IMG/VR virus record: IMGVR_UViG_2816332268_000002
Location: 1-64,000 of that record
Reading direction: 5' to 3' (one strand)
Length of the DNA stretch: 64,000 nt
Source of the DNA: a virus
Lineage: Duplodnaviria > Caudoviricetes
In this document: positions 1 to 64,000 of the stretch, piece by piece
How positions within the stretch are numbered: the first letter of the stretch is position 1
Layout: the number at the start of each line of letters is the position of its first letter
Program-made: the position numbers and the translations under genes
Notes under the pieces: generated by a model
Seen by the model: only the letters and a program-made list of their open reading frames with translations
What the model was told of the DNA's origin: nothing
Database searches by the model: none

Positions 1-334
1 TTACGTCGGCGCGAAAGTAACTTGTCCAGCTTGCAAGCAGCTTGGTGTCATCGTTGCGGAAGGGCCGCGGTGGCCTGGCGAAATAATGGGCCGCCAAGCA
101 GCTCTTGAAGGCGACAGAGTAGCTTGTGGATGCAATCCGCATCCGACAATGATCGCCTCGCAAGACACCATGTATGAGAGCTTTGAGTCGAACCAACTTC
201 TCGGCATGGGCTTCGCTGCTGACGGCGGGCGCATGGTGCTTGATTCTGGCATGCCGCAGCCTTCGCAGGGCTTCTGTCTTTCCTGCATGCTTGCTGCCGC
301 TAAGAATGCAGCCTCAATGGTTGTTCGCGGGTGA
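1..334 (+). CDS. PAAR-domain T6SS spike protein with C-terminal extension (5' truncated by window edge)
   Basis: Frame 2 is open from base 2: YVGAKVTCPACKQLGVI...GRQAALEGDRVACGC (PAAR Cys pattern); tail FCLSCMLAAAK. Confidence 0.85.
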   Translation, partial: YVGAKVTCPACKQLGVIVAEGPRWPGEIMGRQAALEGDRVACGCNPHPTMIASQDTMYESFESNQLLGMGFAADGGRMVLDSGMPQPSQGFCLSCMLAAAKNAASMVVRG

Positions 335-340
335 GACGCC

Positions 341-838
341 GTGAGCATTGAGGTCATTTTCACTTCATGGAAGGAACGCGCCAGCCTTCCGCTCCGCCTA
401 TTTGCGCTTGTCGATGGGTTGCTGTTTTCCGAGTTGAGCGGTTCGGCGCCCACGCGCTCATCCGATTTTGCGATGGCACTGCTTGATGGCACTCCGGACG
501 CGTCGCTCGCTGACGCCGGCCCCTGGCTGTTCGACTTCGAGCGATCCGATCGAGGCACGCGGGATGCACTTGAGCAGTTGGCGCAAAGCGAGTATGGGGT
601 CAGCTGGATCATCAGCGCTTACCATCCGGTGCAGCTTGCCTCCGAACTCCGTGAGCGGTTGGATGGCACGCTGCCCGATGGCCGTTCGGTAATGCTGCGT
701 TACTACGATGCTCGCGTGATGCGACATTTCGTGCCTGCGCTCAGTTCGACAGAGCGGACGATGTTCTTTTCCCCAACGTTCGATTGGCTGCTCGAGATCG
801 ACGGACAGCTATTCAGGGCGCATCCTCATGCCGCTTAA
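341..838 (+). CDS. DUF4123 T6SS effector adaptor/chaperone (TecT-like)
   Basis: LFALVDG...GPWL...LPDGRSVMLRYYDARV motifs typical of DUF4123; follows PAAR. Confidence 0.85.
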   Translation: MSIEVIFTSWKERASLPLRLFALVDGLLFSELSGSAPTRSSDFAMALLDGTPDASLADAGPWLFDFERSDRGTRDALEQLAQSEYGVSWIISAYHPVQLASELRERLDGTLPDGRSVMLRYYDARVMRHFVPALSSTERTMFFSPTFDWLLEIDGQLFRAHPHAA

Positions 839-1298
839 TCTCACACCAGCACATCTGTCTGCGCTCGCGGAGGGCGAGGCCCGCAACTTCGTCGACGGCG
901 TGCGACGCGACTTGTTAAAAGCCGATCCTGCATTGGGGCAGGACATCGACCTTCACAATCGACTGTGGGAAGCGTATCGGGCCGCCCGCGCGCTCGGCAT
1001 TCAGGACAGTGAGCACCTTGTCCAATTCCTCAAAATCGAGGCTTACTCGCCTGGCTTCTATGCGAAGCCCGCGACGCGTGCATGGCTGACCAAACCCGGC
1101 CGCAGTGCCGACGAGCGCTTCCACGTCTACGTCCAAGAAGTTACTTGGCGATCCAAACATCCAGACAGTCTGAAAGGAGTTCCGCATGGCAGTTCCATTA
1201 ATCCCGGTGCTGGCGGCGGCAGCGACAGAGGTGGGTCCGGTATTGTCAGCTATTGGCGGCGCCTTGTTGGGCGGAGCGACAGTAGCGGGCGTGGCTAG
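828..1298 (+). CDS. Putative co-chaperone (co-TecT position)
   Basis: Overlaps DUF4123 stop and lies between adaptor and effector, as in P. aeruginosa PA3904-PA3908; assignment by synteny. Confidence 0.55.
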   Translation: MPLNLTPAHLSALAEGEARNFVDGVRRDLLKADPALGQDIDLHNRLWEAYRAARALGIQDSEHLVQFLKIEAYSPGFYAKPATRAWLTKPGRSADERFHVYVQEVTWRSKHPDSLKGVPHGSSINPGAGGGSDRGGSGIVSYWRRLVGRSDSSGRG

Positions 1299-1791
1299 TA
1301 TCTCGGGTAGCACGGCACAGAAGAAGGAAGATGCACAAGCCGAGTCCAGAACAATCTCCGACTCGACCAAGCCGTGCAAGAAGTGCCCGCCTGAAAATTC
1401 CGGAAGAAAGGTTCGAAACAATCACGGGGTGAATTGGCCAGCTTATCGGTATCAGGCCCGAGTGACCGGCTTCGCCTACGACACCGAAGGTTGTCAGTGG
1501 AGCGAGGAGTGGGAATGGCTAGGAATTGACTTCGACGGCTTCAGGGCGGAAGAGTGTCTGCTGCAGGAAGCAAAGGGAAACTACGATCAGTTTCTGGACG
1601 GGTCAATCCCCGGCTCGGATGAATTTTTCAAGGGTTTCCCCAAGATGATGAAGACCGTTGTGAGGCGCGCTGGCCCAGTGAAGGCGAACCCACCAACGAG
1701 ACTGCGGTATTATTTTCAGGGGCGCTTGACGTATCAGAAAATGGCCAGCCTACTGAAGAAGCTTAATATTGAATCGGAATATTTCCCGTAA
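1186..1791 (+). CDS. Tox-REase-5 nuclease effector (TseT-like)
   Basis: YQARVTG...FDGF..EECLLQEAKGNY PD-(D/E)xK core; hydrophobic N-terminus; CxxC. Confidence 0.85.
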   Translation: MAVPLIPVLAAAATEVGPVLSAIGGALLGGATVAGVASISGSTAQKKEDAQAESRTISDSTKPCKKCPPENSGRKVRNNHGVNWPAYRYQARVTGFAYDTEGCQWSEEWEWLGIDFDGFRAEECLLQEAKGNYDQFLDGSIPGSDEFFKGFPKMMKTVVRRAGPVKANPPTRLRYYFQGRLTYQKMASLLKKLNIESEYFP

Positions 1792-1800
1792 GCATCCGTC

Positions 1801-2523
1801 ATGAAAATCGAGTGCACTATCAAGAGCGGTGGAATCCCACCGGCGGACTTCGTCCAGACCTTGAACAAGATCGGCGCGGTCATTGACGTTATTGCGGAGG
1901 GCGAGCCTGCGCTGTCCCGGCAAAATTGGCGTATGCAGGGAGATTCGCTCGAAGAAGCGCAAAGCAGTGAGGTCTACCAAGCGGACGGCGTCCCGAGTCC
2001 GTCCGCGATCGAAGAGCTACGGAACGAGCTCGGTGGTGACACGGTGGCGTCCTTCGGGATATGGGGCGGCCAAGTTAGGGCGGAATTCGGCGCGTCGGTT
2101 GAAGTTCTCGCCTGTGGCGGAGAATTCCCCGACACCGTCACGATCAGCGCTCGAGGCGCGTTCGTTGATGAGAGCAAAGACCGTGTCGCAGCTATCGTGG
2201 CGCGGGCAGCGCTTGAGTTCGCGCCAGCGGTAATCTCGGCAGCGCCGAAAGGCTACGAAGAGAAGCAGGCGTTTGACGACCGCCCCGGCGTCGGCTGGAT
2301 GCTGTATCTGCCCGTCGATGTCACCGTCCAACAAGTCCCGGAGGCGCAGGAGCTCATCCCTGTTCTCGCGGCCGACGGAAAGAAGCGGCTCGGAACCATC
2401 ATCGTCAGCATCAAGGACGAGCCATTCTCGGTCGACAACGAGGAGCACTTGGTTGTCGCGCACAACATCGAAGTGCGGCTTATTTCGATGGATCTGCTGC
2501 CTTTGCTTGGTGAGATTGGCTGA
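1801..2523 (+). CDS. Imm52-family immunity protein (TsiT-like)
   Basis: FDDRPGVGWMLYLP...GTIIVS...IEVRL..DLLP C-terminal signature; directly downstream of toxin. Confidence 0.8.
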   Translation: MKIECTIKSGGIPPADFVQTLNKIGAVIDVIAEGEPALSRQNWRMQGDSLEEAQSSEVYQADGVPSPSAIEELRNELGGDTVASFGIWGGQVRAEFGASVEVLACGGEFPDTVTISARGAFVDESKDRVAAIVARAALEFAPAVISAAPKGYEEKQAFDDRPGVGWMLYLPVDVTVQQVPEAQELIPVLAADGKKRLGTIIVSIKDEPFSVDNEEHLVVAHNIEVRLISMDLLPLLGEIG

Positions 2524-3217
2524 CATCTTGCGCTTTTTCTGCGATTGCCCACGCCGCATCGGCGTGGAGTTCGTCGGCTGGCAGCAATGAGAAGAACGAC
2601 CTGGCCTGCTCAGGGTCACGGCACATGAGCCACTCGTCGAACTGGCTTTCGCGAATGATGACAACCGAGCGCTTCTCTTCAGGGGCGCCAGTCTTCTTGT
2701 CGAAGTTGCGATGGAACAGCCGTAGCAAAGGGTGGTCGTCACAGTTCACGGTCAACATCGTCATGCCGTAAGTGACGCCGCCATCTTTGGTGGGCCATGC
2801 TTTCCACAGGCCGGCGATGCACGCCGGCTCGCCCGACGCCAAGCTGATATTCCACCACTCGAAGCTGGAATCGTCCGCGGTGTATCGCGGCTCCGTGAAG
2901 TAGTCCGCTGGGATCAAACACAGGCGCCCGGCTTTCCACGATTGCGAAAAGTTGGGCTTCGATCCGACAGTTTCCGTGCGTGCGTTGAACGTTGCCAGCG
3001 ACTTGCGTCCTTCAGGCAGGTAGTCGCGCGGTGTGATCCCGAAGTTCGCGAGCTCCATCCGGCGCCGGCCTTCATGGTCGAACACGATCGGTCCTTTCAT
3101 GTGCGGCCGCAGGTTAGTCGTTGGTGTGTCGATGGGGAATAGGTCGTTCTCATGCGACAGAATTCCGAAGCGGTCGCGGATCCAGCGATACTTTGTAGGC
3201 TTGTAGTTCGCACACAC
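2480..3217 (-). CDS. SOS response-associated peptidase (SRAP/YedK, abasic-site protection)
   Basis: N-terminal MC, FNARTETV, CLIPADYFTEP, AGLW, EKRSVVI motifs. Confidence 0.9.
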   Translation of the reverse strand: MCANYKPTKYRWIRDRFGILSHENDLFPIDTPTTNLRPHMKGPIVFDHEGRRRMELANFGITPRDYLPEGRKSLATFNARTETVGSKPNFSQSWKAGRLCLIPADYFTEPRYTADDSSFEWWNISLASGEPACIAGLWKAWPTKDGGVTYGMTMLTVNCDDHPLLRLFHRNFDKKTGAPEEKRSVVIIRESQFDEWLMCRDPEQARSFFSLLPADELHADAAWAIAEKAQDVSQSHQAKAADPSK

Positions 3218-3277
3218 TCTTCCCTTCCTCCACGCGCCAAAGCGGTCTTCTTCAGCCAGCCTTCAAGACGGATTGGG

Positions 3278-3640
3278 TCATACGTCAGTGTCGGGATAGG
3301 GTTCAGGCTCCGGAAGAAAGGAGATCTGCTCCAACGGCATGACCAGGGTGCGCAGCCAATCGTCCAACGCGGTGCACACGTCTTCGTAGGCGCTTTCGAA
3401 GCCCGAGCCGGTCGGCTCTCCCGGGGCATCAGGGAACAGGTAGCGTCCTCTCTCGACCATATCATCGTCGACGAATCCGTATGTGCCGAGGCGGAGGGCG
3501 GTCTTCTCGAACACTTCGTCATAGCTGTTCACTTCACACGAAATCAGGTTGACCGACATGTTGTCGACAATCTGGAATTTCGAGTATGCGATGCACCAGT
3601 CGATGAACGCCCGTTGCACCACTGTCCTCGGTTTCGGCAT
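3278..3640 (-). CDS. Hypothetical acidic protein co-oriented upstream of SRAP
   Basis: ATG at 3640 preceded by AGGAGG RBS. Confidence 0.65.
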   Translation of the reverse strand: MPKPRTVVQRAFIDWCIAYSKFQIVDNMSVNLISCEVNSYDEVFEKTALRLGTYGFVDDDMVERGRYLFPDAPGEPTGSGFESAYEDVCTALDDWLRTLVMPLEQISFLPEPEPYPDTDV

Positions 3641-3726
3641 GTTGCCTCCTGTCCGATGGGGTCGTCCGAGGCGCTGAGAAACGGCCAAACGGCGCCGGCT
3701 GTCCAACCATCATAGTGCATGATATG

Positions 3727-3742
3727 CTGTATATCCATACAG
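3727..3742. promoter_or_regulatory. LexA (SOS) box
   Basis: CTGTATATCCATACAG fits CTGT-N8-ACAG; lies between divergent genes. Confidence 0.85.
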
Positions 3743-3758
3743 TATTTGATCTGCGGTC

Positions 3759-4196
3759 ATGCCTAATTGGGGATACATCTGGGAGTTCATCGGCGACGAT
3801 GGAAAGCCCGTGCATACCAGCCAGCTGCTGACCGAGAAGGAGGTTGTCGACTGGCACGGTTACGGGCGCAAGGGCTTTCGTAGGCTGGAAAAGACGCGGC
3901 GCGACCGGGACGCGATTGACAGGGCGAATGCGGCTCGCCAAAACAAGAAGCTGCCCGTCATGGACGCGGTGACTCATCGCCAGCTCCGCGAATTGTGGCG
4001 CCGGTATCGTGGAAACACCGACATCGAGCGCCTGATTGTGGAGCTCATTCGGACACGGCGCTCGATACGTGAAATGGAGCATCTTCGCGAAATCGTGCAG
4101 TCCTGCTGGAACGAGGTATCCAACGGATCTCACTTGGTTGCCCTTCACAAGCTCCGATGCCTGTTGCAGGACGAGGCACGACGCGGTGAAGAGTAG
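3759..4196 (+). CDS. Hypothetical phage protein, probably SOS-regulated
   Basis: 145-aa ORF starting 17 bp after the SOS box. Confidence 0.65.
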   Translation: MPNWGYIWEFIGDDGKPVHTSQLLTEKEVVDWHGYGRKGFRRLEKTRRDRDAIDRANAARQNKKLPVMDAVTHRQLRELWRRYRGNTDIERLIVELIRTRRSIREMEHLREIVQSCWNEVSNGSHLVALHKLRCLLQDEARRGEE

Positions 4197-4435
4197 GTCG
4201 CGCCATTCATTAAGTGCTATCGCGCGTGTGCGCATTCTCAATCAGCAAAACACAGCCTACCGCGCAGGATTCGCGCCAATACCCGCTCTCTAGACTTGTC
4301 TCTGTCGTAGCGAACAGCGCGACGAAGACCGGGCAGAGAAAGCATCCTGCGCTGCGCATTACGCGCCTCTACCCGATCAGCACAATTGAACCATGACGCG
4401 AGCGCGTCACCAATTTACTGACTCAGGAGAGCACC

Positions 4436-5515
4436 ATGCAAGCCACCCGCACCCGCCGTTCGAGCAAGAAGGCCACCCAGCAATCGATCCAACTCGACAT
4501 GCTGGGCTCGGTCGACGCTGCGATGGATCCGCAACTCGCCGAACTGCTGACGGCACTCGACGTCAACAACATCGCCAGTCCGAGCGCAGCGCTCGTAGAA
4601 GAAGCTGCCGAGCCGGTGGTCGAGCAAATCGAGGAGGTGCCGGCGCTGGTCGCCGACGCGGGCGAAGTCATCGAACTCCCGGAGACGGCCACCACGCAGA
4701 CCCAGGCGGACGCCGAGCTGGGCGCGCTGCTCGCGGCGATCGAGACGCCGGTCGCGGTTCAGAACGCCGCAATCCCGCTCGCGGAGATCGTCGCTCAGGT
4801 CGAGACGCAGGAGCACTACGCGATGGTCGCGCCCGATGCGCCGTCGCTGCCCGCGATGACGGACGAAGAGGCCGCTAAGGAGCGCCTGGTCGCTGAGGAA
4901 GCGCTGGCAGATGACCTGAAGGCGCAGGTCGCCGAGAACACCGCTGATCCCGAAGCGGCCGCAGCGAAGCGGGAACGCACCCCCCGCGTCCACTACGCGA
5001 ACAAGCTCGATAGGATCAAGGCCCGGCACGGCGACAACCTCGGGAACTATCTCGTGCTGGAAGTGGCCGATGCCGAGCTCGAGGGCGACGCTCTCAAGGC
5101 GAAGCAGGACGAGACGCTGGCGATCATCGACGGCATGGGCATGAAGGTGAAGAACCGCGCGTCGCTCCTGATCGATTGGGTGTCGGGCAAGGCGGCGAAG
5201 CCGAACGAAATCCTGAAGCGAGCGCTCGACGTGCTGGTGGCAGACGGCAAGATCACCACCGGTGAGAACGGTAACCTCCACAAGAACCTGATCGCCAAGC
5301 CGTATTCGGTCAGCGCGGCGCGTTCGATGGGCCGGAACACGGTCACGCTCATGGAGAAGCTGAAGATGCTCGTGCCGTCGGGTGAGAAGGGCACGTTCGT
5401 GCCGAATCAGGAATCGCTGCTTTTGATGGCGGCGCTCGCGAAGCACGGCGGCTCGGGCGCCGCGCCGGAAGCTGCAGCCGCAGAGCCGGCCGCCGAATCG
5501 ACTTCGGCGGAGTAA
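4436..5515 (+). CDS. Phage early protein with acidic Ala/Glu-rich N-terminus and putative winged-helix C-terminus
   Basis: AGGAG RBS, strong codon bias, downstream hairpin at 5523-5546. Confidence 0.75.
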   Translation: MQATRTRRSSKKATQQSIQLDMLGSVDAAMDPQLAELLTALDVNNIASPSAALVEEAAEPVVEQIEEVPALVADAGEVIELPETATTQTQADAELGALLAAIETPVAVQNAAIPLAEIVAQVETQEHYAMVAPDAPSLPAMTDEEAAKERLVAEEALADDLKAQVAENTADPEAAAAKRERTPRVHYANKLDRIKARHGDNLGNYLVLEVADAELEGDALKAKQDETLAIIDGMGMKVKNRASLLIDWVSGKAAKPNEILKRALDVLVADGKITTGENGNLHKNLIAKPYSVSAARSMGRNTVTLMEKLKMLVPSGEKGTFVPNQESLLLMAALAKHGGSGAAPEAAAAEPAAESTSAE

Positions 5516-5746
5516 GTAAGCGACAGGTGGGATGTGGCCCACCTGTTCCTCACAGACCAGAAGCCATGGCTGGCTGCGCCGCGGGCATGCCACCAGCCCG
5601 AATTCATCCCATACCTGTCTACCTTCCCGACGAGTTAGCCCGTCTCCAGCGCTAATCCACGCGCGTCTCTGCGATCCAAGTGCGCAACTTCTTGCGCGAT
5701 GCCCGCAAAAACTTGCGGAAAGTCCATCGCACCTTACTACAATGGA

Positions 5747-5764
5747 TACATCAGCGATGACTTA
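5747..5764. promoter_or_regulatory. Phage operator palindrome
   Basis: TACATCA-GCGA-TGACTTA upstream of the operon starting at 5822. Confidence 0.65.
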
Positions 5765-5821
5765 TTGACGCCGCGTGCGCGTTACGACAATTCATTCATC
5801 GCAACACAACACCAAATCGAA

Positions 5822-6472
5822 ATGACCACGACCGATTACACGGGCCATGCCCAGGCTATTGCCGAAGCACTCGGTGGGATCGCGACGCTCCAGAACCCAG
5901 AGTATGCGAACAACCACTTTTACATCGCCATGCCGGAGCGTGATACCGACGCCCAGATTCTGCTTCGCTTTTCGCCGTATCGTGCAAAGAACCGGCTTGT
6001 CGTAACTCCGTCGTTCAATCTGCTTGGCGAAAGCCGTCGCGGCAGCACTGCCGGCGTCAACAACCTTCGACCGGTTCAGTTCGAGCAGATCGGCTACGTG
6101 TCCGAAATTACGCTCGCAATCACCAAGACGCCGGCGCAGCTGGCGGCCGATATCGAGCGCCGCCTGCTGCCCGGATATCTGAAGGCGCTCGGGCTCGTTC
6201 GTGTCGAACTGAAGAGCGAGGCCGACGAAGAGGCTCAGCGCGACGCCGCGATGCAAAAGTTTGCGGGCATCGTCGGTGAGTGCTGGACGCCCGACAGTCG
6301 CGATAACAGGCGACTCCATGTGCATCGCACGAACACGCCGGCCGGCTACTCCGCGACCCTCGAGCTCCATACGAGTCAAGAGTGCAGCCTCGAGATTCGC
6401 TGGGTCAGCGCTGAACTCGCCGAAAAGATCCTCACGATGCTCGCGGAGCATGGCGAGGCAGAACGAGCATGA
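5822..6472 (+). CDS. Hypothetical phage protein, first gene of small-ORF early operon
   Basis: ATG after operator; stop overlaps next start (ATGA). Confidence 0.7.
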   Translation: MTTTDYTGHAQAIAEALGGIATLQNPEYANNHFYIAMPERDTDAQILLRFSPYRAKNRLVVTPSFNLLGESRRGSTAGVNNLRPVQFEQIGYVSEITLAITKTPAQLAADIERRLLPGYLKALGLVRVELKSEADEEAQRDAAMQKFAGIVGECWTPDSRDNRRLHVHRTNTPAGYSATLELHTSQECSLEIRWVSAELAEKILTMLAEHGEAERA

Positions 6473-6750
6473 GCGAGTTGACCAAAGAAGCGCTTGAGCG
6501 CCAACAAGAGATTCTCGCGGACATCGCATTCGAGGCAGGCAATCGCTGGGCTCGGGCCGATTCGAGAGCGTGCGGAAAGGTGATCGACGCATTGAACGGA
6601 TCGCGCGGCCTGATGGACGAGTTCATCGATTGGGCGAACGAATTCGACCTGTTGTGGGAGGCGGGCGAACTGGATCAGGAGGACTATATCGGCGAGCTTT
6701 GCCGGTTCGCCGACCGCAAACTGACCGAACTGTTCCGGGACTACGCATGA
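6469..6750 (+). CDS. Small acidic hypothetical protein
   Basis: ATGA coupling at both ends. Confidence 0.7.
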   Translation: MSELTKEALERQQEILADIAFEAGNRWARADSRACGKVIDALNGSRGLMDEFIDWANEFDLLWEAGELDQEDYIGELCRFADRKLTELFRDYA

Positions 6751-6986
6751 AGAAGCTCAATGAACCGATGCGGATCGTAGCGAGCAACGCCTGGGGCAGA
6801 GACACGGCCGCGCTTCATCAAGAGTTCGAGGTGGAGGTGTGCGACATCGGCATTCTGCTGCCGCACTACCTCGGACACAACCATCGCGGCTATGTGTTCG
6901 GGCTCGCGGACGTCGGCCGCGTGATCGTGAACATGACCGACGGCACTGGCTGGTCCTGCTGGGCGTTCAAGCCAGGTGCCGCATGA
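6747..6986 (+). CDS. Hypothetical protein
   Basis: MKKLNEP start; ATGA coupling. Confidence 0.65.
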   Translation: MKKLNEPMRIVASNAWGRDTAALHQEFEVEVCDIGILLPHYLGHNHRGYVFGLADVGRVIVNMTDGTGWSCWAFKPGAA

Positions 6987-7228
6987 GCGGTTCACTCCGT
7001 ATGAGCCAGCGCCCACTCGCGGCAGCGGGCTTCAAGAGCTATCGCTGCAAGGGCAGATTCGGCTGGATCATGATCGGCGCCAGCAACGTCGACGATGCCA
7101 TGCGAGAAGCGCGCCGCAGCTGCCCGGAGGCGAAGGTCATCGACCTCGAGGAGTGGAACGGAGAGCGCTACGTGCCCGTTTCGTTCGCAGACGTCCTGAA
7201 GAGCGCCATCGTGCGGTCGGGACAATAG
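6983..7228 (+). CDS. Hypothetical protein
   Basis: ATGA coupling; SYRCKGRFGWIMIGA. Confidence 0.65.
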   Translation: MSGSLRMSQRPLAAAGFKSYRCKGRFGWIMIGASNVDDAMREARRSCPEAKVIDLEEWNGERYVPVSFADVLKSAIVRSGQ

Positions 7229-7258
7229 ACATATCGAAACACAACGCGGGATATACCG

Positions 7259-7669
7259 ATGAAAGCAGCAGTCACTAAGATCCGCCTGCGCCGCGCTGAA
7301 GGAGGCGCGTCCTACCGCTGGGTCGAAGTCGGCTCGTGGGCTGACGCTAATTCACAACTGTGGACGTGGTCGAACACGGCGCCCAAAGGTGGCGCCTGCG
7401 ACAAGTGCGACTTCGAAGTGGAATGGGAGCACGGCGGGCAGTATCACGGCCGCTACGATCTGAAGCATTGGAACGACGAGAGTCCGGACCTGGCCGCACA
7501 CGTTTGCAGCAACGCCTACTTCTATACGGCGCGCCGTCAACCTTCGCACATGACGAACGCCGGCTATGCCGCTTTCCTTGCAGGCCACCAGTCCATTTGC
7601 GAGGACTACGAGCGCCTGCTGCAATGGTGCGACCTCGGCGTAGATGCGCACCCGGCGAAACTGTTCTGA
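7259..7669 (+). CDS. LPD25-like (polyvalent-protein-associated) domain protein
   Basis: GGACDKCDFEVEWEHGGQYHGRYDL resembles the recalled LPD25 YxKTDF..W.DG..Y.GR.DL pattern. Confidence 0.5.
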   Translation: MKAAVTKIRLRRAEGGASYRWVEVGSWADANSQLWTWSNTAPKGGACDKCDFEVEWEHGGQYHGRYDLKHWNDESPDLAAHVCSNAYFYTARRQPSHMTNAGYAAFLAGHQSICEDYERLLQWCDLGVDAHPAKLF

Positions 7670-7681
7670 GAGGGAGGCACA

Positions 7682-8008
7682 ATGTTCTGGATCATTACGA
7701 ACGATCATTTCGGAGACGGTCAGGTGGGCACTGGTAGATACACGACCATGGACTCGATCGTTGCCATCCGCGACACGAAGCTTCGACAGGAAGCGACGGA
7801 TCACTTTGTCGCCGAGCACCCCGAATTCAACGACGAGTTTCGACTGCTCGACGACGACCGCAATGTTTACTACACCGGCCGCTGTGTCGCGCTTGCTGAC
7901 GCCGATCAAGACGCGGCATTTGAGCCGCTCGATTGGGCAATGCCGCATGCGGGCTGCACGATCATGCAATACCGCAAGGTCTGGGCGATCGTATGGGAGG
8001 ATCTGTAA
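7682..8008 (+). CDS. Hypothetical protein
   Basis: GGAGG RBS; FRLLDDD..VYYTGR...FEPLDWAMP.AGCT. Confidence 0.7.
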   Translation: MFWIITNDHFGDGQVGTGRYTTMDSIVAIRDTKLRQEATDHFVAEHPEFNDEFRLLDDDRNVYYTGRCVALADADQDAAFEPLDWAMPHAGCTIMQYRKVWAIVWEDL

Positions 8009-8367
8009 TGCGAGTCCTCAACGCGCTGCGCGATTACCTCGCGCACTCCAAAAGCATCGCGATTCTGGAAGACGCCCAGCCTGTTGCTGACGAACTGAAG
8101 GCTGCCTATCTTGAGCTGCAGTTCGCGGACGAGAAGCTGCTCCATGCCGCGCGCAGGGCATACACCGATGACACCGACGACATCGAAATCAACGATGGCG
8201 CGGTCGTAGCACCGGCACCCGATGGCAAATGGATTCAGGCATGGGTCTGGATGCCGAACGATGATGACGCGTGCCGGGAGTGCGGCGAGGACAGCACGGG
8301 CGGAGAGGGTTACGACGGCCTCTGCGGAAACTGCGCGGATCGTGCGTTCGGCGAGAGCGAGGGCTGA
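8008..8367 (+). CDS. Hypothetical protein with C-terminal CxxC...CxxC zinc ribbon
   Basis: TAATG coupling; GGAGG RBS. Confidence 0.65.
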   Translation: MRVLNALRDYLAHSKSIAILEDAQPVADELKAAYLELQFADEKLLHAARRAYTDDTDDIEINDGAVVAPAPDGKWIQAWVWMPNDDDACRECGEDSTGGEGYDGLCGNCADRAFGESEG

Positions 8368-8368
8368 C

Positions 8369-8590
8369 ATGGCGTGTCTCACCAATTATGCGATCCAGTG
8401 TCGCGATGTCAGCAGCGGCGAGACGGGCGACTTCCTGTTCGACACCGTCCACTGGCAGCACACGGGCGAATTCAAGGCGATCTCTCCGGTGTTTAAGGGG
8501 CTTGCCGAGCTGTTCGAATGGGACGACGAGAACGGCCGGCGCCGAGGGCCGTGCTACCTCGAGCGGATCAAGGAGGGCGTATGCGACTGA
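8369..8590 (+). CDS. Hypothetical protein
   Basis: GAGG RBS; continues the operon. Confidence 0.55.
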   Translation: MACLTNYAIQCRDVSSGETGDFLFDTVHWQHTGEFKAISPVFKGLAELFEWDDENGRRRGPCYLERIKEGVCD

Positions 8591-8793
8591 GTCACTTTCC
8601 CTCGGCGCAGCCCGTTCCATTCACGATTTCGCTGACGGGCACCACTGTTGACGACTTCGGCGACGAAGTTTGGCTGCTCGGTAGCGCGCAGTGGCGTGCG
8701 GCATCCGACTATGTGGACGAGAACTTCTTCGATCGCTCGGTCGGATTCGGCGACAACGCCTATCCCGTCATGAAAGGAATCAAATGCACCTGA
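8581..8793 (+). CDS. Hypothetical protein
   Basis: AGGAGG RBS. Confidence 0.55.
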   Translation: MRLSHFPSAQPVPFTISLTGTTVDDFGDEVWLLGSAQWRAASDYVDENFFDRSVGFGDNAYPVMKGIKCT

Positions 8794-9146
8794 CCAAACG
8801 TGAGCGCCAGCTGCTCCAACATCGTATGACGGCGACGCAGCGCGTGTCGCTCGCGCACCGTTACCGTCGGTCCCCACGCAACCCGGCAGACGACGTAGAT
8901 CAGCGCGGCAAGGGGGTGTTCAAGGGCAAGTGCAATCGAACCGCATGCAACGCGCGCGGGGAAGGCATTGTCTGGTGGAACAGGTCGACGCGTGCCTACT
9001 ACTGCGAATGCTGCAAGCGCGCCATCGACGCATGGGTCGACAAGGAATATGGCCCGTGCTTCGAGAAGCATCCGCACGTCGCTGACGGAGTTCCGCGACC
9101 CTCCGGCGAAGTTATGTGCCTTCAGTCGATTGGAAGGTCAATCTGA
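8784..9146 (+). CDS. Cys-rich hypothetical protein
   Basis: AAGGA RBS; KG...G.CNRTAC...YYC..C. Confidence 0.6.
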   Translation: MHLTKRERQLLQHRMTATQRVSLAHRYRRSPRNPADDVDQRGKGVFKGKCNRTACNARGEGIVWWNRSTRAYYCECCKRAIDAWVDKEYGPCFEKHPHVADGVPRPSGEVMCLQSIGRSI

Positions 9147-10456
9147 AGCAGGTAGATCTTGAAGGCTTCTTCGATCGTTTTGGCTCGAACATCAGAGCCG
9201 ACAAAGCTAAAGTCAAATGCCCAGCCATCTTCTTTATTCCCGGAAAGTTTTGTGCCTAACTTTAGCGAATGCATGAGGTCAAGGGTGTTGAAGTAGTCGC
9301 TAGCGCGTCTGACAAGGTCATTACTATTCTGGGCAAATCTGGTCTGGTTGAGCCACTCCTGTGCCTCTTTGAATGCCGTGTGGCTATTTGCAAGCATGCC
9401 GGCAAAGAGATCTGGGCGCTTCAGTTTTAGGGTAATGAAGTAGGCAAGAAGACCTTCAGCCTCCCGATATCGAGCGTAGGAGAATAGCGCACACCCGCGC
9501 TCGATATCTCGCATTGTCAGTCCCGCGGCCGCCTGCCACAGTGTGAACGCCTGAGCGAATCTCGAGGCAACCGAGTCACGGCCATCGAAGCCCAAACGAT
9601 CCAAAACAGAGGGAATGTAGTAGCGGGTGCTTACACTTGGCAATGTGAAGAAAAAATGGACAAACTTGGAAAGATACGCTGCGCCGTCGGTAGTCGGTCC
9701 ATAGACTCCCGCGATTGCTCGATTCAACTGCTCGCGGTGGATCAGCAACACAAAGATGACGTTTGGCGTCTCGAAGAAGTGCTTGATCCGTTCGATGAGG
9801 CGGACGGCGAAGTCGGGGCGGCACCGATCGAGCTCGTCGACGAATACGATCACGGGCTTCGACTCCTTGGTTGCCATGTCCGAGAGCGCTTTCCGGAATC
9901 CCTTCAACGATTCCTGTTCCTTCTTGTGATTCTCTAGTTTGCGCTCTACCCACCGTTTGACGAATTCCTCAGATTTCTCTTCAGCCTTCTTCACCGCCGC
10001 TTCGTATTCGTCGGCGAGATCGACCTCCCCAAGTGCCCACTTGGACAGCGCACTTGTTGCCACCTTGGCGGCCACTGGCAAACACGCGCTGGCGACCTCG
10101 GCGGCTTTCTTCAGCAAAGCTTTCTTGGAGTCACCATCGAGCAGCGCAGTAAGCTCGGCTGCTATAGGGAGAAAGGGATCCTCCGTGTAGTCCTGCTCGA
10201 AGGCATTAATGAACGCAACTTTGTGTCCACTGGCGCGCAGACTCTTGCCCCAATTCATTCCGAACCAGGTCTTGCCGCCGCCCCATTGAGAGTCGACTGC
10301 AACAACCGCGCCGTTACGAAGCCTTGGTAGTAGCCGCTCGATCTTATCTGCCAATTCGTTACGTCGAAGGAGATCGCCGTCGAAAGCGGACACGTCATCC
10401 GCGAACGATTGCGGAGGCAGCGTGAGAGGTGGAAGAGAAGAACTTGTGTTGGTCAT
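9122..10456 (-). CDS. KAP-family P-loop NTPase
   Basis: DLLRRNELA, WGGGKT Walker A, VFVDELDRCRP Walker B, ERIKHFF, YLSKFV. Confidence 0.9.
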   Translation of the reverse strand: MTNTSSSLPPLTLPPQSFADDVSAFDGDLLRRNELADKIERLLPRLRNGAVVAVDSQWGGGKTWFGMNWGKSLRASGHKVAFINAFEQDYTEDPFLPIAAELTALLDGDSKKALLKKAAEVASACLPVAAKVATSALSKWALGEVDLADEYEAAVKKAEEKSEEFVKRWVERKLENHKKEQESLKGFRKALSDMATKESKPVIVFVDELDRCRPDFAVRLIERIKHFFETPNVIFVLLIHREQLNRAIAGVYGPTTDGAAYLSKFVHFFFTLPSVSTRYYIPSVLDRLGFDGRDSVASRFAQAFTLWQAAAGLTMRDIERGCALFSYARYREAEGLLAYFITLKLKRPDLFAGMLANSHTAFKEAQEWLNQTRFAQNSNDLVRRASDYFNTLDLMHSLKLGTKLSGNKEDGWAFDFSFVGSDVRAKTIEEAFKIYLLQIDLPID

Positions 10457-10594
10457 ATGATCCCCGGTCGGCGGCGCGTAGCGGTCTTGGTCTAGGCGTT
10501 TGTATTGCGTAATTCTAGCGAGTTGTATCGCATTTCCGACGTGAAAAGCGTAGCTCAATTTCACACTCGGAGCAGCCGCCTAGCAGTGTCGATG

Positions 10595-10607
10595 CAAGCC
10601 ATTGATT
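10595..10607 (-). promoter_or_regulatory. IHF consensus site
   Basis: Reverse complement AATCAATGGCTTG matches WATCAANNNNTTR. Confidence 0.45.
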
Positions 10608-10965
10608 TGTAATGGAAACGAGCTGTTCTCAAGGGCGCCTCATTTCAGGGAGACTTCGGCAAGACTTCATGGCGTCAGAGAATCGATTCAGCCAGCTCGG
10701 CAGCCCGTCCGAGACAGCAGGGCAGACCGAGACATCACTCAGCGCACAGCAACCGAATGCCGAGCGATCTGACGAACCAGCACCAAGAAGTCCAACCGCC
10801 CGAAACGGTAGAGAGAAAGGGATGAACGATCATTTGGCTCGAGCGACGTGGAGGGCGCGGAAGAGAACAACACCGGTATGGGGAGAGCACACGTCACCTG
10901 CACGTCATCGACACATTCCCGTATGCACATCCATCCTCACATACACGCGCAGTATTGGTAACGTG

Positions 10966-11238
10966 CTCGCCGTATAAGAAACATAGGCGGGTGGGCCGCA
11001 TCGTCATGTTAAAAACGCGCTTCCTGGAAATTTTCTTATACCGCCCGGCACCCCGCCAAGGAACGCCAATTGCCCTGTCTGCCAAGCTGGACGCGGCTTC
11101 CGAGGAACTGACCATGCCGAAAATATCCAAGGCGGCTGTCGGTATGGAGCGCCTTGGACAGCCTCGGCCCTATAAGAGTCACGTATAAGGTTGGCCCGTC
11201 TCCCTATAAGAGTCCGCGGCTCGCCGTATAAGGTTGGC
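10966..11238 (+). repeat. Cluster of TATAAG-core direct repeats in non-coding DNA
   Basis: CTCGCCGTATAAG at 10966 and 11220; CCCTATAAGAGTC at 11168 and 11202; CGTATAAGGTTGGC at 11182 and 11225; inverted CTTATA at 11035. Confidence 0.85.
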
Positions 11239-11604
11239 TTACTCAAGCGGCGTCCCTATCTTGGCGCACGAGATATTCATTGCAGCCACAACAAGGGAGC
11301 TCATGGCGTATCCCCACTGTTCAGGGTTCGCTTGCATGTAATTCTGGACGATCACGCGAAGCTGGCCTGGTGTGACTTGCATCTTGGTGGTGCACTTTGC
11401 CAATGCGGCTCGAGCGGGAGAGTCTTTGTCGTTATACAGGGCTGGCGAGGCAATCAAGCCATCAAGGACGCCAGCCAAATACATCAGCTGTTCTAACTCC
11501 GGTGCTGATCTGTATTTGACGCCGTTGAAAAACGTAGTTCCCGACACAGCGCTGGCGTTCACGGTCGCAGCTGTTAGCACTGCGCCGATGATCATCTTCT
11601 TCAT
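11239..11604 (-). CDS. Secreted Rap1a/Tai-like immunity protein
   Basis: Signal peptide; YLAGVLDG...C...VTPGQLRVIVQNYMQANPE...LV.AAM...C. Confidence 0.6.
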   Translation of the reverse strand: MKKMIIGAVLTAATVNASAVSGTTFFNGVKYRSAPELEQLMYLAGVLDGLIASPALYNDKDSPARAALAKCTTKMQVTPGQLRVIVQNYMQANPEQWGYAMSSLVVAAMNISCAKIGTPLE

Positions 11605-11711
11605 GGATTTTCCCCGATTCGGACTTATTCTGCGTCGATTGTAGCGTCGGTTCGGGCGCCAGTCCTGCGTCGTCAGAATGAAGTTTCACCAACGCAACTG
11701 ACGAGCAAACA

Positions 11712-11981
11712 ATGATCGTTCTGACCAAGCCCGAAATGCCCTCGCGTCGCTCCGTGTTCATCCCCGAAGTCAGCGAGGCACGTAAAGCCGAACTGACCGC
11801 GAAGGGCTACTACATCGAGGACATGGAAAAGGTCTGGGGTCCGGGTTGGTGGTCCGGGCAACATCGGTGGATGAAGAAGGACGGCAGCGACTTCCAAGAC
11901 GGCGATACGAGCGACACGGCGGAAGACGCGTGGCTGAGCGCCGATCGCTACGATCGCGAGATCACGGAGTTCCGCGAGTAG
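11712..11981 (+). CDS. Hypothetical protein
   Basis: 89-aa ORF with biased codons, followed by a hairpin. Confidence 0.6.
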   Translation: MIVLTKPEMPSRRSVFIPEVSEARKAELTAKGYYIEDMEKVWGPGWWSGQHRWMKKDGSDFQDGDTSDTAEDAWLSADRYDREITEFRE

Positions 11982-11984
11982 CAG

Positions 11985-12010
11985 GTTTGATGGGCCGAAG
12001 CCCATCAAAC
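11985..12010. terminator. Stem-loop GTTTGATGGGC-CGAA-GCCCATCAAAC
   Basis: Perfect 11-bp stem between convergent ORFs; C(UUCG)G loop on the minus strand. Confidence 0.55.
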
Positions 12011-12544
12011 ACTAGTGTTCCGCGGCTGAGCGCTATTTCTTGCCGGTGGGCGAAGGTGAGGGCGTCGGCGGAGGGTGGAATTCTTTCTCCGCATCATTCA
12101 AAATTTTGTTCGCCTTTGCGCCTCCTTCGTGCTTCTCATTGAGGTCGCCCGTTCCCAGAGATTTGGCACCTGCTGCTGTATCTCCGACGAACGTCTCCTT
12201 TTCGGATTTGTCTGGCTTATCGCCAGGATCGCTTCCTTCTCCGCCCATGATTGCCTCCGAGTTGTGAGCGCCATAACGGCGATTCGAGTGTAGGAGTTGG
12301 GCATGTGCGCATCAAGCGTCCTGCAGTGCTCCACAGCCCGATCCCGAGAATGAAAGCTCACCAACACAACCGGGCTTTCACCATGCAACACCACCTCTGC
12401 CTTCCTGTTCTCGCACGCCGCTTTGGTTTTCTCTACAAGGTGTATGACGGCCAGCCTGGTCTGTTCACGACCGACGATCAGGGCAATCTGGTCAAGGTGG
12501 ATCCGTTCCGCGTCACGCCGTCGCTCGCATAAGGGGAAGGCGAC

Positions 12545-12724
12545 ATGCTCGAACAGTTCGAATGGTTCTGTGCCGTCTTGCTGGTCATCGGTGCCGCGGT
12601 GCTCATCGGTGCGGTCTGCTGGTGGGTGATCGATCTCCTCACGGGCGGTCCGATTCACGCGGCCCGTGAGCGACGCTGCGCGATGCCGAAGCGTATCAAG
12701 TCGGTCAATGGAGGTGCGCGATGA
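12545..12724 (+). CDS. Small single-pass membrane protein
   Basis: MLEQFEWFCAVLLVIGAAVLIGAVCWW; GGGGAAGG RBS; below the ORF-track cutoff. Confidence 0.45.
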   Translation: MLEQFEWFCAVLLVIGAAVLIGAVCWWVIDLLTGGPIHAARERRCAMPKRIKSVNGGAR

Positions 12725-12985
12725 GTGTGACGACGCATGAGGCAGCGAATCGTCTGCGGACGTTCATCGAACGAAATGTCTACCTCGGCGCCCGGTCTGC
12801 CGGCGCATGCCCTCGCAAGGCATATCTGATTGCGCGGCAGACACAGCGGGCGGAAGAGCGTCGCTTCGCGTCGGCACCCTGTCATAGCTGGTATTGAGCA
12901 TCGGACGGCCCGTCAGCGGCCGTCGTCACTTTTAGAAACAATTCCTTGGATAATTGTTGTCTACGGAATAATTCGTTGCAGAGAA

Positions 12986-13003
12986 TAAATTTCTTGTGAC
13001 TTA
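12986..13003. promoter_or_regulatory. Phage operator palindrome (degenerate)
   Basis: TAAATTT-CTTG-TGACTTA in an AT-rich promoter. Confidence 0.55.
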
Positions 13004-13070
13004 TTGTTATAAGCTGTTACGTGTTGTAACATCGCGTCCTTTGAGAATAGGGGCACTGCCGGGGGATGCT

Positions 13071-13448
13071 ATGAAAATCGTGAAATTTGACTGCCTTGAT
13101 GCAAATCAAAACTTTCATGTGGTGAGGTTGGAGACGCCTTTCCCGCGTGATGAGGTCAAGCAGAAGCGATGGTTCGAGCAGGTCCGAGCGGCGTATCAAG
13201 AAGCCGGTATCGAGGTGCTGTCGTTCAGCCGTGTTGAAGAGATCACGATCGACATCGCACCGACTGAAGGCGTTGCCAAGCGCGCGCCGCGGCCAGCCAA
13301 GGCGAATGCGCTGCTGCACCGGCTGACGACGGTGTTCGGTGCAGCGACTGGCTTCGCGGCCCTTTGCATGTCCGTGATTGGCTTCGATGACGGCTTCTCG
13401 ATGGTGAACCTCGTCAGGCACCTGCATATGATTTCGCATCTGGGGTAA
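13071..13448 (+). CDS. Hypothetical protein with C-terminal hydrophobic segment
   Basis: GGGGGA RBS, MKIVKF start. Confidence 0.6.
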   Translation: MKIVKFDCLDANQNFHVVRLETPFPRDEVKQKRWFEQVRAAYQEAGIEVLSFSRVEEITIDIAPTEGVAKRAPRPAKANALLHRLTTVFGAATGFAALCMSVIGFDDGFSMVNLVRHLHMISHLG

Positions 13449-14476
13449 GGGCGGATTCCCGGATTTTTCAGAATACGTTCGATTCCAAAATCCACCGAAT
13501 CCAGCCGTCTACCCGAGCGAAAAGACTCCTCGATCTGCTCGATACCATTTCGCATATAGCAACTGAGAGAGTGGAATTATGTTGAGAGTCGGAATGATTG
13601 CGGCGATCGTCGGCTGGATTTCAGCGATAGCGCTCGTCGCTTTGTCAGCAATTGCATTGAGCCGGGCGGCGGATTGGCTCAATGGCATTGCACCGCGTCG
13701 ATGGAAAGGGCGTCGATAAATTGGGGTGTGGGACGATAAGCTACTGCTTACATTGACCGCCTGGGCGCAGGAAAAGCGCCACCCCTCGATCCAACCGCGC
13801 GCCAAGCATAGATCTGCAGAATTCGTGTCATCGCAGCGATGACGCTGTAACGAAATCAAAGAGAGGTCACCTATGCTTGCACACCGCGTCTATGTCGAAT
13901 CCGCCCTCTGCCGTGACGATGAAGATCGCGGCATGACCGACATGGAGCGCATGCAAGAGCACGAGGAGCTGCGCGAACTGCGCACGCGCACTGAGCACCG
14001 CCAAATGCGTGCCGGGCGCTCCCAATCGATGACCTGGACGCACTGACCGCCCGACATCGGCACTGTTTTACCTGAGTGAGCCTATCCCCGTAGCGGTGAA
14101 GCTTTTTGGCCGAGTTTGAGCGCATCCGTGCTCGCTCGGCTGTTTTTTGTCGGCCCACCTGGCCCGCCGCGGAAGAGGGCATCCACATTCCAATCTTGCT
14201 CTACCGATTTCGGATCCAAAACGCGGCCCGGTATGGCGGTTCTTGGACGAAAACGGCGATATTGCATTGCCCGTCTACTTGGCTGCCCTGGGCTTGTCGC
14301 CTATCGGGCGCGCTCCATCGATCATCAGATCCACGAAGCATCGCGTTTCGTGCTCGCTGCGCCAGCAGGGCGCGCGCTAACGTCACCTATAGCAAGAGTG
14401 CGCGCACGCGCGATTACTACGGGTGTGCTGGCAGCTCAAATAGATTGCCTCTAACACTCCTGCGATCCTCGATTAA

Positions 14477-14494
14477 TAAGTCCTTAGTGACTTA
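14477..14494. promoter_or_regulatory. Phage operator palindrome
   Basis: TAAGTCC-TTAG-TGACTTA. Confidence 0.8.
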
Positions 14495-14584
14495 TATGTA
14501 TGGTTCAATTACTATACAAACACTGCGTTACACAAAGCGACGCAGCGAACAATAGATAAATTTCACTCTTAATAGGTAATCAAA

Positions 14585-15253
14585 ATGAACGCACAAGAAA
14601 ATGTCTTCACCCTCGAAAACGTCATGACCGCAATCAACCGCGCTAACGATCGTTGGTCCAAGAAAGAAGGGCGCGCGGGCGAGTGCGAAGACCTGAAAAC
14701 CGCGCGTAAGTATTGGGATGACAAGCTTTGCGTTTTCGCTGCGGGCATGCTCAAGCGCGCAAAGATCTCCGATATCGAATTCCTGTCGACCATCGCCGAC
14801 AATATGGGCGTGAAAGCGGTAAAGCGCGTTTCCGAGTTTCTCGCGTGCTTGCATGCGAAAGACTACACCATGCTTGATGGTGTTACCGCGCTGTCGCTCC
14901 TGAGCGCGATTCATGCGGGCGCGGTTTCCCGTAGCGCACTGGTCTATGCGACGACGGGCAAGGGTGACGATTCGACGTCTGACGTGGTGCGCGACGTGTC
15001 GCTGGTCAATAAGCTTCGTCGCGTCATTGGTGGGGTGGGCGTCACGACGGAGGGCACGCAGAATTCCCGCTCGTTTGGTTCGAACGGGTTCTGCAAGTAT
15101 CTGGGCATGGGCAAGATGGTTCGCGTAAAGGGCAAAGAAGCAACCTTGGAAGTGAACGAAAAATCCCCGTTCATCGCTGCAATCGCAAAGATGGTTGAGA
15201 CTGCAAGCGACGACACCCTTTCGCTCGTTAAAGGTGCAAAAAAGGATAAGTAA
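14585..15253 (+). CDS. Isolated early phage protein, probable paralog of 4436-5515
   Basis: TAGGT RBS; lower-GC codons; flanked by two operators and a hairpin. Confidence 0.8.
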   Translation: MNAQENVFTLENVMTAINRANDRWSKKEGRAGECEDLKTARKYWDDKLCVFAAGMLKRAKISDIEFLSTIADNMGVKAVKRVSEFLACLHAKDYTMLDGVTALSLLSAIHAGAVSRSALVYATTGKGDDSTSDVVRDVSLVNKLRRVIGGVGVTTEGTQNSRSFGSNGFCKYLGMGKMVRVKGKEATLEVNEKSPFIAAIAKMVETASDDTLSLVKGAKKDK

Positions 15254-15288
15254 ATTATGATTTAGTGGGCGCGGCATGCGCCCACTAA
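15247..15288. promoter_or_regulatory. Operator (15247-15264) overlapping hairpin (15262-15288)
   Basis: TAAGTAA-ATTA-TGATTTA, then TTAGTGGGCGC-ggcat-GCGCCCACTAA. Confidence 0.65.
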
Positions 15289-15516
15289 CCCCGCCCTAAG
15301 CTAACCCACATTGCACCATGACGACCGCACATAACGCCCCCTGCAAAGTCTCACGCGCCCGCGAACATGCCCGCGCTGATATGCTCGACACGATCGAACG
15401 CTCAGAGCTTGACCCGTGCGCGCACGACGCCCGGATGCTCGACCAATGGGACACTGACAACACGCGTTTCGATTGTCTTTCGTTTCGTGTTGACTGGACG
15501 TTCTGATGAGTGGAGC

Positions 15517-15550
15517 CCGGTAGTGCAGAGCAAGGAAGGTGCACTACCGG
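15517..15550. repeat. 11-bp inverted repeat around a 12-nt asymmetric spacer
   Basis: CCGGTAGTGCA-GAGCAAGGAAGG-TGCACTACCGG. Confidence 0.8.
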
Positions 15551-15784
15551 ACGCGGAAATTTGTAGTCGTCAAGCCCTTTCGGACAGACGTGGGTAGTCT
15601 TAGGCAGGCACGCACTTAGTGTGGGGCCTCGTCGGAAATTTTTTGGCGGAAGTGACCTGTCCTTATACAGCCAGGCGCCGGTCGGAGCGGCCCATCCTTA
15701 TACGGCCAAAGGCGGGACTTGGGGAAGCGGAATATGTGGGCGGATCGCGGCGCCGATCAGGGCGCCAGCGCCCTGATCGCGGCC

Positions 15785-16210
15785 TTAGTCGTCGAGAATG
15801 CTCGGTGGAACATTCGACGGATCAGGATCTTGTGCCTTCTCGTAGTAATACTCGGCGCTGGACACGAGGTCTTCCGCACCATTCAGAAGGCCGTCAACAG
15901 CTTGGAGCAACTGACCACGGCGCTCGGCCGCTGCAGCTGGAAGCTGTCCGAGCGTCAGACTGGCCGAGCCAAGTTGGCGGGCCGCAGACTTATAGTTTTC
16001 GATCGCAGTGTTTGCATCGCCGCGCGATTCGCCGAGTGATTCCTTCCAATCGTCGGCGAGTTCAGACTTTCCACCGATCATGCGAAGCGCTTCGGTGATT
16101 CGATGCAGTAAGTCAGGCAGCTCCTCTTGCATCGCATTTACGCGTGCCTGGAGATCGACGAGCCGCTCGCGGCAGTCTTTCTCGTCTGGGATGTCCGTGT
16201 CGTCCAGCAT
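15785..16210 (-). CDS. Coiled-coil hypothetical protein
   Basis: GGGGA RBS before MLDDTD. Confidence 0.6.
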   Translation of the reverse strand: MLDDTDIPDEKDCRERLVDLQARVNAMQEELPDLLHRITEALRMIGGKSELADDWKESLGESRGDANTAIENYKSAARQLGSASLTLGQLPAAAAERRGQLLQAVDGLLNGAEDLVSSAEYYYEKAQDPDPSNVPPSILDD

Positions 16211-16242
16211 TGCTTTCCCCGTAAATTGTTGGCTATGGGGCA

Positions 16243-16578
16243 CTATTCTACCGCGCCGTCGGCTTTCATCTGACGGAGGGCGCTATCGATGTGGTCCCAG
16301 CAGTAGGAGTAGGCGAACTTCCAGGCCGACTCCTCATCGTATGAGGCCGTGTTGCCGAAGATCTCGCTCTCGATCGTTTGGCGAATGGGCTCGGTGTATT
16401 TGCCCATGTGAACGGTCGGCGTTTTCCCCTGTTCTGCCATCCGATAGTAGAGCGCCCCGACGTTGCCGAACTTTTTACACGTCTCGACCTGATTGTTGAA
16501 TTCGACCATGTTCCCCGGCGGCAGCGCGAAGGCCGAGCTCGATGCAGCAAGCAAGGCGACGGCGATCATTTTTCTCAT
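16243..16578 (-). CDS. Secreted/periplasmic protein with a Cys pair
   Basis: MRKMIAVALLAASSSAFA signal peptide; GGAG RBS. Confidence 0.7.
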   Translation of the reverse strand: MRKMIAVALLAASSSAFALPPGNMVEFNNQVETCKKFGNVGALYYRMAEQGKTPTVHMGKYTEPIRQTIESEIFGNTASYDEESAWKFAYSYCWDHIDSALRQMKADGAVE

Positions 16579-16592
16579 AGCTTCTCCATCAA

Positions 16593-17072
16593 TTACCACG
16601 CAGACCATTCTGAATTCCCGAGCGCCGCGTCTGCGAGCAGTGCATCGGCCACCACTTCCACGTCATCTTGCTCCTCCGTGGACAGTTGCCCGCGAGCGGA
16701 GCGGAGCGAGTCGTCAGCCGACTGCGCGGCAGCGAACCGCTGGGACTCGGGCATGTTCGAGTCGCCATGCTTCGCGCGCCACTCCAACACCTGCTCGATG
16801 TCCTTGAGCGTGGGCTCCGTCAAATCGAGCGCGAACTTGCGATACACCCGAATCCGCTGATCGGGCTTCATCGCCAGCAGGCTACGTTCGCTCAGTCTAT
16901 CGAGCCACACTTGGCGCGACTCGGGCAATACGTGGCTGTGAGGCCGGTAGTTTACCCGTGACAGCAAAGTTGCGAGCGCAACTACGCCATCGTGGCCGAT
17001 GTCGAGGTCAGCAGTGATTTCTGGCAGCAGCGCCTTCGCACGCTGCATGAGGGTGACGATCGGGCGTGGCAT
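16593..17072 (-). CDS. Hypothetical protein
   Basis: GGAG RBS; upstream UUCG hairpin (17087-17110) and operator half-site with TATACT -10 (17130-17150). Confidence 0.65.
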   Translation of the reverse strand: MPRPIVTLMQRAKALLPEITADLDIGHDGVVALATLLSRVNYRPHSHVLPESRQVWLDRLSERSLLAMKPDQRIRVYRKFALDLTEPTLKDIEQVLEWRAKHGDSNMPESQRFAAAQSADDSLRSARGQLSTEEQDDVEVVADALLADAALGNSEWSAW

Positions 17073-17211
17073 GACTCTCCAAATGACAAAGGGCTCCGAA
17101 GAGCCCTTGGATTGTTATCTATACGGGTGAGTATAGTCAGCAGAATTCAATTTTCGCGGAATCTTGCTCTGGAGACGGTGCGGTCCTCATTTGGGCGGAC
17201 CTGTGACGTGG

Positions 17212-17481
17212 TCACTTATCGTCGTAGTGCCCCTTGCAGCGCATTACCAGGATGTCGGATGCGGTAACTCCATAGACCAACCGGTGTTTCTCGGTAATGC
17301 GTCGTGACCACAGCCCACGCTGGTCATGTTTCAGGGCTTCGGGTTTGCCGATTCCCTTGAAGGGTTCACGTCTGCATTCGTTGATCAGGCTCGCGATCCT
17401 CCCGAACGTATCCGGGTCCTCGGCCCACGCAAGAAAATCATCCCACGCGTTGGGTGCAAATCTCACGCCGCGCGCCATCAA
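17212..17481 (-). CDS. yoeB: Txe/YoeB-family mRNase toxin
   Basis: PFKGIGKPEALKHD..GLWSRRITEKHRLVY...CKGHY. Confidence 0.92.
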   Translation of the reverse strand: MMARGVRFAPNAWDDFLAWAEDPDTFGRIASLINECRREPFKGIGKPEALKHDQRGLWSRRITEKHRLVYGVTASDILVMRCKGHYDDK

Positions 17482-18047
17482 CCCTCCGAGCGAGATTTAC
17501 GGCGCGGGTTCTTTTGGGTGTGAGCGCGCAGCCCACCTGCAGTGCTCGCCGGATTTTTCGGTATCGGCGGGTTTCCGGCTTTGTGGCCGAGAATCGTAAT
17601 TTTTGTAGCCGACAGCTTTTTCGCGACTTCGGCCGCTTCCTCTTTTGTTGGGAACTTCCCCCTTAAGTTGCACTTAAGAATGGTGAAATAGTCGACGCCA
17701 CCGGCAGCAGCGAGCGTCGACGCATAGGGAATCAGAAGGTCGCGATAAGGGCGGCCGGGTTTTAGTATGCGACGTTTGCCAAACACCTGCGTGTCTCGTT
17801 GCTCGGCTTGTTGTGCCTCGTCGGGTTCGGGCGATTGCAACTCATCCATCAAGCCCTGAGCCTGGAACCAGTCGATGGACTGCTGAAGCTTGACTTCATC
17901 GAGCTCACGCTGAAGTTTGGCGAGGGCATCATGCGGCAGCACAACGAGCTTCTCCGGCCCGCCAATGTCGAGCTGCTCATACTCGCCGATCTGCCCTTTT
18001 TGCGCGGCCTCGCGCCACGCACGAAGGACCTCATCTTGAACCGACAT
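17478..18047 (-). CDS. Putative atypical antitoxin (YefM-like core plus long basic C-terminal extension)
   Basis: Directly upstream of and overlapping yoeB; KLVVLPHDALAKLQRELD resembles the Phd/YefM strand-helix; GGAG RBS. Confidence 0.55.
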   Translation of the reverse strand: MSVQDEVLRAWREAAQKGQIGEYEQLDIGGPEKLVVLPHDALAKLQRELDEVKLQQSIDWFQAQGLMDELQSPEPDEAQQAEQRDTQVFGKRRILKPGRPYRDLLIPYASTLAAAGGVDYFTILKCNLRGKFPTKEEAAEVAKKLSATKITILGHKAGNPPIPKNPASTAGGLRAHTQKNPRRKSRSEG

Positions 18048-18115
18048 GGATATTCTCCAAGCGCCGCTTACGCAAGCGGCTGTTTTCAAAGGAAAATATA
18101 CCACGTCGGCCAGAA

Positions 18116-19834
18116 TTACGCCGCAAGCCCGAACGCCGTGTAGTCGAAGTCCGCCACGATGTTTTCTGCGAACCCCGGCGTGTTCTTGATGATCGCGATC
18201 CGCTCGTTCTGGTGGTCGCGAAGGGTCTGGTTGTTCGCTTCGATGAAGTCCACGACGAACGCGACGTTCGGCCCGAACTTCTTCGCGCGCAGCCCGCGGC
18301 CGATTCGCTGCCGGGTCTGCACCTCGGCCTTGCCTCCGCCTGCGAGCACGATCAGGCCGACGGCCGGCACGTCGACGCCCACGTCGAGGATTGTCGAGCC
18401 GATCACGCAGTCGATGCGATCGTCGCGCAGCGCGTTCAGCGCGGCCTGTCGCTCCTTCTGGTCGTGCTCACCGAAGATGAAGTTGCAGCGCACGCCGGCG
18501 GCCGTCAGCAGTTCGGTCAGGCGCTTGCCGTGCTCCTTGCGGCCGACGAGCACCATCGCCCGCAGCCCATGCTTCGCCGCGCGCGCGACCTCGTAGACGA
18601 TCGCGTGGTTGCGCTCGTCGTTGTTGACGATGCCGACCTCGTAGCACTTGGGCCAGGGCGTCGAGCGGAACAGCCGGTGCGTGAACACCTTGCCCTTTAT
18701 CTCGGTCTGGTATTGCGGTGCGTGGTTCTGGAGCGGGATGAACTTGAAATAGGGCGTCGCGAGCACGCCAAGGTCGATCAGCTGCTTCTCGGTCACCGTG
18801 ATCGCGACCGGCCCGCTGCACGCCTCGAGACGCAGGTTCGCTTCAGGGCTGTCCTTCATGAACGGCGTCGCGGTCAGCGCGAGCCGGTAGTGCGCGTTCG
18901 TGCAGTGGCGCATCAGCTGGTAGAAGCCCTCGCCCGACACCTCGTGCGCTTCCTCGAGAATGACGAACTCGATCGTCTTCAGCCACTCGATGACCTCGTC
19001 GCGCCGCTTGTTGTGCTCGCGCACCTTCGCCTGAATGTCGGCGACCACCTGCGCGTCCGAGGGCCGCTGTGCCACGAGTGTCTTGCGCAGCGTGGCGGTG
19101 GCGGCGCTGACCTCGGCCGCCTTCAACCCCTGTTTCTTCAGCCGCGTGGCCTGTTTCTCGACCTCGCGGTCCTCTGCAGCGTCGCGGTTTTTCAGGTAGG
19201 CGAGCATTTCGCCTTCCTCGGTCCAGAGTTCGACCGCCTGCGCGAGCGTCTGCACCATGCCGGTCGTGAACTGGCGCGAACCGTCCCACTTGCTGTCGCC
19301 GATGATGCCGGCCGCCTCCTTCAGGTTCGACTCGACCGCGTCGGCCATCTGGTAGAGCAGGATCCCGCGCGTCGTCAGGAACAGCGTCTTGCGGGCGATG
19401 CGCTTGTAGCAGATGCGCGCGATACGCGACTTGCCGCCGCCTGTGGCGACGCGGGCAATGATCTGCCGGTGCTTGACCAGTTTGTCCGCCACCTCGGGCT
19501 GGTAGCTGTAGCGCGGGTCATAGCCGAACTCGTCGACCTCCGGGCGCTCGGGGCCGAGCGGCGCCGGCGCAGGGTTGCGCACCACGTTCACCCGGTAGCC
19601 GGCCTTCAGCAGCTTCGCCTGCACCTTGTAGAGGAAGCCCGCCGGGAACGTCCCGCTGTTGAAGTCGAAGAAGCTCGAGCGGCCATCCCAGCTCGTGCCC
19701 TTGAATGCCTGCGAATACTGCGCCCCGTCGACGAGATAGGACAGCGTCTCGCGCACCAGCAGCTTCGCTTCTCGACTGCCGCCGATCAGCTTGGCATTCA
19801 CCGCGCTCGCGGCGATTGTGATCCCGTTTGTCAT
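18116..19834 (-). CDS. SF2 DEAH-box helicase
   Basis: ATGGGKS, LEEAH, LTATP, QRIGRGLR. Confidence 0.92.
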   Translation of the reverse strand: MTNGITIAASAVNAKLIGGSREAKLLVRETLSYLVDGAQYSQAFKGTSWDGRSSFFDFNSGTFPAGFLYKVQAKLLKAGYRVNVVRNPAPAPLGPERPEVDEFGYDPRYSYQPEVADKLVKHRQIIARVATGGGKSRIARICYKRIARKTLFLTTRGILLYQMADAVESNLKEAAGIIGDSKWDGSRQFTTGMVQTLAQAVELWTEEGEMLAYLKNRDAAEDREVEKQATRLKKQGLKAAEVSAATATLRKTLVAQRPSDAQVVADIQAKVREHNKRRDEVIEWLKTIEFVILEEAHEVSGEGFYQLMRHCTNAHYRLALTATPFMKDSPEANLRLEACSGPVAITVTEKQLIDLGVLATPYFKFIPLQNHAPQYQTEIKGKVFTHRLFRSTPWPKCYEVGIVNNDERNHAIVYEVARAAKHGLRAMVLVGRKEHGKRLTELLTAAGVRCNFIFGEHDQKERQAALNALRDDRIDCVIGSTILDVGVDVPAVGLIVLAGGGKAEVQTRQRIGRGLRAKKFGPNVAFVVDFIEANNQTLRDHQNERIAIIKNTPGFAENIVADFDYTAFGLAA

Positions 19835-19863
19835 ATGCCTTGCCTTACAGGAGGTCCAAAAGT

Positions 19864-19881
19864 ATAGTAAGCAGTGATTTA
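19864..19881. promoter_or_regulatory. Operator in divergent promoter (helicase / ParB operon)
   Basis: ATAGTAA-GCAG-TGATTTA; minus-strand TATACT overlaps. Confidence 0.65.
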
Positions 19882-19897
19882 ACTTACGCTCACCATT

Positions 19898-20551
19898 ATG
19901 GCAGGTTCAGCTACCCACATCCAGGTTTCGCAGGCGACCGTCCCGATCGACATGCTGCGACCGAACCCCTGGAACACCAACCACATGAGCCCGGAGAACG
20001 AAGCGAAGCTGGACGCGTCGCTGAAGCGTTTCGGCGGGCTCTACAAACCTGTCGTTGTCCGAACTGTTGACGACGGCGCGTTCGAGATCCTGGGCGGCGA
20101 GCACCGCTGGGAGAGCGCGAAGCGGATCGGTCTGACGGAGGTTCCGATCATCAACGTCGGCCGCATCAGCGACAAGGCGGCGAAGGAGATCGGCCTCGTC
20201 GACAACGGTCGCTACGGCGAAGACGACACCCTCGCGCTGTCGCGCCTGCTCAAGGAGCTCGGCAACGACGTCGCCGAATTCCTGCCCTACACCGACGGCG
20301 AGCTCACCGACATTCTCATGGCTTCGAGTATAGATCTCGACGAGCTGGATTCTGACGCTGAACCGCAGATGCCTGAGCTGCCGAGCGCAGGTGCCACGCA
20401 TCAGGTGATGCGCTTCAAGGTGCCTGTCGAGGATGTCGCGTGGATCACGTCCGCGATCGATCGCTCCTCGCGTGAACAGGGCTTCACGCAGGAAGACTCC
20501 ATGACGAACGCCGGCAACGCATTCGTCCATCTGATGAAGGCATACAAGTGA
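19898..20551 (+). CDS. ParB/Srx N-terminal domain protein 1
   Basis: LRPNPWNTN...EILGGEHRW. Confidence 0.88.
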   Translation: MAGSATHIQVSQATVPIDMLRPNPWNTNHMSPENEAKLDASLKRFGGLYKPVVVRTVDDGAFEILGGEHRWESAKRIGLTEVPIINVGRISDKAAKEIGLVDNGRYGEDDTLALSRLLKELGNDVAEFLPYTDGELTDILMASSIDLDELDSDAEPQMPELPSAGATHQVMRFKVPVEDVAWITSAIDRSSREQGFTQEDSMTNAGNAFVHLMKAYK

Positions 20552-21027
20552 AGCGATACCTCGGAAACAAGATCGTCAACGCCGAACCGATAACGCGCGG
20601 CGCCTACAACACGTTGCTTGGCTGGGCGGTGCCGGCCGACGAGAACCCGGCCGACGAGGGCTATCTCGTCGAATACGCAGACGGCGGGGCAGCCAACACG
20701 GCGCTCTATGCCGGCTACGTCAGCTGGTCGCCGAAGGCGGTGTTCGAGCGTGCATATCGGCAGGTCGAAGGCATGACCTTTGGCGATGCAATCGAAGCAC
20801 TGAAGGCAGGCAAGCGAGTCGCGCGGGCAGGATGGAATGGGAAGGGCATGTGGCTCGCGCTCGTGTTCGGCTACGACTACAACCCCGATTCGCGCGCGGG
20901 TTCCGTGCACGCTCTCGGCTGCGAGAAGTTGCCCTGGATCGGCATGAAGACAGCCGACGAGAAGTTCGTGCCGTGGCTCGCGTCGCAGACCGACGTGCTC
21001 GCTGAAGACTGGACGATGATCGCATGA
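20548..21027 (+). CDS. DUF2829 / Tad2-like immune-signal sponge with additional N-terminal domain
   Basis: MTFGDAIEALKAGKRVARAGWNGKGMW...PWLASQTDVLAEDW. Confidence 0.85.
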   Translation: MKRYLGNKIVNAEPITRGAYNTLLGWAVPADENPADEGYLVEYADGGAANTALYAGYVSWSPKAVFERAYRQVEGMTFGDAIEALKAGKRVARAGWNGKGMWLALVFGYDYNPDSRAGSVHALGCEKLPWIGMKTADEKFVPWLASQTDVLAEDWTMIA

Positions 21028-21227
21028 AGCCGACCGGTTTTGCCCGCATCCCGCGCGCTGAGTTCCTCTACCCGGAGTGCCAGCGCTGCTACTTCCACAA
21101 CCGTGAGCCGGCCATCTGCGAAGCGTGCGACAGCGCTGCGCAATTCGAGCCGGAGGACGCCACCGGACACCTGTCCGCGCGCCGCTCCGCGATCGTGCAG
21201 TTCTACCGAAACAAAGAGGCCGCATGA
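21024..21227 (+). CDS. Small CxxC-CxxC zinc-binding protein
   Basis: ECQRC...ICEAC; ATGA coupling on both sides. Confidence 0.7.
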   Translation: MKPTGFARIPRAEFLYPECQRCYFHNREPAICEACDSAAQFEPEDATGHLSARRSAIVQFYRNKEAA

Positions 21228-21877
21228 GCCGAAATCATCCCCGAGTTACTCGTCGCGAGGGCACCTGGAAGGTCGCCGCGCTGGTCCCGTATGCGAAGAA
21301 CGTCAAGAAGCACGACGACGCGCAGGTGAACAAGATCGTCGAGTCGATCGAGCAGTTCGGCTGGACCCAGCCGATCGTCATCGACGACCACGGCGAGATC
21401 ATCGCCGGCCACGGCCGCCGGCTGGCGGCCATCAAGCGCGGCATGGAAGAAGTGCCCGTCGTGATCCTGTCGGGCCTGACCGACGAAGAGAAGCGCGCGC
21501 TGCGTCTCGCCGACAACCGCACGAACGAAGGCGGCATCGACACGCTGATGTTCCGCGATGAAGTGGCCGGCCTCGAATCGCTGCTGGTGGGCATCTTCGA
21601 CACGAAGGAGCTCGAGTTCTCCGCGGCAGACCTCGGCGAGCTCAACGTCGACGCATTCGTGCCCGACGTCGCGGAAGCCGTCGAGCAGCAAGAGCAAGAG
21701 GCGCACGCGAAAGCGGACGCGGTCAGCGCGCGCCGCGTGCCGCTCGCGAAGGTGTTCGGGTTCAAGGACATCGCCGGCGTCGACGAGATCCACGTATCCC
21801 GCTTCATGGCGCGCGTGCAGGCAGAAACGGGCCTGGCCGGCGCAGACGCGCTGGTCGCTTTTATTCGGCGCCAATAG
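21224..21877 (+). CDS. ParB/Srx N-terminal domain protein 2
   Basis: LVPYAKNVKKH...FGWTQPIVID...IIAGHGRRLAA...RLADNR. Confidence 0.9.
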   Translation: MSRNHPRVTRREGTWKVAALVPYAKNVKKHDDAQVNKIVESIEQFGWTQPIVIDDHGEIIAGHGRRLAAIKRGMEEVPVVILSGLTDEEKRALRLADNRTNEGGIDTLMFRDEVAGLESLLVGIFDTKELEFSAADLGELNVDAFVPDVAEAVEQQEQEAHAKADAVSARRVPLAKVFGFKDIAGVDEIHVSRFMARVQAETGLAGADALVAFIRRQ

Positions 21878-21895
21878 TAAATCACCAGTGATTTA
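21878..21895. promoter_or_regulatory. Phage operator palindrome
   Basis: Perfect TAAATCA-CCAG-TGATTTA occupying the space before the ATG at 21897. Confidence 0.8.
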
Positions 21896-21896
21896 A

Positions 21897-22613
21897 ATGA
21901 CAACCTATCTGATTGACAAGCGGTTCCACACCCGCGTCGCGCGATCGCAGCGCGTCGTCGAGGTGGCCGAGGCATTCGGCCTCGGCCTGGACGACAAGGA
22001 GTTCGTGATCTTCGACCAGCTGAATCTGGACGTAGAGCAGGGCGACGTCGTCTACATCACCGGCCAGTCGGGCGCGGGCAAGTCGCTGCTGCTGCGCGAG
22101 CTTTCCGACCAGATGGACGCGGCCGGCAAGAAGGTCGCGAACCTCGACCACGTCCACCTCGAGCCCGACGTGCCGCTGATCGACCAGATCGGCACGTCGA
22201 CCAACGACGCGATCCGGCTGCTGTCGATCGCCGGTCTGAACGACGCCTACCTGTTCATCCGCAAGCCCGGCGAGCTGTCCGACGGCCAGCGCTACCGCTT
22301 CCGACTGGCGAAGGCGATCGAGAGCCAGGCTGACGTCTGGGTGGCCGACGAGTTCATGGCCGTGCTCGATCGCACCGCGGCGAAGGTGATCGCGTATGCG
22401 GTGCAGAAGACCGCGCGCAAGGTCGGGGCGACGGTGATCGTTGCGACGACCCACCTCGACCTCGTGGAAGACCTCCAGCCGTCTCTCTACATCGAGAAGC
22501 GCTATCGCGAAAAGCTGCGCGTCGAGACGTTCAAAGAGCTGAACGCGGCAGCCTCCGGTGAGCGCGTGATGACGCGCGACGAGGCATTCGAACTCCTGAA
22601 ACGGATGGCATGA
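21897..22613 (+). CDS. Soluble ABC-type ATPase
   Basis: GQSGAGKS, LSDGQ signature, VADEF, TTH; no membrane partner. Confidence 0.9.
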   Translation: MTTYLIDKRFHTRVARSQRVVEVAEAFGLGLDDKEFVIFDQLNLDVEQGDVVYITGQSGAGKSLLLRELSDQMDAAGKKVANLDHVHLEPDVPLIDQIGTSTNDAIRLLSIAGLNDAYLFIRKPGELSDGQRYRFRLAKAIESQADVWVADEFMAVLDRTAAKVIAYAVQKTARKVGATVIVATTHLDLVEDLQPSLYIEKRYREKLRVETFKELNAAASGERVMTRDEAFELLKRMA

Positions 22614-22942
22614 TGAAACAGATCTACGACAAGCTCCTCATCGGCTCGGGCGCCGCGCCCGAAGTCGTCATCTTCACCGCGCCGTGGTGCGGCCCGTGCA
22701 AGATGCTCAAGCCGGTGCTGCAGGCGCTCAAGACCGACTACGGCTTCAACTACACCGAGATCAACGCGGCCGACATCAGCACGGCAGATCTGGAGACGCT
22801 CGGCGTGCGCGGCGTGCCGAACGTGCGAGTGCTCCAGGGCGGCGTCGTCAAGGCGCAGTTCTCCGGCGCGCGCACCAAGGCGCAGGTCGAGGACTGGCTG
22901 ACCTCGTTCGGCGTCATCGCGCGGGGGCTGAGCTTCGAATGA
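22610..22942 (+). CDS. Thioredoxin
   Basis: APWCGPCK active site; GVP cis-Pro motif. Confidence 0.9.
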   Translation: MMKQIYDKLLIGSGAAPEVVIFTAPWCGPCKMLKPVLQALKTDYGFNYTEINAADISTADLETLGVRGVPNVRVLQGGVVKAQFSGARTKAQVEDWLTSFGVIARGLSFE

Positions 22943-23922
22943 GCACGCCGGCCACCGCATTGAACCTTGCCGGGCCGATCACGGCGTCCGACGACCGGGA
23001 TAGCCCGATCCTGGCGTGGCGCGATCCGGCGGCTGGCACGCGGCCGCTGTCGCTCGTCAAGCACATGTATGTGGAGCGGGGCACGCTGGAAGACTGGCAA
23101 CTGCTCCACGAGCTCCACTACAAGGCATCGAACAACGGCATCGGCCCGCGCTACATGCGCCTGGTCGTCGACGACGGCGTCGCGCCGGCCCAGACGATCG
23201 GCGTGATGGTGTTCACGGTGCCCAAGCCGCTCGACTCGGGTCGAAATCAGGTGTTCCCGCATCTGCGTCCGAACCAGAACGGCCGCGACACGAAGCTGAT
23301 GAACGTGCAGCGCATGGCATGGATCAACAAGAACCTGATCCTGTCATCGCGCACGGTGCTGGACACGATGTATCGCGGCGGCGGCATCGCCTACCGTTTC
23401 AAGAACCTGGCATACCGCCTGATGGGCTTTCGCTACGTCGAATCGCGCAGCTCCATGAGCCGATACAACCCGTTCTCGGCGAAGGCCGGCATGCGGTTCG
23501 TGAAGCCGAAGTCGGCACCGGCGTTCGAGCCGGGCCTCGCTTTCTTCGCGCGGCACTTCAAGAGCCCTGCCTACGATTACGTCGCGATCAAGGCAGAGAT
23601 CGAGGGCATGCCCGACTACCTGCGCGAGCACACGCTGAAGGAGCTCCGCTCCTTCTACTACCGCAACAGCTCGATGGAGAAGTCGGGCGACAACCGGCTG
23701 AATGGCACTTCACGCGTCGAGCAGATGGAGCTCGGCTACCTCCTGAAGCAGACGCAGCAGCTCGTGTTCGGCGCGACGGTGTATGCCGCGTGGGTGAACC
23801 CTGATTGGGACGCGGCAACCGGCGCCATGCGCGCGCTGCCGGCACGCCTGCCGCTGTCCGCGTTCGACATGCAGGGCGTGGGCGAGCCACTGCGGCTCGA
23901 TCTGCTGGAGGCCGCGGCGTGA
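22939..23922 (+). CDS. GNAT-fold (Mom-like) acyltransferase
   Basis: LHELHY; SRTVLDTMYRGGGIA acyl-CoA motif A; MSRYNPF..KAGM. Confidence 0.7.
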   Translation: MSTPATALNLAGPITASDDRDSPILAWRDPAAGTRPLSLVKHMYVERGTLEDWQLLHELHYKASNNGIGPRYMRLVVDDGVAPAQTIGVMVFTVPKPLDSGRNQVFPHLRPNQNGRDTKLMNVQRMAWINKNLILSSRTVLDTMYRGGGIAYRFKNLAYRLMGFRYVESRSSMSRYNPFSAKAGMRFVKPKSAPAFEPGLAFFARHFKSPAYDYVAIKAEIEGMPDYLREHTLKELRSFYYRNSSMEKSGDNRLNGTSRVEQMELGYLLKQTQQLVFGATVYAAWVNPDWDAATGAMRALPARLPLSAFDMQGVGEPLRLDLLEAAA

Positions 23923-24338
23923 ACCTCACCGTCAAGCAGATCGAGATCATGAAGGTCGTGGTGGCGGGCAATGCCGCGGACGCCACATGGTCGCCGGCCG
24001 ACATCGACCAGATCCTCGAGCGGCTGCCGTATCGCACAACGAAGGAGAGCCTGCAGTTTTCGCTGCGCGCACTCGAGAAGCACTGCCTCATCGACCGGGC
24101 CGCCACGGAACACCGCCGAGGGCGCGTCAGGCGGCTCGTGGCGCCCACGCCGACGGGTAGTGCCGTCATTGCCGGGACGCCGCGGCCGGAACCCGCCAGC
24201 GCGCCCACCGTGCGCCCGTCGGCCCCGGTCGTGAACGAGGTAAGCAGTGAGTTATCCGAGCCGGTGATTCCGGAGCTCGTGACGGTCGAGGAATTTGATG
24301 TCGAGCCGGGCTTCGTCGAGGAGGTGCTGATGGACTGA
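23919..24338 (+). CDS. Winged-helix DNA-binding protein
   Basis: LTVKQIEIM...IDQILERLPYRTTKESLQFSLRALEKHCLI; GTGA coupling. Confidence 0.7.
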   Translation: MNLTVKQIEIMKVVVAGNAADATWSPADIDQILERLPYRTTKESLQFSLRALEKHCLIDRAATEHRRGRVRRLVAPTPTGSAVIAGTPRPEPASAPTVRPSAPVVNEVSSELSEPVIPELVTVEEFDVEPGFVEEVLMD

Positions 24339-24434
24339 GGCACGCTATCTTACTGAATGCTTTCGAATGGAGGCTCCGGCGCCGGAGTCTCCAGCGAACC
24401 AACCAAAGAACCGAGGAATTATTACGAAATGCTT

Positions 24435-24618
24435 TACTTGTCACTTTTCAGGCATTCCCGTTCCGCGGGCCTCGGGGAGACAAAATATCGTTTGTATTCA
24501 GAAAGTTACTGATTACTTGTCACTTTTTTGGTATTTCCGTGGCTTGCTGTAAGAAAAGTAATGTCCTCTCCCGTGGCCTTTCACATTTCTTTCAACTTGT
24601 CACTTTTTGGGTGTTCCC
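24435..24618 (+). repeat. Three ~25-bp direct repeats at 79-80 bp period
   Basis: ACTTGTCACTTTT at 24436, 24515 and 24595, each continuing ..GG..TT.CC; AT-rich block follows. Confidence 0.85.
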
Positions 24619-24763
24619 TATATATAAGAACCCTTTTTAAAACCTTTACTGTATTTACATTGATTGACTGAAAGGTTTTAGAAAGGTGTTCCGGCGGGCA
24701 TGACGGGAGGGTGAGAACGATGTGCGGGACGGGGACGGCGCGGCCGAATTGCGTCGTAAAAAA

Positions 24764-24781
24764 TAAGTCGGCAGTGATTTA
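24764..24781. promoter_or_regulatory. Operator at terminase promoter
   Basis: TAAGTCG-GCAG-TGATTTA overlapping TTTACA (-35); TATGCT 18 bp later. Confidence 0.75.
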
Positions 24782-24834
24782 CAATATCGGCCCGATTGGG
24801 GTATGCTTCGCTTTCAGGTTTACGCATATCTCCA

Positions 24835-24869
24835 AGGGGCACACCGATCACGGGTGCCCCTATTTTTTT
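24835..24869 (+). terminator. Intrinsic terminator-like hairpin in terS leader
   Basis: GGGGCAC..GTGCCCC stem followed by TATTTTTTT. Confidence 0.6.
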
Positions 24870-24882
24870 GTCGGGAGCATTG

Positions 24883-25521
24883 ATGGCTGAGCAGAAGACG
24901 CCCGGTGCGAAGAAGGGCACGAAGGCTCTGACCGAGAAGCAGCGCGCGGAGGTGATTGCCCTGTGGCAGTCGGGGGATGCGACGCTCGAAGAGCTCGGCG
25001 AGCGGTTCGGGCGCACTCCCCGAGCGCTGATGATGATGTTCTCGAAGGCGGGGGTGAAGAAGGGCGAGAAGCGCGCCGAAGTGCATGCAGCGGTCCAGCA
25101 GAAGGTCGCTGAGCAGATCGCGGGCGACGCAACGGTCATCGCCGGCAAGATTCGCGAGACGAAAGACAGCCACTACAGCGCGGCGAAGGTCATTGCGCAG
25201 CTGATCCAGAACCAGCTCGTCAAGGCTCAGCGCGACGGGCAGGCATTCGCCACTGTCCAGAACGAGATCAAGACGCTCAAGCTCGCAGCCGAGGCGCTAT
25301 CGATCTGCCGCGCCGAGCGCTTCGAAGTGCTGGGCATCGCGAACGGCGAGAAGGACGAGATTGGCGACCTGCCCGAGTTGCCGATCCACGAAATGACCGC
25401 GGACCAGATCCTCGAAATGCAGCAGCGTCAGGAGGACGGCAGTATCGACGTGGCGGCCGATGAGGCAATGACGGTCGACTTCGACGAAGTGCCGGCGGGG
25501 GTGGCTGATGAAGCTGCGTGA
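24883..25521 (+). CDS. terS: Terminase small subunit
   Basis: N-terminal HTH, coiled coil, overlaps terL; GGGAG RBS. Confidence 0.75.
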   Translation: MAEQKTPGAKKGTKALTEKQRAEVIALWQSGDATLEELGERFGRTPRALMMMFSKAGVKKGEKRAEVHAAVQQKVAEQIAGDATVIAGKIRETKDSHYSAAKVIAQLIQNQLVKAQRDGQAFATVQNEIKTLKLAAEALSICRAERFEVLGIANGEKDEIGDLPELPIHEMTADQILEMQQRQEDGSIDVAADEAMTVDFDEVPAGVADEAA

Positions 25522-26803
25522 GCCCGGCCTGCCGACCGCGAAGGCGGCAACACCGATTCAGTCCGAGGTCGAGGCGATCTTCCTCCATCCGAAGCAGATG
25601 GAGGTGTTCCAGTCGCCGCACCGCTTCCGCGTGGTTGTCGCAGGCCGGCGCTGGGGCAAGACCCAGCTCGCCAAGGTGTCGCTCATCAAATACGCCAAGG
25701 TCGCGCGCCGGCTGATCTGGTATGTCGCGCCGTCCTATCGGATGGCGAAGCAGATCATGTGGCCGGACCTGATCGCGGCACTGCCGCGGCGGTGGGTCAA
25801 GAAGATCAACGAGACGACGATGTCGATCTTGCTGGTCAACGGCACCCGGATCGAGCTGAAGGGCGCCGACAATCCCGACTCGCTGCGCGGCGTGGGCGTC
25901 CACTTTCTCGTCATGGACGAGGTGCAGGACATCAACCCGGAAGCCTGGTCGAAGGTGCTGCGGCCGACGCTGGCGTCGACGGGTGGGCACGCACTGTTCA
26001 TCGGCACGCCGAAGTCCTACAACTTCCTCTACGACCTCTACGCGCTCGGCCAGATACTCGAGAACCAGATGCTCGGGCGGTGGAAGAGCTGGCAGTTCCC
26101 GACCATCACGTCGCCGTTCATTCCGAAGTCTGAAATTGAGGCCGCCAAGGCCGACATGGGCGAGAAGGAGTTCGCGCAGGAGTTTGAGGCGAGCTTCGAG
26201 ACGATGAGCGGCCGGGTCTACTACCCGTTCGACCGGAAGACGCACGTCGGCGACTACCCGTTCAACCCGTCGCTGCCGATCTGGGTGGGGCAGGACTTCA
26301 ACATCGACCCGATGTCGAGCTGCATTTTGCAGCCGCAGGAGAACGGTGAGGTCTGGATCGTCAACGAGCTGAGCCTGAAGAGCTCGAACACGGAGGAGGT
26401 GTGCGACGAGCTCGAGCGCCTCTACTGGAAGCTCATGGGGAATATCACGATCTTCCCCGACCCAGCCGGCGGCTACCGGCAGCACGCGCGCGGTGAGTCC
26501 GACCTGGACATCTTCGTGCAGAAGGGGTTCAAGAGGATCCGCTACCACAAGAAGCACCCGCCGGTCGCCGATCGCGTGAACGCGGTAAACCGGATGCTGC
26601 GCACCGCTGACGGCAAGATCCGGCTGCGTGTGGACAAGCGCTGCAAGGAGGTCATCCGGTCGCTCGAGCAGACGATCTACAAGGAAGGTGGGCGCGAGGT
26701 CGACAAGGATTCGGGCTTCGACCATATGGCCGATGCGGTGGGCTACCCGGTCCAATACATGTTCCCGGTTCGTGAGGTTCAAGTAATGGGCGTTTCGCTG
26801 TAA
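25508..26803 (+). CDS. terL: Terminase large subunit
   Basis: AGRRWGKT, LRG, VMDE, IGTP, GQDFN, DHMADA. Confidence 0.95.
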   Translation: MKLREPGLPTAKAATPIQSEVEAIFLHPKQMEVFQSPHRFRVVVAGRRWGKTQLAKVSLIKYAKVARRLIWYVAPSYRMAKQIMWPDLIAALPRRWVKKINETTMSILLVNGTRIELKGADNPDSLRGVGVHFLVMDEVQDINPEAWSKVLRPTLASTGGHALFIGTPKSYNFLYDLYALGQILENQMLGRWKSWQFPTITSPFIPKSEIEAAKADMGEKEFAQEFEASFETMSGRVYYPFDRKTHVGDYPFNPSLPIWVGQDFNIDPMSSCILQPQENGEVWIVNELSLKSSNTEEVCDELERLYWKLMGNITIFPDPAGGYRQHARGESDLDIFVQKGFKRIRYHKKHPPVADRVNAVNRMLRTADGKIRLRVDKRCKEVIRSLEQTIYKEGGREVDKDSGFDHMADAVGYPVQYMFPVREVQVMGVSL

Positions 26804-26812
26804 TTGACTTGA

Positions 26813-26830
26813 TAAGTCAGTAGTGATTTA
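26813..26830. promoter_or_regulatory. Operator upstream of portal
   Basis: TAAGTCA-GTAG-TGATTTA within TTGACT-17-TTTAAT. Confidence 0.8.
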
Positions 26831-26858
26831 ATTGCCGCTGGCCCGAGAGATAAGGCAC

Positions 26859-28415
26859 ATGAGTTACTCGCAAAAGACGCTTCAACGGTTCATCGCTCGA
26901 CGGCACCCGCTGTATGAGGCGATGAAGGCGCATTGGGACTTCCTCGAGGAAACCTACGAGGGCGGTCGCGCCTGGTTCGTCGCGAACTTGCACCGCTACA
27001 TCAAAGAGGGCAAGAAGGAATACGAAGATCGGCTGGCGCGCGCGTATCGGTTCAACCATTCGCGCGAGGTCGTCGACCTGCTCGACAAATACGTGTTCAA
27101 GATGGAGATCCAGCGCAATGAGGACGCGCCGGATTACGTGCAGCGGTTCTGGAAGCGCGCGACGCTGTCGGACCTGCCGATCACGGAATTCATGAAACGC
27201 GTGTCGAACCGGACGTCGACCTTCGGTCGTGTGTGGATCGTGGTCGATTCGACGAAGTCCGACGAGGTGCAGACGATCGCCGACGAGAAGGCGACGGACT
27301 CTCGCGTCTACGCCTACATCATCAAGCCGCAGCACGCGCTGGACATGAGCTTCGACCAGTTCGGGAAGCTGAACTGGATCCTTTTCTACGAGACGGAGCG
27401 CGACGACGGAAACCCGATTACCTCGTCGGGCAACGTCATGGAGCGTTACCGCCTCTGGACGCGCGAAAGCTCGCAGCTGTTCCGCGTCGAATACAAGCGC
27501 GGCAAGCCCATCATCATCGAAGACGCACCCGTGAAGCACGGGCTCGGTGTCGTCCCGGTGTTCTGGGCCGACAACATGATCTCGGACGACGTCTACACGT
27601 CCCCGGCGCTAATCGCCGATGTCGCCTACCTCGACCGTGCGGTCGCGAACTACCTGTCGAACCTCGATGCGGTGATTCAGGACCAGACGTTCAGCCAGCT
27701 CACGATCCCGTCTCAAGCGATCGAGTCGGGCACGGAAGGCTACGACAAGCTGGTCGAAATGGGCACGAAGCGGATCTTCGCCTACGACGGCTCGGGCGGT
27801 GGCAAGCCCGAGTTCATTTCGCCGGACGTGAAGCAGGCAGAGCTGATCCTGCAGGTGGTGTCCAAGATCATCAACGAGATCTACCACTCGGTCGGTCTGG
27901 CCGGCGAGCGCACCAAGCAGGACAACAGCCAAGGCATCGACAACAGTTCGGGCGTTGCGAAGGCATACGACTTCGAGCGCGTGAACTCGCTGCTCGCGGC
28001 GAAGGCCGATGCGCTCGAAGCGGCGGAACGAAAGCTCTGCGAGCTCGCCGCGCGTTGGAACGGCGAACAGATCGACATCGCGCCGAACGCCGCGCAGGTC
28101 GAAGAGCGCCAGATGGTTTCCTACCCGAAGGACTTCGACGTCCGCGGGCTCTACGACGAGTTCGACATCGCGGCACGCCTCTCGCTCATCGAGGCGCCGG
28201 ACAGCGTGCGTCGTCAGCAGATGGAAGCGGTCATTCGCAAGCTGTTCCCGATGATTAAGCAGGATCTCATCGACGCGATGAAGAAGGATTTGAAAAATTG
28301 GCCGCCGGTGGACGCGCTGGCGGCGCCTGGGGCAAGCGCAACCCCGATGGGTAAGGGCGAGCTCCAGAAGACGGCGGGCCGAATCGTATCGAATCAGCTG
28401 GTCAAGTCGTCCTGA
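26859..28415 (+). CDS. Portal protein
   Basis: Position after terL, about 518 aa, HGLGVVPV and SGVAKAYDF motifs. Confidence 0.85.
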   Translation: MSYSQKTLQRFIARRHPLYEAMKAHWDFLEETYEGGRAWFVANLHRYIKEGKKEYEDRLARAYRFNHSREVVDLLDKYVFKMEIQRNEDAPDYVQRFWKRATLSDLPITEFMKRVSNRTSTFGRVWIVVDSTKSDEVQTIADEKATDSRVYAYIIKPQHALDMSFDQFGKLNWILFYETERDDGNPITSSGNVMERYRLWTRESSQLFRVEYKRGKPIIIEDAPVKHGLGVVPVFWADNMISDDVYTSPALIADVAYLDRAVANYLSNLDAVIQDQTFSQLTIPSQAIESGTEGYDKLVEMGTKRIFAYDGSGGGKPEFISPDVKQAELILQVVSKIINEIYHSVGLAGERTKQDNSQGIDNSSGVAKAYDFERVNSLLAAKADALEAAERKLCELAARWNGEQIDIAPNAAQVEERQMVSYPKDFDVRGLYDEFDIAARLSLIEAPDSVRRQQMEAVIRKLFPMIKQDLIDAMKKDLKNWPPVDALAAPGASATPMGKGELQKTAGRIVSNQLVKSS

Positions 28416-28491
28416 GCAGTAAAGCGGGCCGAGTGATAGGTCCATCACACAACCCGACCGAGAGAACGGTCAACGAAAGGCAGGCAAGAAC

Positions 28492-29403
28492 ATGAGTTGG
28501 TTTCTGAAGCAGATGATGGTGCGCGGCGGCTACATGGACGCAGCGGCGGGTGACGGCGGTGACGGCGGCAAGGGCGGCGGTGGCGGCCCGGCTGGCAGCG
28601 GCGGCGCACCCGAAGGCGGCGAAGGCGGTGGCGCGGGCGATGGCGGCGGCAAGAACAAGGGCGGTCAGGGCGGTGAGGGCGGTCAAGGCGACCCGGCCGG
28701 CTCGCGATCGGGCAAGCCGTCGGATGCGGAAGCCGCACTGCTTCGTGAAGTGATGGACAAGAAGGCCAAGCTGAAGGAGACGTCCGACGAACTCGCGCGA
28801 GTGAACGCACGCCTCGCGGAATTCGACGGCCTGGACGCGAAGGAGCTGCGCGAGCTGGTGAAGCAGCGCAAGGACGCGGAGACGGCCCAGCTGGAAGCGA
28901 AGGGCGCATGGGATGCGCTGAAGTCGCAGATGGTCGAGCAACACGGCGCCGAGCTGCGCGCGCGCGATGAAAAGCTGAGCGCCGCCGAGCAGCGCACGCG
29001 CGATCTCGAGGCTCAGATCGCGGAGCTGTCCGTTGGCAACGCGTTCGGCAATTCGAAGTTCATCAACGAAGAGCTGACCCTGTCGCCCGCCAAAGCGCGT
29101 CGCGTCTACGGCGCGCACTTCGAGTTCCAGGATGGCGCGGTTGTGGCATTCGATAAGCCGGCTGGAGCGAAGGACCGCGCGGTGCTCGTCGATTCGAAGG
29201 GCGAGCCGCTGAGCTTCGAAGCCGCGATCGCCAAGCTCGTCGATATCGACCCGGACAAGGATTCGCTGCGAAAGTCGAAGCTGCGCACCGGTGTCGGCTC
29301 GTCGACCGGCGGCAAACAGACGCCGCATGCAGAGCCCGAAACGTCGAAAGTGACCACGGGTCGCTCGAAGATTGCTGCGGGCCTGGCGGCACGCACCAAG
29401 TGA
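28492..29403 (+). CDS. Capsid scaffolding protein
   Basis: Gly-rich N-terminus, coiled coil, precedes MCP. Confidence 0.75.
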   Translation: MSWFLKQMMVRGGYMDAAAGDGGDGGKGGGGGPAGSGGAPEGGEGGGAGDGGGKNKGGQGGEGGQGDPAGSRSGKPSDAEAALLREVMDKKAKLKETSDELARVNARLAEFDGLDAKELRELVKQRKDAETAQLEAKGAWDALKSQMVEQHGAELRARDEKLSAAEQRTRDLEAQIAELSVGNAFGNSKFINEELTLSPAKARRVYGAHFEFQDGAVVAFDKPAGAKDRAVLVDSKGEPLSFEAAIAKLVDIDPDKDSLRKSKLRTGVGSSTGGKQTPHAEPETSKVTTGRSKIAAGLAARTK

Positions 29404-29445
29404 GATCCACCCTGATCTTGTAAACCCAATGGCTTCCTGATAAAG

Positions 29446-29463
29446 TAAGTCACCGATGATTTA
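29446..29463. promoter_or_regulatory. Operator upstream of major capsid gene
   Basis: TAAGTCA-CCGA-TGATTTA overlapping TATCAT -10. Confidence 0.8.
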
Positions 29464-29489
29464 TCATCGTTCTTTTCGAAAGGAAAACT

Positions 29490-30392
29490 ATGCCTCTGTT
29501 GCAAGCAGAAGCCGAGAAGCTGTCGAACAACCAGCTTGTCGCCGGCGTGATCGAGGAAATCATCGAACGCGATGAACTCTTCGCGCTGATCCCCTTCATC
29601 GGCATCAATGGGAAGGCCTACGTCTACGACCGCGAGAACACGCTGCCGACGGCTGACTTCCTGTCGCCGAACGACACCGTGAACGAGGACGCAGGCACGT
29701 TCGACGAAGTCGTGTCGAAGCTGCGCATCCTCGCGGGTGACGTGGACGTCGACAAGTTCCTGCAGGAAACCGATTCGGATACGAACGACCAGCGCGCGAC
29801 GCAGATCGCGATGAAGGCCAAGGCGGTCGGCCGTATCTTCAAGAAGACGATCGCGCAGGGCAACGCGGCGAAGAACCCGAAGGAATTCGACGGCCTGCCG
29901 CAGCTGGTCACCTCGGCGATGACGCTGGACGCTGACACGAACGGTGCGCCGCTGACGCTGTCGATGATGGACGAGTTGGCCGACGCGGTCATCAACGGCG
30001 CCGACGCGTTCGTGATGCGTCCGGGCACGATCCGCGCATACCGCGCGCTGCTCTACGCGACCGGCGGCATCCAGCCGGCGATGGTCGAGATCCCGAATTT
30101 CGGCCAGGCGGTGCTCGCTCACAACGGCATCCCGATCCTGCGTAACGACTGGCTCGCGAACGACGAGACGATGGGCACGAACGCCAAGACGTGTTCGATC
30201 TATGCCGTCCGCCTGAACGAGCTCGACGGGATGCACGGCCTCTGGGGCGGTAAGGACGCGGGCATTCGCGTCGAAGACGTCGGCACGGTGCAGAACAAGG
30301 ACGCCGACCGTATCCGCGTGAAGTGGTATTGCGGCACGGCTCTGAAGTCGACCCGTTCGCTGGCTCGTCTGCGCGGCGTCACCAACATTTAA
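29490..30392 (+). CDS. Major capsid protein (HK97 fold)
   Basis: 300 aa; GDVDVDKF, EFDGL, NGIPI, LARLRGV; strong RBS. Confidence 0.9.
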   Translation: MPLLQAEAEKLSNNQLVAGVIEEIIERDELFALIPFIGINGKAYVYDRENTLPTADFLSPNDTVNEDAGTFDEVVSKLRILAGDVDVDKFLQETDSDTNDQRATQIAMKAKAVGRIFKKTIAQGNAAKNPKEFDGLPQLVTSAMTLDADTNGAPLTLSMMDELADAVINGADAFVMRPGTIRAYRALLYATGGIQPAMVEIPNFGQAVLAHNGIPILRNDWLANDETMGTNAKTCSIYAVRLNELDGMHGLWGGKDAGIRVEDVGTVQNKDADRIRVKWYCGTALKSTRSLARLRGVTNI

Positions 30393-30401
30393 GCCTGTAA
30401 A

Positions 30402-30419
30402 TAAGTCACTAATGATTTA
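30402..30419. promoter_or_regulatory. Operator after MCP, followed by terminator-like hairpin (~30434-30464)
   Basis: TAAGTCA-CTAA-TGATTTA. Confidence 0.8.
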
Positions 30420-30490
30420 AGCAGGTAGAATGCGGGGCATGGGCATGTAGTCCATGCCCCTTTTCCGTTTTGGATAGGGAGTTCCACCAT

Positions 30491-31000
30491 ATGAAGATCC
30501 GCATGGTTCAGGCCGGCTACGAGAGTTTCACCGGCTCGTTTGGCGGCGTTGACTTCGTCGACGGCGAATCGGCGTTTGACGTCGATCGCCGCACCGCCGC
30601 ACGCCTTGCCAACATCGTGAAGATCAAGCGCGAAGACGGATCGAACCCGAGCACGGCGCAACTCGTGCTGGATTCGCAGACCCGGCCGATGGCCGTCATT
30701 CCGACCATCGCGCCGGCAGCAGCACACGTCGAGTATTCGCAGGAATACCTCGAAGGTGTCGCATCGGATCGCGGGATCAAAGGGCTGCGGGAAATCGGCG
30801 ACACGCTGGGCGTGAAGGCGACCGGTATCGGCGAGCTGATCCGTCTCATCCTCGAGAAGCAAGGCGTGAAGGTTGACGTCAATCCGATCCCGCCGGTTGA
30901 TGCGCCGGAAGGCCCGGAGGTTGCGACAAAGGTGACGAAGGCAGCGACCGCGGCAGAAGCCGTTGCGCCGGCCGAAGCGAGCGTCGCCGAGGCGGTGTAA
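30491..31000 (+). CDS. Head-module hypothetical protein
   Basis: GGGAG RBS; GIKGLREIG HeH-like segment. Confidence 0.7.
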   Translation: MKIRMVQAGYESFTGSFGGVDFVDGESAFDVDRRTAARLANIVKIKREDGSNPSTAQLVLDSQTRPMAVIPTIAPAAAHVEYSQEYLEGVASDRGIKGLREIGDTLGVKATGIGELIRLILEKQGVKVDVNPIPPVDAPEGPEVATKVTKAATAAEAVAPAEASVAEAV

Positions 31001-31003
31001 CCC

Positions 31004-31789
31004 ATGAACGTGTATCTCGCCGCGTCGGACGTCACCCTGACGATTCCGTTCGTTGACAGCCTGGGCAACCCGGTTACGCCAACCGCGGTGAGTTACCGCG
31101 TGCTGGATGAAGAGGGCGCTGTCTTGCTCGATGAGACGTCGATCGCGTTTGACTCCATCGTCGAATCGGTGACAGTCACGGTGCCGGCCACCCTCAACGC
31201 GCTGCCCGCCGGGAAGGTGCGCGCGCTGCGTCAGATCGAGCTGCTCATGGACACTGCCGGCGGCCGTGTCCTCATGGATGCGCGATATCTGCTCGAGGGC
31301 ACGGAGCTGCTGATTCCCGGCACCAACTCGTTCCAGACGCTCAACAAGGCCGAGCTCGTCGCGCTCGACATTCCGGGTCTGACCGGCTGGGTGCAGGCAT
31401 CGCGATCCGAGCGCGTCGCCGCCATGATTCAGGCGCGCAACAACCTCGGCCAGATGCAATACCGCTACCGCTGGTCAGAGAACTGGCAGAACTTCATCTT
31501 CCCGGAGTTCGGGATCTACTCGATCGTCCAGTTTTCGCAGGAGCAATACATGTCCCTGCCGATCGACTTCCGTGTCGCGTGCGAGCGCGCGCAGATCATG
31601 GAGGCCGACGATCTGCTGGGAGGCGATCCTGTCCTCGCCAAGCGACTGCAGGGCATTGTCTCCGAGACGATCGGGGACGCCTCCACCACCTTTTCGGCTG
31701 TTCGACCGAACCGCCGACTGATCTGCGACCGCGCCATGAAGGAGCTGTCGCGCTACGTCGTCAAACGCACCCGCCTTTCCCGCTCATGA
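31004..31789 (+). CDS. Head-tail adaptor protein
   Basis: Position; GIVSETIGDASTTF motif. Confidence 0.65.
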   Translation: MNVYLAASDVTLTIPFVDSLGNPVTPTAVSYRVLDEEGAVLLDETSIAFDSIVESVTVTVPATLNALPAGKVRALRQIELLMDTAGGRVLMDARYLLEGTELLIPGTNSFQTLNKAELVALDIPGLTGWVQASRSERVAAMIQARNNLGQMQYRYRWSENWQNFIFPEFGIYSIVQFSQEQYMSLPIDFRVACERAQIMEADDLLGGDPVLAKRLQGIVSETIGDASTTFSAVRPNRRLICDRAMKELSRYVVKRTRLSRS

Positions 31790-32550
31790 AGAACCACATC
31801 ATCGATACGCTGGGCCTGAACGTGGCACGGCACACCACGGGCTTCAACATGGGCCTGACCGGGCTTGCCGCGTCCGTCGTGTATGGTGCCGCGCCGACCG
31901 CGCCCAGCACGCTCTCGCAATACACGCGCGAGGGCCTCAGCGCGCAGGCTGGCTATCTGACCGCCCTGGCGGCGGTGATCGACCTTGCGCTGCGCGACGT
32001 TGTAGCTGCCGCTGCCGAGCACGCCGGCGCCAGCGCGGACACGGGCGCGATCATCGGAAGCGAGTTCGTTCGCCAGGAGCGTGCCGAGCTGCTGGGCGCG
32101 CTGTCCGCTCTCGCGCAGAAGAACGCCGCGACGGCCGCGCGCCGCGTGCGCGACTTCGTGACGCGCGTCGACCTGGCTGTCATGGCCGGCAGGAACACGA
32201 TGTCCGGCGCGCTGGTGGCGGCGCGCATCGTCGAAGGTCAGGCGCCGGTGTCGTTTCGCGTGCTCGACACGCTCGGGCGCAAATGGAAGACGACTGACTA
32301 CGCGGCCGCGCTCGTCAAGGGGGCGATGCAGGGTATCTACGCCAACACGTTCGCGACGATTGCGGCCGAGGCAGGCGTCGATCTTGTCGAGGTGATCTAC
32401 CCGGACGAGGTTCACGACAACCACGGCCTGCTGGTGTCGCTCTCAGGCGCCAAGGGCCGGCTGGGGTTCATGTCGGTGCGCGACGAGATCTTCCATCCGA
32501 ACTCGGAAGCGCAGCTGCGTCCGTATGGGGGCGACGATGTTCCGGCCTAA
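31786..32550 (+). CDS. Virion morphogenesis / minor head protein
   Basis: ATGA coupling; DTLGRKW and FHPNS motifs like gpF/gp7 minor capsid proteins. Confidence 0.6.
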   Translation: MKNHIIDTLGLNVARHTTGFNMGLTGLAASVVYGAAPTAPSTLSQYTREGLSAQAGYLTALAAVIDLALRDVVAAAAEHAGASADTGAIIGSEFVRQERAELLGALSALAQKNAATAARRVRDFVTRVDLAVMAGRNTMSGALVAARIVEGQAPVSFRVLDTLGRKWKTTDYAAALVKGAMQGIYANTFATIAAEAGVDLVEVIYPDEVHDNHGLLVSLSGAKGRLGFMSVRDEIFHPNSEAQLRPYGGDDVPA

Positions 32551-32878
32551 CGCAATCTGCTCGATCTTTCCGCTGCTCGAGCACACCCTCTATGGCGAGT
32601 CGATCGCCGGCAAGCCAGTTCAGGAGGGGTGCAATATCGTGCGCTCGCAGTCGAGTGTGAAACCCACCAACTCGCGGGCGATGATCTCGGGCTCGGGCGA
32701 GCACGCAGAAGACGCCGCGGTCGTCGCGCGCATTCTGGTTGACCGTCGGACGTCGGCAGCGATCGGCGCGAAGCTCACGGCGCGCGACATCACAATTCGC
32801 ATCACGTCGATCGAGCCGAAATACGACACTTTCGGTCGGCTCGACCATCACGTCATCGAGGGCACGCCATGGGTCTAG
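32537..32878 (+). CDS. Head closure protein
   Basis: Size and position in head-tail joining cluster. Confidence 0.55.
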   Translation: MFRPNAICSIFPLLEHTLYGESIAGKPVQEGCNIVRSQSSVKPTNSRAMISGSGEHAEDAAVVARILVDRRTSAAIGAKLTARDITIRITSIEPKYDTFGRLDHHVIEGTPWV

Positions 32879-33330
32879 TCAAAAGCAACTTCAGCACCGA
32901 GCTGCTCGCCGCGCAGCTGGCCCAGCTCGGCGAGCGCTCAAGCCGGAAGATCCTGACCGTCATGCGCGACGAGGCGCAGACGATCGCGCGCCTCGCAAGG
33001 GAGAACGCGCCGCACAAGGATGGCGATCTCGAGGAGGCAATCCACGTTGTCGAGGACCGCGGCGGGATGAACAACCGCACGCAGGTCACGATCGAGGTCG
33101 ATCCGGCAGCAGTCGACGCACACGGCAAGCGGGTCGCCGAATACGCCGCGATCATGCACGAGGGGCTGGCGCCATACGGCACCGGTGCGTTCAAGCTCGA
33201 TGACGGCTCGGTCGCTAAGGACGCCGGCTCGGGCAAAGTTGGCGGCAAGTTCATGGAGCGCGCGGTGCGCTCACGGCTCGGTCCGATGGGAAAGAAGGTC
33301 AAGGCCATCATCGCCGAGGAGGGGCAGTGA
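32869..33330 (+). CDS. HK97 gp10-like neck protein
   Basis: NAP.KDGDL...YAAIMHEG...KFMERA. Confidence 0.75.
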   Translation: MGLVKSNFSTELLAAQLAQLGERSSRKILTVMRDEAQTIARLARENAPHKDGDLEEAIHVVEDRGGMNNRTQVTIEVDPAAVDAHGKRVAEYAAIMHEGLAPYGTGAFKLDDGSVAKDAGSGKVGGKFMERAVRSRLGPMGKKVKAIIAEEGQ

Positions 33331-33710
33331 ATCTGGAAATGTTCGTTCCTAAGCTGGTCGCGGCGGGGCTCGGCAAGCCGGGGGAGAGCATCTTCATCAA
33401 CGAGATGCGTGCAGGCTGCGACGGGATCATGCTCAAGGAGAGCTACAAGGGCACTGCAATCGATCCGAACCTCCCCAAGTTCTATAAGGGCGAGTTTGCG
33501 ATTGTCGTCCGCAAGAGCGGCTACACCACTGCGCGCGCGCTGGCGCACGATGCGATGAATGCGCTGGCGTCAATGCTCGAGGAAACGCTCGAGGATGGGA
33601 CGCAGATTAAACATGTGATTCCGCGTCATCTTCCCATCGGTTATCCGATCCCGCAGTCGGGCCTTCAGGAATTCGTAGTCAACATTGACTGCGCCTATGT
33701 TGTCGGCTAG
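33327..33710 (+). CDS. Tail terminator / tail completion protein
   Basis: Position before the tail tube gene. Confidence 0.6.
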   Translation: MNLEMFVPKLVAAGLGKPGESIFINEMRAGCDGIMLKESYKGTAIDPNLPKFYKGEFAIVVRKSGYTTARALAHDAMNALASMLEETLEDGTQIKHVIPRHLPIGYPIPQSGLQEFVVNIDCAYVVG

Positions 33711-33715
33711 AGTAA

Positions 33716-33733
33716 TAAATAAGCGATGACTTA
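33716..33733. promoter_or_regulatory. Operator upstream of major tail gene
   Basis: TAAATAA-GCGA-TGACTTA overlapping TATCAT. Confidence 0.75.
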
Positions 33734-33763
33734 TCATCGCATCCTTTGCAAAGGAGTTTTTGA

Positions 33764-34609
33764 GTGGCAAGTGATACCAAAAACGTGAAGCTGGGCATCT
33801 GCACCATTTTCTACAAGGGGCAGGATCTCGGCTATACGCAAGGCGGCGTGACGGTCACGGTCCAGACGAACACCCACAAGGTCAACGTCGACCAGTTCGG
33901 CCAGAGCGCCATCAACGAAAACATCATGTCGCGCGATGTCACGGTCAAGGCGCCGCTGGCGGAAACGACGCTGGACAACCTCGTCGCCACGATGCCGGGC
34001 GCAACACTGACCACGACGGGCGGCGCGAAGGCGACGGGCTCGCTGACGGTCACGGCGCTGCCGGCGGCCAACGATACGATCTCTGTCAACGGCACTGTGT
34101 TCACGTTCAAGGCGAACGCAGCGTCGGCGACCGATATCGCGATCGCTGCTTCGACGGCAGCGCAGGCAACTGCGATTGCGACCGCGCTGGCCGCCTCGAC
34201 CGATTCGAAGGTCAAAGGCGCCACCTATACGGCCGCAGGCTCGGTGGTGACGGCGACCGCACAGGCGCAGGATGCCACCGGCAACGCAATCACGCTGGCG
34301 AGCGATGGCGCCGGCGTGACGGTGTCGGGCGCTACGCTCACCGGCGGCGCGGATCCGCAGAAGAGCGTGGTCGTGACGGATGGCGTCGGTCTGGACCTGC
34401 TGAGCCTGGCGGGCGAGCTCCGTCTGCACCCGCAGGCGAAGCCGGCAAACGACTATTCCGAGGACTTCGTTATTCCGCTGGCTGCAACGGCAGGTGGCAT
34501 GAACTACGCGTATCAGGTGGACAAGGAACGCGTGTTCGACACGACGTTCACGGGCTTCCCGGACCCGCTGTCGCGGAAGGTGTTCTCGATCGGCACCGCA
34601 CCCGCGTAA
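33764..34609 (+). CDS. Major tail (tube) protein with internal Ala/Thr-rich insertion
   Basis: DLGYTQGGV...VDQFG...PLAETTLDNL; AAGGAG RBS. Confidence 0.85.
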   Translation: MASDTKNVKLGICTIFYKGQDLGYTQGGVTVTVQTNTHKVNVDQFGQSAINENIMSRDVTVKAPLAETTLDNLVATMPGATLTTTGGAKATGSLTVTALPAANDTISVNGTVFTFKANAASATDIAIAASTAAQATAIATALAASTDSKVKGATYTAAGSVVTATAQAQDATGNAITLASDGAGVTVSGATLTGGADPQKSVVVTDGVGLDLLSLAGELRLHPQAKPANDYSEDFVIPLAATAGGMNYAYQVDKERVFDTTFTGFPDPLSRKVFSIGTAPA

Positions 34610-34626
34610 TAATACGCACCTCACGA

Positions 34627-34644
34627 TAAGTCATTAACGACTTA
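34627..34644. promoter_or_regulatory. Operator upstream of tail chaperone
   Basis: TAAGTCA-TTAA-CGACTTA. Confidence 0.75.
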
Positions 34645-34690
34645 ATGAGCCGGCGCAAGCCGGCTCACCCACATGAAAAAGCGAAAGAGC

Positions 34691-35071
34691 ATGAGCAAAA
34701 ACTCCGCAGTCAAGATTCTCGATCTCGACAACCTGCCGACGAGCCAGCCCCAGCGCCAGATCACTCTGGGCGGCAAGAGCTACGCAGTGCAGGACATGAC
34801 GGTCGAAATGTTTATCGACGCGCAACAGGCCGCCAAACGTCTCGAAGGCGAGACGGACATCCTCAAGCAGCTGGACGAGACGATCGTCGCGATCATGCGC
34901 GCGGTGCCGGACGTGCCCGAAGCTGAGCTGCGAAAGCTGACGTTCGAGAAGCTGTCGGTCGTCGGCGCGTTCATTCGCGGCATGTTCGACCCGGACCAAG
35001 CCGACGTCGAGGCGGCGGTCGCTGCTGCCGCGGCAGAGAGCGGCGAGGGGGCCGGCGACGCAAAAAAGTAA
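34691..35071 (+). CDS. Tail assembly chaperone (gpG-like)
   Basis: Between tube and TMP; ends at slippery A-AAA-AAG. Confidence 0.85.
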   Translation: MSKNSAVKILDLDNLPTSQPQRQITLGGKSYAVQDMTVEMFIDAQQAAKRLEGETDILKQLDETIVAIMRAVPDVPEAELRKLTFEKLSVVGAFIRGMFDPDQADVEAAVAAAAAESGEGAGDAKK

Positions 35072-35412
35072 CTGCCGCTGATGCCGACGGGGAGGTCGAA
35101 ATCGACTTCCCCTTTCTGTTTTCGCGCGTCATGCGGCACTACAGCATGAGCTACAGGGAAGTCATGGTGCTTCCCATTCGCGCTTTCTGGGTGCTCAACC
35201 GCAACATCAATCGGCTGCTCGCGGAAGAAGACCTCCGTGCGTTCATGTTGCATGTATCCCGCCAGGCCGCAGAGCCCGCGCAGGAATACGAAACCAAGCT
35301 CCGAACCGAGATTTTCCCCGATCAGGGCAACGCGACGAACTCGCGCCTGAACGAGAAGCGCGATGACGCCGGCTTCGCAGAGCTAAAGATGATGGCGTCG
35401 CAACAATGGTAG
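35062..35412 (+). CDS. gpT-like extension reached by -1 frameshift
   Basis: A AAA AAG at 35062-35068 just before TAA; the -1 frame is open to 35412. Confidence 0.8.
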   Translation, partial: KKVTAADADGEVEIDFPFLFSRVMRHYSMSYREVMVLPIRAFWVLNRNINRLLAEEDLRAFMLHVSRQAAEPAQEYETKLRTEIFPDQGNATNSRLNEKRDDAGFAELKMMASQQW

Positions 35413-35419
35413 GAAAGGC

Positions 35420-38400
35420 ATGAACGGTCTGGGCGACATCGGTTACAACCTCATTCTGGATGACAGTGGTTTTCGCGTAACCGCGAGGGCCACGCATGCG
35501 CAGCTCCAGGCGCTCGAGCGCCAGTTCGCATCGACAGGGCAGGCAGTCGAGGCACTGCAGGGCAGTTTGTCGAAGGCGGGCGGCTCGTTCCACAGCTTCG
35601 TGGCAACCGTCGGCGCGGTGAAGTTCGCCATGCTCGACGTCCATGGGATCTTTCTCGCGCTTCCGGCCGGCATCATGGAGACGTCCGGCCAGATCGAGCG
35701 GCTGACGAAGGTGCTGGAGGGGCTGTCGACCGCCAGCACTGATGCGAAGCGCCAGCTCGACGCGCTGCGCGGTGTGGACTTCATTCTGGGCCTCGAGCAG
35801 CGCGTGCCGTTCAGCATGCAGTCGCTCACGGACATGTTCGTCAAGCTCAAGACGGTCGGCATCGACCCCGCGAAGGGCGCGGCCGAGGCGCTGACGAACG
35901 AAGTCGCGAAGTTCGGCGGCGGGTCGCTGCAATTGAAGGAAGCGTCGCTCGCTATCCAGCAGATGCTCGGCAAGGGCAGCGTGTCGCTGCAAGAGCTTCG
36001 CATGCAGCTGTCGCAGGCAGTCCCGAACGCGGCGCAGAAGATGGCCGACGCGATGGGCCTGTCGATGGATCAGCTCATCGGGAAGATCAAGAAGGGGTCG
36101 GTGGAAGCGTCGTCCGCCGTGGGCAAGATGCTCGCTGCCTTCAACCTGGATTCGCTGGGGGCCGGCGCCGCCCAGATGGAAACTTGGCTCGGCCTTCAGG
36201 AAAAGCTGGGCACGCAGTGGGAGTTGTGGAAGAAGTCCGTCGGCGATGCCGGGTTTTTCGATGCGGCGAAGAAGTCGCTGTCGGAAATGGTGGATGTCTT
36301 CCATACGTCCGAAGCAAAGCAGTGGGCGCACGACCTGAGCGATGGATTGGTCGGCGCGATCAAGGCCGGCAATTCGCTTGTCAGCACGGTTGTCGAATAC
36401 AAGGACCAGCTGAAGCTTGCCGCAGAGGCTGCCGCCGCTCTTGGTGCCGTAATGGCGACTAAGTGGGTGCTGGGCGGGGTTGCAGGCGCGGCTGGAAGCT
36501 TCGTCGGTTCGTTCCGGCAGTTCGCGACTGACTCACTCGCGACCGAGAATCTTGTCGCGCAAAAGCGCATTTCCCTGTCTGAGCAGATTCGGGCCGAGGA
36601 TGCGAAGCGTATCGCGATGATTCGGGAGGAGAGCGTCGCACGTCAGGAGGCGCTCGCCGCGGAAATCGCAGGCAACCAACGTCTCATCGTCGAAAATGAC
36701 AAGCGCTACGCAGCGATCGATGCGCGTCGCCAAGCCGAGATCGCGGGCGAGATCGCTGCCAACGAGCAGATTCTCGCGGCCAAGGTAACGTTGCTCGCTG
36801 AGCTCGAGGCGCGCGAGGTCGCGGCAACCGCATTCGTTGCGGCCGAGCAGGATAAGCGCCTTGCGATGTCGATGGCGTCCAATTCGGCGACGGCCGCGCA
36901 GTATGCGGCACAGGCAAAGTTCACTGAGGAAGTCGAGGGCCGGCTCGCGTCGATGCGCGCCGAGATTGCGCTTCTGACCGAAGAAGAGGCGCTGCTGCGT
37001 CAGCGCATCGCGACGCTCAACGCCGTGTCCGCGGCCGAGCGCGAAACCGCGATTGCCCAAGGGCAGCTCAACGCAGCGACGAGCGCAGAGAACGCGATCC
37101 TCGTCGAGAAGAACGCGATCCTCGCAGCGACCATTGCTGAAGAGCGTGTCGCGCTGACAGCGGTTCAGCAGATGACGACCGCGCAGGTTGCGTGGAAGGA
37201 GGCGACGCTCGGGCTGCAGTTCGCGTTCAACGCCCTCGGCGGCTGGCTCACGGTGCTGGCCGGCGCAATCATCGGCGGCATCGCGCTCTGGAACAGCTTC
37301 GCTGAAGCGGCCAAGCGTGCGGCAAACGCCGCGATCGACGCGGCCAACATCAAGCGCTCGATCGCGCAGGGTGCCGTTGCGCAGGGCGACCTGGACCGCC
37401 AGGACGGTCACATCACCGATCAGAAGAACAAGATCGCGGACCTGCAAAACCAGATCGCGATGGCACAGAAGGGGCGGCGCGTCGATTCGGGCTGGGAGGC
37501 CGCGGATCCGCAGCGCGTCCAACAGCTCAAGACGCAGCTTGCCCAAGAGCAGGCGGCGCTGAGCGAGCTCGTCAGCCAGCGCGCTGCCGCGAAGAAGGTT
37601 CTCGACGCGTCCGACCTCGACGCCAACACCTACAAGTATCAGACCGCATACCAGCGGGAGACGGACGCCAAGGTCGCGGCCATCGCGAAGTCGGGCCAGA
37701 ACGAAGTCTCGGCGATCAAGGACAAATACGACGCGATCAAGAAGGCGTCGGGCAAGGGGCTGTCCGAAGAGCAGCAGCAGGCGCAGGGCACCGAGGTTGC
37801 AGCGGCGATCAAGAAGGGCACTGAGGCGATCGCCAAGGCATATGAGGCGCGCGACGCCGAGCTGCGTCAGAGGATCAAATCGGTCACCGGGCCGGACGCC
37901 GAAATGCAGCGCGCAGCGCTGCAGAAGGAGCTTGAGCGCGTTCGCCAGGAGGGCGAGAACCAGCGTTCCACGTTCGTAGCGGCGATGAACTCGCCGAACG
38001 TATGGCTCGAAGCGAACAAGAAGAAGGGTGGCGCAGCCCGGCCACCCACCGACAAGCTCGCGAACCGGCTGGGCGACTTGAACGTCCAGATCGCAGACGC
38101 CAAGGCAAAGCTCGCGCAGGTCGTCGAGGGTGCCACCGAGTATGACCAGCTCCGCGCCCAGGCGCAGGAGAAGGTGTCGGCAATGATCGACGCCGGCCAA
38201 CTGAACTTCGTCACGCACGGCAAGGGCGGCACGAGCACGAAGGCCGACATCAACAGCGAAATGGCCCAGAAGCTCGTCGACCAGATGACGCTGCTGGAGA
38301 TCCTGAAGAATGGCCGGCAGCAGATGCAGCAGCTCAACGCACGGATCGCGCCGCTGAAGGCCGAATACGCGCAAGGCATGGATCAGATTGCGCAGGGCGA

Positions 38401-39826
38401 TTTCACGACGCCGACCGGGAAGAATGACAACTCGATGCTGTCGTTCCTCGAGAAGCTGTCGACGCGATCGCTGGAAGCCGCGAAGGATCTCGCACCCCTA
38501 ATCGACAAGATGAAGGAGGCGCAGCGGGTGGCCGATCAGGTCGACCTGATGAACTTTACCCGCAATGTCGGCAAGCAGATGCAAACCGACCAGCTGTCGT
38601 TGATCGACGGGCGCGCTGAGAAGCTCCAGGCGCAATGGGCAATCGAAGACGCGGCATGGCGACGCGAGGCAGCAGACCGCCTGAACAAGGTGGCGAAGCA
38701 GGGGCAGGACGTATCCGAAGAGCAGTCGATCATTGACGCGGCCGATTTGGTGCGGGCCAAGAAACACGCTAGGGATCTCGAGACGCCGATGCAGCAACTC
38801 GTGACCAAGTGGCAGCAGGCTACCGACACGATGCAGCAGGCGTCGATGAACTGGTCGAACAATACGATCGACGCGTTCGTCAATGCCGCCAAGACGGGTC
38901 GGTTCGAGTGGCAAAACTTGATGGAGGGCATCGTCGCCGACACCCTGAAGGCGTCGCTCCAGAAGAAGATCGGCTCGTCCCTTCAGGTCGGCTATGACTG
39001 GCTGGCGAACGGCATCGGCAAGCTGCTGGGCGGCAACGCTACGCCGGCGCCAATTACGACCCAGGGTTCGGCGGGCGCTGGTCTGGGCATGGCTGGCGGA
39101 CTCGAGCTGCAAACAAGCGTGTCGACCCTGGCCCGCGGCTTCACCAATCTCGCGATGAGCTCGGACAAGTGGGGCTTCTCACTCGCCGATAACGTGAAGG
39201 GCATGTTGACCGGGCAGACCGCACAGGTTACCGCCAACAACTCTTTGATGACGTTGGCGAACGCCGCCCAAATCGCATCGTCTGCGCTCGCGCAGATGGC
39301 GGGCGGTAGCGCCGGAGGAGGCGGGCTAGGCGGACTGTTCGGGGCGTTGGGGTCCGTGTTCGGTCTGGGCAGTTCGTCCGGCGCGTCGTCTGCCGCGGCC
39401 GGCTCCGCGAGCAGCTGGGGCGTGGGATCGAACAGCTTCGGCTTCACCATGCCCGCGTTCGCGAACGGCGGCGTGATGACGCAGTTCGGCGTGATGAACC
39501 TCCGGAAGTATGCGAATGGCGGTATCGCGAACTCACCACAGATGGCGATCTACGGGGAGGGCAGCTCTCCGGAAGCGTTCGTCCCGCTGCCTGATGGCCG
39601 CTCTATTCCTGTGACGATGCGCATTGCCGCGCAACAGCAGAGCGGGGGGCAAGGCGCTGGTGCCTCCCCGGTGACCGTCAACGTCATCAACCAGACGGGT
39701 CAGCAGGTGCAGGCGCAGCAGGGCAATACGCGCTTCGACGGCAAGCAGATGATTCTCGACGTAGTGCTGTCCGCAGCGACGACGCCGGGCGGGTTCCGTG
39801 ACCAGATGCGAGGAGCAATGAAGTGA
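35420..39826 (+). CDS. Tape measure protein
   Basis: 1468 aa, Ala-rich helical; N-terminal tape-measure domain; C-terminal FANGG...GEGS.PEA.VPL. Confidence 0.93.
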   Translation: MNGLGDIGYNLILDDSGFRVTARATHAQLQALERQFASTGQAVEALQGSLSKAGGSFHSFVATVGAVKFAMLDVHGIFLALPAGIMETSGQIERLTKVLEGLSTASTDAKRQLDALRGVDFILGLEQRVPFSMQSLTDMFVKLKTVGIDPAKGAAEALTNEVAKFGGGSLQLKEASLAIQQMLGKGSVSLQELRMQLSQAVPNAAQKMADAMGLSMDQLIGKIKKGSVEASSAVGKMLAAFNLDSLGAGAAQMETWLGLQEKLGTQWELWKKSVGDAGFFDAAKKSLSEMVDVFHTSEAKQWAHDLSDGLVGAIKAGNSLVSTVVEYKDQLKLAAEAAAALGAVMATKWVLGGVAGAAGSFVGSFRQFATDSLATENLVAQKRISLSEQIRAEDAKRIAMIREESVARQEALAAEIAGNQRLIVENDKRYAAIDARRQAEIAGEIAANEQILAAKVTLLAELEAREVAATAFVAAEQDKRLAMSMASNSATAAQYAAQAKFTEEVEGRLASMRAEIALLTEEEALLRQRIATLNAVSAAERETAIAQGQLNAATSAENAILVEKNAILAATIAEERVALTAVQQMTTAQVAWKEATLGLQFAFNALGGWLTVLAGAIIGGIALWNSFAEAAKRAANAAIDAANIKRSIAQGAVAQGDLDRQDGHITDQKNKIADLQNQIAMAQKGRRVDSGWEAADPQRVQQLKTQLAQEQAALSELVSQRAAAKKVLDASDLDANTYKYQTAYQRETDAKVAAIAKSGQNEVSAIKDKYDAIKKASGKGLSEEQQQAQGTEVAAAIKKGTEAIAKAYEARDAELRQRIKSVTGPDAEMQRAALQKELERVRQEGENQRSTFVAAMNSPNVWLEANKKKGGAARPPTDKLANRLGDLNVQIADAKAKLAQVVEGATEYDQLRAQAQEKVSAMIDAGQLNFVTHGKGGTSTKADINSEMAQKLVDQMTLLEILKNGRQQMQQLNARIAPLKAEYAQGMDQIAQGDFTTPTGKNDNSMLSFLEKLSTRSLEAAKDLAPLIDKMKEAQRVADQVDLMNFTRNVGKQMQTDQLSLIDGRAEKLQAQWAIEDAAWRREAADRLNKVAKQGQDVSEEQSIIDAADLVRAKKHARDLETPMQQLVTKWQQATDTMQQASMNWSNNTIDAFVNAAKTGRFEWQNLMEGIVADTLKASLQKKIGSSLQVGYDWLANGIGKLLGGNATPAPITTQGSAGAGLGMAGGLELQTSVSTLARGFTNLAMSSDKWGFSLADNVKGMLTGQTAQVTANNSLMTLANAAQIASSALAQMAGGSAGGGGLGGLFGALGSVFGLGSSSGASSAAAGSASSWGVGSNSFGFTMPAFANGGVMTQFGVMNLRKYANGGIANSPQMAIYGEGSSPEAFVPLPDGRSIPVTMRIAAQQQSGGQGAGASPVTVNVINQTGQQVQAQQGNTRFDGKQMILDVVLSAATTPGGFRDQMRGAMK

Positions 39827-40188
39827 CCTACACGACCATGCCGTTCTGCGACCAGCAGGACTCTTCCAAGTTTCAGCAGGCCAAGGAGAACCCGGCGATC
39901 GGTTCGAAGATGGACGGGGGCTACGTGGTGACGCGCCCCCGTCACACCCGCCGGCCGCGCCGCAAGTTTTCGACCGGCTTCACCAACATGAGCCAGGCAG
40001 ACAGGGACGCGTTCGACGTGTTCTTCGACTCCGTGCATGGCGGGTCGGTGATTTTTACGTATATCCACCCCACGACGAAGGAGCAGATTCTGGTGCGGTT
40101 TACGGCAGATACGGAACTCAGCTGGAAGTATTCGGGCGTCGGCAAGAACTTTCGTTGGGACGTGGACTTCAAGCTCGAGGAGGCTTAA
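39823..40188 (+). CDS. Distal tail protein (gpM/Dit-like)
   Basis: Follows TMP; GTGA coupling. Confidence 0.7.
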   Translation: MTYTTMPFCDQQDSSKFQQAKENPAIGSKMDGGYVVTRPRHTRRPRRKFSTGFTNMSQADRDAFDVFFDSVHGGSVIFTYIHPTTKEQILVRFTADTELSWKYSGVGKNFRWDVDFKLEEA

Positions 40189-40823
40189 TGGGAAACCGTC
40201 TTTCTGTCGCCAGCGTCATTGAGAAGAACAAGCTCGGCAGCGACGTTCCGTATCTGGCATTTCTTGAGATCGGCGTGCTGGACCGCACGACGGGCTCGAT
40301 CCTCGAGACGCTCCGTTTCGTGAACAACACCGAGGACATCAAGCGCAACGGTGCTACTTACACCGCGGCACAGTTCTCGCTTGAGCTCAAGGCGGAAACC
40401 GGCACGCAGCCACAGATCATGCTGTCGGTCCTGGACTACGCGCGTGTGCTCCTGCAGAAGATGCAGGACAACAGCGGTGGGACTGGATTCCCGGTGACCG
40501 TGATCGTGTGCTCGGCTGACAACCTGAACGGCACGCCGGAGGTGCAGGAGTATTTCGAAGTCGTCAACGCGACCGCGACCAACTACACGGTGTCGTGGAC
40601 TCTCGGTGCGGAGAACGGCCTGCAGAAGATGTTCCCGAAGCGGATCCAGCGGCGCGACTTCTGCCAGTGGATCTATCGCGACGGGAGCACCTGCCGCTAC
40701 AACGGCCCGATGCAGGTATGCGATCGAACGATGGAGGGAACGCTCGGCTGCCGAGCTCACGGCAATGTGATCAACTTCGGCGGATACCCGAACCTGGTTT
40801 CCTCGAATTCTGTTACCCGGTAG
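40188..40823 (+). CDS. Minor tail protein L-like
   Basis: C-terminal CQWIYR..CRY...CDRT...C...NFGGYP Cys cluster. Confidence 0.85.
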   Translation: MGNRLSVASVIEKNKLGSDVPYLAFLEIGVLDRTTGSILETLRFVNNTEDIKRNGATYTAAQFSLELKAETGTQPQIMLSVLDYARVLLQKMQDNSGGTGFPVTVIVCSADNLNGTPEVQEYFEVVNATATNYTVSWTLGAENGLQKMFPKRIQRRDFCQWIYRDGSTCRYNGPMQVCDRTMEGTLGCRAHGNVINFGGYPNLVSSNSVTR

Positions 40824-40825
40824 AA

Positions 40826-40843
40826 TAAGTCACTTATGACTTA
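40826..40843. promoter_or_regulatory. Operator overlapping NlpC start codon
   Basis: TAAGTCA-CTTA-TGACTTA. Confidence 0.8.
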
Positions 40844-41222
40844 TATTGACCTTCTCGGCGCCCCGTTTGAACTCGGTGGCCGCGGGCCTGATTCGTTTGA
40901 CTGCTACGGGCTCGTCATGCACCTCACGGAACAGGCGACCGGTAAGCGCCCGCCGGATTACGGGGTGTCAGGGGATGCAGCGCGTATCGGGGCAATGATG
41001 GCCTGCGCCCGTGTTTTCTGGAAAAAGCTCGACGGGCCGAAGCCTGGCTGCTGCGTGCTTTTCCGGATGGGGCGCCACATCAACCACTGCGGCTACGTCA
41101 TCGACGCAAACCGCTTTATCCACGCTTGGGACAAGACCGGCGGCGTGACGATTGAGCGGCTTTCGGATTGGGAAAAGAGCAAGAGGGTTTTCGGGTTCTA
41201 TGAGTATCAGCATGCAGAGTAG
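40836..41222 (+). CDS. NlpC/P60 tail assembly protein (gpK-like)
   Basis: GGRGPDSFDCYGL...HCG...FIHA. Confidence 0.88.
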   Translation: MTYIDLLGAPFELGGRGPDSFDCYGLVMHLTEQATGKRPPDYGVSGDAARIGAMMACARVFWKKLDGPKPGCCVLFRMGRHINHCGYVIDANRFIHAWDKTGGVTIERLSDWEKSKRVFGFYEYQHAE

Positions 41223-44200
41223 CGAACTGGCGCAGGTCATCAACGTCCGGCGTATCGTCAACCCACTGGATCCACTCTACGAGATCGAGACGGAGCATTG
41301 GGCTTACCGGCCGGGTGCCACGCTTGCCGACTATTTGCCTCTGGTGCTGGTGGAAGAAGTAGTGGTGTCGCGCAACGGCGGCATCGTGGAGAGCAAGGAT
41401 TTCGGGCTGGTATTCCCGCAGCCGGACGACTTCATCGTGCTCTGCCCGATCCCGCGCGGTGGCGGCGGCTTCAAGGGCATCTTTCGCATGATTGCGATGG
41501 TTGCCGTCGCGATCGTCGCGCCCGAGTTGGCGGGCGCGCTTGTGTCGCTCGGCGGCATTGGCCTGGCAGCAGCAGTCGGCTCGGCCGGTTTAACCGCGAT
41601 CACCGCGGCAGTGACGGTTGGCATCGCGGTCGCTGGCTCGCTGTTGATCAACGCGATTATGCCGCCTCCCACGCCGACGAACAGCTCGAACAACAGTCTG
41701 TCTTCGAGCTCGACATACGGTGCCGATGGAGCAAAAAACACCAGCGCCGAGGGACTGCCGGTGCCGGTTTGCTATGGTGCGTTCCAGATGGCAGGCAACA
41801 TCATCGGCGCCTACACCGAGAACGTCGACAACAGCCAGATCCTCTACATGCTGATCAACGCCGGGGAAGGCCCGATCGCGTCGATCTCGAATATTCGCCT
41901 CAACGATCGGGACATCAGCGAGTTCAAGGAAGTCGCGGTGCAGACGCGTATGGGCGATCCGACCCAAGGAGTGATCGACTGGTTCTCCAAGGTCATCGTC
42001 CCGCACAGCAAGAGCCAGATTCTCCCGCACGATAGCAGCTACCTGCAGTTTTCCACGTCCGATTCGGTCGAACAGGTTCGCCTGGACTTCACGTTCCCCG
42101 CCGGCTTGTTTGCGCTCGATCGCAATTCGGGCGACATGCAGACCAACACCTGCGTCATTGAGGCAGATTATCGCCTCGTGGGTGCAACTGATTGGACGCC
42201 CTTCAGCGCGACCCAACCGTCCTACAAGAACGTCAAGATCCGACCGAAGATCTACCGAGGCGGCTTCCTCGGTAACGATTACCCCAGCGACCCCAGCGAC
42301 AAGATCACCGATTTCGCGATCGTGTATTCGGACACGAATACCGATGTCGATAGTTCGCTCGTCGCTGCGCTGAAAAACCAATACTGGAACTACGTCGGAC
42401 GTCCATACTCGACATGGCTGAGCGCCTTCGGCGGAATGTGGATCTCGACGTCGATCTCGATTCCCGGACGCGGCGGCGCGTTGATCGTGACGGAGAAGAT
42501 GCGTTCAACGGTGCGCCGATCCTACTTCACGCCGCAGCTGCCGCTCGGGAAGTATGAGGTTCGCGTTCGGCGCAACGAGAACTACACCGACTGGACCAGC
42601 GGCAACCCGCGCGTTATCCGCGGCCAGCCTATCACTGGTGACACGTCGCAATCCGAGTGCTATATCACGGACCTGAACGAGATCGTCTACGAGGGTGTCG
42701 CCTATAACCACACGGCGCTCGTGGCTCTGCGCGTTCAGATGGACAGTCAGCTGTCGGGCATCCCGTCGGTCACGTTCACGAACGGTGGTCGGCTTATCAC
42801 GACGATGACGCGCGACAAGGGTGTCATCCAGACGGCACAGTCGGCAAGCGCGAACCCGGCCTGGGTCTACTACGACATGGCGACGAACGGTCGCTATGGT
42901 CCGGGCTTCAGCCCGGATCGACTAGACATGGACTCGCTGTTCGAGTGGGCTGAGTTCTGCGACTCCAATGGCCTGACGTTCAACGCGGTTCTCGACCAGA
43001 CGATGAACTTCTGGGATGCGTCCGCGTATGTGCTGCGCGTTGGTCACGCTCAGGTCATCACGGTCGGCACGCGCTACTACATCGCGATCGAGCGCGCATC
43101 CGATCCCGTGATGATGTTCGGTATGGGCAACATCATGCAGGACACCTTCAAGCAGACGTGGCTGGGCACGGTCGATCGCGCGACCGAAGTCGATGTGACC
43201 TACTTCGACCGGACGGACGGCTACAGGGAAAAGACCGTCAAGGTCACCAACCCGGATTCAGTGCTTGAAGGGCAAAAGCAGAACGCGAGCGCGATCACGC
43301 TGTATGGCGTGGTCGACATCAAGCGCGCCTACATGGAGGGCGCCTTCCAGCTCAACCTGAATCGCTACCTGCAACTGACGTGCGAGTGGCAGTCCCCGGT
43401 CGAGTCCATCGCGTGTGCGCCGGGCGACGTGGTGCTGGTGCAGCACGACATGCCCGCATGGAGCGAGTCGGGTCGCACGGCCGCTGGCTCGAGCAACAGC
43501 GTCATTAAGCTCGACAAGCTCGTCACGATGGAGGCTGGCGGCCGCTATCGCCTGCTGGTTCTGAGCAACACGGTCACGCGCGGGACGTCGGTAATTCAGG
43601 CGATCACCGGGACTTTTGTGCAGGTCGCCAACGGCACGCCGTCGGGACGGCTGATGCGCCTGACGAACGGGGCGGGCGCCGACGTCGGCATCACCAACGT
43701 GCTGCCGGATGGAGTCTATGTCGAATCCACCGCTGGGCTCTCGGTCGGCCAGCCGGTCACCTTCATCGACACCGATGTCGTGGAGGAGCATGACGTCGTC
43801 CTGGCGCCGGGGCAAACCGACACCGTCCAGCTGGTGTCGCCGATGTCGTATGCGCCGGGTCCGTTCATCAACTATATGTTCGGGAAGACGGAGAAGGTCA
43901 AGAAGCCGTTCCGCATCAAGGGTGTGACGCTTGGATCGTCCGATTTCCATCGGACGATCACGGCAATCGAGTATCGGCCGGAAGTCTACGACCTGTCCCA
44001 ATACGAAGAGGTCTACGGCTCGCTCGAGGTGCCGTCTATCGATCCGTCGCAAGGCGTGATCAGTGCCGTCCAGAACCTCACGATCTACGAGGAGACGTTC
44101 GTCTCCGGCACGCAGATCCTTACGAACGTGCGGGCCGCATGGGCGAACCCGGTGGTTGGGGCGTATGCGGGCGCTGACATTCACCTGTCGATCAATGGGG

Positions 44201-47200
44201 CGACGCCGGTGCTCGCTGACACGGTCCGCGGGGATACGAGCTATCTCGTCAAAGGGCTGAACAAGGGTGACACGGTGACCGTGCGCGCGGTTGCGTATGA
44301 CATCTGGGGCAAGCGCGCGAGCTACGATCAATCGCCCACGGTGACCTACAAGGTGGTCGGCTCCGTCTCGAACCTAGCGGTCGCCGATGTAACCGGCGTG
44401 AACTTCATCTGGGCCGGCAAGGATCTGAAGCTGTTCTGGAACTACAACTCGACCACGCAGTCGTTCGAGTTTGGCTCCGAGCCGAACGGCGCGGACAGCG
44501 GTTCGCTGGACCCGCACTTCCTCGACTACGAGGTGCGCGTCTACGACCACAGCCACAAACTTCTGCGCGTCGAGCACACACGCGACAACAACTACATCTA
44601 CACCTACGAGAAGAACGTCGCCGACGGCACGCATCGCCGCGTGACCGTCGAAATCGCCGTGCGCGACGTCTTCAACAATGTCGGCCGGCCCGCCGTCATG
44701 GACGCCTATAACCCGCCCCCGACGGTGGTATCTGCGAACCAGAGCGCCGACTACGATCGCGTGACGATCTCCTACACGCACTCGGACGATACGGACTTCG
44801 CTGGCGCGGCGATCTATCTGAGTGATGATCCGAACTTTGTCGCGGACTCGACAACCCTGGTTTACCAAGGCCCGGACAGCTCTGTGCTGCTGCCGAACCT
44901 GATGTTCAACCACGACTACTACTACGTGCTCGTGCCGTTTGATGCGTTCGGAATGGACGAGACGATTCCGACGCCGAAGTTCAAGTTCCACACGCCGTTC
45001 ATGGACGTTAATGCGATTGCGGACGGTGTGCTGAATGGATCGAAGCTCATCCCCGAACTTCAACAGCGGATTGACCTCGTTGACGGGAACGGCCTCGGCT
45101 CGGTGAACCAGCGTGTGCAGGAGGCGATCGACACCGCGAACAAGGCGATCGCGGCGGCGAGCGCTACATCTGCGGCAGCGACTAAGGACGCGCTCGATGC
45201 GGAGGCGGCAGCCCGCAAGGTCGCAGAGGGCGCACTCACCGCGGCCATCACGACCGAGCAGCAGACGCGCCAAGCGGCTGACGATTCGCTCTCGAGCCAG
45301 GTCCAGTCGGTGACGGCGCGGGTCGATCAGAACGCGGCGGCCATCCAGACCGAACAGACTGCCCGTGCGAACGCTGACAGCTCCTTGTCGACCCGAATCG
45401 ATACCGTTGTCGCCACGACGAGCAACAACACTGCGGCCATTACCAGTGAGCAGAAAGCGCGCACCGATGCAGACTCGTCGCTGTCGACCCGAATCGACAC
45501 CGTGACTGCATCGGTTGCGAGCGCCAACGCCGCAATCGTGAACGAACAGACCGCGCGCGCAAACGCCGACAGTGCAAACGCGTCGAGCATCAGCTCAGTG
45601 CAAGCGCAGCTGGGCAACGCGCTCCTGTTCCGTGTCTCGAGCAACGGTGCATCGGCAGTGGGTGCCGCCGCCACGGGCCTTTACAACGCCGTGTCGGGCG
45701 TGAAGCTGCAGGGTGGTGCACGCAGCTACAACGTTGCGACGGTCGACGCAACCGGCGCCGTGACAGCGCGCGGATCATTCGACGTTTTCAGCAGCACGGC
45801 GGCGCGCGACAATCTGGTGACGCTGTTGAACGGCTTGCCGAACACGGTGACGGTGGTTGTGTGGACGTTCGACGAGCCACAAGGGAACCTCGCCGGCGCG
45901 CTTCAGAATGCGCTGGTGCGCTGCGGCGCGACCAATGCAGTTCTGTCGCAGGTTAAATATCGATCCGCCTACATTCTCGTAGGCGTGCCAGGCAGCAACG
46001 AGGGTTCTGGCACCGAGCTATACGCCGGCGCGGTCGACAGCGACACGAAGGCGTTCCTGACATACACCTTCCAGGTGCTCAACGGGAGGCCCGTGGCAAC
46101 GGCCGGCGGCCAGCTCCCGATGGTGATCCAGGCGAGTGTGACATCCGAGACGAATGCGCGCGTGGCGGCCGATGGCGCGCTGGGGTCGCGAATCGACGCG
46201 GTTGTGGCAAGTGCGGCCGGCAACACCGCGGCCATCACGACCGAACAGACCGCCCGTGCGAGCGCCGACTCCGCATTATCGACCCGCATAGACACGCTGT
46301 CGTCGACGGTAGGCAGCAACACAGCCGCGATCACGACCGAGCAGAAGACGCGCTCGGACGCTGATAGCGCGCTGTCGAGCCGAATCGACACACTCGCGAG
46401 CTCTGTGAGCTCGAACACCGCAGCGATTACGACCGAGCAGACGGCACGCGCGAACGGGGATAGTGCGAACGCGGCGTCGATCACGAACCTGACGACGACG
46501 GTCAACGGCCACACGACCACGATTCAGCAGCAGGCAAGCTCGATCAACGGCTTGAATGCGCAATACACCGTCAAGATCGACAACAACGGGTATGTGGCGG
46601 GCTTCGGCCTCGCGTCGACGACGGTAAACGGTGTGCCGACGAGTGAGTTCGCTGTCCGCACCGATACCTTCTCCGTGAACCTGCCGGGCTACGCGGGCGT
46701 GCATCCGTTCACGATCGGTGCAGTCTACGGTCAGCCGAAGGTGATCATCAGCAGTGCGCTGATTGGTGATGCGTCGATCGACAACGCGAAAATCGGCGAC
46801 TTGCAGGTGAACACTGCAAAGATTGCGGACGGCTCGATCAACAGCGCCAAGATCGGTTACGCTGCGATTCAGTCAGCACACATTGGCGAGGCGCAGATCG
46901 ACACCTTGCGGATCGGCCAGAACGCCGTGACGACCGGTGTGTATTGGGAAACAACAAGTGGATCCAACTACGGATCGGGCTTCACCTATCGGTCAACGGG
47001 CAATCCAGTGTTGTTTATCTTTGCTGGTTTGTCGACAAGCGCCTTTGGTGGCGTTCTCAGCGTCGACGGTAAGCAGCTTGGTGCATACATTGGCGGGCGA
47101 ACAAACCAACAAAACAATGTCGCCATGGGCCTCCCTCTGCCGACCTATGGATGCTGTTCGGCCAATCTTGCACCCGGCGATCACTCCGTGTCGATTACCG

Positions 47201-47244
47201 GTGACATCCATTACGTCATCTACGCAATCGAGTTCAAACGATAA
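41212..47244 (+). CDS. Central tail fibre / host specificity protein J (I-J fusion, FN3, coiled repeats, ILEI-like insert, DUF1983)
   Basis: PVPVCYG, NPAW, YTVKID..GYVAGFGL, ISSALIGDASIDNAKI; start codon uncertain (41200 or 41212). Confidence 0.9.
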   Translation: MQSSELAQVINVRRIVNPLDPLYEIETEHWAYRPGATLADYLPLVLVEEVVVSRNGGIVESKDFGLVFPQPDDFIVLCPIPRGGGGFKGIFRMIAMVAVAIVAPELAGALVSLGGIGLAAAVGSAGLTAITAAVTVGIAVAGSLLINAIMPPPTPTNSSNNSLSSSSTYGADGAKNTSAEGLPVPVCYGAFQMAGNIIGAYTENVDNSQILYMLINAGEGPIASISNIRLNDRDISEFKEVAVQTRMGDPTQGVIDWFSKVIVPHSKSQILPHDSSYLQFSTSDSVEQVRLDFTFPAGLFALDRNSGDMQTNTCVIEADYRLVGATDWTPFSATQPSYKNVKIRPKIYRGGFLGNDYPSDPSDKITDFAIVYSDTNTDVDSSLVAALKNQYWNYVGRPYSTWLSAFGGMWISTSISIPGRGGALIVTEKMRSTVRRSYFTPQLPLGKYEVRVRRNENYTDWTSGNPRVIRGQPITGDTSQSECYITDLNEIVYEGVAYNHTALVALRVQMDSQLSGIPSVTFTNGGRLITTMTRDKGVIQTAQSASANPAWVYYDMATNGRYGPGFSPDRLDMDSLFEWAEFCDSNGLTFNAVLDQTMNFWDASAYVLRVGHAQVITVGTRYYIAIERASDPVMMFGMGNIMQDTFKQTWLGTVDRATEVDVTYFDRTDGYREKTVKVTNPDSVLEGQKQNASAITLYGVVDIKRAYMEGAFQLNLNRYLQLTCEWQSPVESIACAPGDVVLVQHDMPAWSESGRTAAGSSNSVIKLDKLVTMEAGGRYRLLVLSNTVTRGTSVIQAITGTFVQVANGTPSGRLMRLTNGAGADVGITNVLPDGVYVESTAGLSVGQPVTFIDTDVVEEHDVVLAPGQTDTVQLVSPMSYAPGPFINYMFGKTEKVKKPFRIKGVTLGSSDFHRTITAIEYRPEVYDLSQYEEVYGSLEVPSIDPSQGVISAVQNLTIYEETFVSGTQILTNVRAAWANPVVGAYAGADIHLSINGATPVLADTVRGDTSYLVKGLNKGDTVTVRAVAYDIWGKRASYDQSPTVTYKVVGSVSNLAVADVTGVNFIWAGKDLKLFWNYNSTTQSFEFGSEPNGADSGSLDPHFLDYEVRVYDHSHKLLRVEHTRDNNYIYTYEKNVADGTHRRVTVEIAVRDVFNNVGRPAVMDAYNPPPTVVSANQSADYDRVTISYTHSDDTDFAGAAIYLSDDPNFVADSTTLVYQGPDSSVLLPNLMFNHDYYYVLVPFDAFGMDETIPTPKFKFHTPFMDVNAIADGVLNGSKLIPELQQRIDLVDGNGLGSVNQRVQEAIDTANKAIAAASATSAAATKDALDAEAAARKVAEGALTAAITTEQQTRQAADDSLSSQVQSVTARVDQNAAAIQTEQTARANADSSLSTRIDTVVATTSNNTAAITSEQKARTDADSSLSTRIDTVTASVASANAAIVNEQTARANADSANASSISSVQAQLGNALLFRVSSNGASAVGAAATGLYNAVSGVKLQGGARSYNVATVDATGAVTARGSFDVFSSTAARDNLVTLLNGLPNTVTVVVWTFDEPQGNLAGALQNALVRCGATNAVLSQVKYRSAYILVGVPGSNEGSGTELYAGAVDSDTKAFLTYTFQVLNGRPVATAGGQLPMVIQASVTSETNARVAADGALGSRIDAVVASAAGNTAAITTEQTARASADSALSTRIDTLSSTVGSNTAAITTEQKTRSDADSALSSRIDTLASSVSSNTAAITTEQTARANGDSANAASITNLTTTVNGHTTTIQQQASSINGLNAQYTVKIDNNGYVAGFGLASTTVNGVPTSEFAVRTDTFSVNLPGYAGVHPFTIGAVYGQPKVIISSALIGDASIDNAKIGDLQVNTAKIADGSINSAKIGYAAIQSAHIGEAQIDTLRIGQNAVTTGVYWETTSGSNYGSGFTYRSTGNPVLFIFAGLSTSAFGGVLSVDGKQLGAYIGGRTNQQNNVAMGLPLPTYGCCSANLAPGDHSVSITGDIHYVIYAIEFKR

Positions 47245-47253
47245 GGAAGCAGC

Positions 47254-47613
47254 ATGCAGGACTATTTGATTTACGACAGCGATGGCCGAATCACGACGCG
47301 TGCCCGGATGCCGGACGCAATGATCGACATCCAAGTCGTGCCAGAGGGAGGCACGCTGCTGCGTGCACAGTGTGACATTGCTCTGGACTGGGTCGAGGCA
47401 GGCGAAGTTAAGCGTCGCCCGGCCAATCCGGCCACCATTGACGGGATGTCGCTCAAGAACCTGCCGGCGCGATGCACGATCGTCGTTAATGGCGAAGCGC
47501 ATGAATGCGCCGACAATAGCGCAACCCTGTCGTTCAGCCAGCCGGGCACCTATCCGGTGATCGTAAAGGCGTGGCCGATGCTCGATGCAATTTTCGAGGT
47601 GACACAAGCATGA
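47254..47613 (+). CDS. Tail tip accessory protein
   Basis: AAGGA RBS, directly after J. Confidence 0.65.
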   Translation: MQDYLIYDSDGRITTRARMPDAMIDIQVVPEGGTLLRAQCDIALDWVEAGEVKRRPANPATIDGMSLKNLPARCTIVVNGEAHECADNSATLSFSQPGTYPVIVKAWPMLDAIFEVTQA

Positions 47614-47798
47614 AGATCCATCACGAGGTCGACCCGACCCCACTGCGGCAGGCCGACTACCAGGACGTCGGTGAGCAGCTCGACGCCATCATGAAGGGGT
47701 TCGACGCGCTGGCGCGGCAGGGCATCCAGCTCCCGGGCGAGACGCTCGAATGGATCCGACACTGCAACGAGGTGAAGGACCGCTACAAGAAGGAGTGA
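47610..47798 (+). CDS. Small tail fibre chaperone-like protein
   Basis: RQADY..VGEQLDAI...VKDRY motif. Confidence 0.65.
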   Translation: MKIHHEVDPTPLRQADYQDVGEQLDAIMKGFDALARQGIQLPGETLEWIRHCNEVKDRYKKE

Positions 47799-47823
47799 AC
47801 TCGGCTTGTGCGTGCCTTGTAGA

Positions 47824-47841
47824 TAAGTCAGCAATGACTTA
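47824..47841. promoter_or_regulatory. Operator in spacer of TTGTAG-17-TATACT promoter
   Basis: TAAGTCA-GCAA-TGACTTA, perfect arms. Confidence 0.85.
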
Positions 47842-47880
47842 TACTCGCCGGAACTAGAAAGTCGGCAAGGGCACTCACGG

Positions 47881-50800
47881 ATGGCACAACTCAAGGTCAA
47901 ATGTTCGATCGACAACGGCGGTCAGACCGTGACGTTGCCCGGTCAGAACGTGGCATACCGCATTCGGGCGAACAATATTTTCCTGATCGTTGGAGAGTAT
48001 GTGCCCTATGTGGTTGCCGCCGACGCGACCTTCGATGGCACGAGCACGAAGTTCACGCTCGCTGGTGCCTATCAAGGGCAGGGTGGTGTCGGTCTTGATT
48101 GCGCTGTTGCGACGGACTTCACCGTGCCGGACAACCTCCCGACGCTTTCGCAGGGCGATGTCGGCACAGCCGCGATCTTCACGAAGGCGATGTATCAGAT
48201 CCAGGACATGATCAAAGAGGTCAGCCCGGAAGGTTTTGCCGCATCGATCAGTGAGATCCACGCCAGTCTGAACGGAGCGCAACAGGCACAGGCCGCTGCA
48301 GCCGGTTCGGCCGGCGCAGCCGCGGACAGCGCGGCGAACGCAGCCGGCAGTGCGACTGCAGCGGCAGGCAGCTCAAGCGCGGCTGCAGCGAGCAAGTCTG
48401 CCGCTGCAACGAGCGCGGCCAACGCAAAGACAAGTGAGACGAACGCGGCTGCATCAGCGACCGCGGCCGCGAACTCCGCCACGTCGTCCGCGAACAGCGC
48501 TTCGAACTCGGGTTCTTCTGCTTCTGCGTCCGCAGCAAGCTCTATCAGCGCAGCAAACAGCGCGACAAATGCGGCAAACTCGGCAAGCGCTGCGGCAGCA
48601 TCAGCAACGAACGCAAAGGCATCCGAGACAAATTCGAAGACGTCCGAGACGAACGCGAAGACCAGCGAGACGAATGCAAAGGCGTCGGAAACGAGCGCCG
48701 CGTCGTCGAAGGCTGCTGCGGCAACGAGCGCAACCAATGCTGCGAACTCGGCAACCGCTGCTGCGGGTTCGGCCACGGCCGCTGCCGGCTCGGCGAGCGC
48801 GGCGAGTGCATCGGCATCGAGCGCGAGCAGCGCGCTTACGCAGGTTCAGGGCATCCTGACCACAATGAACGCCCTGTATCTGGGCAAGCAGTCTGCCGAC
48901 CCGACCAAGGATAACAACGGTAACCCGCTCGTCGTGGGCTGCGAGTATTTCAACACGACGACGAACCAGATGCGGGTCTACACCAGCACTGGCTGGCAAG
49001 ACCAAGACGCGACTGCCGAAACGATGGCAGCGAACGCGACCGCGAGCGCATCCCAGGCTGCCGGATCGGCCACTGCCGCCGACAACAGCGCCGCAGCTGC
49101 CGCGAGCAGCGCATCGTCGGCCAGCTCGTCGAAGGCTGCAGCCGCAACCAGTGCCACCAACGCGGCGAATTCAGCCAGCGCCGCGGCCGCCTCGCAAACC
49201 AGCGCGGCGACGAGCGCAACGAATGCGGCAAACAGCGCAACGGCCGCGGCGAATAGTGCTGCGCAGGCCCAGACTGCAGTGAGCGGCTACGCCAAGCTTG
49301 ACGGAAGCTCGCCGTTCACGGGGCCGGTCAGTGTCAACAGCGCGCCTACTGCTACGAGCGCGCAGCTCTCCGTTAAGGGCGCGTCCGGCGCAAACGGCGT
49401 CGAAAGCAAGATGCGGTTTTGGGGCACGTTCGGTGGCACCAATACCGATACCGGGTCGCGTCTCATCGCCTCAGTTCGGGCAGGCTTCGACGGCGGAGCA
49501 TGGGGCAAGGAATACCTGGACTTCCTCGTAAACAATTCCGCAAATGATTCTCAGAGCGACGCCAATCAAGCGCGCGCGATGCGGCTGACGTTCGGCGGTC
49601 GAGTGCTTGTGGGTGATACGTCCGACGACGGTTATTCGGGCCTACAGGTCGCAGGAAGCGGGACGTTTGGCGGTGGTGTCACGTCTTCGGGTCTTGATCG
49701 CGGCGGTGCGAATTTCCGGCTGATGAACGGCAAGGACGTGCTGCTGCGAAATGATGGTTCGAACTTCTACTTCCTGCTTTCCAATGGAAGTGGCACCGGG
49801 GCATCGTGGAACAACTATCGGCCGCTTACGATCAATGTTGCCACGGGTGTCGTGTCAATTGACGACACGGGAGTAGGGACGTATGTCGGCGGTCAACTGA
49901 ACGTCAAGGGCATGCTCAACGTGAGCAACGGTCCTGCGGAGGGGCGCGCACTCTTCGGCCCGAGCGGTGGTTACTACTTCGGAAGCGCGACTCAGGCTGG
50001 GTTCTATCTCCCATCTTCCGGGGCGATGTTCGCGTTCGATTTCGCCAAGAAGAATCTGGTTATCGGCAGTGGGAGCGAGGTGTGGCATGCAGGGAACCTG
50101 TCGAGCCCGGCGCAAACGACCGGCATCACTATGTCTGGGCAGTTTCTGGCCGCTGAGGGTTCGGTAGGGACGCCGGGTATTGCGTTTGCGAACGATGGCG
50201 CGCCGGACACTGGCTTTTTTCACGTTGCTGACGGCGTATTTGCAATCACCAATAACAGCCGAGAAACGATGCGGTTTCTGGCTGCTGACGGAACCTATCA
50301 GAATAACCGCGTGCTCATCGGCACGACCGTCGACGACGGCAACATGTTGCAGGTCGGCGGTAACGCTGTTACTCGCGGACTCCACCGATTCGGCAGCGGC
50401 GCAACCACGGCGTGGGTAAACAGTGATGCCACATGGGGTTACTTTCGCTCCAACGGCAATGTGTCGGTCGGGAGTGAAGGTGCTACAGGCTCGCTGCAGC
50501 TGCTTGCAGGGAAAGCAGAGGCCGCGCGGCTGTATCCGGGCGGCCGGATGACGATCGGCGGAATCGCTGACGACGGCACTACGTCTCTCCAATCGAAGGG
50601 GGCGATCAAGGCGATAGGGTCGGTTGGCGCGTTCGTGGCGACGAACGGCGGCGGCGATAAGCAGACCTCGATCATCCTTCGTCGGGAAGCCGCCCCCACC
50701 GATCAAAAACAGTGGGAAGTTCTTCACGGCGGCGATGGCGCGTTCACAATTCGGGCCGTGAACGATGCCTATAGCCAGGCGCAGGACGCGTTCTATATTT

Positions 50801-52299
50801 CTCGAGGCGCTGGCATCGCGGCAGGCAATATCGGCCTGATGCCGAATGGTGGGCGAGTCCTCGTCGGCACGACGACTGACGACGGCACGAACCTGCTGCA
50901 AGTGGCCGGCACCGGCATGTTCTCGAACGCCGTTTCCGCCTACAGCAGCACGAACGACACGCAGGTTACGTTGTCGACGTCAAATTACAGCGGCGGCGCA
51001 ACGCTGGAGGCGTTCAACAAGGCCAACACGTCCAAAAAGAACATCGCATTGGCGCCTTGGGGTGGACGAGTCCTTATCGGGAGCGCGGCTGACGACGCCA
51101 CGTCTCTGCTGCAGGTGGGCGGGAAGGCGCGGTTCACCGGCGACGTGCGGACATCCGATTCGAACGGCTTCCGGGTTGTGTATGGCAACTACGGCGCTTT
51201 TCTGCGAAACGACGGCTCGGACGTTTATCTCCTGCAAACGGCGAGCGGGGATCAGTCTGGGCTGTGGAATAGCTATCGGCCGTTTGCGTGGAACCTCTCG
51301 AGCGGCTATGTCTCGATCGATAGCACGGGCTCGGGGGCTTCGTTCGGGGGCAATGTTGGAGTTTCGGGAACGCTGACGGTCAGCAAGGACGCCCGTGTCG
51401 CGACGACTGGTGGCAATCTGATGGTTGGCGGCCTTTCCTACGCAAGTGGCACGAACGCCACCATCGCGCCCGATGGAAACGTCTGGGGAACGCAGTGGGG
51501 CAGCCAGTGGCTCCGCACGTTCCTGGATACTACGTTCGTCCATAAGGCCGGAGACACGCTCACGAGCGATCTGCGTGTGCGCGCGCCGAACAACGCCACT
51601 GCCGCCGGCGCAGTGTTCGCTCGTCCGGATAACACCGCACTCGCATGGCTCCACGGCTCGATGAGCAACGGGGGCGCATACGGTTACTCGTCCTGGGCGA
51701 CGATGAACCCGGATGGCTCGTGGCGTGCGAACGTCATCACTGTGAATGGCACGGACAACTCCGCGACCATCATGAACTTGCGCGCCAACGGAGTGACGTA
51801 TCTCAGCGACCGAATCACTCTCGACCGCGCTGGCTGGCAGGCTGACATCGGGCTGCACAATAACCGGCAGGGGCAGGATTCGTGGACATACCTGCGCGCC
51901 CGTGACGGTGGCGGCCTCGAAGTCATCAACAGCGCTTACAACGGCGTGCCGTGGAACGTCAGCAACGACGGCCAGACGTGGCAAAACGGTAACCTGCACG
52001 TCGGCGGATCGACTTTGCAGACGGACGGGAATCTGTGGCAAGGCTATCGTAGCCGCTGGCTTTCCGACGACATGGGGAAGCTCGATGACGCATGGAATAA
52101 AGCGAACGACGCGCAAGTAAACCGGGCTGACCGGGGCGCGCAGTGCCAGATTGTGGCACTCGAAGAAGTTGGCCCCTACGATATGACCCAAGGCACGCAA
52201 TTTTGGATTCGTCGGGATAACCCGTGGGTCATGAATGGTATCGGGTTTGCGGGCGGTAACCGCTGCTGGGTCCGCTTCGCATGGCTCCGTAACAACTAG
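47881..52299 (+). CDS. Side tail fibre (Stf-like, modular)
   Basis: Ala/Ser repeats (AKTSETNA), repeated GGRVL.G...DD....LQV.G modules. Confidence 0.88.
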   Translation: MAQLKVKCSIDNGGQTVTLPGQNVAYRIRANNIFLIVGEYVPYVVAADATFDGTSTKFTLAGAYQGQGGVGLDCAVATDFTVPDNLPTLSQGDVGTAAIFTKAMYQIQDMIKEVSPEGFAASISEIHASLNGAQQAQAAAAGSAGAAADSAANAAGSATAAAGSSSAAAASKSAAATSAANAKTSETNAAASATAAANSATSSANSASNSGSSASASAASSISAANSATNAANSASAAAASATNAKASETNSKTSETNAKTSETNAKASETSAASSKAAAATSATNAANSATAAAGSATAAAGSASAASASASSASSALTQVQGILTTMNALYLGKQSADPTKDNNGNPLVVGCEYFNTTTNQMRVYTSTGWQDQDATAETMAANATASASQAAGSATAADNSAAAAASSASSASSSKAAAATSATNAANSASAAAASQTSAATSATNAANSATAAANSAAQAQTAVSGYAKLDGSSPFTGPVSVNSAPTATSAQLSVKGASGANGVESKMRFWGTFGGTNTDTGSRLIASVRAGFDGGAWGKEYLDFLVNNSANDSQSDANQARAMRLTFGGRVLVGDTSDDGYSGLQVAGSGTFGGGVTSSGLDRGGANFRLMNGKDVLLRNDGSNFYFLLSNGSGTGASWNNYRPLTINVATGVVSIDDTGVGTYVGGQLNVKGMLNVSNGPAEGRALFGPSGGYYFGSATQAGFYLPSSGAMFAFDFAKKNLVIGSGSEVWHAGNLSSPAQTTGITMSGQFLAAEGSVGTPGIAFANDGAPDTGFFHVADGVFAITNNSRETMRFLAADGTYQNNRVLIGTTVDDGNMLQVGGNAVTRGLHRFGSGATTAWVNSDATWGYFRSNGNVSVGSEGATGSLQLLAGKAEAARLYPGGRMTIGGIADDGTTSLQSKGAIKAIGSVGAFVATNGGGDKQTSIILRREAAPTDQKQWEVLHGGDGAFTIRAVNDAYSQAQDAFYISRGAGIAAGNIGLMPNGGRVLVGTTTDDGTNLLQVAGTGMFSNAVSAYSSTNDTQVTLSTSNYSGGATLEAFNKANTSKKNIALAPWGGRVLIGSAADDATSLLQVGGKARFTGDVRTSDSNGFRVVYGNYGAFLRNDGSDVYLLQTASGDQSGLWNSYRPFAWNLSSGYVSIDSTGSGASFGGNVGVSGTLTVSKDARVATTGGNLMVGGLSYASGTNATIAPDGNVWGTQWGSQWLRTFLDTTFVHKAGDTLTSDLRVRAPNNATAAGAVFARPDNTALAWLHGSMSNGGAYGYSSWATMNPDGSWRANVITVNGTDNSATIMNLRANGVTYLSDRITLDRAGWQADIGLHNNRQGQDSWTYLRARDGGGLEVINSAYNGVPWNVSNDGQTWQNGNLHVGGSTLQTDGNLWQGYRSRWLSDDMGKLDDAWNKANDAQVNRADRGAQCQIVALEEVGPYDMTQGTQFWIRRDNPWVMNGIGFAGGNRCWVRFAWLRNN

Positions 52300-52310
52300 T
52301 AAGGATACCT

Positions 52311-52712
52311 ATGACTGAAGAATTTGTGACGTTGGATGAATTGCTGTTTGCCCTTCAGCAAGAGTATCCGGATTTGGTCGGAGGCAAGGATTACTTGCTT
52401 GCTCGGGCGCTCAATCCGGACGGCACGCCAAAGGAACATGCGCGAGTCCATAAGTGGCCTGACGGTATCGACAGGCCGGATGCAGACTGGATACAGGCGC
52501 ATGTCGCTGCGCACCGGAAAGCGTTCCAAGAAGCCCCAGTGCGTAATCAACGAGATCAGCTGTTGGCGCAGACGGATTGGACACAGGCAGCAGATGTGCC
52601 GGCGACCACCGCCGCACGATATGCAGCCTACAGGCAGGCGTTGCGAGATCTGCCGGAGCAGGCCGGCTGGCCGCTCGATGTTCAGTGGCCAACGCCACCG
52701 AATCGCACTTGA
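52311..52712 (+). CDS. Tail fibre assembly chaperone
   Basis: RNQRDQLLAQTDWTQ..D...YRQALRDLPEQAGWP..V.WP. Confidence 0.88.
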   Translation: MTEEFVTLDELLFALQQEYPDLVGGKDYLLARALNPDGTPKEHARVHKWPDGIDRPDADWIQAHVAAHRKAFQEAPVRNQRDQLLAQTDWTQAADVPATTAARYAAYRQALRDLPEQAGWPLDVQWPTPPNRT

Positions 52713-52754
52713 CACCGGGCCAGGCCCGATCACTTTCAACCACAGGAGCCAAAC

Positions 52755-53087
52755 ATGGCGATCAAGCAAGCAGTTGTTCTCGAATCCACCGGCGCTACTG
52801 CCGAGTATCACGTTGTCACTCAGGTGATGATCGATACGCTCAGCAAGACGACGAGCGCGACGATCATGAGCTACGTCTCGGCGGACACGCACACGTCGGG
52901 GAAGCAGCCGATTCAGGGCGCGACGACCATCTACATGCAGGGTATCCCCGATGCGAACGAGGGCGCGATTTCGTTCGCTGAAAAGCTGCTGATTATCAGC
53001 AAGCCGGAAGACGGTGATCAGACCGCCGGTGTGCTGCCGTATGGCGCGAACCGCTACATGCTCGCGGGAGGCACGATCGTCGAGTAA
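52755..53087 (+). CDS. Tail-associated hypothetical protein
   Basis: AGGAG RBS; TGATAEYHVV. Confidence 0.7.
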   Translation: MAIKQAVVLESTGATAEYHVVTQVMIDTLSKTTSATIMSYVSADTHTSGKQPIQGATTIYMQGIPDANEGAISFAEKLLIISKPEDGDQTAGVLPYGANRYMLAGGTIVE

Positions 53088-53112
53088 TAGCCCGTTGATG
53101 TAGTCCATATAG

Positions 53113-53130
53113 TAAGTCACTAATGACTAT
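53113..53130. promoter_or_regulatory. Operator upstream of lysis cassette
   Basis: TAAGTCA-CTAA-TGACTAT. Confidence 0.8.
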
Positions 53131-53200
53131 ACATCGTCGATGTTTGCGGATAACATCGGCGATGTTTTTATCCGCTGAGCGAGAGACTGCGAAGGGACTT

Positions 53201-53569
53201 ATGACCGCTGAAAAGGACAACGACGTGTCGGAGCTCGCCGCGCTGGGTAGCCAGATCAGGGACGTGCAGGGGCACGTCGCCGAAATCAAGACTGGGATGG
53301 GCCAAGTTGCGGACGCGATCGTCCGCCTGGCAGTGATCGAAGAGCGCCATCTGGCAACGCGTGCGCGCGTCGAGAAGCTCGAGGATCGCATGGTCGACGT
53401 ATCGAGCCGAACAACCGAGCTCGAGAAGTCGCACATCAAGTATGAAGCGCGGTTCGCCGGCGCCACATGGACGGCCAAGGCCGTATGGGCGCTGCTTGGA
53501 GGCGCTGCTCTGACTATCGCCGGCAAGCTGTTGATGATGGCAATGGCAGCTCCGGCCGCTACGCACTAA
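53201..53569 (+). CDS. Holin/antiholin-like protein (coiled coil plus C-terminal TM)
   Basis: Hydrophobic C-terminus, directly upstream of endolysin. Confidence 0.55.
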   Translation: MTAEKDNDVSELAALGSQIRDVQGHVAEIKTGMGQVADAIVRLAVIEERHLATRARVEKLEDRMVDVSSRTTELEKSHIKYEARFAGATWTAKAVWALLGGAALTIAGKLLMMAMAAPAATH

Positions 53570-53581
53570 GGGGGCCGCGCC

Positions 53582-54124
53582 ATGAACATGACTTATTCCA
53601 AGACCGGACTGCAACTGACGGAGCACTTCGAGGGCTGCGTGCTTTACGCCTACCCGGATCCGAAGTCTCCGCTGGGGGTAGAGCTCCAACGCCGCGGGCT
53701 CTGGAAGAAAACGCTCGCCGGTGCGCCGATCGCTGCCGACCTACTCAACAAGTTGAGCGCGCGGCCGTGGACGATCGGCTACGGCCATACCGGGCCGGAA
53801 GTGCGTTACGGGCTGGTATGGACGCAAGCGCAAGCGGAGGCGGCACTGATGAAGGATGTGCAGGCTGCGGTCGACGCAGTCAACCGTCTCGTGAAGGTGC
53901 CGCTGAGCCAATGCCAGTTCGATGCGCTCGTCGATTTTGTCTTCAACCTCGGCGAAACGCGATTTGCGGGCTCCACCATGCTGCGTCTGCTGAACGCCGG
54001 TCTGTATGAGGCCGCCGCCAACGAATTCCAAAGGTGGGATATGGCAGGCGGCGTTCACGTTGCGGGCCTGCTGCGGCGCCGGCAAGCCGAAGCGCGGGAA
54101 TTCCGCTGCGAGGAGCCGGCATGA
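53582..54124 (+). CDS. Endolysin, GH24 lysozyme
   Basis: FEG...AYPD...WTIGYGHT...QFDALV.FVFNLG...GLLRRRQAE. Confidence 0.95.
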   Translation: MNMTYSKTGLQLTEHFEGCVLYAYPDPKSPLGVELQRRGLWKKTLAGAPIAADLLNKLSARPWTIGYGHTGPEVRYGLVWTQAQAEAALMKDVQAAVDAVNRLVKVPLSQCQFDALVDFVFNLGETRFAGSTMLRLLNAGLYEAAANEFQRWDMAGGVHVAGLLRRRQAEAREFRCEEPA

Positions 54125-54390
54125 GCCTGCTTAAGCTGAAGATCTTCTTCCACCACTTGTTCACGGAAGTCGATAACGCGACGCCGGATCTGGCGAAATA
54201 CATGGCCGCGATCACGTCGCTGGACTTTGTGTTCACGCAGACGTGGGACACCGTCGTCAACAAGGTTCCGTTCAATGCTACGGCATTCGGCACAGGCGGC
54301 GCGGCTTTGTTCGCCGGCATCGGTGTGTGGATGGCTGTGAAGAAGGACTCCCCGATGAAGACCGACGATGAGACGAAGGAGGCAGGCTGA
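54121..54390 (+). CDS. Putative holin
   Basis: Small protein with hydrophobic segments between lysozyme and spanin. Confidence 0.5.
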   Translation: MSLLKLKIFFHHLFTEVDNATPDLAKYMAAITSLDFVFTQTWDTVVNKVPFNATAFGTGGAALFAGIGVWMAVKKDSPMKTDDETKEAG

Positions 54391-54974
54391 TGAATCCGCT
54401 CGCGAAGATTGGTGTGCTTGCGCTTGCCTGCGCCATCGCCTTCGGCGCAGGCGCCTACGTCGACCGCCAGTTCGTGCTGGCATCGCGGGCAAAGCAGGAG
54501 GTGAAGGTTGTTGCGGGTGTAGCGACCGGCGTCGCAGTGGCGCAGACGAAGAGCAAGACGGTCGAGGCGGCAGTGACTGTCACTGCCGACAACATCGATC
54601 AGAACAAGGTCGCTATCCGTCATCGGGTTGCGGCGCAGATCAAGCGGGCCGTCGCGCCCGCGCCCACTCCCAGTGAGGAAGCACATGAAACGATGCGCGC
54701 TGCTTGCGGCGGCTTTTATCTTGATGTCGGCACTGTCCGCATGCTCAACGCAAGCCGCGCCGGAGTCGCTTTTCATTCCACCGCAAGCGGCGATGAAGCG
54801 GGCGACGCCGCTCCGGCCCTTTGCTTTACCGACTTCGTCGACGCCGACCAAGAACTGACGAAGCTCTACTTGGACCTGGCGCAGCGCCACGACGCGCTCG
54901 TCGATTCGGTGGAACAGTTTCAGAAGGAGCAGCGCGCGCGACTCGGTGTCGATGACACGCCGCTCGGCAAGTAG
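54390..54974 (+). CDS. Inner-membrane spanin (Rz-like)
   Basis: N-terminal TM, coiled coil, periplasmic Cys. Confidence 0.75.
   Translation: MNPLAKIGVLALACAIAFGAGAYVDRQFVLASRAKQEVKVVAGVATGVAVAQTKSKTVEAAVTVTADNIDQNKVAIRHRVAAQIKRAVAPAPTPSEEAHETMRAACGGFYLDVGTVRMLNASRAGVAFHSTASGDEAGDAAPALCFTDFVDADQELTKLYLDLAQRHDALVDSVEQFQKEQRARLGVDDTPLGK
54685..54858 (+). CDS. Outer-membrane lipoprotein spanin (Rz1-like), embedded in +1 frame
   Basis: GAGGAA RBS; MKRCALLAAAFILMSALSAC lipobox; Pro-rich mature part. Confidence 0.75.
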   Translation: MKRCALLAAAFILMSALSACSTQAAPESLFIPPQAAMKRATPLRPFALPTSSTPTKN

Positions 54975-55128
54975 GAAGCCTCCCCGAGCCGCATCTTCTC
55001 GGGGAGGATCTAGGATTGCTTGGGGCCAGGACCGCGCTCCCTCAATTTCTAACCTTTCTAAATTCCATGAACCTATACCTATAATTAATCTGAAACTTAT
55101 CAATAATGGAAATGAGAGGAAGCCCCAA

Positions 55129-55815
55129 GTGCTCCATGAATTTTTCGGCCAGTCGTTGACACCGGCGGATTGCGAAATGCTTGCGTTGTCTCGTATCGCG
55201 CCGTCGTCGCGGGCGGTGGAGGCGCTGCTATTTCTGCGTAAGTGGTTCGACTACCGCCATCTGCATCCCGTGCAAGCGACGTATCTATTCGCTCACGAGT
55301 ATCACGATGCAATCAAGCGGGCATACGCACGGCAGAAGGACATCCGCACTGTCGAGAAGATCAAGCCGATCGACGTAGCGGGGTTGTTCGATAGCCGGGA
55401 GCTGGCCGCCGTATGGCGAGCGAGGCAGGCGTTCGACGCGGTCGGATGCCGGTATGAGTTCGGCCTCGACTTCGTCGTGCGCCGGGCATGCGATCGCGGT
55501 TGGCGGACATTTCCCCGGCCCAACCAGCTCTATGCAGAAGAGGTGGCGCTGGATCTGCGCGACGCATGGATTGCCGAATGCAAGAAGTCAATCCAGCTGG
55601 CGCGTGACGAGCGTTTTCTGATTGAGAACTACCGCGGCCACCCTGACCAAATTGCATACCAAGCGTGGCAGATCGACCAGATCAAGAGCCGCGGTGGTAA
55701 CCGGGCAATGCTGCTTTCGCGGCTGCTGAGCGAGCGGGCCGTCTCTGAATCGGTGGCACGCGCGGCGTTCGGCGAGGTGACACTGCAGCAAGCGAAGCGT
55801 TTTTTTCTCAATTAG
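55129..55815 (+). CDS. Replication-module hypothetical protein
   Basis: GAGGA RBS, GTG start; KWFDYRHLHP. Confidence 0.7.
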   Translation: MLHEFFGQSLTPADCEMLALSRIAPSSRAVEALLFLRKWFDYRHLHPVQATYLFAHEYHDAIKRAYARQKDIRTVEKIKPIDVAGLFDSRELAAVWRARQAFDAVGCRYEFGLDFVVRRACDRGWRTFPRPNQLYAEEVALDLRDAWIAECKKSIQLARDERFLIENYRGHPDQIAYQAWQIDQIKSRGGNRAMLLSRLLSERAVSESVARAAFGEVTLQQAKRFFLN

Positions 55816-55817
55816 AG

Positions 55818-55841
55818 TAAGTAAGCAATGACTATAATTAA
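55818..55841. promoter_or_regulatory. Operator overlapping TATAAT
   Basis: AGTAAGTAAGCAATGACTATAATT is identical to the copy at 58766. Confidence 0.8.
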
Positions 55842-55880
55842 GTCATCGCTAATTTTTCATCAACTCACTGGAGTTCCAGC

Positions 55881-56264
55881 ATGACCCCCGAGCAAGCTCG
55901 CCAAGAACAGATCAACGCCGGCCGCCGAATGATTACGCTCGAGCATCGCACGCTCGAAAGCCGCACGGGCAGTGTCGCTCGTCCGCAGTATGGGGAACAG
56001 CGCCCGCGTGCCACCGCACGCCCGCCGAAGGGTCACGATGCCATCCTCAAGGCGATGCAGGAAGAACGTCAGCTCGCCACGATCATCACTACGGGTGACG
56101 TCACGTTCGAAGGGCTGGTGACCGGCCGCGACAAATATACGATCACGCTGCTGACCAAGCATCCGAAGGACTCGACGCGTCTGATTCGTCGCGTGTTCTA
56201 CAAGCATGCGATCGAACAGTTCTTCGGCGTGCCCCAGGACAGCGATACGTCGGCGGTGCAGTGA
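55881..56264 (+). CDS. hfq: Hfq-like Sm-fold RNA chaperone
   Basis: HDAILKAMQEERQLATI...FEGLVTGRDKYTITL...VFYKHAI aligns by eye to Hfq Sm1/Sm2 (YKHAI). Confidence 0.8.
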   Translation: MTPEQARQEQINAGRRMITLEHRTLESRTGSVARPQYGEQRPRATARPPKGHDAILKAMQEERQLATIITTGDVTFEGLVTGRDKYTITLLTKHPKDSTRLIRRVFYKHAIEQFFGVPQDSDTSAVQ

Positions 56265-57661
56265 TGAGCGTGGTGGCATTGTCAGCAGTGCCGTCGACGA
56301 CGCCGGCCGCAGAAGCGGCCGAGCCGCCGATGAGCAAGTTCCAGTTCGACGGTGACTTTCAGTCGCGTATTGCGGCCCTTACCCTGCGTGACACGTCCTT
56401 CAACCAGATGGTCGATGGGCTGGTCGAGCCGGGGCATTTCGAGTCTGAGATCGAGTCCTATCTTGTCAGCGTCGCGCTGCGCTACTGGAGCAAGTATCGC
56501 AAGGCACCGGCAAACATCGGCATCTACGCAATGCTATTGCGGGAAGACCTGGACGCCAAAGTGCTACCGAAAGCGCTCGGCGTTGCGGCGATCGCTCACC
56601 TGAAGAATCTGTTCGAGACGGACATTTCCGACCGCGACTTCGTGGTCGATCAGGTTGCGACGTTCGCTCGGCATCAGGCCATGCAGGCTGCGATGTTCAA
56701 GGCGATCCCGAAGCTCGACCGCAACGATTTCGACGGCATTTCGAAGCTCATGCAGACGGCGCTGAACGTCGGCGCGAACGCAGAGGGGGACACCTACGAT
56801 TTTGCGGCGTCGATTGACAACCGCACCGGCATCCGTCTGGAGCGCGCGTCGGGCAAGCTGCCGCCGCAAGGCATCACGACCGGCTACCGGGTGATCGACG
56901 ATCTGCTCTATCACCGCGGCTGGGGCCGCAAAGAGCTGTCGGTGCTACTGGGCGCTGCGAAGGCGGGCAAGACGACCGCGCTGATCGACTTCGGCATCGG
57001 TGCTTGGGCCGCCGGCCACAACGTCTACTACGCGTCGTGTGAAGTCTCGCGGGAGGTGATCTCCGACCGGATGGACGCCAACATCGCCGAGCAGGCAATG
57101 ATGGAGCTCGGGGCGCACACGCACGAAGTCCGCGACAAGGTTCGCCTGTTCGCAGACCGCGCGCGGCGCGCCGACGGCACGAACGCGAAGTTCATGATCG
57201 ACGAGTTCCCGACCGGCTCGCTGAAGGTGTCGGAGCTTCGTCGGCGTCTCGAGCGGTTCAAGCAGCAGGGCATCGTTTTCGATCTGGTCATCGTCGACTA
57301 CGCCGACATCATGTCGCCGGAGCGAGTCACGGACTCCGCGATCGAGAATTCCAAGTCGGTCTACGTTGACCTGCGCGGGTTGGCGATTCGAGAAGGGCTC
57401 GCAGTGCTGACCGCAACGCAGTCGAACCGGATCGGCGCGAACGCGAACGTCATCAAGGCCGAGCACGTCGCTGAAGACTTCAACAAGGTCCGTATCGCAG
57501 ACATCATCATTTCGATCAACCGCACCGAAGAAGAGCGCGCAGCGGGCCGGGCTCGGCTGTATTTCGCAGCGTCGCGAAACCAAGGCGGGGAATTCACGAT
57601 TGAGATCGAGCAGGCGATGGACCGGATGAAGTTCATTACCAAGGTGCTCGGCTTCGCATAA
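56261..57661 (+). CDS. dnaB: Replicative DnaB-like helicase
   Basis: GITTGY, GAAKAGKT, IVDYAD, TATQSNR. Confidence 0.92.
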   Translation: MMSVVALSAVPSTTPAAEAAEPPMSKFQFDGDFQSRIAALTLRDTSFNQMVDGLVEPGHFESEIESYLVSVALRYWSKYRKAPANIGIYAMLLREDLDAKVLPKALGVAAIAHLKNLFETDISDRDFVVDQVATFARHQAMQAAMFKAIPKLDRNDFDGISKLMQTALNVGANAEGDTYDFAASIDNRTGIRLERASGKLPPQGITTGYRVIDDLLYHRGWGRKELSVLLGAAKAGKTTALIDFGIGAWAAGHNVYYASCEVSREVISDRMDANIAEQAMMELGAHTHEVRDKVRLFADRARRADGTNAKFMIDEFPTGSLKVSELRRRLERFKQQGIVFDLVIVDYADIMSPERVTDSAIENSKSVYVDLRGLAIREGLAVLTATQSNRIGANANVIKAEHVAEDFNKVRIADIIISINRTEEERAAGRARLYFAASRNQGGEFTIEIEQAMDRMKFITKVLGFA

Positions 57662-57670
57662 GGAGCAACA

Positions 57671-58774
57671 ATGGCGACTGACGATCTGTCAGAGCTGCTG
57701 GATACCATCGATATGCCCTCGTGGATGGATCGCGAGGGCATTTCTTATCGGCTCACGCACGGCCGATCGGGCCAGCAAATCAACGTGCGGGAATGCCCGA
57801 CGTGCGGCAACTCCGACTGGAAGGTCTACGTCAACGCCGACACCGGCGTCGGCAACTGCTTCGCCGGCTCGCACCCGGTCGAAGAGCGGATCTTCACCAA
57901 ATACCGGTTCATTCGCGACCATCTGGGTCGGCCGCACGGTTCGAAAGTCATCGAGCACATCAGGGCATACGCGCGCGAACAGGGCTGGCGGCCGGCGCGA
58001 CGTCAATCCGTCGAGGTCGAGAAGCATGTCGGCTGGGAGCTGCCGCAGCACATCGACCTACCTCATGAGGGGCGCAACCTCGCCTATCTCGAGAACCGCG
58101 GCATCACTGCGGACCTGTCTGCGTATTTTCACCTCGCCTACTGCCCGCGCGGTGCGCACTTCCGGTATCCGGCCGAGCGTGGTTGGGCCTACCAGGACTA
58201 CAGCGCACGCGTGCTGATCCCGGTGTTCGACATGGATGGGAAGCTCGCGACATTTCAGGGGCGCGACGTGACCGGCCATGCCGAGAAGAAGTATCTCTTC
58301 CCGCCGGGCATCGATGGATCGGGCGTGCATCTGTTCAACGGGCTCAACGTCCACGACACGAAGCGCATAGCGGTAGGTGAGGGCGCGTTCGACGTAGCGG
58401 CGATCAAGATCGCGCTCGACGCGGATCCGCAACTGCGCGACGTGGTTCCGGTGGGCACGTTCGGCAAGCACCTGTCGTCGGGCAGCGATAACAGTCAGCT
58501 CGCGAAGTTCATGTTGCTCAGGGAGCGCGGCGTCGAGGAGGTGACCTTCATGTGGGATGGGGAAGTTCAGGCGACCGACGACGCGGTCGAGGCCGGATTG
58601 ATGCTGCGCCAGCACGGGTTTCGCGTGCGTATCGCAATGCTTCCGCCCGAGAAAGATCCGAACGAGGTGCCTGCCGAGGTGGTGCGGCGCGCGTTCTATG
58701 GGGCGACGCTGCTGAACGGGGTGTCAGCGATGCAGCTCCGAATGAGTCGTCGTATTATGAATTCAAGTAAGTAA
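57671..58774 (+). CDS. DNA primase (Zn finger plus TOPRIM)
   Basis: ECPTCG..C, FQGRD, KKY, GEGAFD, MWDGE, KDPNE. Confidence 0.9.
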   Translation: MATDDLSELLDTIDMPSWMDREGISYRLTHGRSGQQINVRECPTCGNSDWKVYVNADTGVGNCFAGSHPVEERIFTKYRFIRDHLGRPHGSKVIEHIRAYAREQGWRPARRQSVEVEKHVGWELPQHIDLPHEGRNLAYLENRGITADLSAYFHLAYCPRGAHFRYPAERGWAYQDYSARVLIPVFDMDGKLATFQGRDVTGHAEKKYLFPPGIDGSGVHLFNGLNVHDTKRIAVGEGAFDVAAIKIALDADPQLRDVVPVGTFGKHLSSGSDNSQLAKFMLLRERGVEEVTFMWDGEVQATDDAVEAGLMLRQHGFRVRIAMLPPEKDPNEVPAEVVRRAFYGATLLNGVSAMQLRMSRRIMNSSK

Positions 58775-58785
58775 GCAATGACTAT
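58768..58785. promoter_or_regulatory. Operator overlapping TATAAT
   Basis: TAAGTAA-GCAA-TGACTAT. Confidence 0.8.
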
Positions 58786-58815
58786 AATTCAGGTATCAGC
58801 AATTTCGGAGGTGTC

Positions 58816-59283
58816 ATGAAGCTACGGCGCAGCTTTTCCCAGCACGAGCTCGGCACGAAGGCATATCAGGTCATCGAGGTGGAGATCGATGACAAGTTCG
58901 CCGTCGTCAATCAATACGGCAAATTCAATCCTGGCGACTCGATAGAGGGGTGGAGCGCGAAGGTAGATCTGAGTGGGCCGTATTCGTGGACTAAGTCGCG
59001 CGATCTGCAGGACAAGAAGATCAACGAGAAGCGGCGGCGCGGCTACAAGGAGTGGGATGCGTCCGAATTGTCGTTTGGTTCGGAGCGCGAGCTGATGGAC
59101 GCGTTGAAGCGCCTCATCGGGCCATTCAAGGCCGAAGCAGTCCGGCAGCTTCTCGTCGGCGGGGCTTCCCGCGCGGTTTCCGATGACTCGCCAGTGGGCG
59201 CTCCCGAAAATGACACCAAGGGCAGCAAGAAAGTGCCCGCACCGCGAACCGAAGAATCGACGCCCGAATGGGCCACTTGGTAG
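58816..59283 (+). CDS. WGR-like domain protein
   Basis: TKAYQV...VNQYGK...KKINEKRRRGY; GGAGG RBS. Confidence 0.55.
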   Translation: MKLRRSFSQHELGTKAYQVIEVEIDDKFAVVNQYGKFNPGDSIEGWSAKVDLSGPYSWTKSRDLQDKKINEKRRRGYKEWDASELSFGSERELMDALKRLIGPFKAEAVRQLLVGGASRAVSDDSPVGAPENDTKGSKKVPAPRTEESTPEWATW

Positions 59284-59292
59284 GAGAAGGTA

Positions 59293-59946
59293 ATGACCGA
59301 ACAAGCAACGGCGCCCGCAGTCATGCCGCCGGCCACCTCTGCTGACGGCAAGCGCAATGCGTTCTACACGGACTGTCTGAGCCTGAAGGTGAAGAAGCCG
59401 TATGCGGCGTGTCAGCACATCGCGGATCACGCGAATGACGCGTCGATTCAGGCGATCTACGGCGACTGCCTGACCGAGATTCGCCAGTGCCGCTGCACTG
59501 CGCTCGACATGCGTCAGAAGGAGCAGCTGGAGGGGCGCGCGATCTACTTCATTGAGCGAGTGAAGGGCGAAGCGATCGTCGCGCATCAGCAGCAGGCATG
59601 GGTGTCGCCGCTGTCGACAAAGCGCTCCCGCACGCAGCGAAGCGCTGTGCCGGCGCCCGTATCGAAGCCCGCTGACATCCTGACTCAGCCGGCGATCGGC
59701 ATCGACATTCATGCGGCCGTGCTCAACCGGATGGTGGCGCAACGCTCGCAGCCGATTGCCGAAGCAGTAAACGCAACTAACGGTCAGATTGCGCCGACCC
59801 ATACACCCGCCGCTATCGCGGCGGCCGAAACCCCTGCCGCCACGAACGGGGCGCTTCCCAAGCTCGTTATCCGAGCAGGCGAGTCGCCGTTCGAGGCGAT
59901 CCAGCGCATGAAGCGCGAGCGTCAAAACCAACAGGCCCACGCATGA
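59293..59946 (+). CDS. Cys-containing hypothetical protein
   Basis: AGGAG RBS; YAAC...C...C.C.AL.MR. Confidence 0.7.
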   Translation: MTEQATAPAVMPPATSADGKRNAFYTDCLSLKVKKPYAACQHIADHANDASIQAIYGDCLTEIRQCRCTALDMRQKEQLEGRAIYFIERVKGEAIVAHQQQAWVSPLSTKRSRTQRSAVPAPVSKPADILTQPAIGIDIHAAVLNRMVAQRSQPIAEAVNATNGQIAPTHTPAAIAAAETPAATNGALPKLVIRAGESPFEAIQRMKRERQNQQAHA

Positions 59947-60223
59947 GCGACCCATCTACAAGCCGATCGAGCAGGTTGCGATCGGCCAGCAATTCATCGA
60001 CCTCGATACGCGCGCTCGCATGCTGCGCATCGGCAACATCATGTCGGGCCACCGGCCGTCGCTCGCTGAAGAATTCCAGCGTCAGGAGCTGCACAGCGTC
60101 GCGCTCGAGCCCGGAAAGCTGCTGGATGGCCGGCCGTTCCCGGCCGGCCAGGTCTTCACGATGCGTCGCAACGAGGCGGTGGAGGTCATCAACATCGAAC
60201 CCGAACATCACACAAAAGGATAA
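59943..60223 (+). pseudogene. Small ORF with apparent 1-nt deletion (or sequencing error) in C-run at ~59951
   Basis: Adding one C gives MSDPIYKPIEQVAIGQQF... in frame with the 60020-60223 ORF. Confidence 0.55.
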
Positions 60224-60238
60224 GTCACGAATGACTCA
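60221..60238. promoter_or_regulatory. Operator overlapping ligase start
   Basis: TAAGTCA-CGAA-TGACTCA. Confidence 0.7.
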
Positions 60239-61631
60239 CATGAACTCCGACCAAGCTTTCGCGGCGATCGAGAACATCGCAGCCACCTCCAGCAAGAACG
60301 ACAAGCAGGCGATGGTGAAGCAGTTCCTCGCGTTCGACACGTTCAAGCGCGTGCTCGTCGCAGCGCTCGACCCGCTGACCACCTACGGCATGACGCAGGT
60401 TCCCGGCCCGATCGAGAACGCGGCGCCCGGTGCGAACACGTTCGAGAACGCGCCGGTCTGGGACTGCCTGGACAAGATGGCGAAGCGCGAGCTCACCGGC
60501 AACGCGGCCCGCGACGAGGTGCAACGCCTCATGACGTTCCTGACGCCCAGCTCGGCCGAACTGTTCAAGCGGATCATTCGCAAGGATCTGCGCGCCGGCT
60601 TCTCCGAGTCGACGGTCAACAAGGCATGGAAGGGGCTGATTCCCGAATTCCCCTACATGCGTTGCGCGCTGCTGAAGGACGCGAAGCTCGATGCGTGGAC
60701 GTGGGGCGAGGGCGTTATCTCGCAGGAGAAGGCAGACGGCATGTTCATGAATGTCGACCACGAGACGGGCGGGGTGGTTCGCATCACCAGTCGCCAGGGC
60801 TCGCCGTTCCCTCTCGAGGCATTCGGTGGTTTCGTTGACCACGTCCGCGCCTTGTTCCCGGCCGGCACGCAGACGCACGGTGAAATGCTGGTGCTCGTCG
60901 ACGGCGCGATCGCCCCGCGCGAAATCAGCAACGGCATCCTGAACCGCATTTCCGCGGGCGGCGAGTTCGAAGCCAACGAAGTGCCCCGGTTCTTCGCATG
61001 GGATCAAATCCCGCTGAGCGTCGTCGCGCCGAAGGGCAAATACGAAGTCGGCTACTGCGAACGCATCAAGGCGCTGCTGCTCGGGCTGGCGGCCGGCGCA
61101 CGCGCGCTGCCGGGAATCGACCCGATGATTCAGCATATTCCGACTCGCATCGTGCATTCGCTCGAGGAGGCGCTCGCCCACTACCGCGAGCTCCTGGCGC
61201 AAGGCAAGGAAGGCACGATCATCAAGAACGGCAACGCGATCTGGAAGGACGGCACGAGCAAGGAGCAGATCAAGCTCAAGCTTGAGGTGGACGTCGACCT
61301 TAAGTGCATCGCGATCGTGGACGGCCGCACCGGCACGAAGAACGAGGGCCGTGCCGGTTCGCTGACCTGCACGTCGTCCTGCGGTCAGCTTCAAGTCGAC
61401 GTGACCGTGAAGAACGAGGCGCTGCGCGACTCGATCGACGCGAACCCGAACGACTTCATCGGCCGCATCTTCGCGGTGCGCGCGAACTCGATCATGAAGC
61501 CGTCCGAGAGCAACGCGTTGCACTCGCTGTTCCTCCCGCGCATGGTCGAGGCGAGCTATCGGATCGACAAGACCGAAGCCGACGACCTGGCCCGCGTCGA
61601 GCATCAGTTCGCATCGGCGGTGGCGGCATGA
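60231..61631 (+). CDS. ATP-dependent DNA ligase
   Basis: QEKADG (KxDG), HGEM, EGTIIK, IKLK, SLFLPR. Confidence 0.93.
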   Translation: MTHMNSDQAFAAIENIAATSSKNDKQAMVKQFLAFDTFKRVLVAALDPLTTYGMTQVPGPIENAAPGANTFENAPVWDCLDKMAKRELTGNAARDEVQRLMTFLTPSSAELFKRIIRKDLRAGFSESTVNKAWKGLIPEFPYMRCALLKDAKLDAWTWGEGVISQEKADGMFMNVDHETGGVVRITSRQGSPFPLEAFGGFVDHVRALFPAGTQTHGEMLVLVDGAIAPREISNGILNRISAGGEFEANEVPRFFAWDQIPLSVVAPKGKYEVGYCERIKALLLGLAAGARALPGIDPMIQHIPTRIVHSLEEALAHYRELLAQGKEGTIIKNGNAIWKDGTSKEQIKLKLEVDVDLKCIAIVDGRTGTKNEGRAGSLTCTSSCGQLQVDVTVKNEALRDSIDANPNDFIGRIFAVRANSIMKPSESNALHSLFLPRMVEASYRIDKTEADDLARVEHQFASAVAA

Positions 61632-61834
61632 GCGCGCAACTAACCGGAAAGCTGTTGAGCACCGTCGCTGAGCTGAAGGAGGCGATCAAGGACTTGCCGG
61701 ACGACATGCAGGTCGCGACGGTGATGTCGTCCGGCGTCATCATCCCGATCGGGCTTTCGATCGCTCGGCGAGGGAAGAGCAACAAGAACTACACCGTGAC
61801 GCGCGGCGGCGTCGAAATCCTCTGCATCCGGTAA
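61628..61834 (+). CDS. Hypothetical protein
   Basis: ATGA coupling; TVAELKEAIKDLPDDMQV. Confidence 0.6.
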   Translation: MSAQLTGKLLSTVAELKEAIKDLPDDMQVATVMSSGVIIPIGLSIARRGKSNKNYTVTRGGVEILCIR

Positions 61835-61843
61835 AGGCCCGAC

Positions 61844-62050
61844 ATGAAAACCATCACGCTCAACGAGATCCGCGCGGCGTCGCCGTTCCCGTGGGTCACG
61901 CAGGTCAACTTCAACGGCATGGGTGGCGTTCGCATGCTCGATGCAACCGGCAAGGAAGTCCCGCTGCTGAACATCACGGCGCTGGCTGGAATTCTGACCA
62001 CAACGCTCGCGGCCGCGCCAGCGACCGCCCAAGCGGAGGGCGTCTCATGA
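61844..62050 (+). CDS. Hypothetical protein
   Basis: Continues the operon. Confidence 0.6.
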   Translation: MKTITLNEIRAASPFPWVTQVNFNGMGGVRMLDATGKEVPLLNITALAGILTTTLAAAPATAQAEGVS

Positions 62051-62391
62051 GGATGATCGAGCAGTGGCTCGTGCGGCTGGGGTTGATCGACCCGACGGTT
62101 AAAGCCCTCGCCGACCTGATGCGCGACGACCCCGACACGTTCACCGAGCATCACGAGCATGACTGGCGAACCGCGTGGCTGCTGCACCGATCGCGCGTGT
62201 TCTCGGTGATCTGCCATGCCCCGCGCGGGCGCAGTCCGCTTCCGCAATTCCGGGTGGCGAGCAAGAGAGGGTGGGAGTTCGCTGCCCACCTCAGCATCCT
62301 GAATCGCGTGCTCTTGACGCTGTCGTGGCCGAAGCACCTCAGGCCGAAGCGCATCAAGCATGACGAGCAGCACGGGCAGCGATTCGCGTAA
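62047..62391 (+). CDS. Hypothetical protein
   Basis: GGAGG RBS, ATGA coupling. Confidence 0.55.
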   Translation: MRMIEQWLVRLGLIDPTVKALADLMRDDPDTFTEHHEHDWRTAWLLHRSRVFSVICHAPRGRSPLPQFRVASKRGWEFAAHLSILNRVLLTLSWPKHLRPKRIKHDEQHGQRFA

Positions 62392-62412
62392 CACCGCCTT
62401 ACCTGTCATAAC

Positions 62413-62436
62413 AAAGCCCGCAATTGCGGGCTTTTT
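62413..62436 (+). terminator. Rho-independent terminator
   Basis: AAAGCCCGCAATTGCGGGCTTTTT. Confidence 0.85.
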
Positions 62437-62500
62437 CATGCAGGCGATCGACACCGGGTAAACCACGCCCGTATCATGTGCGGAATTTTTGGAGAAGCAC

Positions 62501-62896
62501 ATGAACAACAAGCACTTCACTCTCGGCGATCTGCGCGTCATGCTCGCCCCGCTCAGCATCGCGCGCCGCAGCGCTGTTCTTTTCGCGCTCGATACTCACA
62601 CCTCGATCGAAGACTCCGTCCTGCTCGGATGGAAAGAAGCGCTCCGCAGGAACTACAGCGAGTTCGCCAAGGAGATCGTGCGTGCGCAACCGCGTCACCT
62701 GCACTTGGACTACGTGTTTTGGGAATACCTCGACAATGGTGTCGCAGCGCCGTTGTTCGCGCTAGAAGATAGTGTGAAGTCGGTAGCGCTTGGTCGCAAC
62801 TTCGCTGAGTTACAGGCGCTCTACGATCGCATGGTGTGGATCGATACGCGCGCCGAAGCCGACGACTTCAAACGAGTTCTAAGCGAGGTGATGTGA
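62501..62896 (+). CDS. Hypothetical protein
   Basis: GGAG RBS; QPRHLHLDYVFWE. Confidence 0.7.
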   Translation: MNNKHFTLGDLRVMLAPLSIARRSAVLFALDTHTSIEDSVLLGWKEALRRNYSEFAKEIVRAQPRHLHLDYVFWEYLDNGVAAPLFALEDSVKSVALGRNFAELQALYDRMVWIDTRAEADDFKRVLSEVM

Positions 62897-63351
62897 GCGA
62901 GAGATTTGTGTTCTGGATCGATTGGGGAGGGTGGTTCCTATCGAATGTAATTGTCGGTGCCTTTGCGCCACTTATCCTTCTCTGGGTCATCAAGTTCGGT
63001 CGCGCCATTGTGCACTCGACAACGTCGACCGACACCTTCGCGCCGTTTCGCGACGGTCAGTTGGGGTTCGTTGCGCTGGGTTGGGCCGCTGGCGCAGAAG
63101 CTGAAATCTTTAAATGGGCTGCGAGCGGACACTTGGCATTCTGGGAGCTTTGGGTCGGTCTGCTGATTCTGATCCCGGCCGGTGTCGGCGCGCTCGTCGC
63201 AGGCCTGGGTTCGATCGCAACATCCCACACGCCACCGCCGGCAGCTTCGGTGTGGGCTTGGATGCGGACCTACCTGGCGTTCACCGCGTCGGTGGTCGCG
63301 TGCGTGGTAGTATTAGTGATGGCTGCCGCAGTGCATTACGCTGCGAACTGA
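62893..63351 (+). CDS. Four-TM membrane protein
   Basis: GAGGTG RBS, GTGA coupling, four hydrophobic stretches. Confidence 0.65.
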   Translation: MSERFVFWIDWGGWFLSNVIVGAFAPLILLWVIKFGRAIVHSTTSTDTFAPFRDGQLGFVALGWAAGAEAEIFKWAASGHLAFWELWVGLLILIPAGVGALVAGLGSIATSHTPPPAASVWAWMRTYLAFTASVVACVVVLVMAAAVHYAAN

Positions 63352-63360
63352 GGAGGGAGT

Positions 63361-63507
63361 ATGCAATTCCTGCAACAACATCGTCTGGACGATCCGCATA
63401 CGCTTCAGGCAAACCAGGAGCTTCTGCGTAAGGTCGCGAAGTTCGGCAGTGCCGTCTCATTGCTCGCCATGTTCGCGGCTGTGGCAATCATCCTGTTTGC
63501 GCGTTGA
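63361..63507 (+). CDS. 48-aa single-TM peptide
   Basis: AGGAGG RBS; hydrophobic C-terminus. Confidence 0.5.
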   Translation: MQFLQQHRLDDPHTLQANQELLRKVAKFGSAVSLLAMFAAVAIILFAR

Positions 63508-63532
63508 TAGTTTAAGCCGCTACGTCGTATCG

Positions 63533-63562
63533 AAAAAAGCCCGCCACTGTGCGGGCTTTTTT
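63533..63562. terminator. Bidirectional rho-independent terminator
   Basis: AAAAAAGCCCGC-cactgt-GCGGGCTTTTTT. Confidence 0.85.
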
Positions 63563-63638
63563 GTTTTCGTTAGGCGATCGACGAAGGCGAGGACACAGCG
63601 CAAAAGAAACCCCGCGCTCGGCGGGGGCTCGGCGGGGC

Positions 63639-64000
63639 TTACGAAGTCGTCTTCTGTGTCGAGCCCGGAGCCTTCTTCGGGACAGGTCCGCGTTTCACTT
63701 CTTTGCTCGCTAGATCAAGGCGCTCCTTGTTGCGTTCCGCGAACGAGCGAAACGCCTTGCCAAGATCATCGATAAGTTCTTGGTCAGCGAAATCAAGGTT
63801 CATCACGCCAAGTTCCGAGCGAGCATACTCAACAAGGGCAAATTCCGAACGTGTGATCGTCGAATTCCTGCCGATGATGTCTTCCAGGATCTCCCAAACT
63901 TCCGGAGTCTTTTCAATCATCACCATGCGGAGCAGGTGGACGGGATCGATGCCCAACGACTTTGCAAGCAGCTTGACCTTGTTGAGCGGAACCTGCGTGC
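63639..64000 (-). CDS. XRE-family HTH regulator (5' end outside window)
   Basis: Frame open to the edge: TQVPLNKVKLLAKSLGIDPVHLLRM. Confidence 0.7.
   Translation of the reverse strand, partial: TQVPLNKVKLLAKSLGIDPVHLLRMVMIEKTPEVWEILEDIIGRNSTITRSEFALVEYARSELGVMNLDFADQELIDDLGKAFRSFAERNKERLDLASKEVKRGPVPKKAPGSTQKTTS

What the first reader, a model, noticed from the sequence alone, without database searches (positions are those of the whole stretch)
5747..60238. Genome-wide 18-bp palindromic operator (TAARTCA-N4-TGAYTTA) at about 18 operon heads
Seen: near-perfect copies at 14477, 21878, 24764, 26813, 29446, 30402, 34627, 40826, 47824, 53113 and 60221, and degenerate copies at 5747, 12986, 15247, 19864, 33716, 55818 and 58768 (the last two share an identical 24-mer). 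Nearly all sit in short intergenic gaps or on start codons. The right arm repeatedly overlaps a -10-like hexamer (TATAAT, TATACT, TATCAT), and at 47824 the box fills the spacer of TTGTAG-17-TATACT. Sites precede early, replication, packaging, capsid, tail and lysis genes alike. Known: phage P1 silences its plasmid prophage through many dispersed C1 operators, but those are asymmetric. Inference: one dimeric master regulator controls essentially every transcript, an apparently undescribed regulon. Candidate binders are the XRE HTH (63639-), the wHTH (23919) or the 4436/14585 pair.
Basis: partly seen in the sequence, partly recalled or inferred. Interest (0 to 1): 0.8.

Follow-up and report, generated by a model that had tools for sequence, protein, structure and literature searches.

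The report
Dispersed repressor operators of a temperate phage
An 18-base palindrome sits on about 30 promoters of this 104-kb temperate phage and is most likely where the phage's own small XRE-type repressor binds to keep the virus silent; relatives from E. coli, Klebsiella, Acinetobacter, Cupriavidus and Rhizobium share the circuit, and I found no paper describing it.

Summary
The window is the first 64 kb of a 104,464-bp phage record. TAARTMA-N4-TKAYTTA occurs 30 times (up to 2 mismatches), against 0.13 expected. Of these, 28 lie in the 10% of DNA that is non-coding (P = 3e-26).

The sites are best read as operators of the XRE helix-turn-helix protein at 63639-64133 (minus strand).
- Variants of the palindrome are multi-copy in all eight relatives checked that carry a homologue of this protein.
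- Four relatives without the homologue (nickie, ANB28, BUCTxx99, JGB6) have none.
- Sites lie before the same orthologous genes across genomes that are only about 35-60% identical in protein.
- Half-site variants are not compensated, which argues against a hairpin.
- Each site overlaps or abuts a -10-like hexamer, in two different registers.
- The regulator's own divergent promoter region has a TATAAT-N1-operator on each strand.
- The E. coli homologue (CYRAN_45) is expressed in lysogens.

This is a new member of a known kind: a prophage repressor with dispersed operators, as in P1 C1, L5 stoperators and phiC31 CIRs. Nothing has been tested at the bench. This scan has noted the same palindrome family before in SSU5-like phage-plasmids of other genomes.

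The parts
5747..5764 (.). Degenerate operator copy (1 mismatch), upstream of the ORF at 5822
   Evidence: TACAAT lies 8 nt upstream.
12986..13003 (.). Degenerate copy (2 mismatches; left arm poor)
14477..14494 (.). Operator copy (1 mismatch), 90 nt upstream of the ORF at 14585
15247..15264 (.). Operator copy (TAAGTAA left arm), overlapping the stop of the ORF 14585-15253
19864..19881 (.). Operator in the divergent gap between the SF2 helicase (minus strand) and the ParB-like gene (plus strand). A site at this junction is found in all 6 genomes compared.
21878..21895 (.). Exact copy between the second ParB-like gene and the ABC-type ATPase gene
24764..24781 (.). Operator with TACAAT at position 17, upstream of the terS-like gene (24883)
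26813..26830 (.). Exact copy before the portal gene, lying inside TTGACT-17-TTTAAT. The orthologous position is occupied in 5 of 6 genomes.
29446..29463 (.). Exact copy before the major head gene. TATCAT starts at position 17. The orthologous position is occupied in 5 of 6 genomes.
30402..30419 (.). Exact copy directly after the stop of the major head gene. The Cupriavidus relative has a site at the same place, built on its own consensus (TCAGTCA).
33716..33733 (.). Operator before the Ig-domain tail gene. TATCAT starts at position 17.
34627..34644 (.). Operator before the ORF at 34673
40826..40843 (.). Exact copy before the minor tail gene. TATATT starts at position 17.
47824..47841 (.). Exact copy filling the spacer of TTGTAG-17-TATACT, before the tail fibre gene
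53113..53130 (.). Operator before the lysis cassette (endolysin at 53582)
55818..55835 (.). First of a tandem pair of operators. Its right arm overlaps a perfect TATAAT. It lies before the Hfq-like and DnaB genes.
55839..55856 (.). Second operator of the pair, starting directly after the TATAAT (class-1 arrangement)
58768..58785 (.). Operator sharing a 24-mer with 55818. TATAAT starts at position 16.
60221..60238 (.). Operator before the ATP-dependent DNA ligase gene
63639..64000 (-). C-terminal 119 codons of the candidate repressor. The gene runs to 64133, beyond the window, and encodes 164 aa (P0001). The N-terminal XRE-type HTH is encoded just past the window edge. Two degenerate operators, each 1 nt after a TATAAT, lie at 64188 and 64328 in its divergent promoter region.

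Best explanation
The 18-bp palindromes are operators for a dimer of the phage's own XRE/Cro-C1-type helix-turn-helix protein (63639-64133, minus strand, 164 aa).

Each half-site (TAAGTCA or TAAGTAA) would be read by one HTH, with half-site centres 11 bp apart. Every operator overlaps or abuts the -10 hexamer or start site of a promoter. Bound repressor would therefore keep RNA polymerase off about 25-30 promoters for packaging, head, tail, lysis, replication, recombination and nucleotide-metabolism operons while the phage is dormant.

Two weaker operators sit 1 nt after perfect TATAAT boxes, one on each strand of the repressor's own divergent promoter region. These would give autoregulation and control of the neighbouring small-ORF/CobT/CobS/DnaE operon.

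Shown by computation:
- the sites, their enrichment and their placement;
- co-occurrence with the regulator across related genomes;
- conserved position before orthologous genes;
- absence of compensatory changes between the arms;
- an HTH fold for the protein.

Inferred: binding itself, repression rather than activation, and the dimeric state.

Unknown: how the phage is induced. The protein has no peptidase domain.
For: 1. Enrichment and placement. There are 30 sites against 0.13 expected, and 28 of 30 are intergenic (P = 3e-26).

2. Co-occurrence with the regulator.
- A tblastn of all 138 called proteins against G001 and B1VFA (motif-rich) and nickie (motif-free) left the XRE protein as the only DNA-binding protein present in the first two and absent from nickie.
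- A profile of 80 homologues finds exactly one copy in each of G001, Cyrano, the Acinetobacter plasmid, the Cupriavidus plasmid and B1VFA. It finds none in nickie, ANB28, JGB6, BUCTxx99 or SSU5.
- tblastn also finds the homologue in RHEph10 and Klebsiella pJN2-26.
- Motif counts: G001 29 (up to 1 mismatch), B1VFA 42 (up to 2 mismatches), Acinetobacter 26, Cupriavidus 23 and RHEph10 7 (core pattern). Cyrano and pJN2-26 have 8 and 7 copies of their own variant. Nickie, ANB28, JGB6 and BUCTxx99 have 0.

3. Conserved position. Sites lie upstream of the orthologues of the helicase/ParB junction, CobS and the regulator itself in 6 of 6 genomes. They lie upstream of portal, major head, tail and SSB in 5 of 6. 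Median protein identity to the nearest relative is only about 44%. Each genome uses its own consensus at the shared positions.

4. Half-sites vary independently.
- At positions 6/13, G000 has 12 C-G, 4 A-G, 1 C-T and 0 A-T.
- G001 has 26 C-G, 10 unpaired and 0 compensated.
- In Acinetobacter the counts at positions 2/17 match independence.

5. Geometry. The -10-like hexamer starts at position 16 or 17 at 11 sites, or ends just before or at position 1 at another 8. B1VFA shows the same two arrangements. This variable register over the core promoter fits occlusion rather than activation.

6. Motif-free nickie keeps gcTcTATAAT-type promoters at orthologous places without the palindrome. The palindrome therefore looks like an add-on module.

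7. The protein.
- AlphaFold gives pLDDT 90.9 and an all-helical model.
- The N-terminal domain superposes on P22 c2 (rmsd 1.5 A over 63 residues) and 434 Cro (2.0 A over 64).
- The recognition-helix stretch NPNMITMLKQG is conserved.
- The order regulator, small ORF, CobT is conserved.

8. The E. coli homologue CYRAN_45 is annotated 'putative repressor' and is transcribed 10-fold above prophage background in lysogens. Cyrano is induced by ciprofloxacin (PMC9928086).
Against: - No binding, footprint, start-site or expression data exist for this phage.
- Pfam HTH_3 scores below its curated cut-off (20 against 23 bits).
- Most palindrome-linked promoters have no recognisable -35. A strict sigma-70 scan finds no enrichment. 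So something else may be needed to fire them, and a positive role is not excluded.
- SSU5 keeps 8 palindromes of the enterobacterial type but has no detectable regulator. Co-occurrence is therefore not perfect, although loss of the repressor with the operators retained is what a virulent derivative would show.
- Many homologues of the regulator at 40-50% identity, in other prophages of 80 bacterial species, have no such palindrome within 10 kb. Family membership alone does not predict the site.
- The genomes compared are few and related, so the 2x2 association counts only about 3-4 independent events.
- Small, fast-evolving proteins could share the same presence/absence pattern and escape tblastn.
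Confidence: 0.65

Rival explanations
1. The palindrome binds a regulator that turns the promoters on. Either the XRE protein itself or another phage protein acts as an activator or sigma adaptor for promoters that lack a -35, so the box is a lytic-regulon promoter module rather than a silencing site.
For: Most sites lack a -35 hexamer, and the strict sigma-70 scan shows no enrichment. The box sits where a -35/spacer element would. XRE-family proteins can activate: lambda CI at PRM and C proteins of restriction-modification systems are examples from general knowledge. C.AhdI and C.Esp1396I are among the fold matches.
Against: The box occupies two different registers relative to the -10: overlapping it from upstream, or starting 0-2 nt downstream of it. 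Activators usually need fixed geometry. Motif-free relatives run the same genes from similar -10 elements without the box. The homologue is expressed in the lysogenic state.
Confidence: 0.13
2. The operators are real but are bound by a different phage or host protein. The association with the XRE gene is a by-product of both being traits of the temperate lineages.
For: The association rests on about 13 genomes and few independent events. SSU5 has sites but no regulator. The small ORF next to the regulator is syntenic in all relatives but too divergent to score.
Against: No other DNA-binding candidate has the right presence/absence pattern. The ParB-like proteins and the wHTH are present in motif-free nickie. 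The sigma-70_r2 protein is present in motif-free ANB28 and BUCTxx99, and was not detected in motif-rich G001, Cyrano or the Cupriavidus plasmid. Operators flank the XRE gene itself in all six genomes, which is the hallmark of autoregulation.
Confidence: 0.1
3. The box is simply the core promoter recognised by the phage-encoded sigma factor (68190-68846) or a modified host polymerase, with no separate regulator.
For: The phage encodes a Sigma70_r2 protein. The flanks are asymmetric: A-rich upstream and TAnnnT downstream.
Against: Dyad symmetry with 7-9 bp arms and an 11-bp half-site spacing is not how sigma factors read DNA. Sigma presence does not track the motif. In B1VFA the box is appended to two different promoter types.
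Confidence: 0.06
4. The element works as a hairpin in RNA or single-stranded DNA, for example a 5' stabiliser, a processing site, or an N4-type hairpin promoter. Alternatively it is a nick or recombination site.
For: In class-1 arrangements the palindrome would be at the very 5' end of the transcript. G-T combinations at positions 4/15 would be wobble pairs in + strand RNA.
Against: No compensatory changes are seen at positions 6/13 in G000, G001 and Cupriavidus: each variant there breaks the pair. The central 4 nt are complementary in only about 40% of sites. Where the box lies in the promoter spacer it would not be transcribed from that promoter. No giant virion RNA polymerase was found; the large ORFs annotated are tail genes.
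Confidence: 0.04

Closest known systems
Phage-plasmid P1: C1 repressor and its dispersed operators (general knowledge; Lobocka et al. 2004, cited)
   Same: One prophage repressor acts through more than a dozen operators scattered over a roughly 100-kb genome, at many separate operons rather than at one immunity region.
   Different: P1 operators are asymmetric 17-mers read by a C1 protein that is not an XRE/Cro-C1 HTH. Here the sites are 18-bp palindromes and the candidate binder has the lambda-repressor-like fold. There is no sequence relation.
Stoperators of Cluster A mycobacteriophages (L5 gp71, Bxb1 gp69; PMC6550527 listed; details from general knowledge)
   Same: There are 20-35 repressor sites per genome, nearly all in short intergenic gaps throughout early and late operons.
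   Different: Stoperators are 13-bp asymmetric sites. They work in one orientation, mostly inside transcription units, by blocking elongation. Here the sites are symmetric and sit on the -10/start region of promoters.
Conserved inverted repeats (CIRs) of Streptomyces phage phiC31 and its c repressor (recalled knowledge; lead from earlier finding e1-496926; not checked in a paper here)
   Same: A palindromic operator of about 17 bp is found in many intergenic regions and at the repressor's own gene.
   Different: The host phylum, phage lineage and repressor protein differ. I made no sequence or fold comparison.
Lambda/434/P22 CI-Cro switches
   Same: The DNA-binding fold is the same (P22 c2 rmsd 1.5 A, 434 Cro 2.0 A). 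The operators have dyad symmetry. There is a divergent repressor/early-operon promoter region with operators on both promoters.
   Different: Lambdoid repressors act at two operator clusters and leave late genes to a cascade, whereas here about 30 promoters are targeted directly. No S24 peptidase domain is present, so RecA-driven self-cleavage is unlikely.
KorA/KorB global regulon of IncP plasmid RK2 (general knowledge)
   Same: Palindromic operators are distributed over a whole replicon and repress many operons.
   Different: KorB is a ParB-family protein that acts at a distance. The ParB-like proteins of this phage are also present in motif-free relatives.

Membership tests
XRE / Cro-C1 (lambda-repressor-like) HTH DNA-binding proteins | Match to a curated HTH_3-type profile | tested here: inconclusive
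   Pfam HTH_3 gives E = 7e-4 and 20 bits, below the 23-bit cut-off, over residues 20-65. Close homologues are named 'helix-turn-helix transcriptional regulator' and 'HTH cro/C1-type domain-containing protein' by NCBI and UniRef.
XRE / Cro-C1 (lambda-repressor-like) HTH DNA-binding proteins | Five-helix globular domain that superposes on solved repressors | tested here: met
   The AF2 model has pLDDT 90.9. Foldseek matches: P22 c2 TM(target) 0.83, rmsd 1.5 A over 63 residues; 434 Cro 0.79, 2.0 A; DdrO, C.AhdI, HigA, SinR and the lambda repressor are also listed. E-values are weak (0.002-0.05) because only the N-terminal 65 residues match.
LexA/CI-type self-cleaving repressors | C-terminal S24 peptidase domain with a Ser-Lys dyad | tested here: not met
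   No Peptidase_S24 hit was found. The C-terminal half is all-helical.
Prophage repressor with genome-wide dispersed operators (functional class: P1 C1, L5 gp71, phiC31 c) | More than 10 copies of one site spread over the genome, concentrated in intergenic DNA | tested here: met
   30 sites, 28 of them intergenic, P = 3e-26.
Prophage repressor with genome-wide dispersed operators (functional class: P1 C1, L5 gp71, phiC31 c) | Sites at the repressor's own gene (autoregulation) | tested here: met
   Sites at 64188 and 64328 each lie 1 nt after a TATAAT. A site lies 127-244 bp upstream of the regulator in all six genomes.
Prophage repressor with genome-wide dispersed operators (functional class: P1 C1, L5 gp71, phiC31 c) | The protein binds the sites and silences lytic genes in the lysogen | not testable with these tools
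   Support is indirect only: co-occurrence with the regulator and expression of the E. coli homologue in lysogens (PMC9928086).
P1 C1 / L5 gp71 systems in the strict sense | Asymmetric operator that depends on orientation | tested here: not met
   The sites have dyad symmetry with 7-9 bp arms.
SSU5-related siphophage / phage-plasmid superfamily (the element as a whole) | Shared core genes: DnaE-type polymerase, CobT/CobS-like pair, SbcCD, terminase, portal and major head homologues | tested here: met
   PHROG and tblastn hits. DnaE is 37-45% identical to those of SSU5, Cyrano, RHEph10, B1VFA and nickie.
SSU5-related siphophage / phage-plasmid superfamily (the element as a whole) | Plasmid maintenance genes (ParA partition ATPase, replication initiator) | tested here: inconclusive
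   None was found among the roughly 50 proteins I scanned, and many small ORFs were not scanned. A tyrosine integrase lies at 103190-104353. The exact repressor sequence also occurs on an 890-kb contig, which hints at an integrated form.

The most novel reading that the evidence does not exclude
The palindrome-regulator pair is more than an off-switch. Most boxed promoters lack a -35, and the box occupies the -35/spacer or start-site position. The same XRE protein, or a complex it forms with the syntenic small ORF or the phage sigma factor, might therefore both silence these promoters in lysogeny and license them during lytic growth. That would make one protein and one 18-mer the master address label for transcription of a 100-kb virus, across a superfamily spanning alpha-, beta- and gammaproteobacteria. 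According to earlier notes of this scan, which I did not check, that superfamily includes the Yersinia pestis pMT1 and Salmonella Typhi pHCM2 plasmids.
Probability: 0.1. Interest if true: 0.75.

Novelty: new member of a known kind. Interest (0 to 1): 0.55.

Why it matters
SSU5-related phage-plasmids and their relatives are common in Enterobacteriaceae, Acinetobacter, Burkholderiales and rhizobia. According to the papers read here, they often carry resistance or toxin-antitoxin cargo. The reviews I read list no lysogeny switch for them.

If one small XRE repressor silences 25-40 promoters through a conserved palindrome, several things follow:
- It gives a simple handle for predicting immunity groups, from the half-site variant together with the recognition helix.
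- It helps to tell temperate relatives from virulent ones. The four virulent-looking relatives (nickie, ANB28, BUCTxx99, JGB6) lack both parts, while SSU5 keeps sites without the repressor.
- It maps the transcription units of poorly annotated 100-kb elements.
- It allows controlled induction or curing experiments.

This genome extends the regulon to a 60% GC element whose nearest repressor homologues are in Burkholderia. It also shows that the site positions have been held while the proteins diverged to about 40% identity.

Tried and rejected
- **Literature.** Full-text searches for the half-site letters gave only chance hits. Searches on SSU5, phage-plasmid, repressor, operator, palindromic and inverted repeat found no description of these sites. 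[quoted passage not shown]
- **Canonical sigma-70 promoters.** The strict scan of 40-60 kb found 3 sites against 4.8 expected, none at a box. The call for 20-40 kb failed on a size slip and I did not repeat it.
- **Phage sigma factor as reader.** Rejected because its presence does not track the motif.
- **ParB-like proteins, the wHTH at 23919 and the 4436/14585 pair as binders.** Rejected on their presence/absence pattern across the related genomes. PHROG and Pfam gave no DNA-binding call for the pair.
- **Hairpin model.** Rejected because no compensatory changes are seen.
- **Co-variation of the recognition helix with the half-site variant.** An alignment of 8 regulators shows differences (ITMLKQG against LSLIKSG against LMAMISNG), but there are too few genomes to call a code.
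- **Wide search of bacterial genomes with the regulator profile.** The 80-row alignment was too diverse to seed the scan. A 14-row alignment returned 80 loci, most without the palindrome within 10 kb; a few carry AGTMA-N4-TKACT next to the gene, for example L187, L201 and L216. So the wider XRE family has diversified its sites.
- **tRNAs.** None in the window.

Full report
**What the DNA is.** The window is bases 1-64000 of a single 104,464-bp virus record with 60.6% GC. From about 19.9 to 102 kb almost all genes are on the + strand. They encode:
- two ParB-like proteins, an ABC-type ATPase, a terS-like protein and terL;
- portal, scaffold and major head proteins;
- tail proteins, including a 1468-aa and a 2010-aa protein and a tail fibre;
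- an endolysin;
- an Hfq-like protein and a DnaB helicase, a ligase, and a CobT/CobS-like pair;
- a Sigma70_r2 protein, a DnaE-type polymerase, SSB, an exonuclease and a UvsX-like recombinase;
- SbcCD, RNR and RtcB.

A tyrosine integrase lies at the right end. The first 19 kb holds mixed-strand cargo, including a KAP NTPase.

By DnaE (37-45% identity) the relatives are Rhizobium phages RHEph10 and B1VFA, Pseudomonas phage nickie, Stenotrophomonas phages ANB28 and BUCTxx99, Xanthomonas phage JGB6 and the SSU5-type phage-plasmids of enterobacteria. Among the genomes I fetched, the nearest is a 106-kb Cupriavidus metallidurans plasmid: 56 proteins are shared, with a median identity of 44%. The nearest homologues of the regulator itself are in the Burkholderia cepacia complex (72-77% identity).

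**The observation.**
- In the window there are 6 exact copies and 16 with up to 2 mismatches, against 0.00 and 0.11 expected.
- In the whole record the consensus TAARTMA-N4-TKAYTTA has 30 copies at up to 2 mismatches, against 0.13 in simulations.
- Of these, 28 lie in the 10% of the record that is non-coding (P = 3e-26).
- The sites lie 15-100 nt upstream of + strand genes of every functional class.
- The information profile is symmetric over the two arms but asymmetric outside them: A-rich on the upstream side and TAnnnT on the downstream side.

**Relatives.** A scan of IMG/VR for the exact box found it in several copies on contigs of 103-119 kb.
- One complete 115-kb contig, G001 (44% GC), has 29 copies with up to 1 mismatch. 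Many are the perfect 18-mer TAAGTCACTAGTGACTTA.
- Rhizobium phage B1VFA has 27-30 copies of TAAGTAA-N4-TTACTTA.
- An Acinetobacter baumannii plasmid has 26 core sites (TCAGTCAGTACTGACTGA).
- The Cupriavidus plasmid has 23 and RHEph10 has 7.
- E. coli Cyrano and Klebsiella pJN2-26 carry a TAAGTA-based variant, with 8 and 7 copies of TAAGT-N4-ACTTA.
- Nickie, ANB28, BUCTxx99 and JGB6 have none.

**Who binds.** I compared all 138 called proteins with G001, B1VFA and nickie.
- Apart from an 82-aa ORF just upstream of the 1468-aa tail gene, only the ORF at 63639-64133 (minus strand) is present in both motif-rich genomes and absent from nickie.
- Its N-terminus is cut off by the window edge. The full protein (P0001, 164 aa) has a Cro/C1-type HTH.
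- Its AlphaFold model (pLDDT 90.9) superposes on P22 c2, 434 Cro, DdrO and C proteins. The rest is helical, with no peptidase domain.
- A profile of 80 homologues finds one copy in each of five motif-rich genomes, and none in nickie, ANB28, JGB6, BUCTxx99 or SSU5.
- The gene always lies next to a small ORF and the CobT-like gene.
- The plasmid collection holds a homologue on 1006 records, mostly Klebsiella, Escherichia, Acinetobacter, Enterobacter, Yersinia and Salmonella.
- In E. coli LF82 the homologue CYRAN_45 is listed as the putative master repressor. It is transcribed 10-fold above prophage background in lysogens, and Cyrano is induced by ciprofloxacin (PMC9928086).

The Sigma70_r2 protein does not track the motif. 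It is present in motif-free ANB28 and BUCTxx99, and was not detected in motif-rich G001, Cyrano or the Cupriavidus plasmid. The ParB-like proteins and the wHTH are present in nickie.

**Protein site or hairpin.** Where a genome has both C and A at arm position 6, the partner position 13 does not follow.
- G000 has 4 A-G, 1 C-T and no A-T.
- G001 has 10 unpaired and none compensated.
- Cupriavidus has 9 unpaired and none compensated.
- In Acinetobacter the counts at positions 2/17 fit independence.

The central four bases are complementary in only about 40% of sites. Each half-site therefore behaves as an independent recognition unit, as expected for a dimeric protein and not for a stem.

**Conserved placement.** A site lies upstream of the orthologues of the helicase/ParB junction, CobS and the regulator in 6 of 6 genomes. 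It lies upstream of portal, major head, tail and SSB in 5 of 6. Directly after the major head stop codon, G000 has TAAGTCA..TGATTTA where Cupriavidus has TCAGTCA..TGACTGA. The position is the same, but each genome uses its own consensus.

**Relation to promoters.** Two arrangements recur.
- In the first, the right arm overlaps a -10-like hexamer that starts at position 16 or 17 (TATAAT four times, TATCAT three times, TATACT twice, TATATT, TACAAT). The box then fills the spacer, as in TTGTAG-17-TATACT at 47824 and TTGACT-17-TTTAAT at 26813.
- In the second, a -10 hexamer ends 0-2 nt before the box. Examples are 55839, 64328, 96757 and, on the other strand, 64188.

B1VFA shows both clearly. Its structural genes have TTGCAA-17-TACAAT with the box as spacer. 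Its replication and nucleotide-metabolism genes have CTCC..gcgcTATAA followed at once by the box and a ribosome-binding site. Nickie has similar gcTcTATAAT elements at orthologous places with no box.

A site that always covers the core promoter, but in different registers, is what repressor operators look like. Most boxed promoters lack a good -35, so I cannot say what fires them once the repressor is gone.

**The switch region.** Between the regulator (minus strand) and the 75-aa ORF (plus strand) lie 255 bp. Each strand there carries a perfect TATAAT followed after one base by a degenerate box: AAAGTCA-TCTG-TAACTAA and TAAGTAA-CCGC-TTATCAA. This is the layout of an autoregulated repressor facing an early lytic operon.

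**Limits.**
- Everything here is computational.
- SSU5 keeps its boxes but has no detectable regulator. I read this as loss of the repressor in a lytic isolate, but I did not test that.
- Homologues of the regulator in other prophages of 80 bacterial species mostly lack the box nearby.
- The association rests on few independent lineages.
- The induction route is unknown.

**Comparison with what is known.**
- The logic matches phage-plasmid P1 (C1 with dispersed operators), Cluster A mycobacteriophages (stoperators) and, most closely in form, the conserved inverted repeats of phiC31.
- The binding fold is that of lambdoid CI/Cro.
- It is not a member of the P1 or L5 systems, whose sites are asymmetric and whose proteins are different, nor of the self-cleaving CI/LexA class.
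- I found no paper describing these sites or this regulon.
- Earlier notes of this scan reached the same reading on SSU5-like phage-plasmids from other genomes, and on overlapping windows of this genome.
- I reached my reading before seeing those notes. They are not independent evidence.

Noticed in passing
window 24420-24640: Three direct repeats of about 25 bp (ACTTGTCACTTTT..GG.rTTCC), spaced about 80 bp apart, lie in the 544-bp gap upstream of the terS-like gene. They may be a packaging (pac) site or a terS binding array.
   Followed up: no
window 55881-56264: A phage-encoded Hfq-like protein (Pfam Hfq E = 4.5e-6, 26.6 bits against a cut-off of 27) has a roughly 50-aa N-terminal extension. 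It lies just upstream of the DnaB-like helicase and behind the tandem operator pair.
   Followed up: partly
G000 68190-68846 (L001:4190-4846), beyond the window: A phage sigma-70 family protein (Sigma70_r2, E = 5.9e-6) lies between the CobS-like gene and DnaE. B1VFA has an annotated sigma factor at the same place. Its promoters are unknown; the B1VFA motif CTCC..gcgcTATAA is a candidate.
   Followed up: partly
L134-L140 (Rhizobium phage B1VFA), e.g. 486, 20052, 104746, 114793: About a dozen promoters share CTCC-N14-16-GCGyTATAA directly upstream of the palindrome. This is a second, phage-specific promoter class, distinct from the TTGCAA-17-TACAAT promoters of the structural genes.
   Followed up: partly
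SSU5 (JQ965645.1), whole record: SSU5 has 8 TAAGT-N4-ACTTA boxes, like its temperate relative Cyrano, but no homologue of the XRE regulator by profile search. It may be a repressor-less lytic derivative.
   Followed up: partly
Cyrano (OV696614.1), whole record: A second, unrelated palindrome, AAACAA-N-TTGTTT, occurs 9-12 times in Cyrano. Nothing comparable stands out in G000.
   Followed up: no
window 29455-29470 and 33725-33740: At two sites the right arm is nested in a second palindrome, CGATGAyTTATCATCG, centred on the -10-like hexamer.
   Followed up: no
window 9122-10393 (minus strand) and G000 102285-104353: Cargo and boundary genes without operators: a KAP-family P-loop NTPase, an Mrr-like nuclease domain protein and a tyrosine integrase at the right end of the record.
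   Followed up: partly
G000 94610-95821 (L002:10610-11821): A full-length RtcB RNA ligase (Pfam E = 1.8e-129) is encoded in the late part of the genome.
   Followed up: no

Follow-up and report, generated by a model that had tools for sequence, protein, structure and literature searches.

A divergent Hfq/Sm-family protein encoded next to the replicative helicase gene in a lineage of phages, proviruses and phage-plasmids

Few RNA regulators of bacteria have been studied as thoroughly as Hfq. The described proteins closest to the phage protein analyzed here are the Hfqs of Gram-positive bacteria (Staphylococcus aureus, PDB 1KQ1/1KQ2; Bacillus subtilis, 3AHU/3HSB; Listeria, 4NL2), which are the best matches of the profile of its family (E 1.5e-6 to 9e-6). 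They share with the phage protein the fold, the D-K-Y of loop 3 and the YKHAI of the Sm2 motif, and they too have no arginine rim of the Escherichia coli type. The phage protein differs from them by an invariant His in place of Gln8, an Arg in place of Phe/Tyr39, the lack of a distal aromatic residue, seven extra residues between strands β3 and β4, a 50-residue N-terminal arm and the nature of its gene, which is phage-borne and coupled to dnaB. The Hfqs of E. coli and Pseudomonas (PF17209; TIGR02383) also have the Sm fold in common with it (TM-scores normalized to the target of ~0.75-0.86), and the equivalents of E. coli residues G34, D40, Y55, K56, H57 and I59 are kept. However, identity to the E. 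coli protein is only ~26%, residues R16/R17/R19, Y25 and I30 are not conserved, and there is no acidic C-terminal tail.

The phage helicase loaders G39P (SPP1) and P (λ) are encoded by small genes located just 5′ of, and co-translated with, a gene for a DnaB-type helicase, after a candidate initiator-sized gene. The Hfq-like gene described below resembles them by position only, with no similarity of sequence or fold. RegA of phage T4, an RNA-binding translational repressor, is also translationally coupled inside a replication cluster, so position alone cannot separate a role in replication from a role in regulation. The “Hfq-like domain” proteins of Mycobacterium phages Tonenili and Phabba, as well as gp39 of Adephagia, have predicted Sm-like folds and 11-17% identity to the Hfq-like protein, with which a common family is not established. 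An Hfq-like fold in phages is listed in a structural survey, and in the gene table gp39 of Adephagia lies two genes before the integrase gene gp41 (PMC11373665).

The Hfq-like gene is located in an IMG/VR provirus record of 104,464 bp, estimated to be 94% complete, the first 64 kb of which (the window) were analyzed. Features of the gene and its product are as follows.

55870..55873, + strand: ribosome-binding site GGAG, 7 nt 5′ of the ATG, read from the sequence
55881..56264, + strand: Hfq-like gene, 127 codons plus TGA
55884..55934, + strand: N-terminal helix motif, residues 2-18 (R7..Q10...G14-R15.T17-L18), with a helix predicted over residues 3-16 (pLDDT ~94)
55935..56027, + strand: Arg/Pro-rich linker, residues 19-49 (pLDDT 55-82), variable in length and sequence within the family
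56028..56231, + strand: Sm/Hfq core, residues 50-117, a helix (52-61) and five β strands (pLDDT 93-97)
56157..56183, + strand: β3-β4 loop (L4), residues 93-101 (KHPKDSTRL), longer than in solved Hfqs

ORF 55881-56264 encodes a divergent protein of the Hfq/Sm family. Its residues 53-114 match the Hfq profile PF17209 with 26.6 bits (E 4.5e-6; Pfam cut-off 27 bits), and a six-frame search of the record gave 27.1 bits for the same ORF. A phmmer search of 1.84 billion cluster representatives revealed 165 clusters (50% identity) at E≤1e-3. Residue counts given throughout refer to an alignment of 112 family members, 96 of which match PF17209 at E≤1e-3 (best 7e-13). The single sequence gave weak matches to solved Hfqs in the PDB (E 0.24); a profile of 21 homologues matched ~35 distinct Hfq chains, the best being B. 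subtilis 3AHU (E 1.5e-6) and S. aureus 1KQ1 (E 2.1e-6). The AlphaFold model, built with 112 homologues, has a mean pLDDT of 85.8 (93-97 over residues 50-117) and places the five strands at residues 65-70, 75-83, 87-93, 101-107 and 111-117. A Foldseek comparison of this model with the PDB returned 155 matches at E≤1e-3; all among the matches listed are Hfq, with TM-scores normalized to the target of 0.63-0.89, mostly ≥0.75.

Within the Sm1 and Sm2 motifs, G78, D84 and K108 are invariant, Tyr or Phe occupies position 107 in 112/112 members, and H109 and I111 are found in 94/112 (Ser in 16) and 99/112, respectively; residues 106-114 of the protein read FYKHAIEQF. Both the fold and the homology are secure, on the basis of the Pfam match, the PDB profile, the AlphaFold model, the Foldseek results and the family-wide matches to PF17209. 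An Sm fold with the YKHAI signature of Hfq had been recognized in the first-pass annotation, which proposed a PF17209 search as a check; this reading was borne out by the match close to the Pfam cut-off, the PDB profile and the listed Foldseek matches, and the predicted structure is indeed an Sm fold (helix plus five strands).

The same annotation called the protein an Hfq paralog, which is not supported if a copy taken from the host is meant. The protein is only ~26% identical to E. coli Hfq, Gram-positive Hfqs score best, its scores lie far under the cut-offs of the NCBIfam equivalog models (21.3 bits vs 61.7 for TIGR02383; 14.3 vs 95 for NF001602), and it belongs to a separate family of phages and phage-plasmids. 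No match at E≤1 was found to PF21979 (Hfq_1, a cyanobacterial Hfq-related family). This profile is matched by 5/112 family members, and the nearest ESM-Atlas clusters carry it in 22-79% of their members.

The hallmark of the family, derived from the 112 aligned sequences, is K-G-H-[DE]...G...R-D-K-[FY]-T-I-T...[YF]-K-H-A-I-E-x-F. In the alignment with E. coli Hfq (NC_000913.3), Q8-D9 correspond to H52-D53 and S38-F39-D40-Q41-F42 to G82-R83-D84-K85-Y86. The positions most conserved among the 112 members are those on the pore (proximal) side. In the proximal pocket, H52, D/E53 and K108 are present in all members (112/112 each), K/R85 in 106, F/Y86 in 111 and H109 in 94. The position of Gln8 is thus occupied by His in 112/112 sequences, and the replacement of QD by HD noted earlier was confirmed. 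The other replacement noted then, of SFDQF by GRDKY, is correct as an alignment, but it is less unusual than supposed: since S. aureus Hfq also reads YDKY, the D-K-Y part does not set the phage protein apart. The sole change in loop 3 that departs from all aligned Hfqs is that of Phe39 to Arg, a residue conserved in 95/112 members.

The other binding faces of Hfq are remodelled. On the rim, the position of R16 (residue 60) is Gln in 92/112 members, that of R17 (residue 61) is Asp or Glu in 68/112, and position 63 is Gly, Lys or Arg. On the distal face, the position of Tyr25 (residue 69) is Thr, Ile or Val and aromatic in none of the members, and that of Ile30 (residue 74) is Glu or Asp in 70/112. 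Because the protein lacks the arginine patch of the rim and the A-tract site of the distal face, with which Hfq acts as an sRNA-mRNA matchmaker, we infer from the sequences that the protein is not a general riboregulator.

Two further features reported in the first-pass annotation, a lengthened loop and an Arg-rich N-terminal extension of ~50 residues, were also found to be real. HMMER alignments with the B. subtilis, Listeria and S. aureus Hfqs place a 7-residue insertion between β3 and β4, and the family median for the length of the segment L90-V105 is 12 residues, vs 8 for its E. coli counterpart. The N-terminal 50 residues include 9 Arg. An N-terminal arm of this kind occurs in about two thirds of the family. 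The helix motif at the start of the extension is present in ~65% of the 112 members, and about a third lack it.

The Hfq-like gene lies in a region encoding proteins of DNA replication, the neighbouring genes of which are listed below.

55129..55815, + strand: PHROG 2500 gene of unassigned function (phrog_2500, E 5.7e-45), with a likely GTG start inside ORF 54946-55815
56264..57661, + strand: DnaB-like replicative helicase (PF03796, E 1.2e-13; phrog_19, E 2.8e-71), alternative start GTG at 56261
57671..58774, + strand: DnaG-type primase, third gene of the unit (PF08275 and Toprim_2; phrog_47, E 3e-47)

The PHROG 2500 protein resembles its homologues only from about ORF residue 50-68 onwards, and the GTG at 55129 follows a Shine-Dalgarno-like GAGAGGAAG. 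A TATAAT-like site was noticed at ~55075-55086, and the ORF start at 54946 is probably wrong. The AlphaFold model of this protein is all-α (pLDDT 92.8, pTM 0.88). Searches of Pfam, PDB sequences, Foldseek (E>0.6), VIA-align (Z≤4.1) and the Atlas gave no meaningful match, and the protein is a candidate replication initiator by its position only.

The order Hfq-like gene-dnaB is kept in all 83 related loci examined, with a phrog_2500 homologue upstream in nearly all; these loci belong to one broad lineage, and their synteny may partly reflect shared descent rather than independent replication. In 20 loci (from IMG/VR and including the 64-kb window) the arrangement is phrog_2500/Hfq-like/dnaB/primase/ligase, with Hfq-like proteins 32-100% identical. 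In 20/20 of these the dnaB start overlaps the stop codon of the Hfq-like gene or follows it by ≤9 nt. The same order was found in 63 further loci of a more distant subfamily (DnaB 37-50% identical). All 63 have a candidate dnaB start between -10 and +10 nt from the stop codon of the Hfq-like gene, most commonly as an ATGA overlap; these gaps are biased towards small values, as the nearest in-frame start was chosen, yet in each locus the reading frame of the helicase extends as far as this start without interruption. By contrast, the gap between dnaB and the primase gene varies from ~9 to ~1900 nt, with ORFs inserted.

The proposed coupling of the Hfq-like gene to dnaB was therefore upheld, but not the GTGA overlap through which it had been described. 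A start at ATG 56264 (TGATG, with a 1-nt overlap with the stop codon) appears more likely than one at GTG 56261, because a T[GA]ATG junction recurs in 13/20 loci, some of which lack any GTG option.

Of the roles suggested at first reading, i.e. interference with host Hfq, chaperoning of sRNAs and action in replication, the last is favoured by the invariant coupling to dnaB, and the missing arginine patch of the rim and the missing distal site make chaperoning of sRNA-mRNA pairs less likely. We consider an accessory role with the phage helicase-primase machinery the preferred reading and assign it a probability of roughly 40%. It is favoured by the unbroken coupling to dnaB, the conserved helix on its tether and the lack of a canonical single-stranded DNA-binding protein (SSB; PF00436) in the 94%-complete record.

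We infer that the protein forms an Hfq-type ring that binds single strands. Such a ring would bind U- or T-rich strands through the preserved proximal pocket (H52 for Gln8, D53, K85, Y86, K108, H109) and would be made in a fixed ratio with DnaB. With its six-fold symmetry, it could hold a single-stranded template or primer and touch the helicase hexamer, for which most members might use the conserved N-terminal helix on the flexible basic arm; in this way it might aid helicase loading or priming. Searches for known helicase-loader families (DnaC/IstB, λ P, SPP1 G39P) in Pfam, NCBIfam, PDB sequences and folds returned only Hfq, and a weak search found no fused or longer Hfq-helicase forms. If the replication role is correct, it would widen the known range of Sm proteins and provide a new helicase accessory factor. 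A tentative proposal is that the Hfq/Sm ring is a component of the DNA replisome itself, which docks on the DnaB hexamer or assists in its loading, or hands over primers or ssDNA, via its six N-terminal arms; it would then represent a new class of helicase accessory and the first Hfq-family protein with DNA replication as its primary job.

The lack of a recognizable PF00436 SSB in the 94%-complete record could also mean that the ring replaces an OB-fold SSB and coats or holds ssDNA at the fork. The location of the gene inside the replication operon is consistent with such a substitution, as is the crystallization of E. coli Hfq with DNA (PDB 5UK7, among the fold matches). We consider it improbable, however, as a host SSB or an unrecognized phage SSB could serve, relatives without the Hfq-like gene replicate, and coupling to dnaB suggests amounts close to those of the helicase and not the excess typical of an SSB.

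The Hfq-like gene is preceded by a recurrent promoter-operator motif, whose copies are located as follows.

55817..55838, + strand: promoter-operator motif GTAAGTAAGCAATGAC+TATAAT (22 nt: GTAAGTAAGCAATGACTATAAT), -10 hexamer at 55833-55838
55819..55855, no strand assigned: imperfect palindrome around the -10 hexamer, with arms 55819-55833 and 55841-55855 (15 nt each, 80% complementary, 7 nt apart)
58767..58788, + strand: next motif copy, identical over 22 nt, at the start of the following transcription unit (ORF 58816-59283)
40826, 47824, 53113, 55818, 58768 and 60221, + strand: motif copies in the 64-kb window
66894, 73528, 78658 and 97368, + strand: motif copies elsewhere in the phage genome

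The pattern TAAGT[CA]A-N4-T[GT]AC occurs in ~10 copies on the + strand of the 104-kb genome vs 0.03 in shuffled sequences, and usually runs into TATAAT. A scan with the σ70 consensus called no + strand promoter at the Hfq-like gene, and the motif has no canonical -35 element. The operator and TATAAT promoter assigned to the gene at first reading were supported, as a promoter-like site, by this enrichment and by the complementary arms. Since the copies at 40826 and 47824 are full palindromes (TAAGTCA-N4-TGACTTA), the motif suggests a dimeric regulator whose operator would overlap the -10 element of most phage promoters. Most related loci, as well as an Acinetobacter phage-plasmid, have a similar motif 5′ of the Hfq-like gene. 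The Hfq-like gene is the first cistron of an Hfq-like/dnaB/primase unit behind this phage-wide motif. Two identical copies (55817 and 58767) bound the unit, and because the motif precedes the Hfq-like gene here and in relatives and recurs before the next unit, the three genes look like one regulated unit.

Plasmids use RNA helpers such as Rom and FinO, which, together with RegA of T4, provide analogies for an RNA-binding regulator directed at the phage itself. The ring would bind U-rich parts of phage RNAs, such as its own leader, the helicase-primase mRNA, or an antisense or primer RNA, and would thereby set how well the replication operon is translated or how stable its mRNA is. This reading, also tentative, is nearly as likely as the helicase-primase accessory role. 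The conserved residues are exactly those of the Hfq pocket for uridine and 3′ ends, the gene is the first behind a regulated promoter, and many carriers are phage-plasmids, in which copy-number control matters. It is weakened by the absence of both faces that Hfq uses to bind and anneal mRNA, the arginine patch of the rim and the distal site, by an Rfam search of the 64-kb window that found no family, and by leader hairpins 5′ of the gene that are no more stable than those of shuffled sequences (z -0.9 to +1.0). For the latter reason, a leader hairpin with a U-tract was dropped as a candidate self-binding site. If correct, this reading would reveal a chaperone encoded by mobile elements that controls their replication operon.

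The distribution of the gene also bears on the preferred accessory role in helicase-primase function. The Hfq-like gene is present in the isolated Pseudomonas phages nickie, Nican01, phiK7B1, ZY21 and hairong (Nickievirus phages are among the carriers), and on circular, non-mobilizable, phage-plasmid-like plasmids of 106-118 kb in Cupriavidus, Acinetobacter baumannii and Aeromonas. The gene arrangement is the same in nickie and in the Cupriavidus, Acinetobacter and Aeromonas phage-plasmids. A tblastn search of 50,697 phage records with the Hfq-like protein gave no match, and the nickie homologue surfaced only through synteny and a profile search; a scan of genome contigs gave one short irrelevant match.

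Homologues of the helicase (36-52% identity) are found on 927 plasmids, mostly non-mobilizable and including those of the SSU5/pHCM2 type. Those listed are mainly of ~105-117 kb and come from Klebsiella, E. coli, Acinetobacter, Enterobacter and Salmonella (pHCM2/SSU5-type and AB-type). As these plasmids are mainly of phage-plasmid types, the integrated Burkholderia-type provirus belongs to a wider phage-plasmid supergroup. The provirus record encodes a tyrosine integrase at its far end (103301-103765, - strand), and two ORFs with ParB_N domains are located at 19937-20206 and 21305-21517.

Siphophages, proviruses and phage-plasmids of ~105-117 kb form a large lineage in which the Hfq-like gene belongs to the core. 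The gene accompanies that of the helicase widely but is dispensable: homologous DnaB and primase are encoded by pHCM2 and Rhizobium phage RHph_X66, both of which lack the Hfq-like gene, so DnaB does not need the Hfq-like protein. As related elements manage without the gene, the ring would be an optional helper of the helicase and not an essential loader.

Interference with the host was also considered, in which the protein would mix into or compete with host Hfq hexamers, or sequester host sRNAs. The gene is phage-borne, and the shared YKHAI region of the Sm2 strand is a subunit contact in Hfq. Nevertheless, identity to a proteobacterial Hfq is ~26%, and the family is equally conserved across hosts as distant as Burkholderia, Pseudomonas, Acinetobacter and Aeromonas, a range more in keeping with a partner from the phage itself than with mimicry tuned to one host. 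Moreover, interference leaves the strict coupling to dnaB unexplained, none of the results points to poisoning of host Hfq hexamers, and we regard it as very unlikely.

A distinct and widespread branch of Hfq therefore rides phages and phage-plasmids, including elements common in A. baumannii; its binding faces are remodelled, and the link of its gene to that of the replicative helicase is unbroken. A literature search turned up no study of this family or of its link to the helicase, and the Nican01 paper does not mention hfq. In sequence records, the family is named “RNA chaperone Hfq” in Burkholderia cepacia, B. vietnamiensis, Cupriavidus, Acinetobacter and Aeromonas, and “hfq” in Nican01, while in nickie, phiK7B1, ZY21 and hairong the gene is annotated as hypothetical. 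PGAP assigns the label “RNA chaperone Hfq” with GO:0006355 despite scores of 14-26 bits vs equivalog cut-offs of 61.7 and 95. This automatic name, with its transcription-regulation term, is over-specific and overstates what is known of the protein.

Several minor observations were made within these loci. In one of them (L100, IMGVR_UViG_3300050143_000047, ~5216-8018) the match to dnaB starts at query residue 238, ~2 kb past the stop codon of the Hfq-like gene, which suggests that the helicase gene holds an insertion (an intein, an intron or a homing-endonuclease gene). The 215,656-bp contig IMGVR_UViG_3300046694_000296 (L006 and L015) carries two diverged copies of the module ~108 kb apart and may represent two joined related genomes of ~105 kb, or a chimeric assembly. 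Finally, the first ~90 codons of the ATP-dependent DNA ligase ORF (59943-61631) are Ser/Arg-rich and have no homology in relatives; the true start of this gene is probably the ATG just past the motif copy at 60221 (MTHMNSDQAF...).
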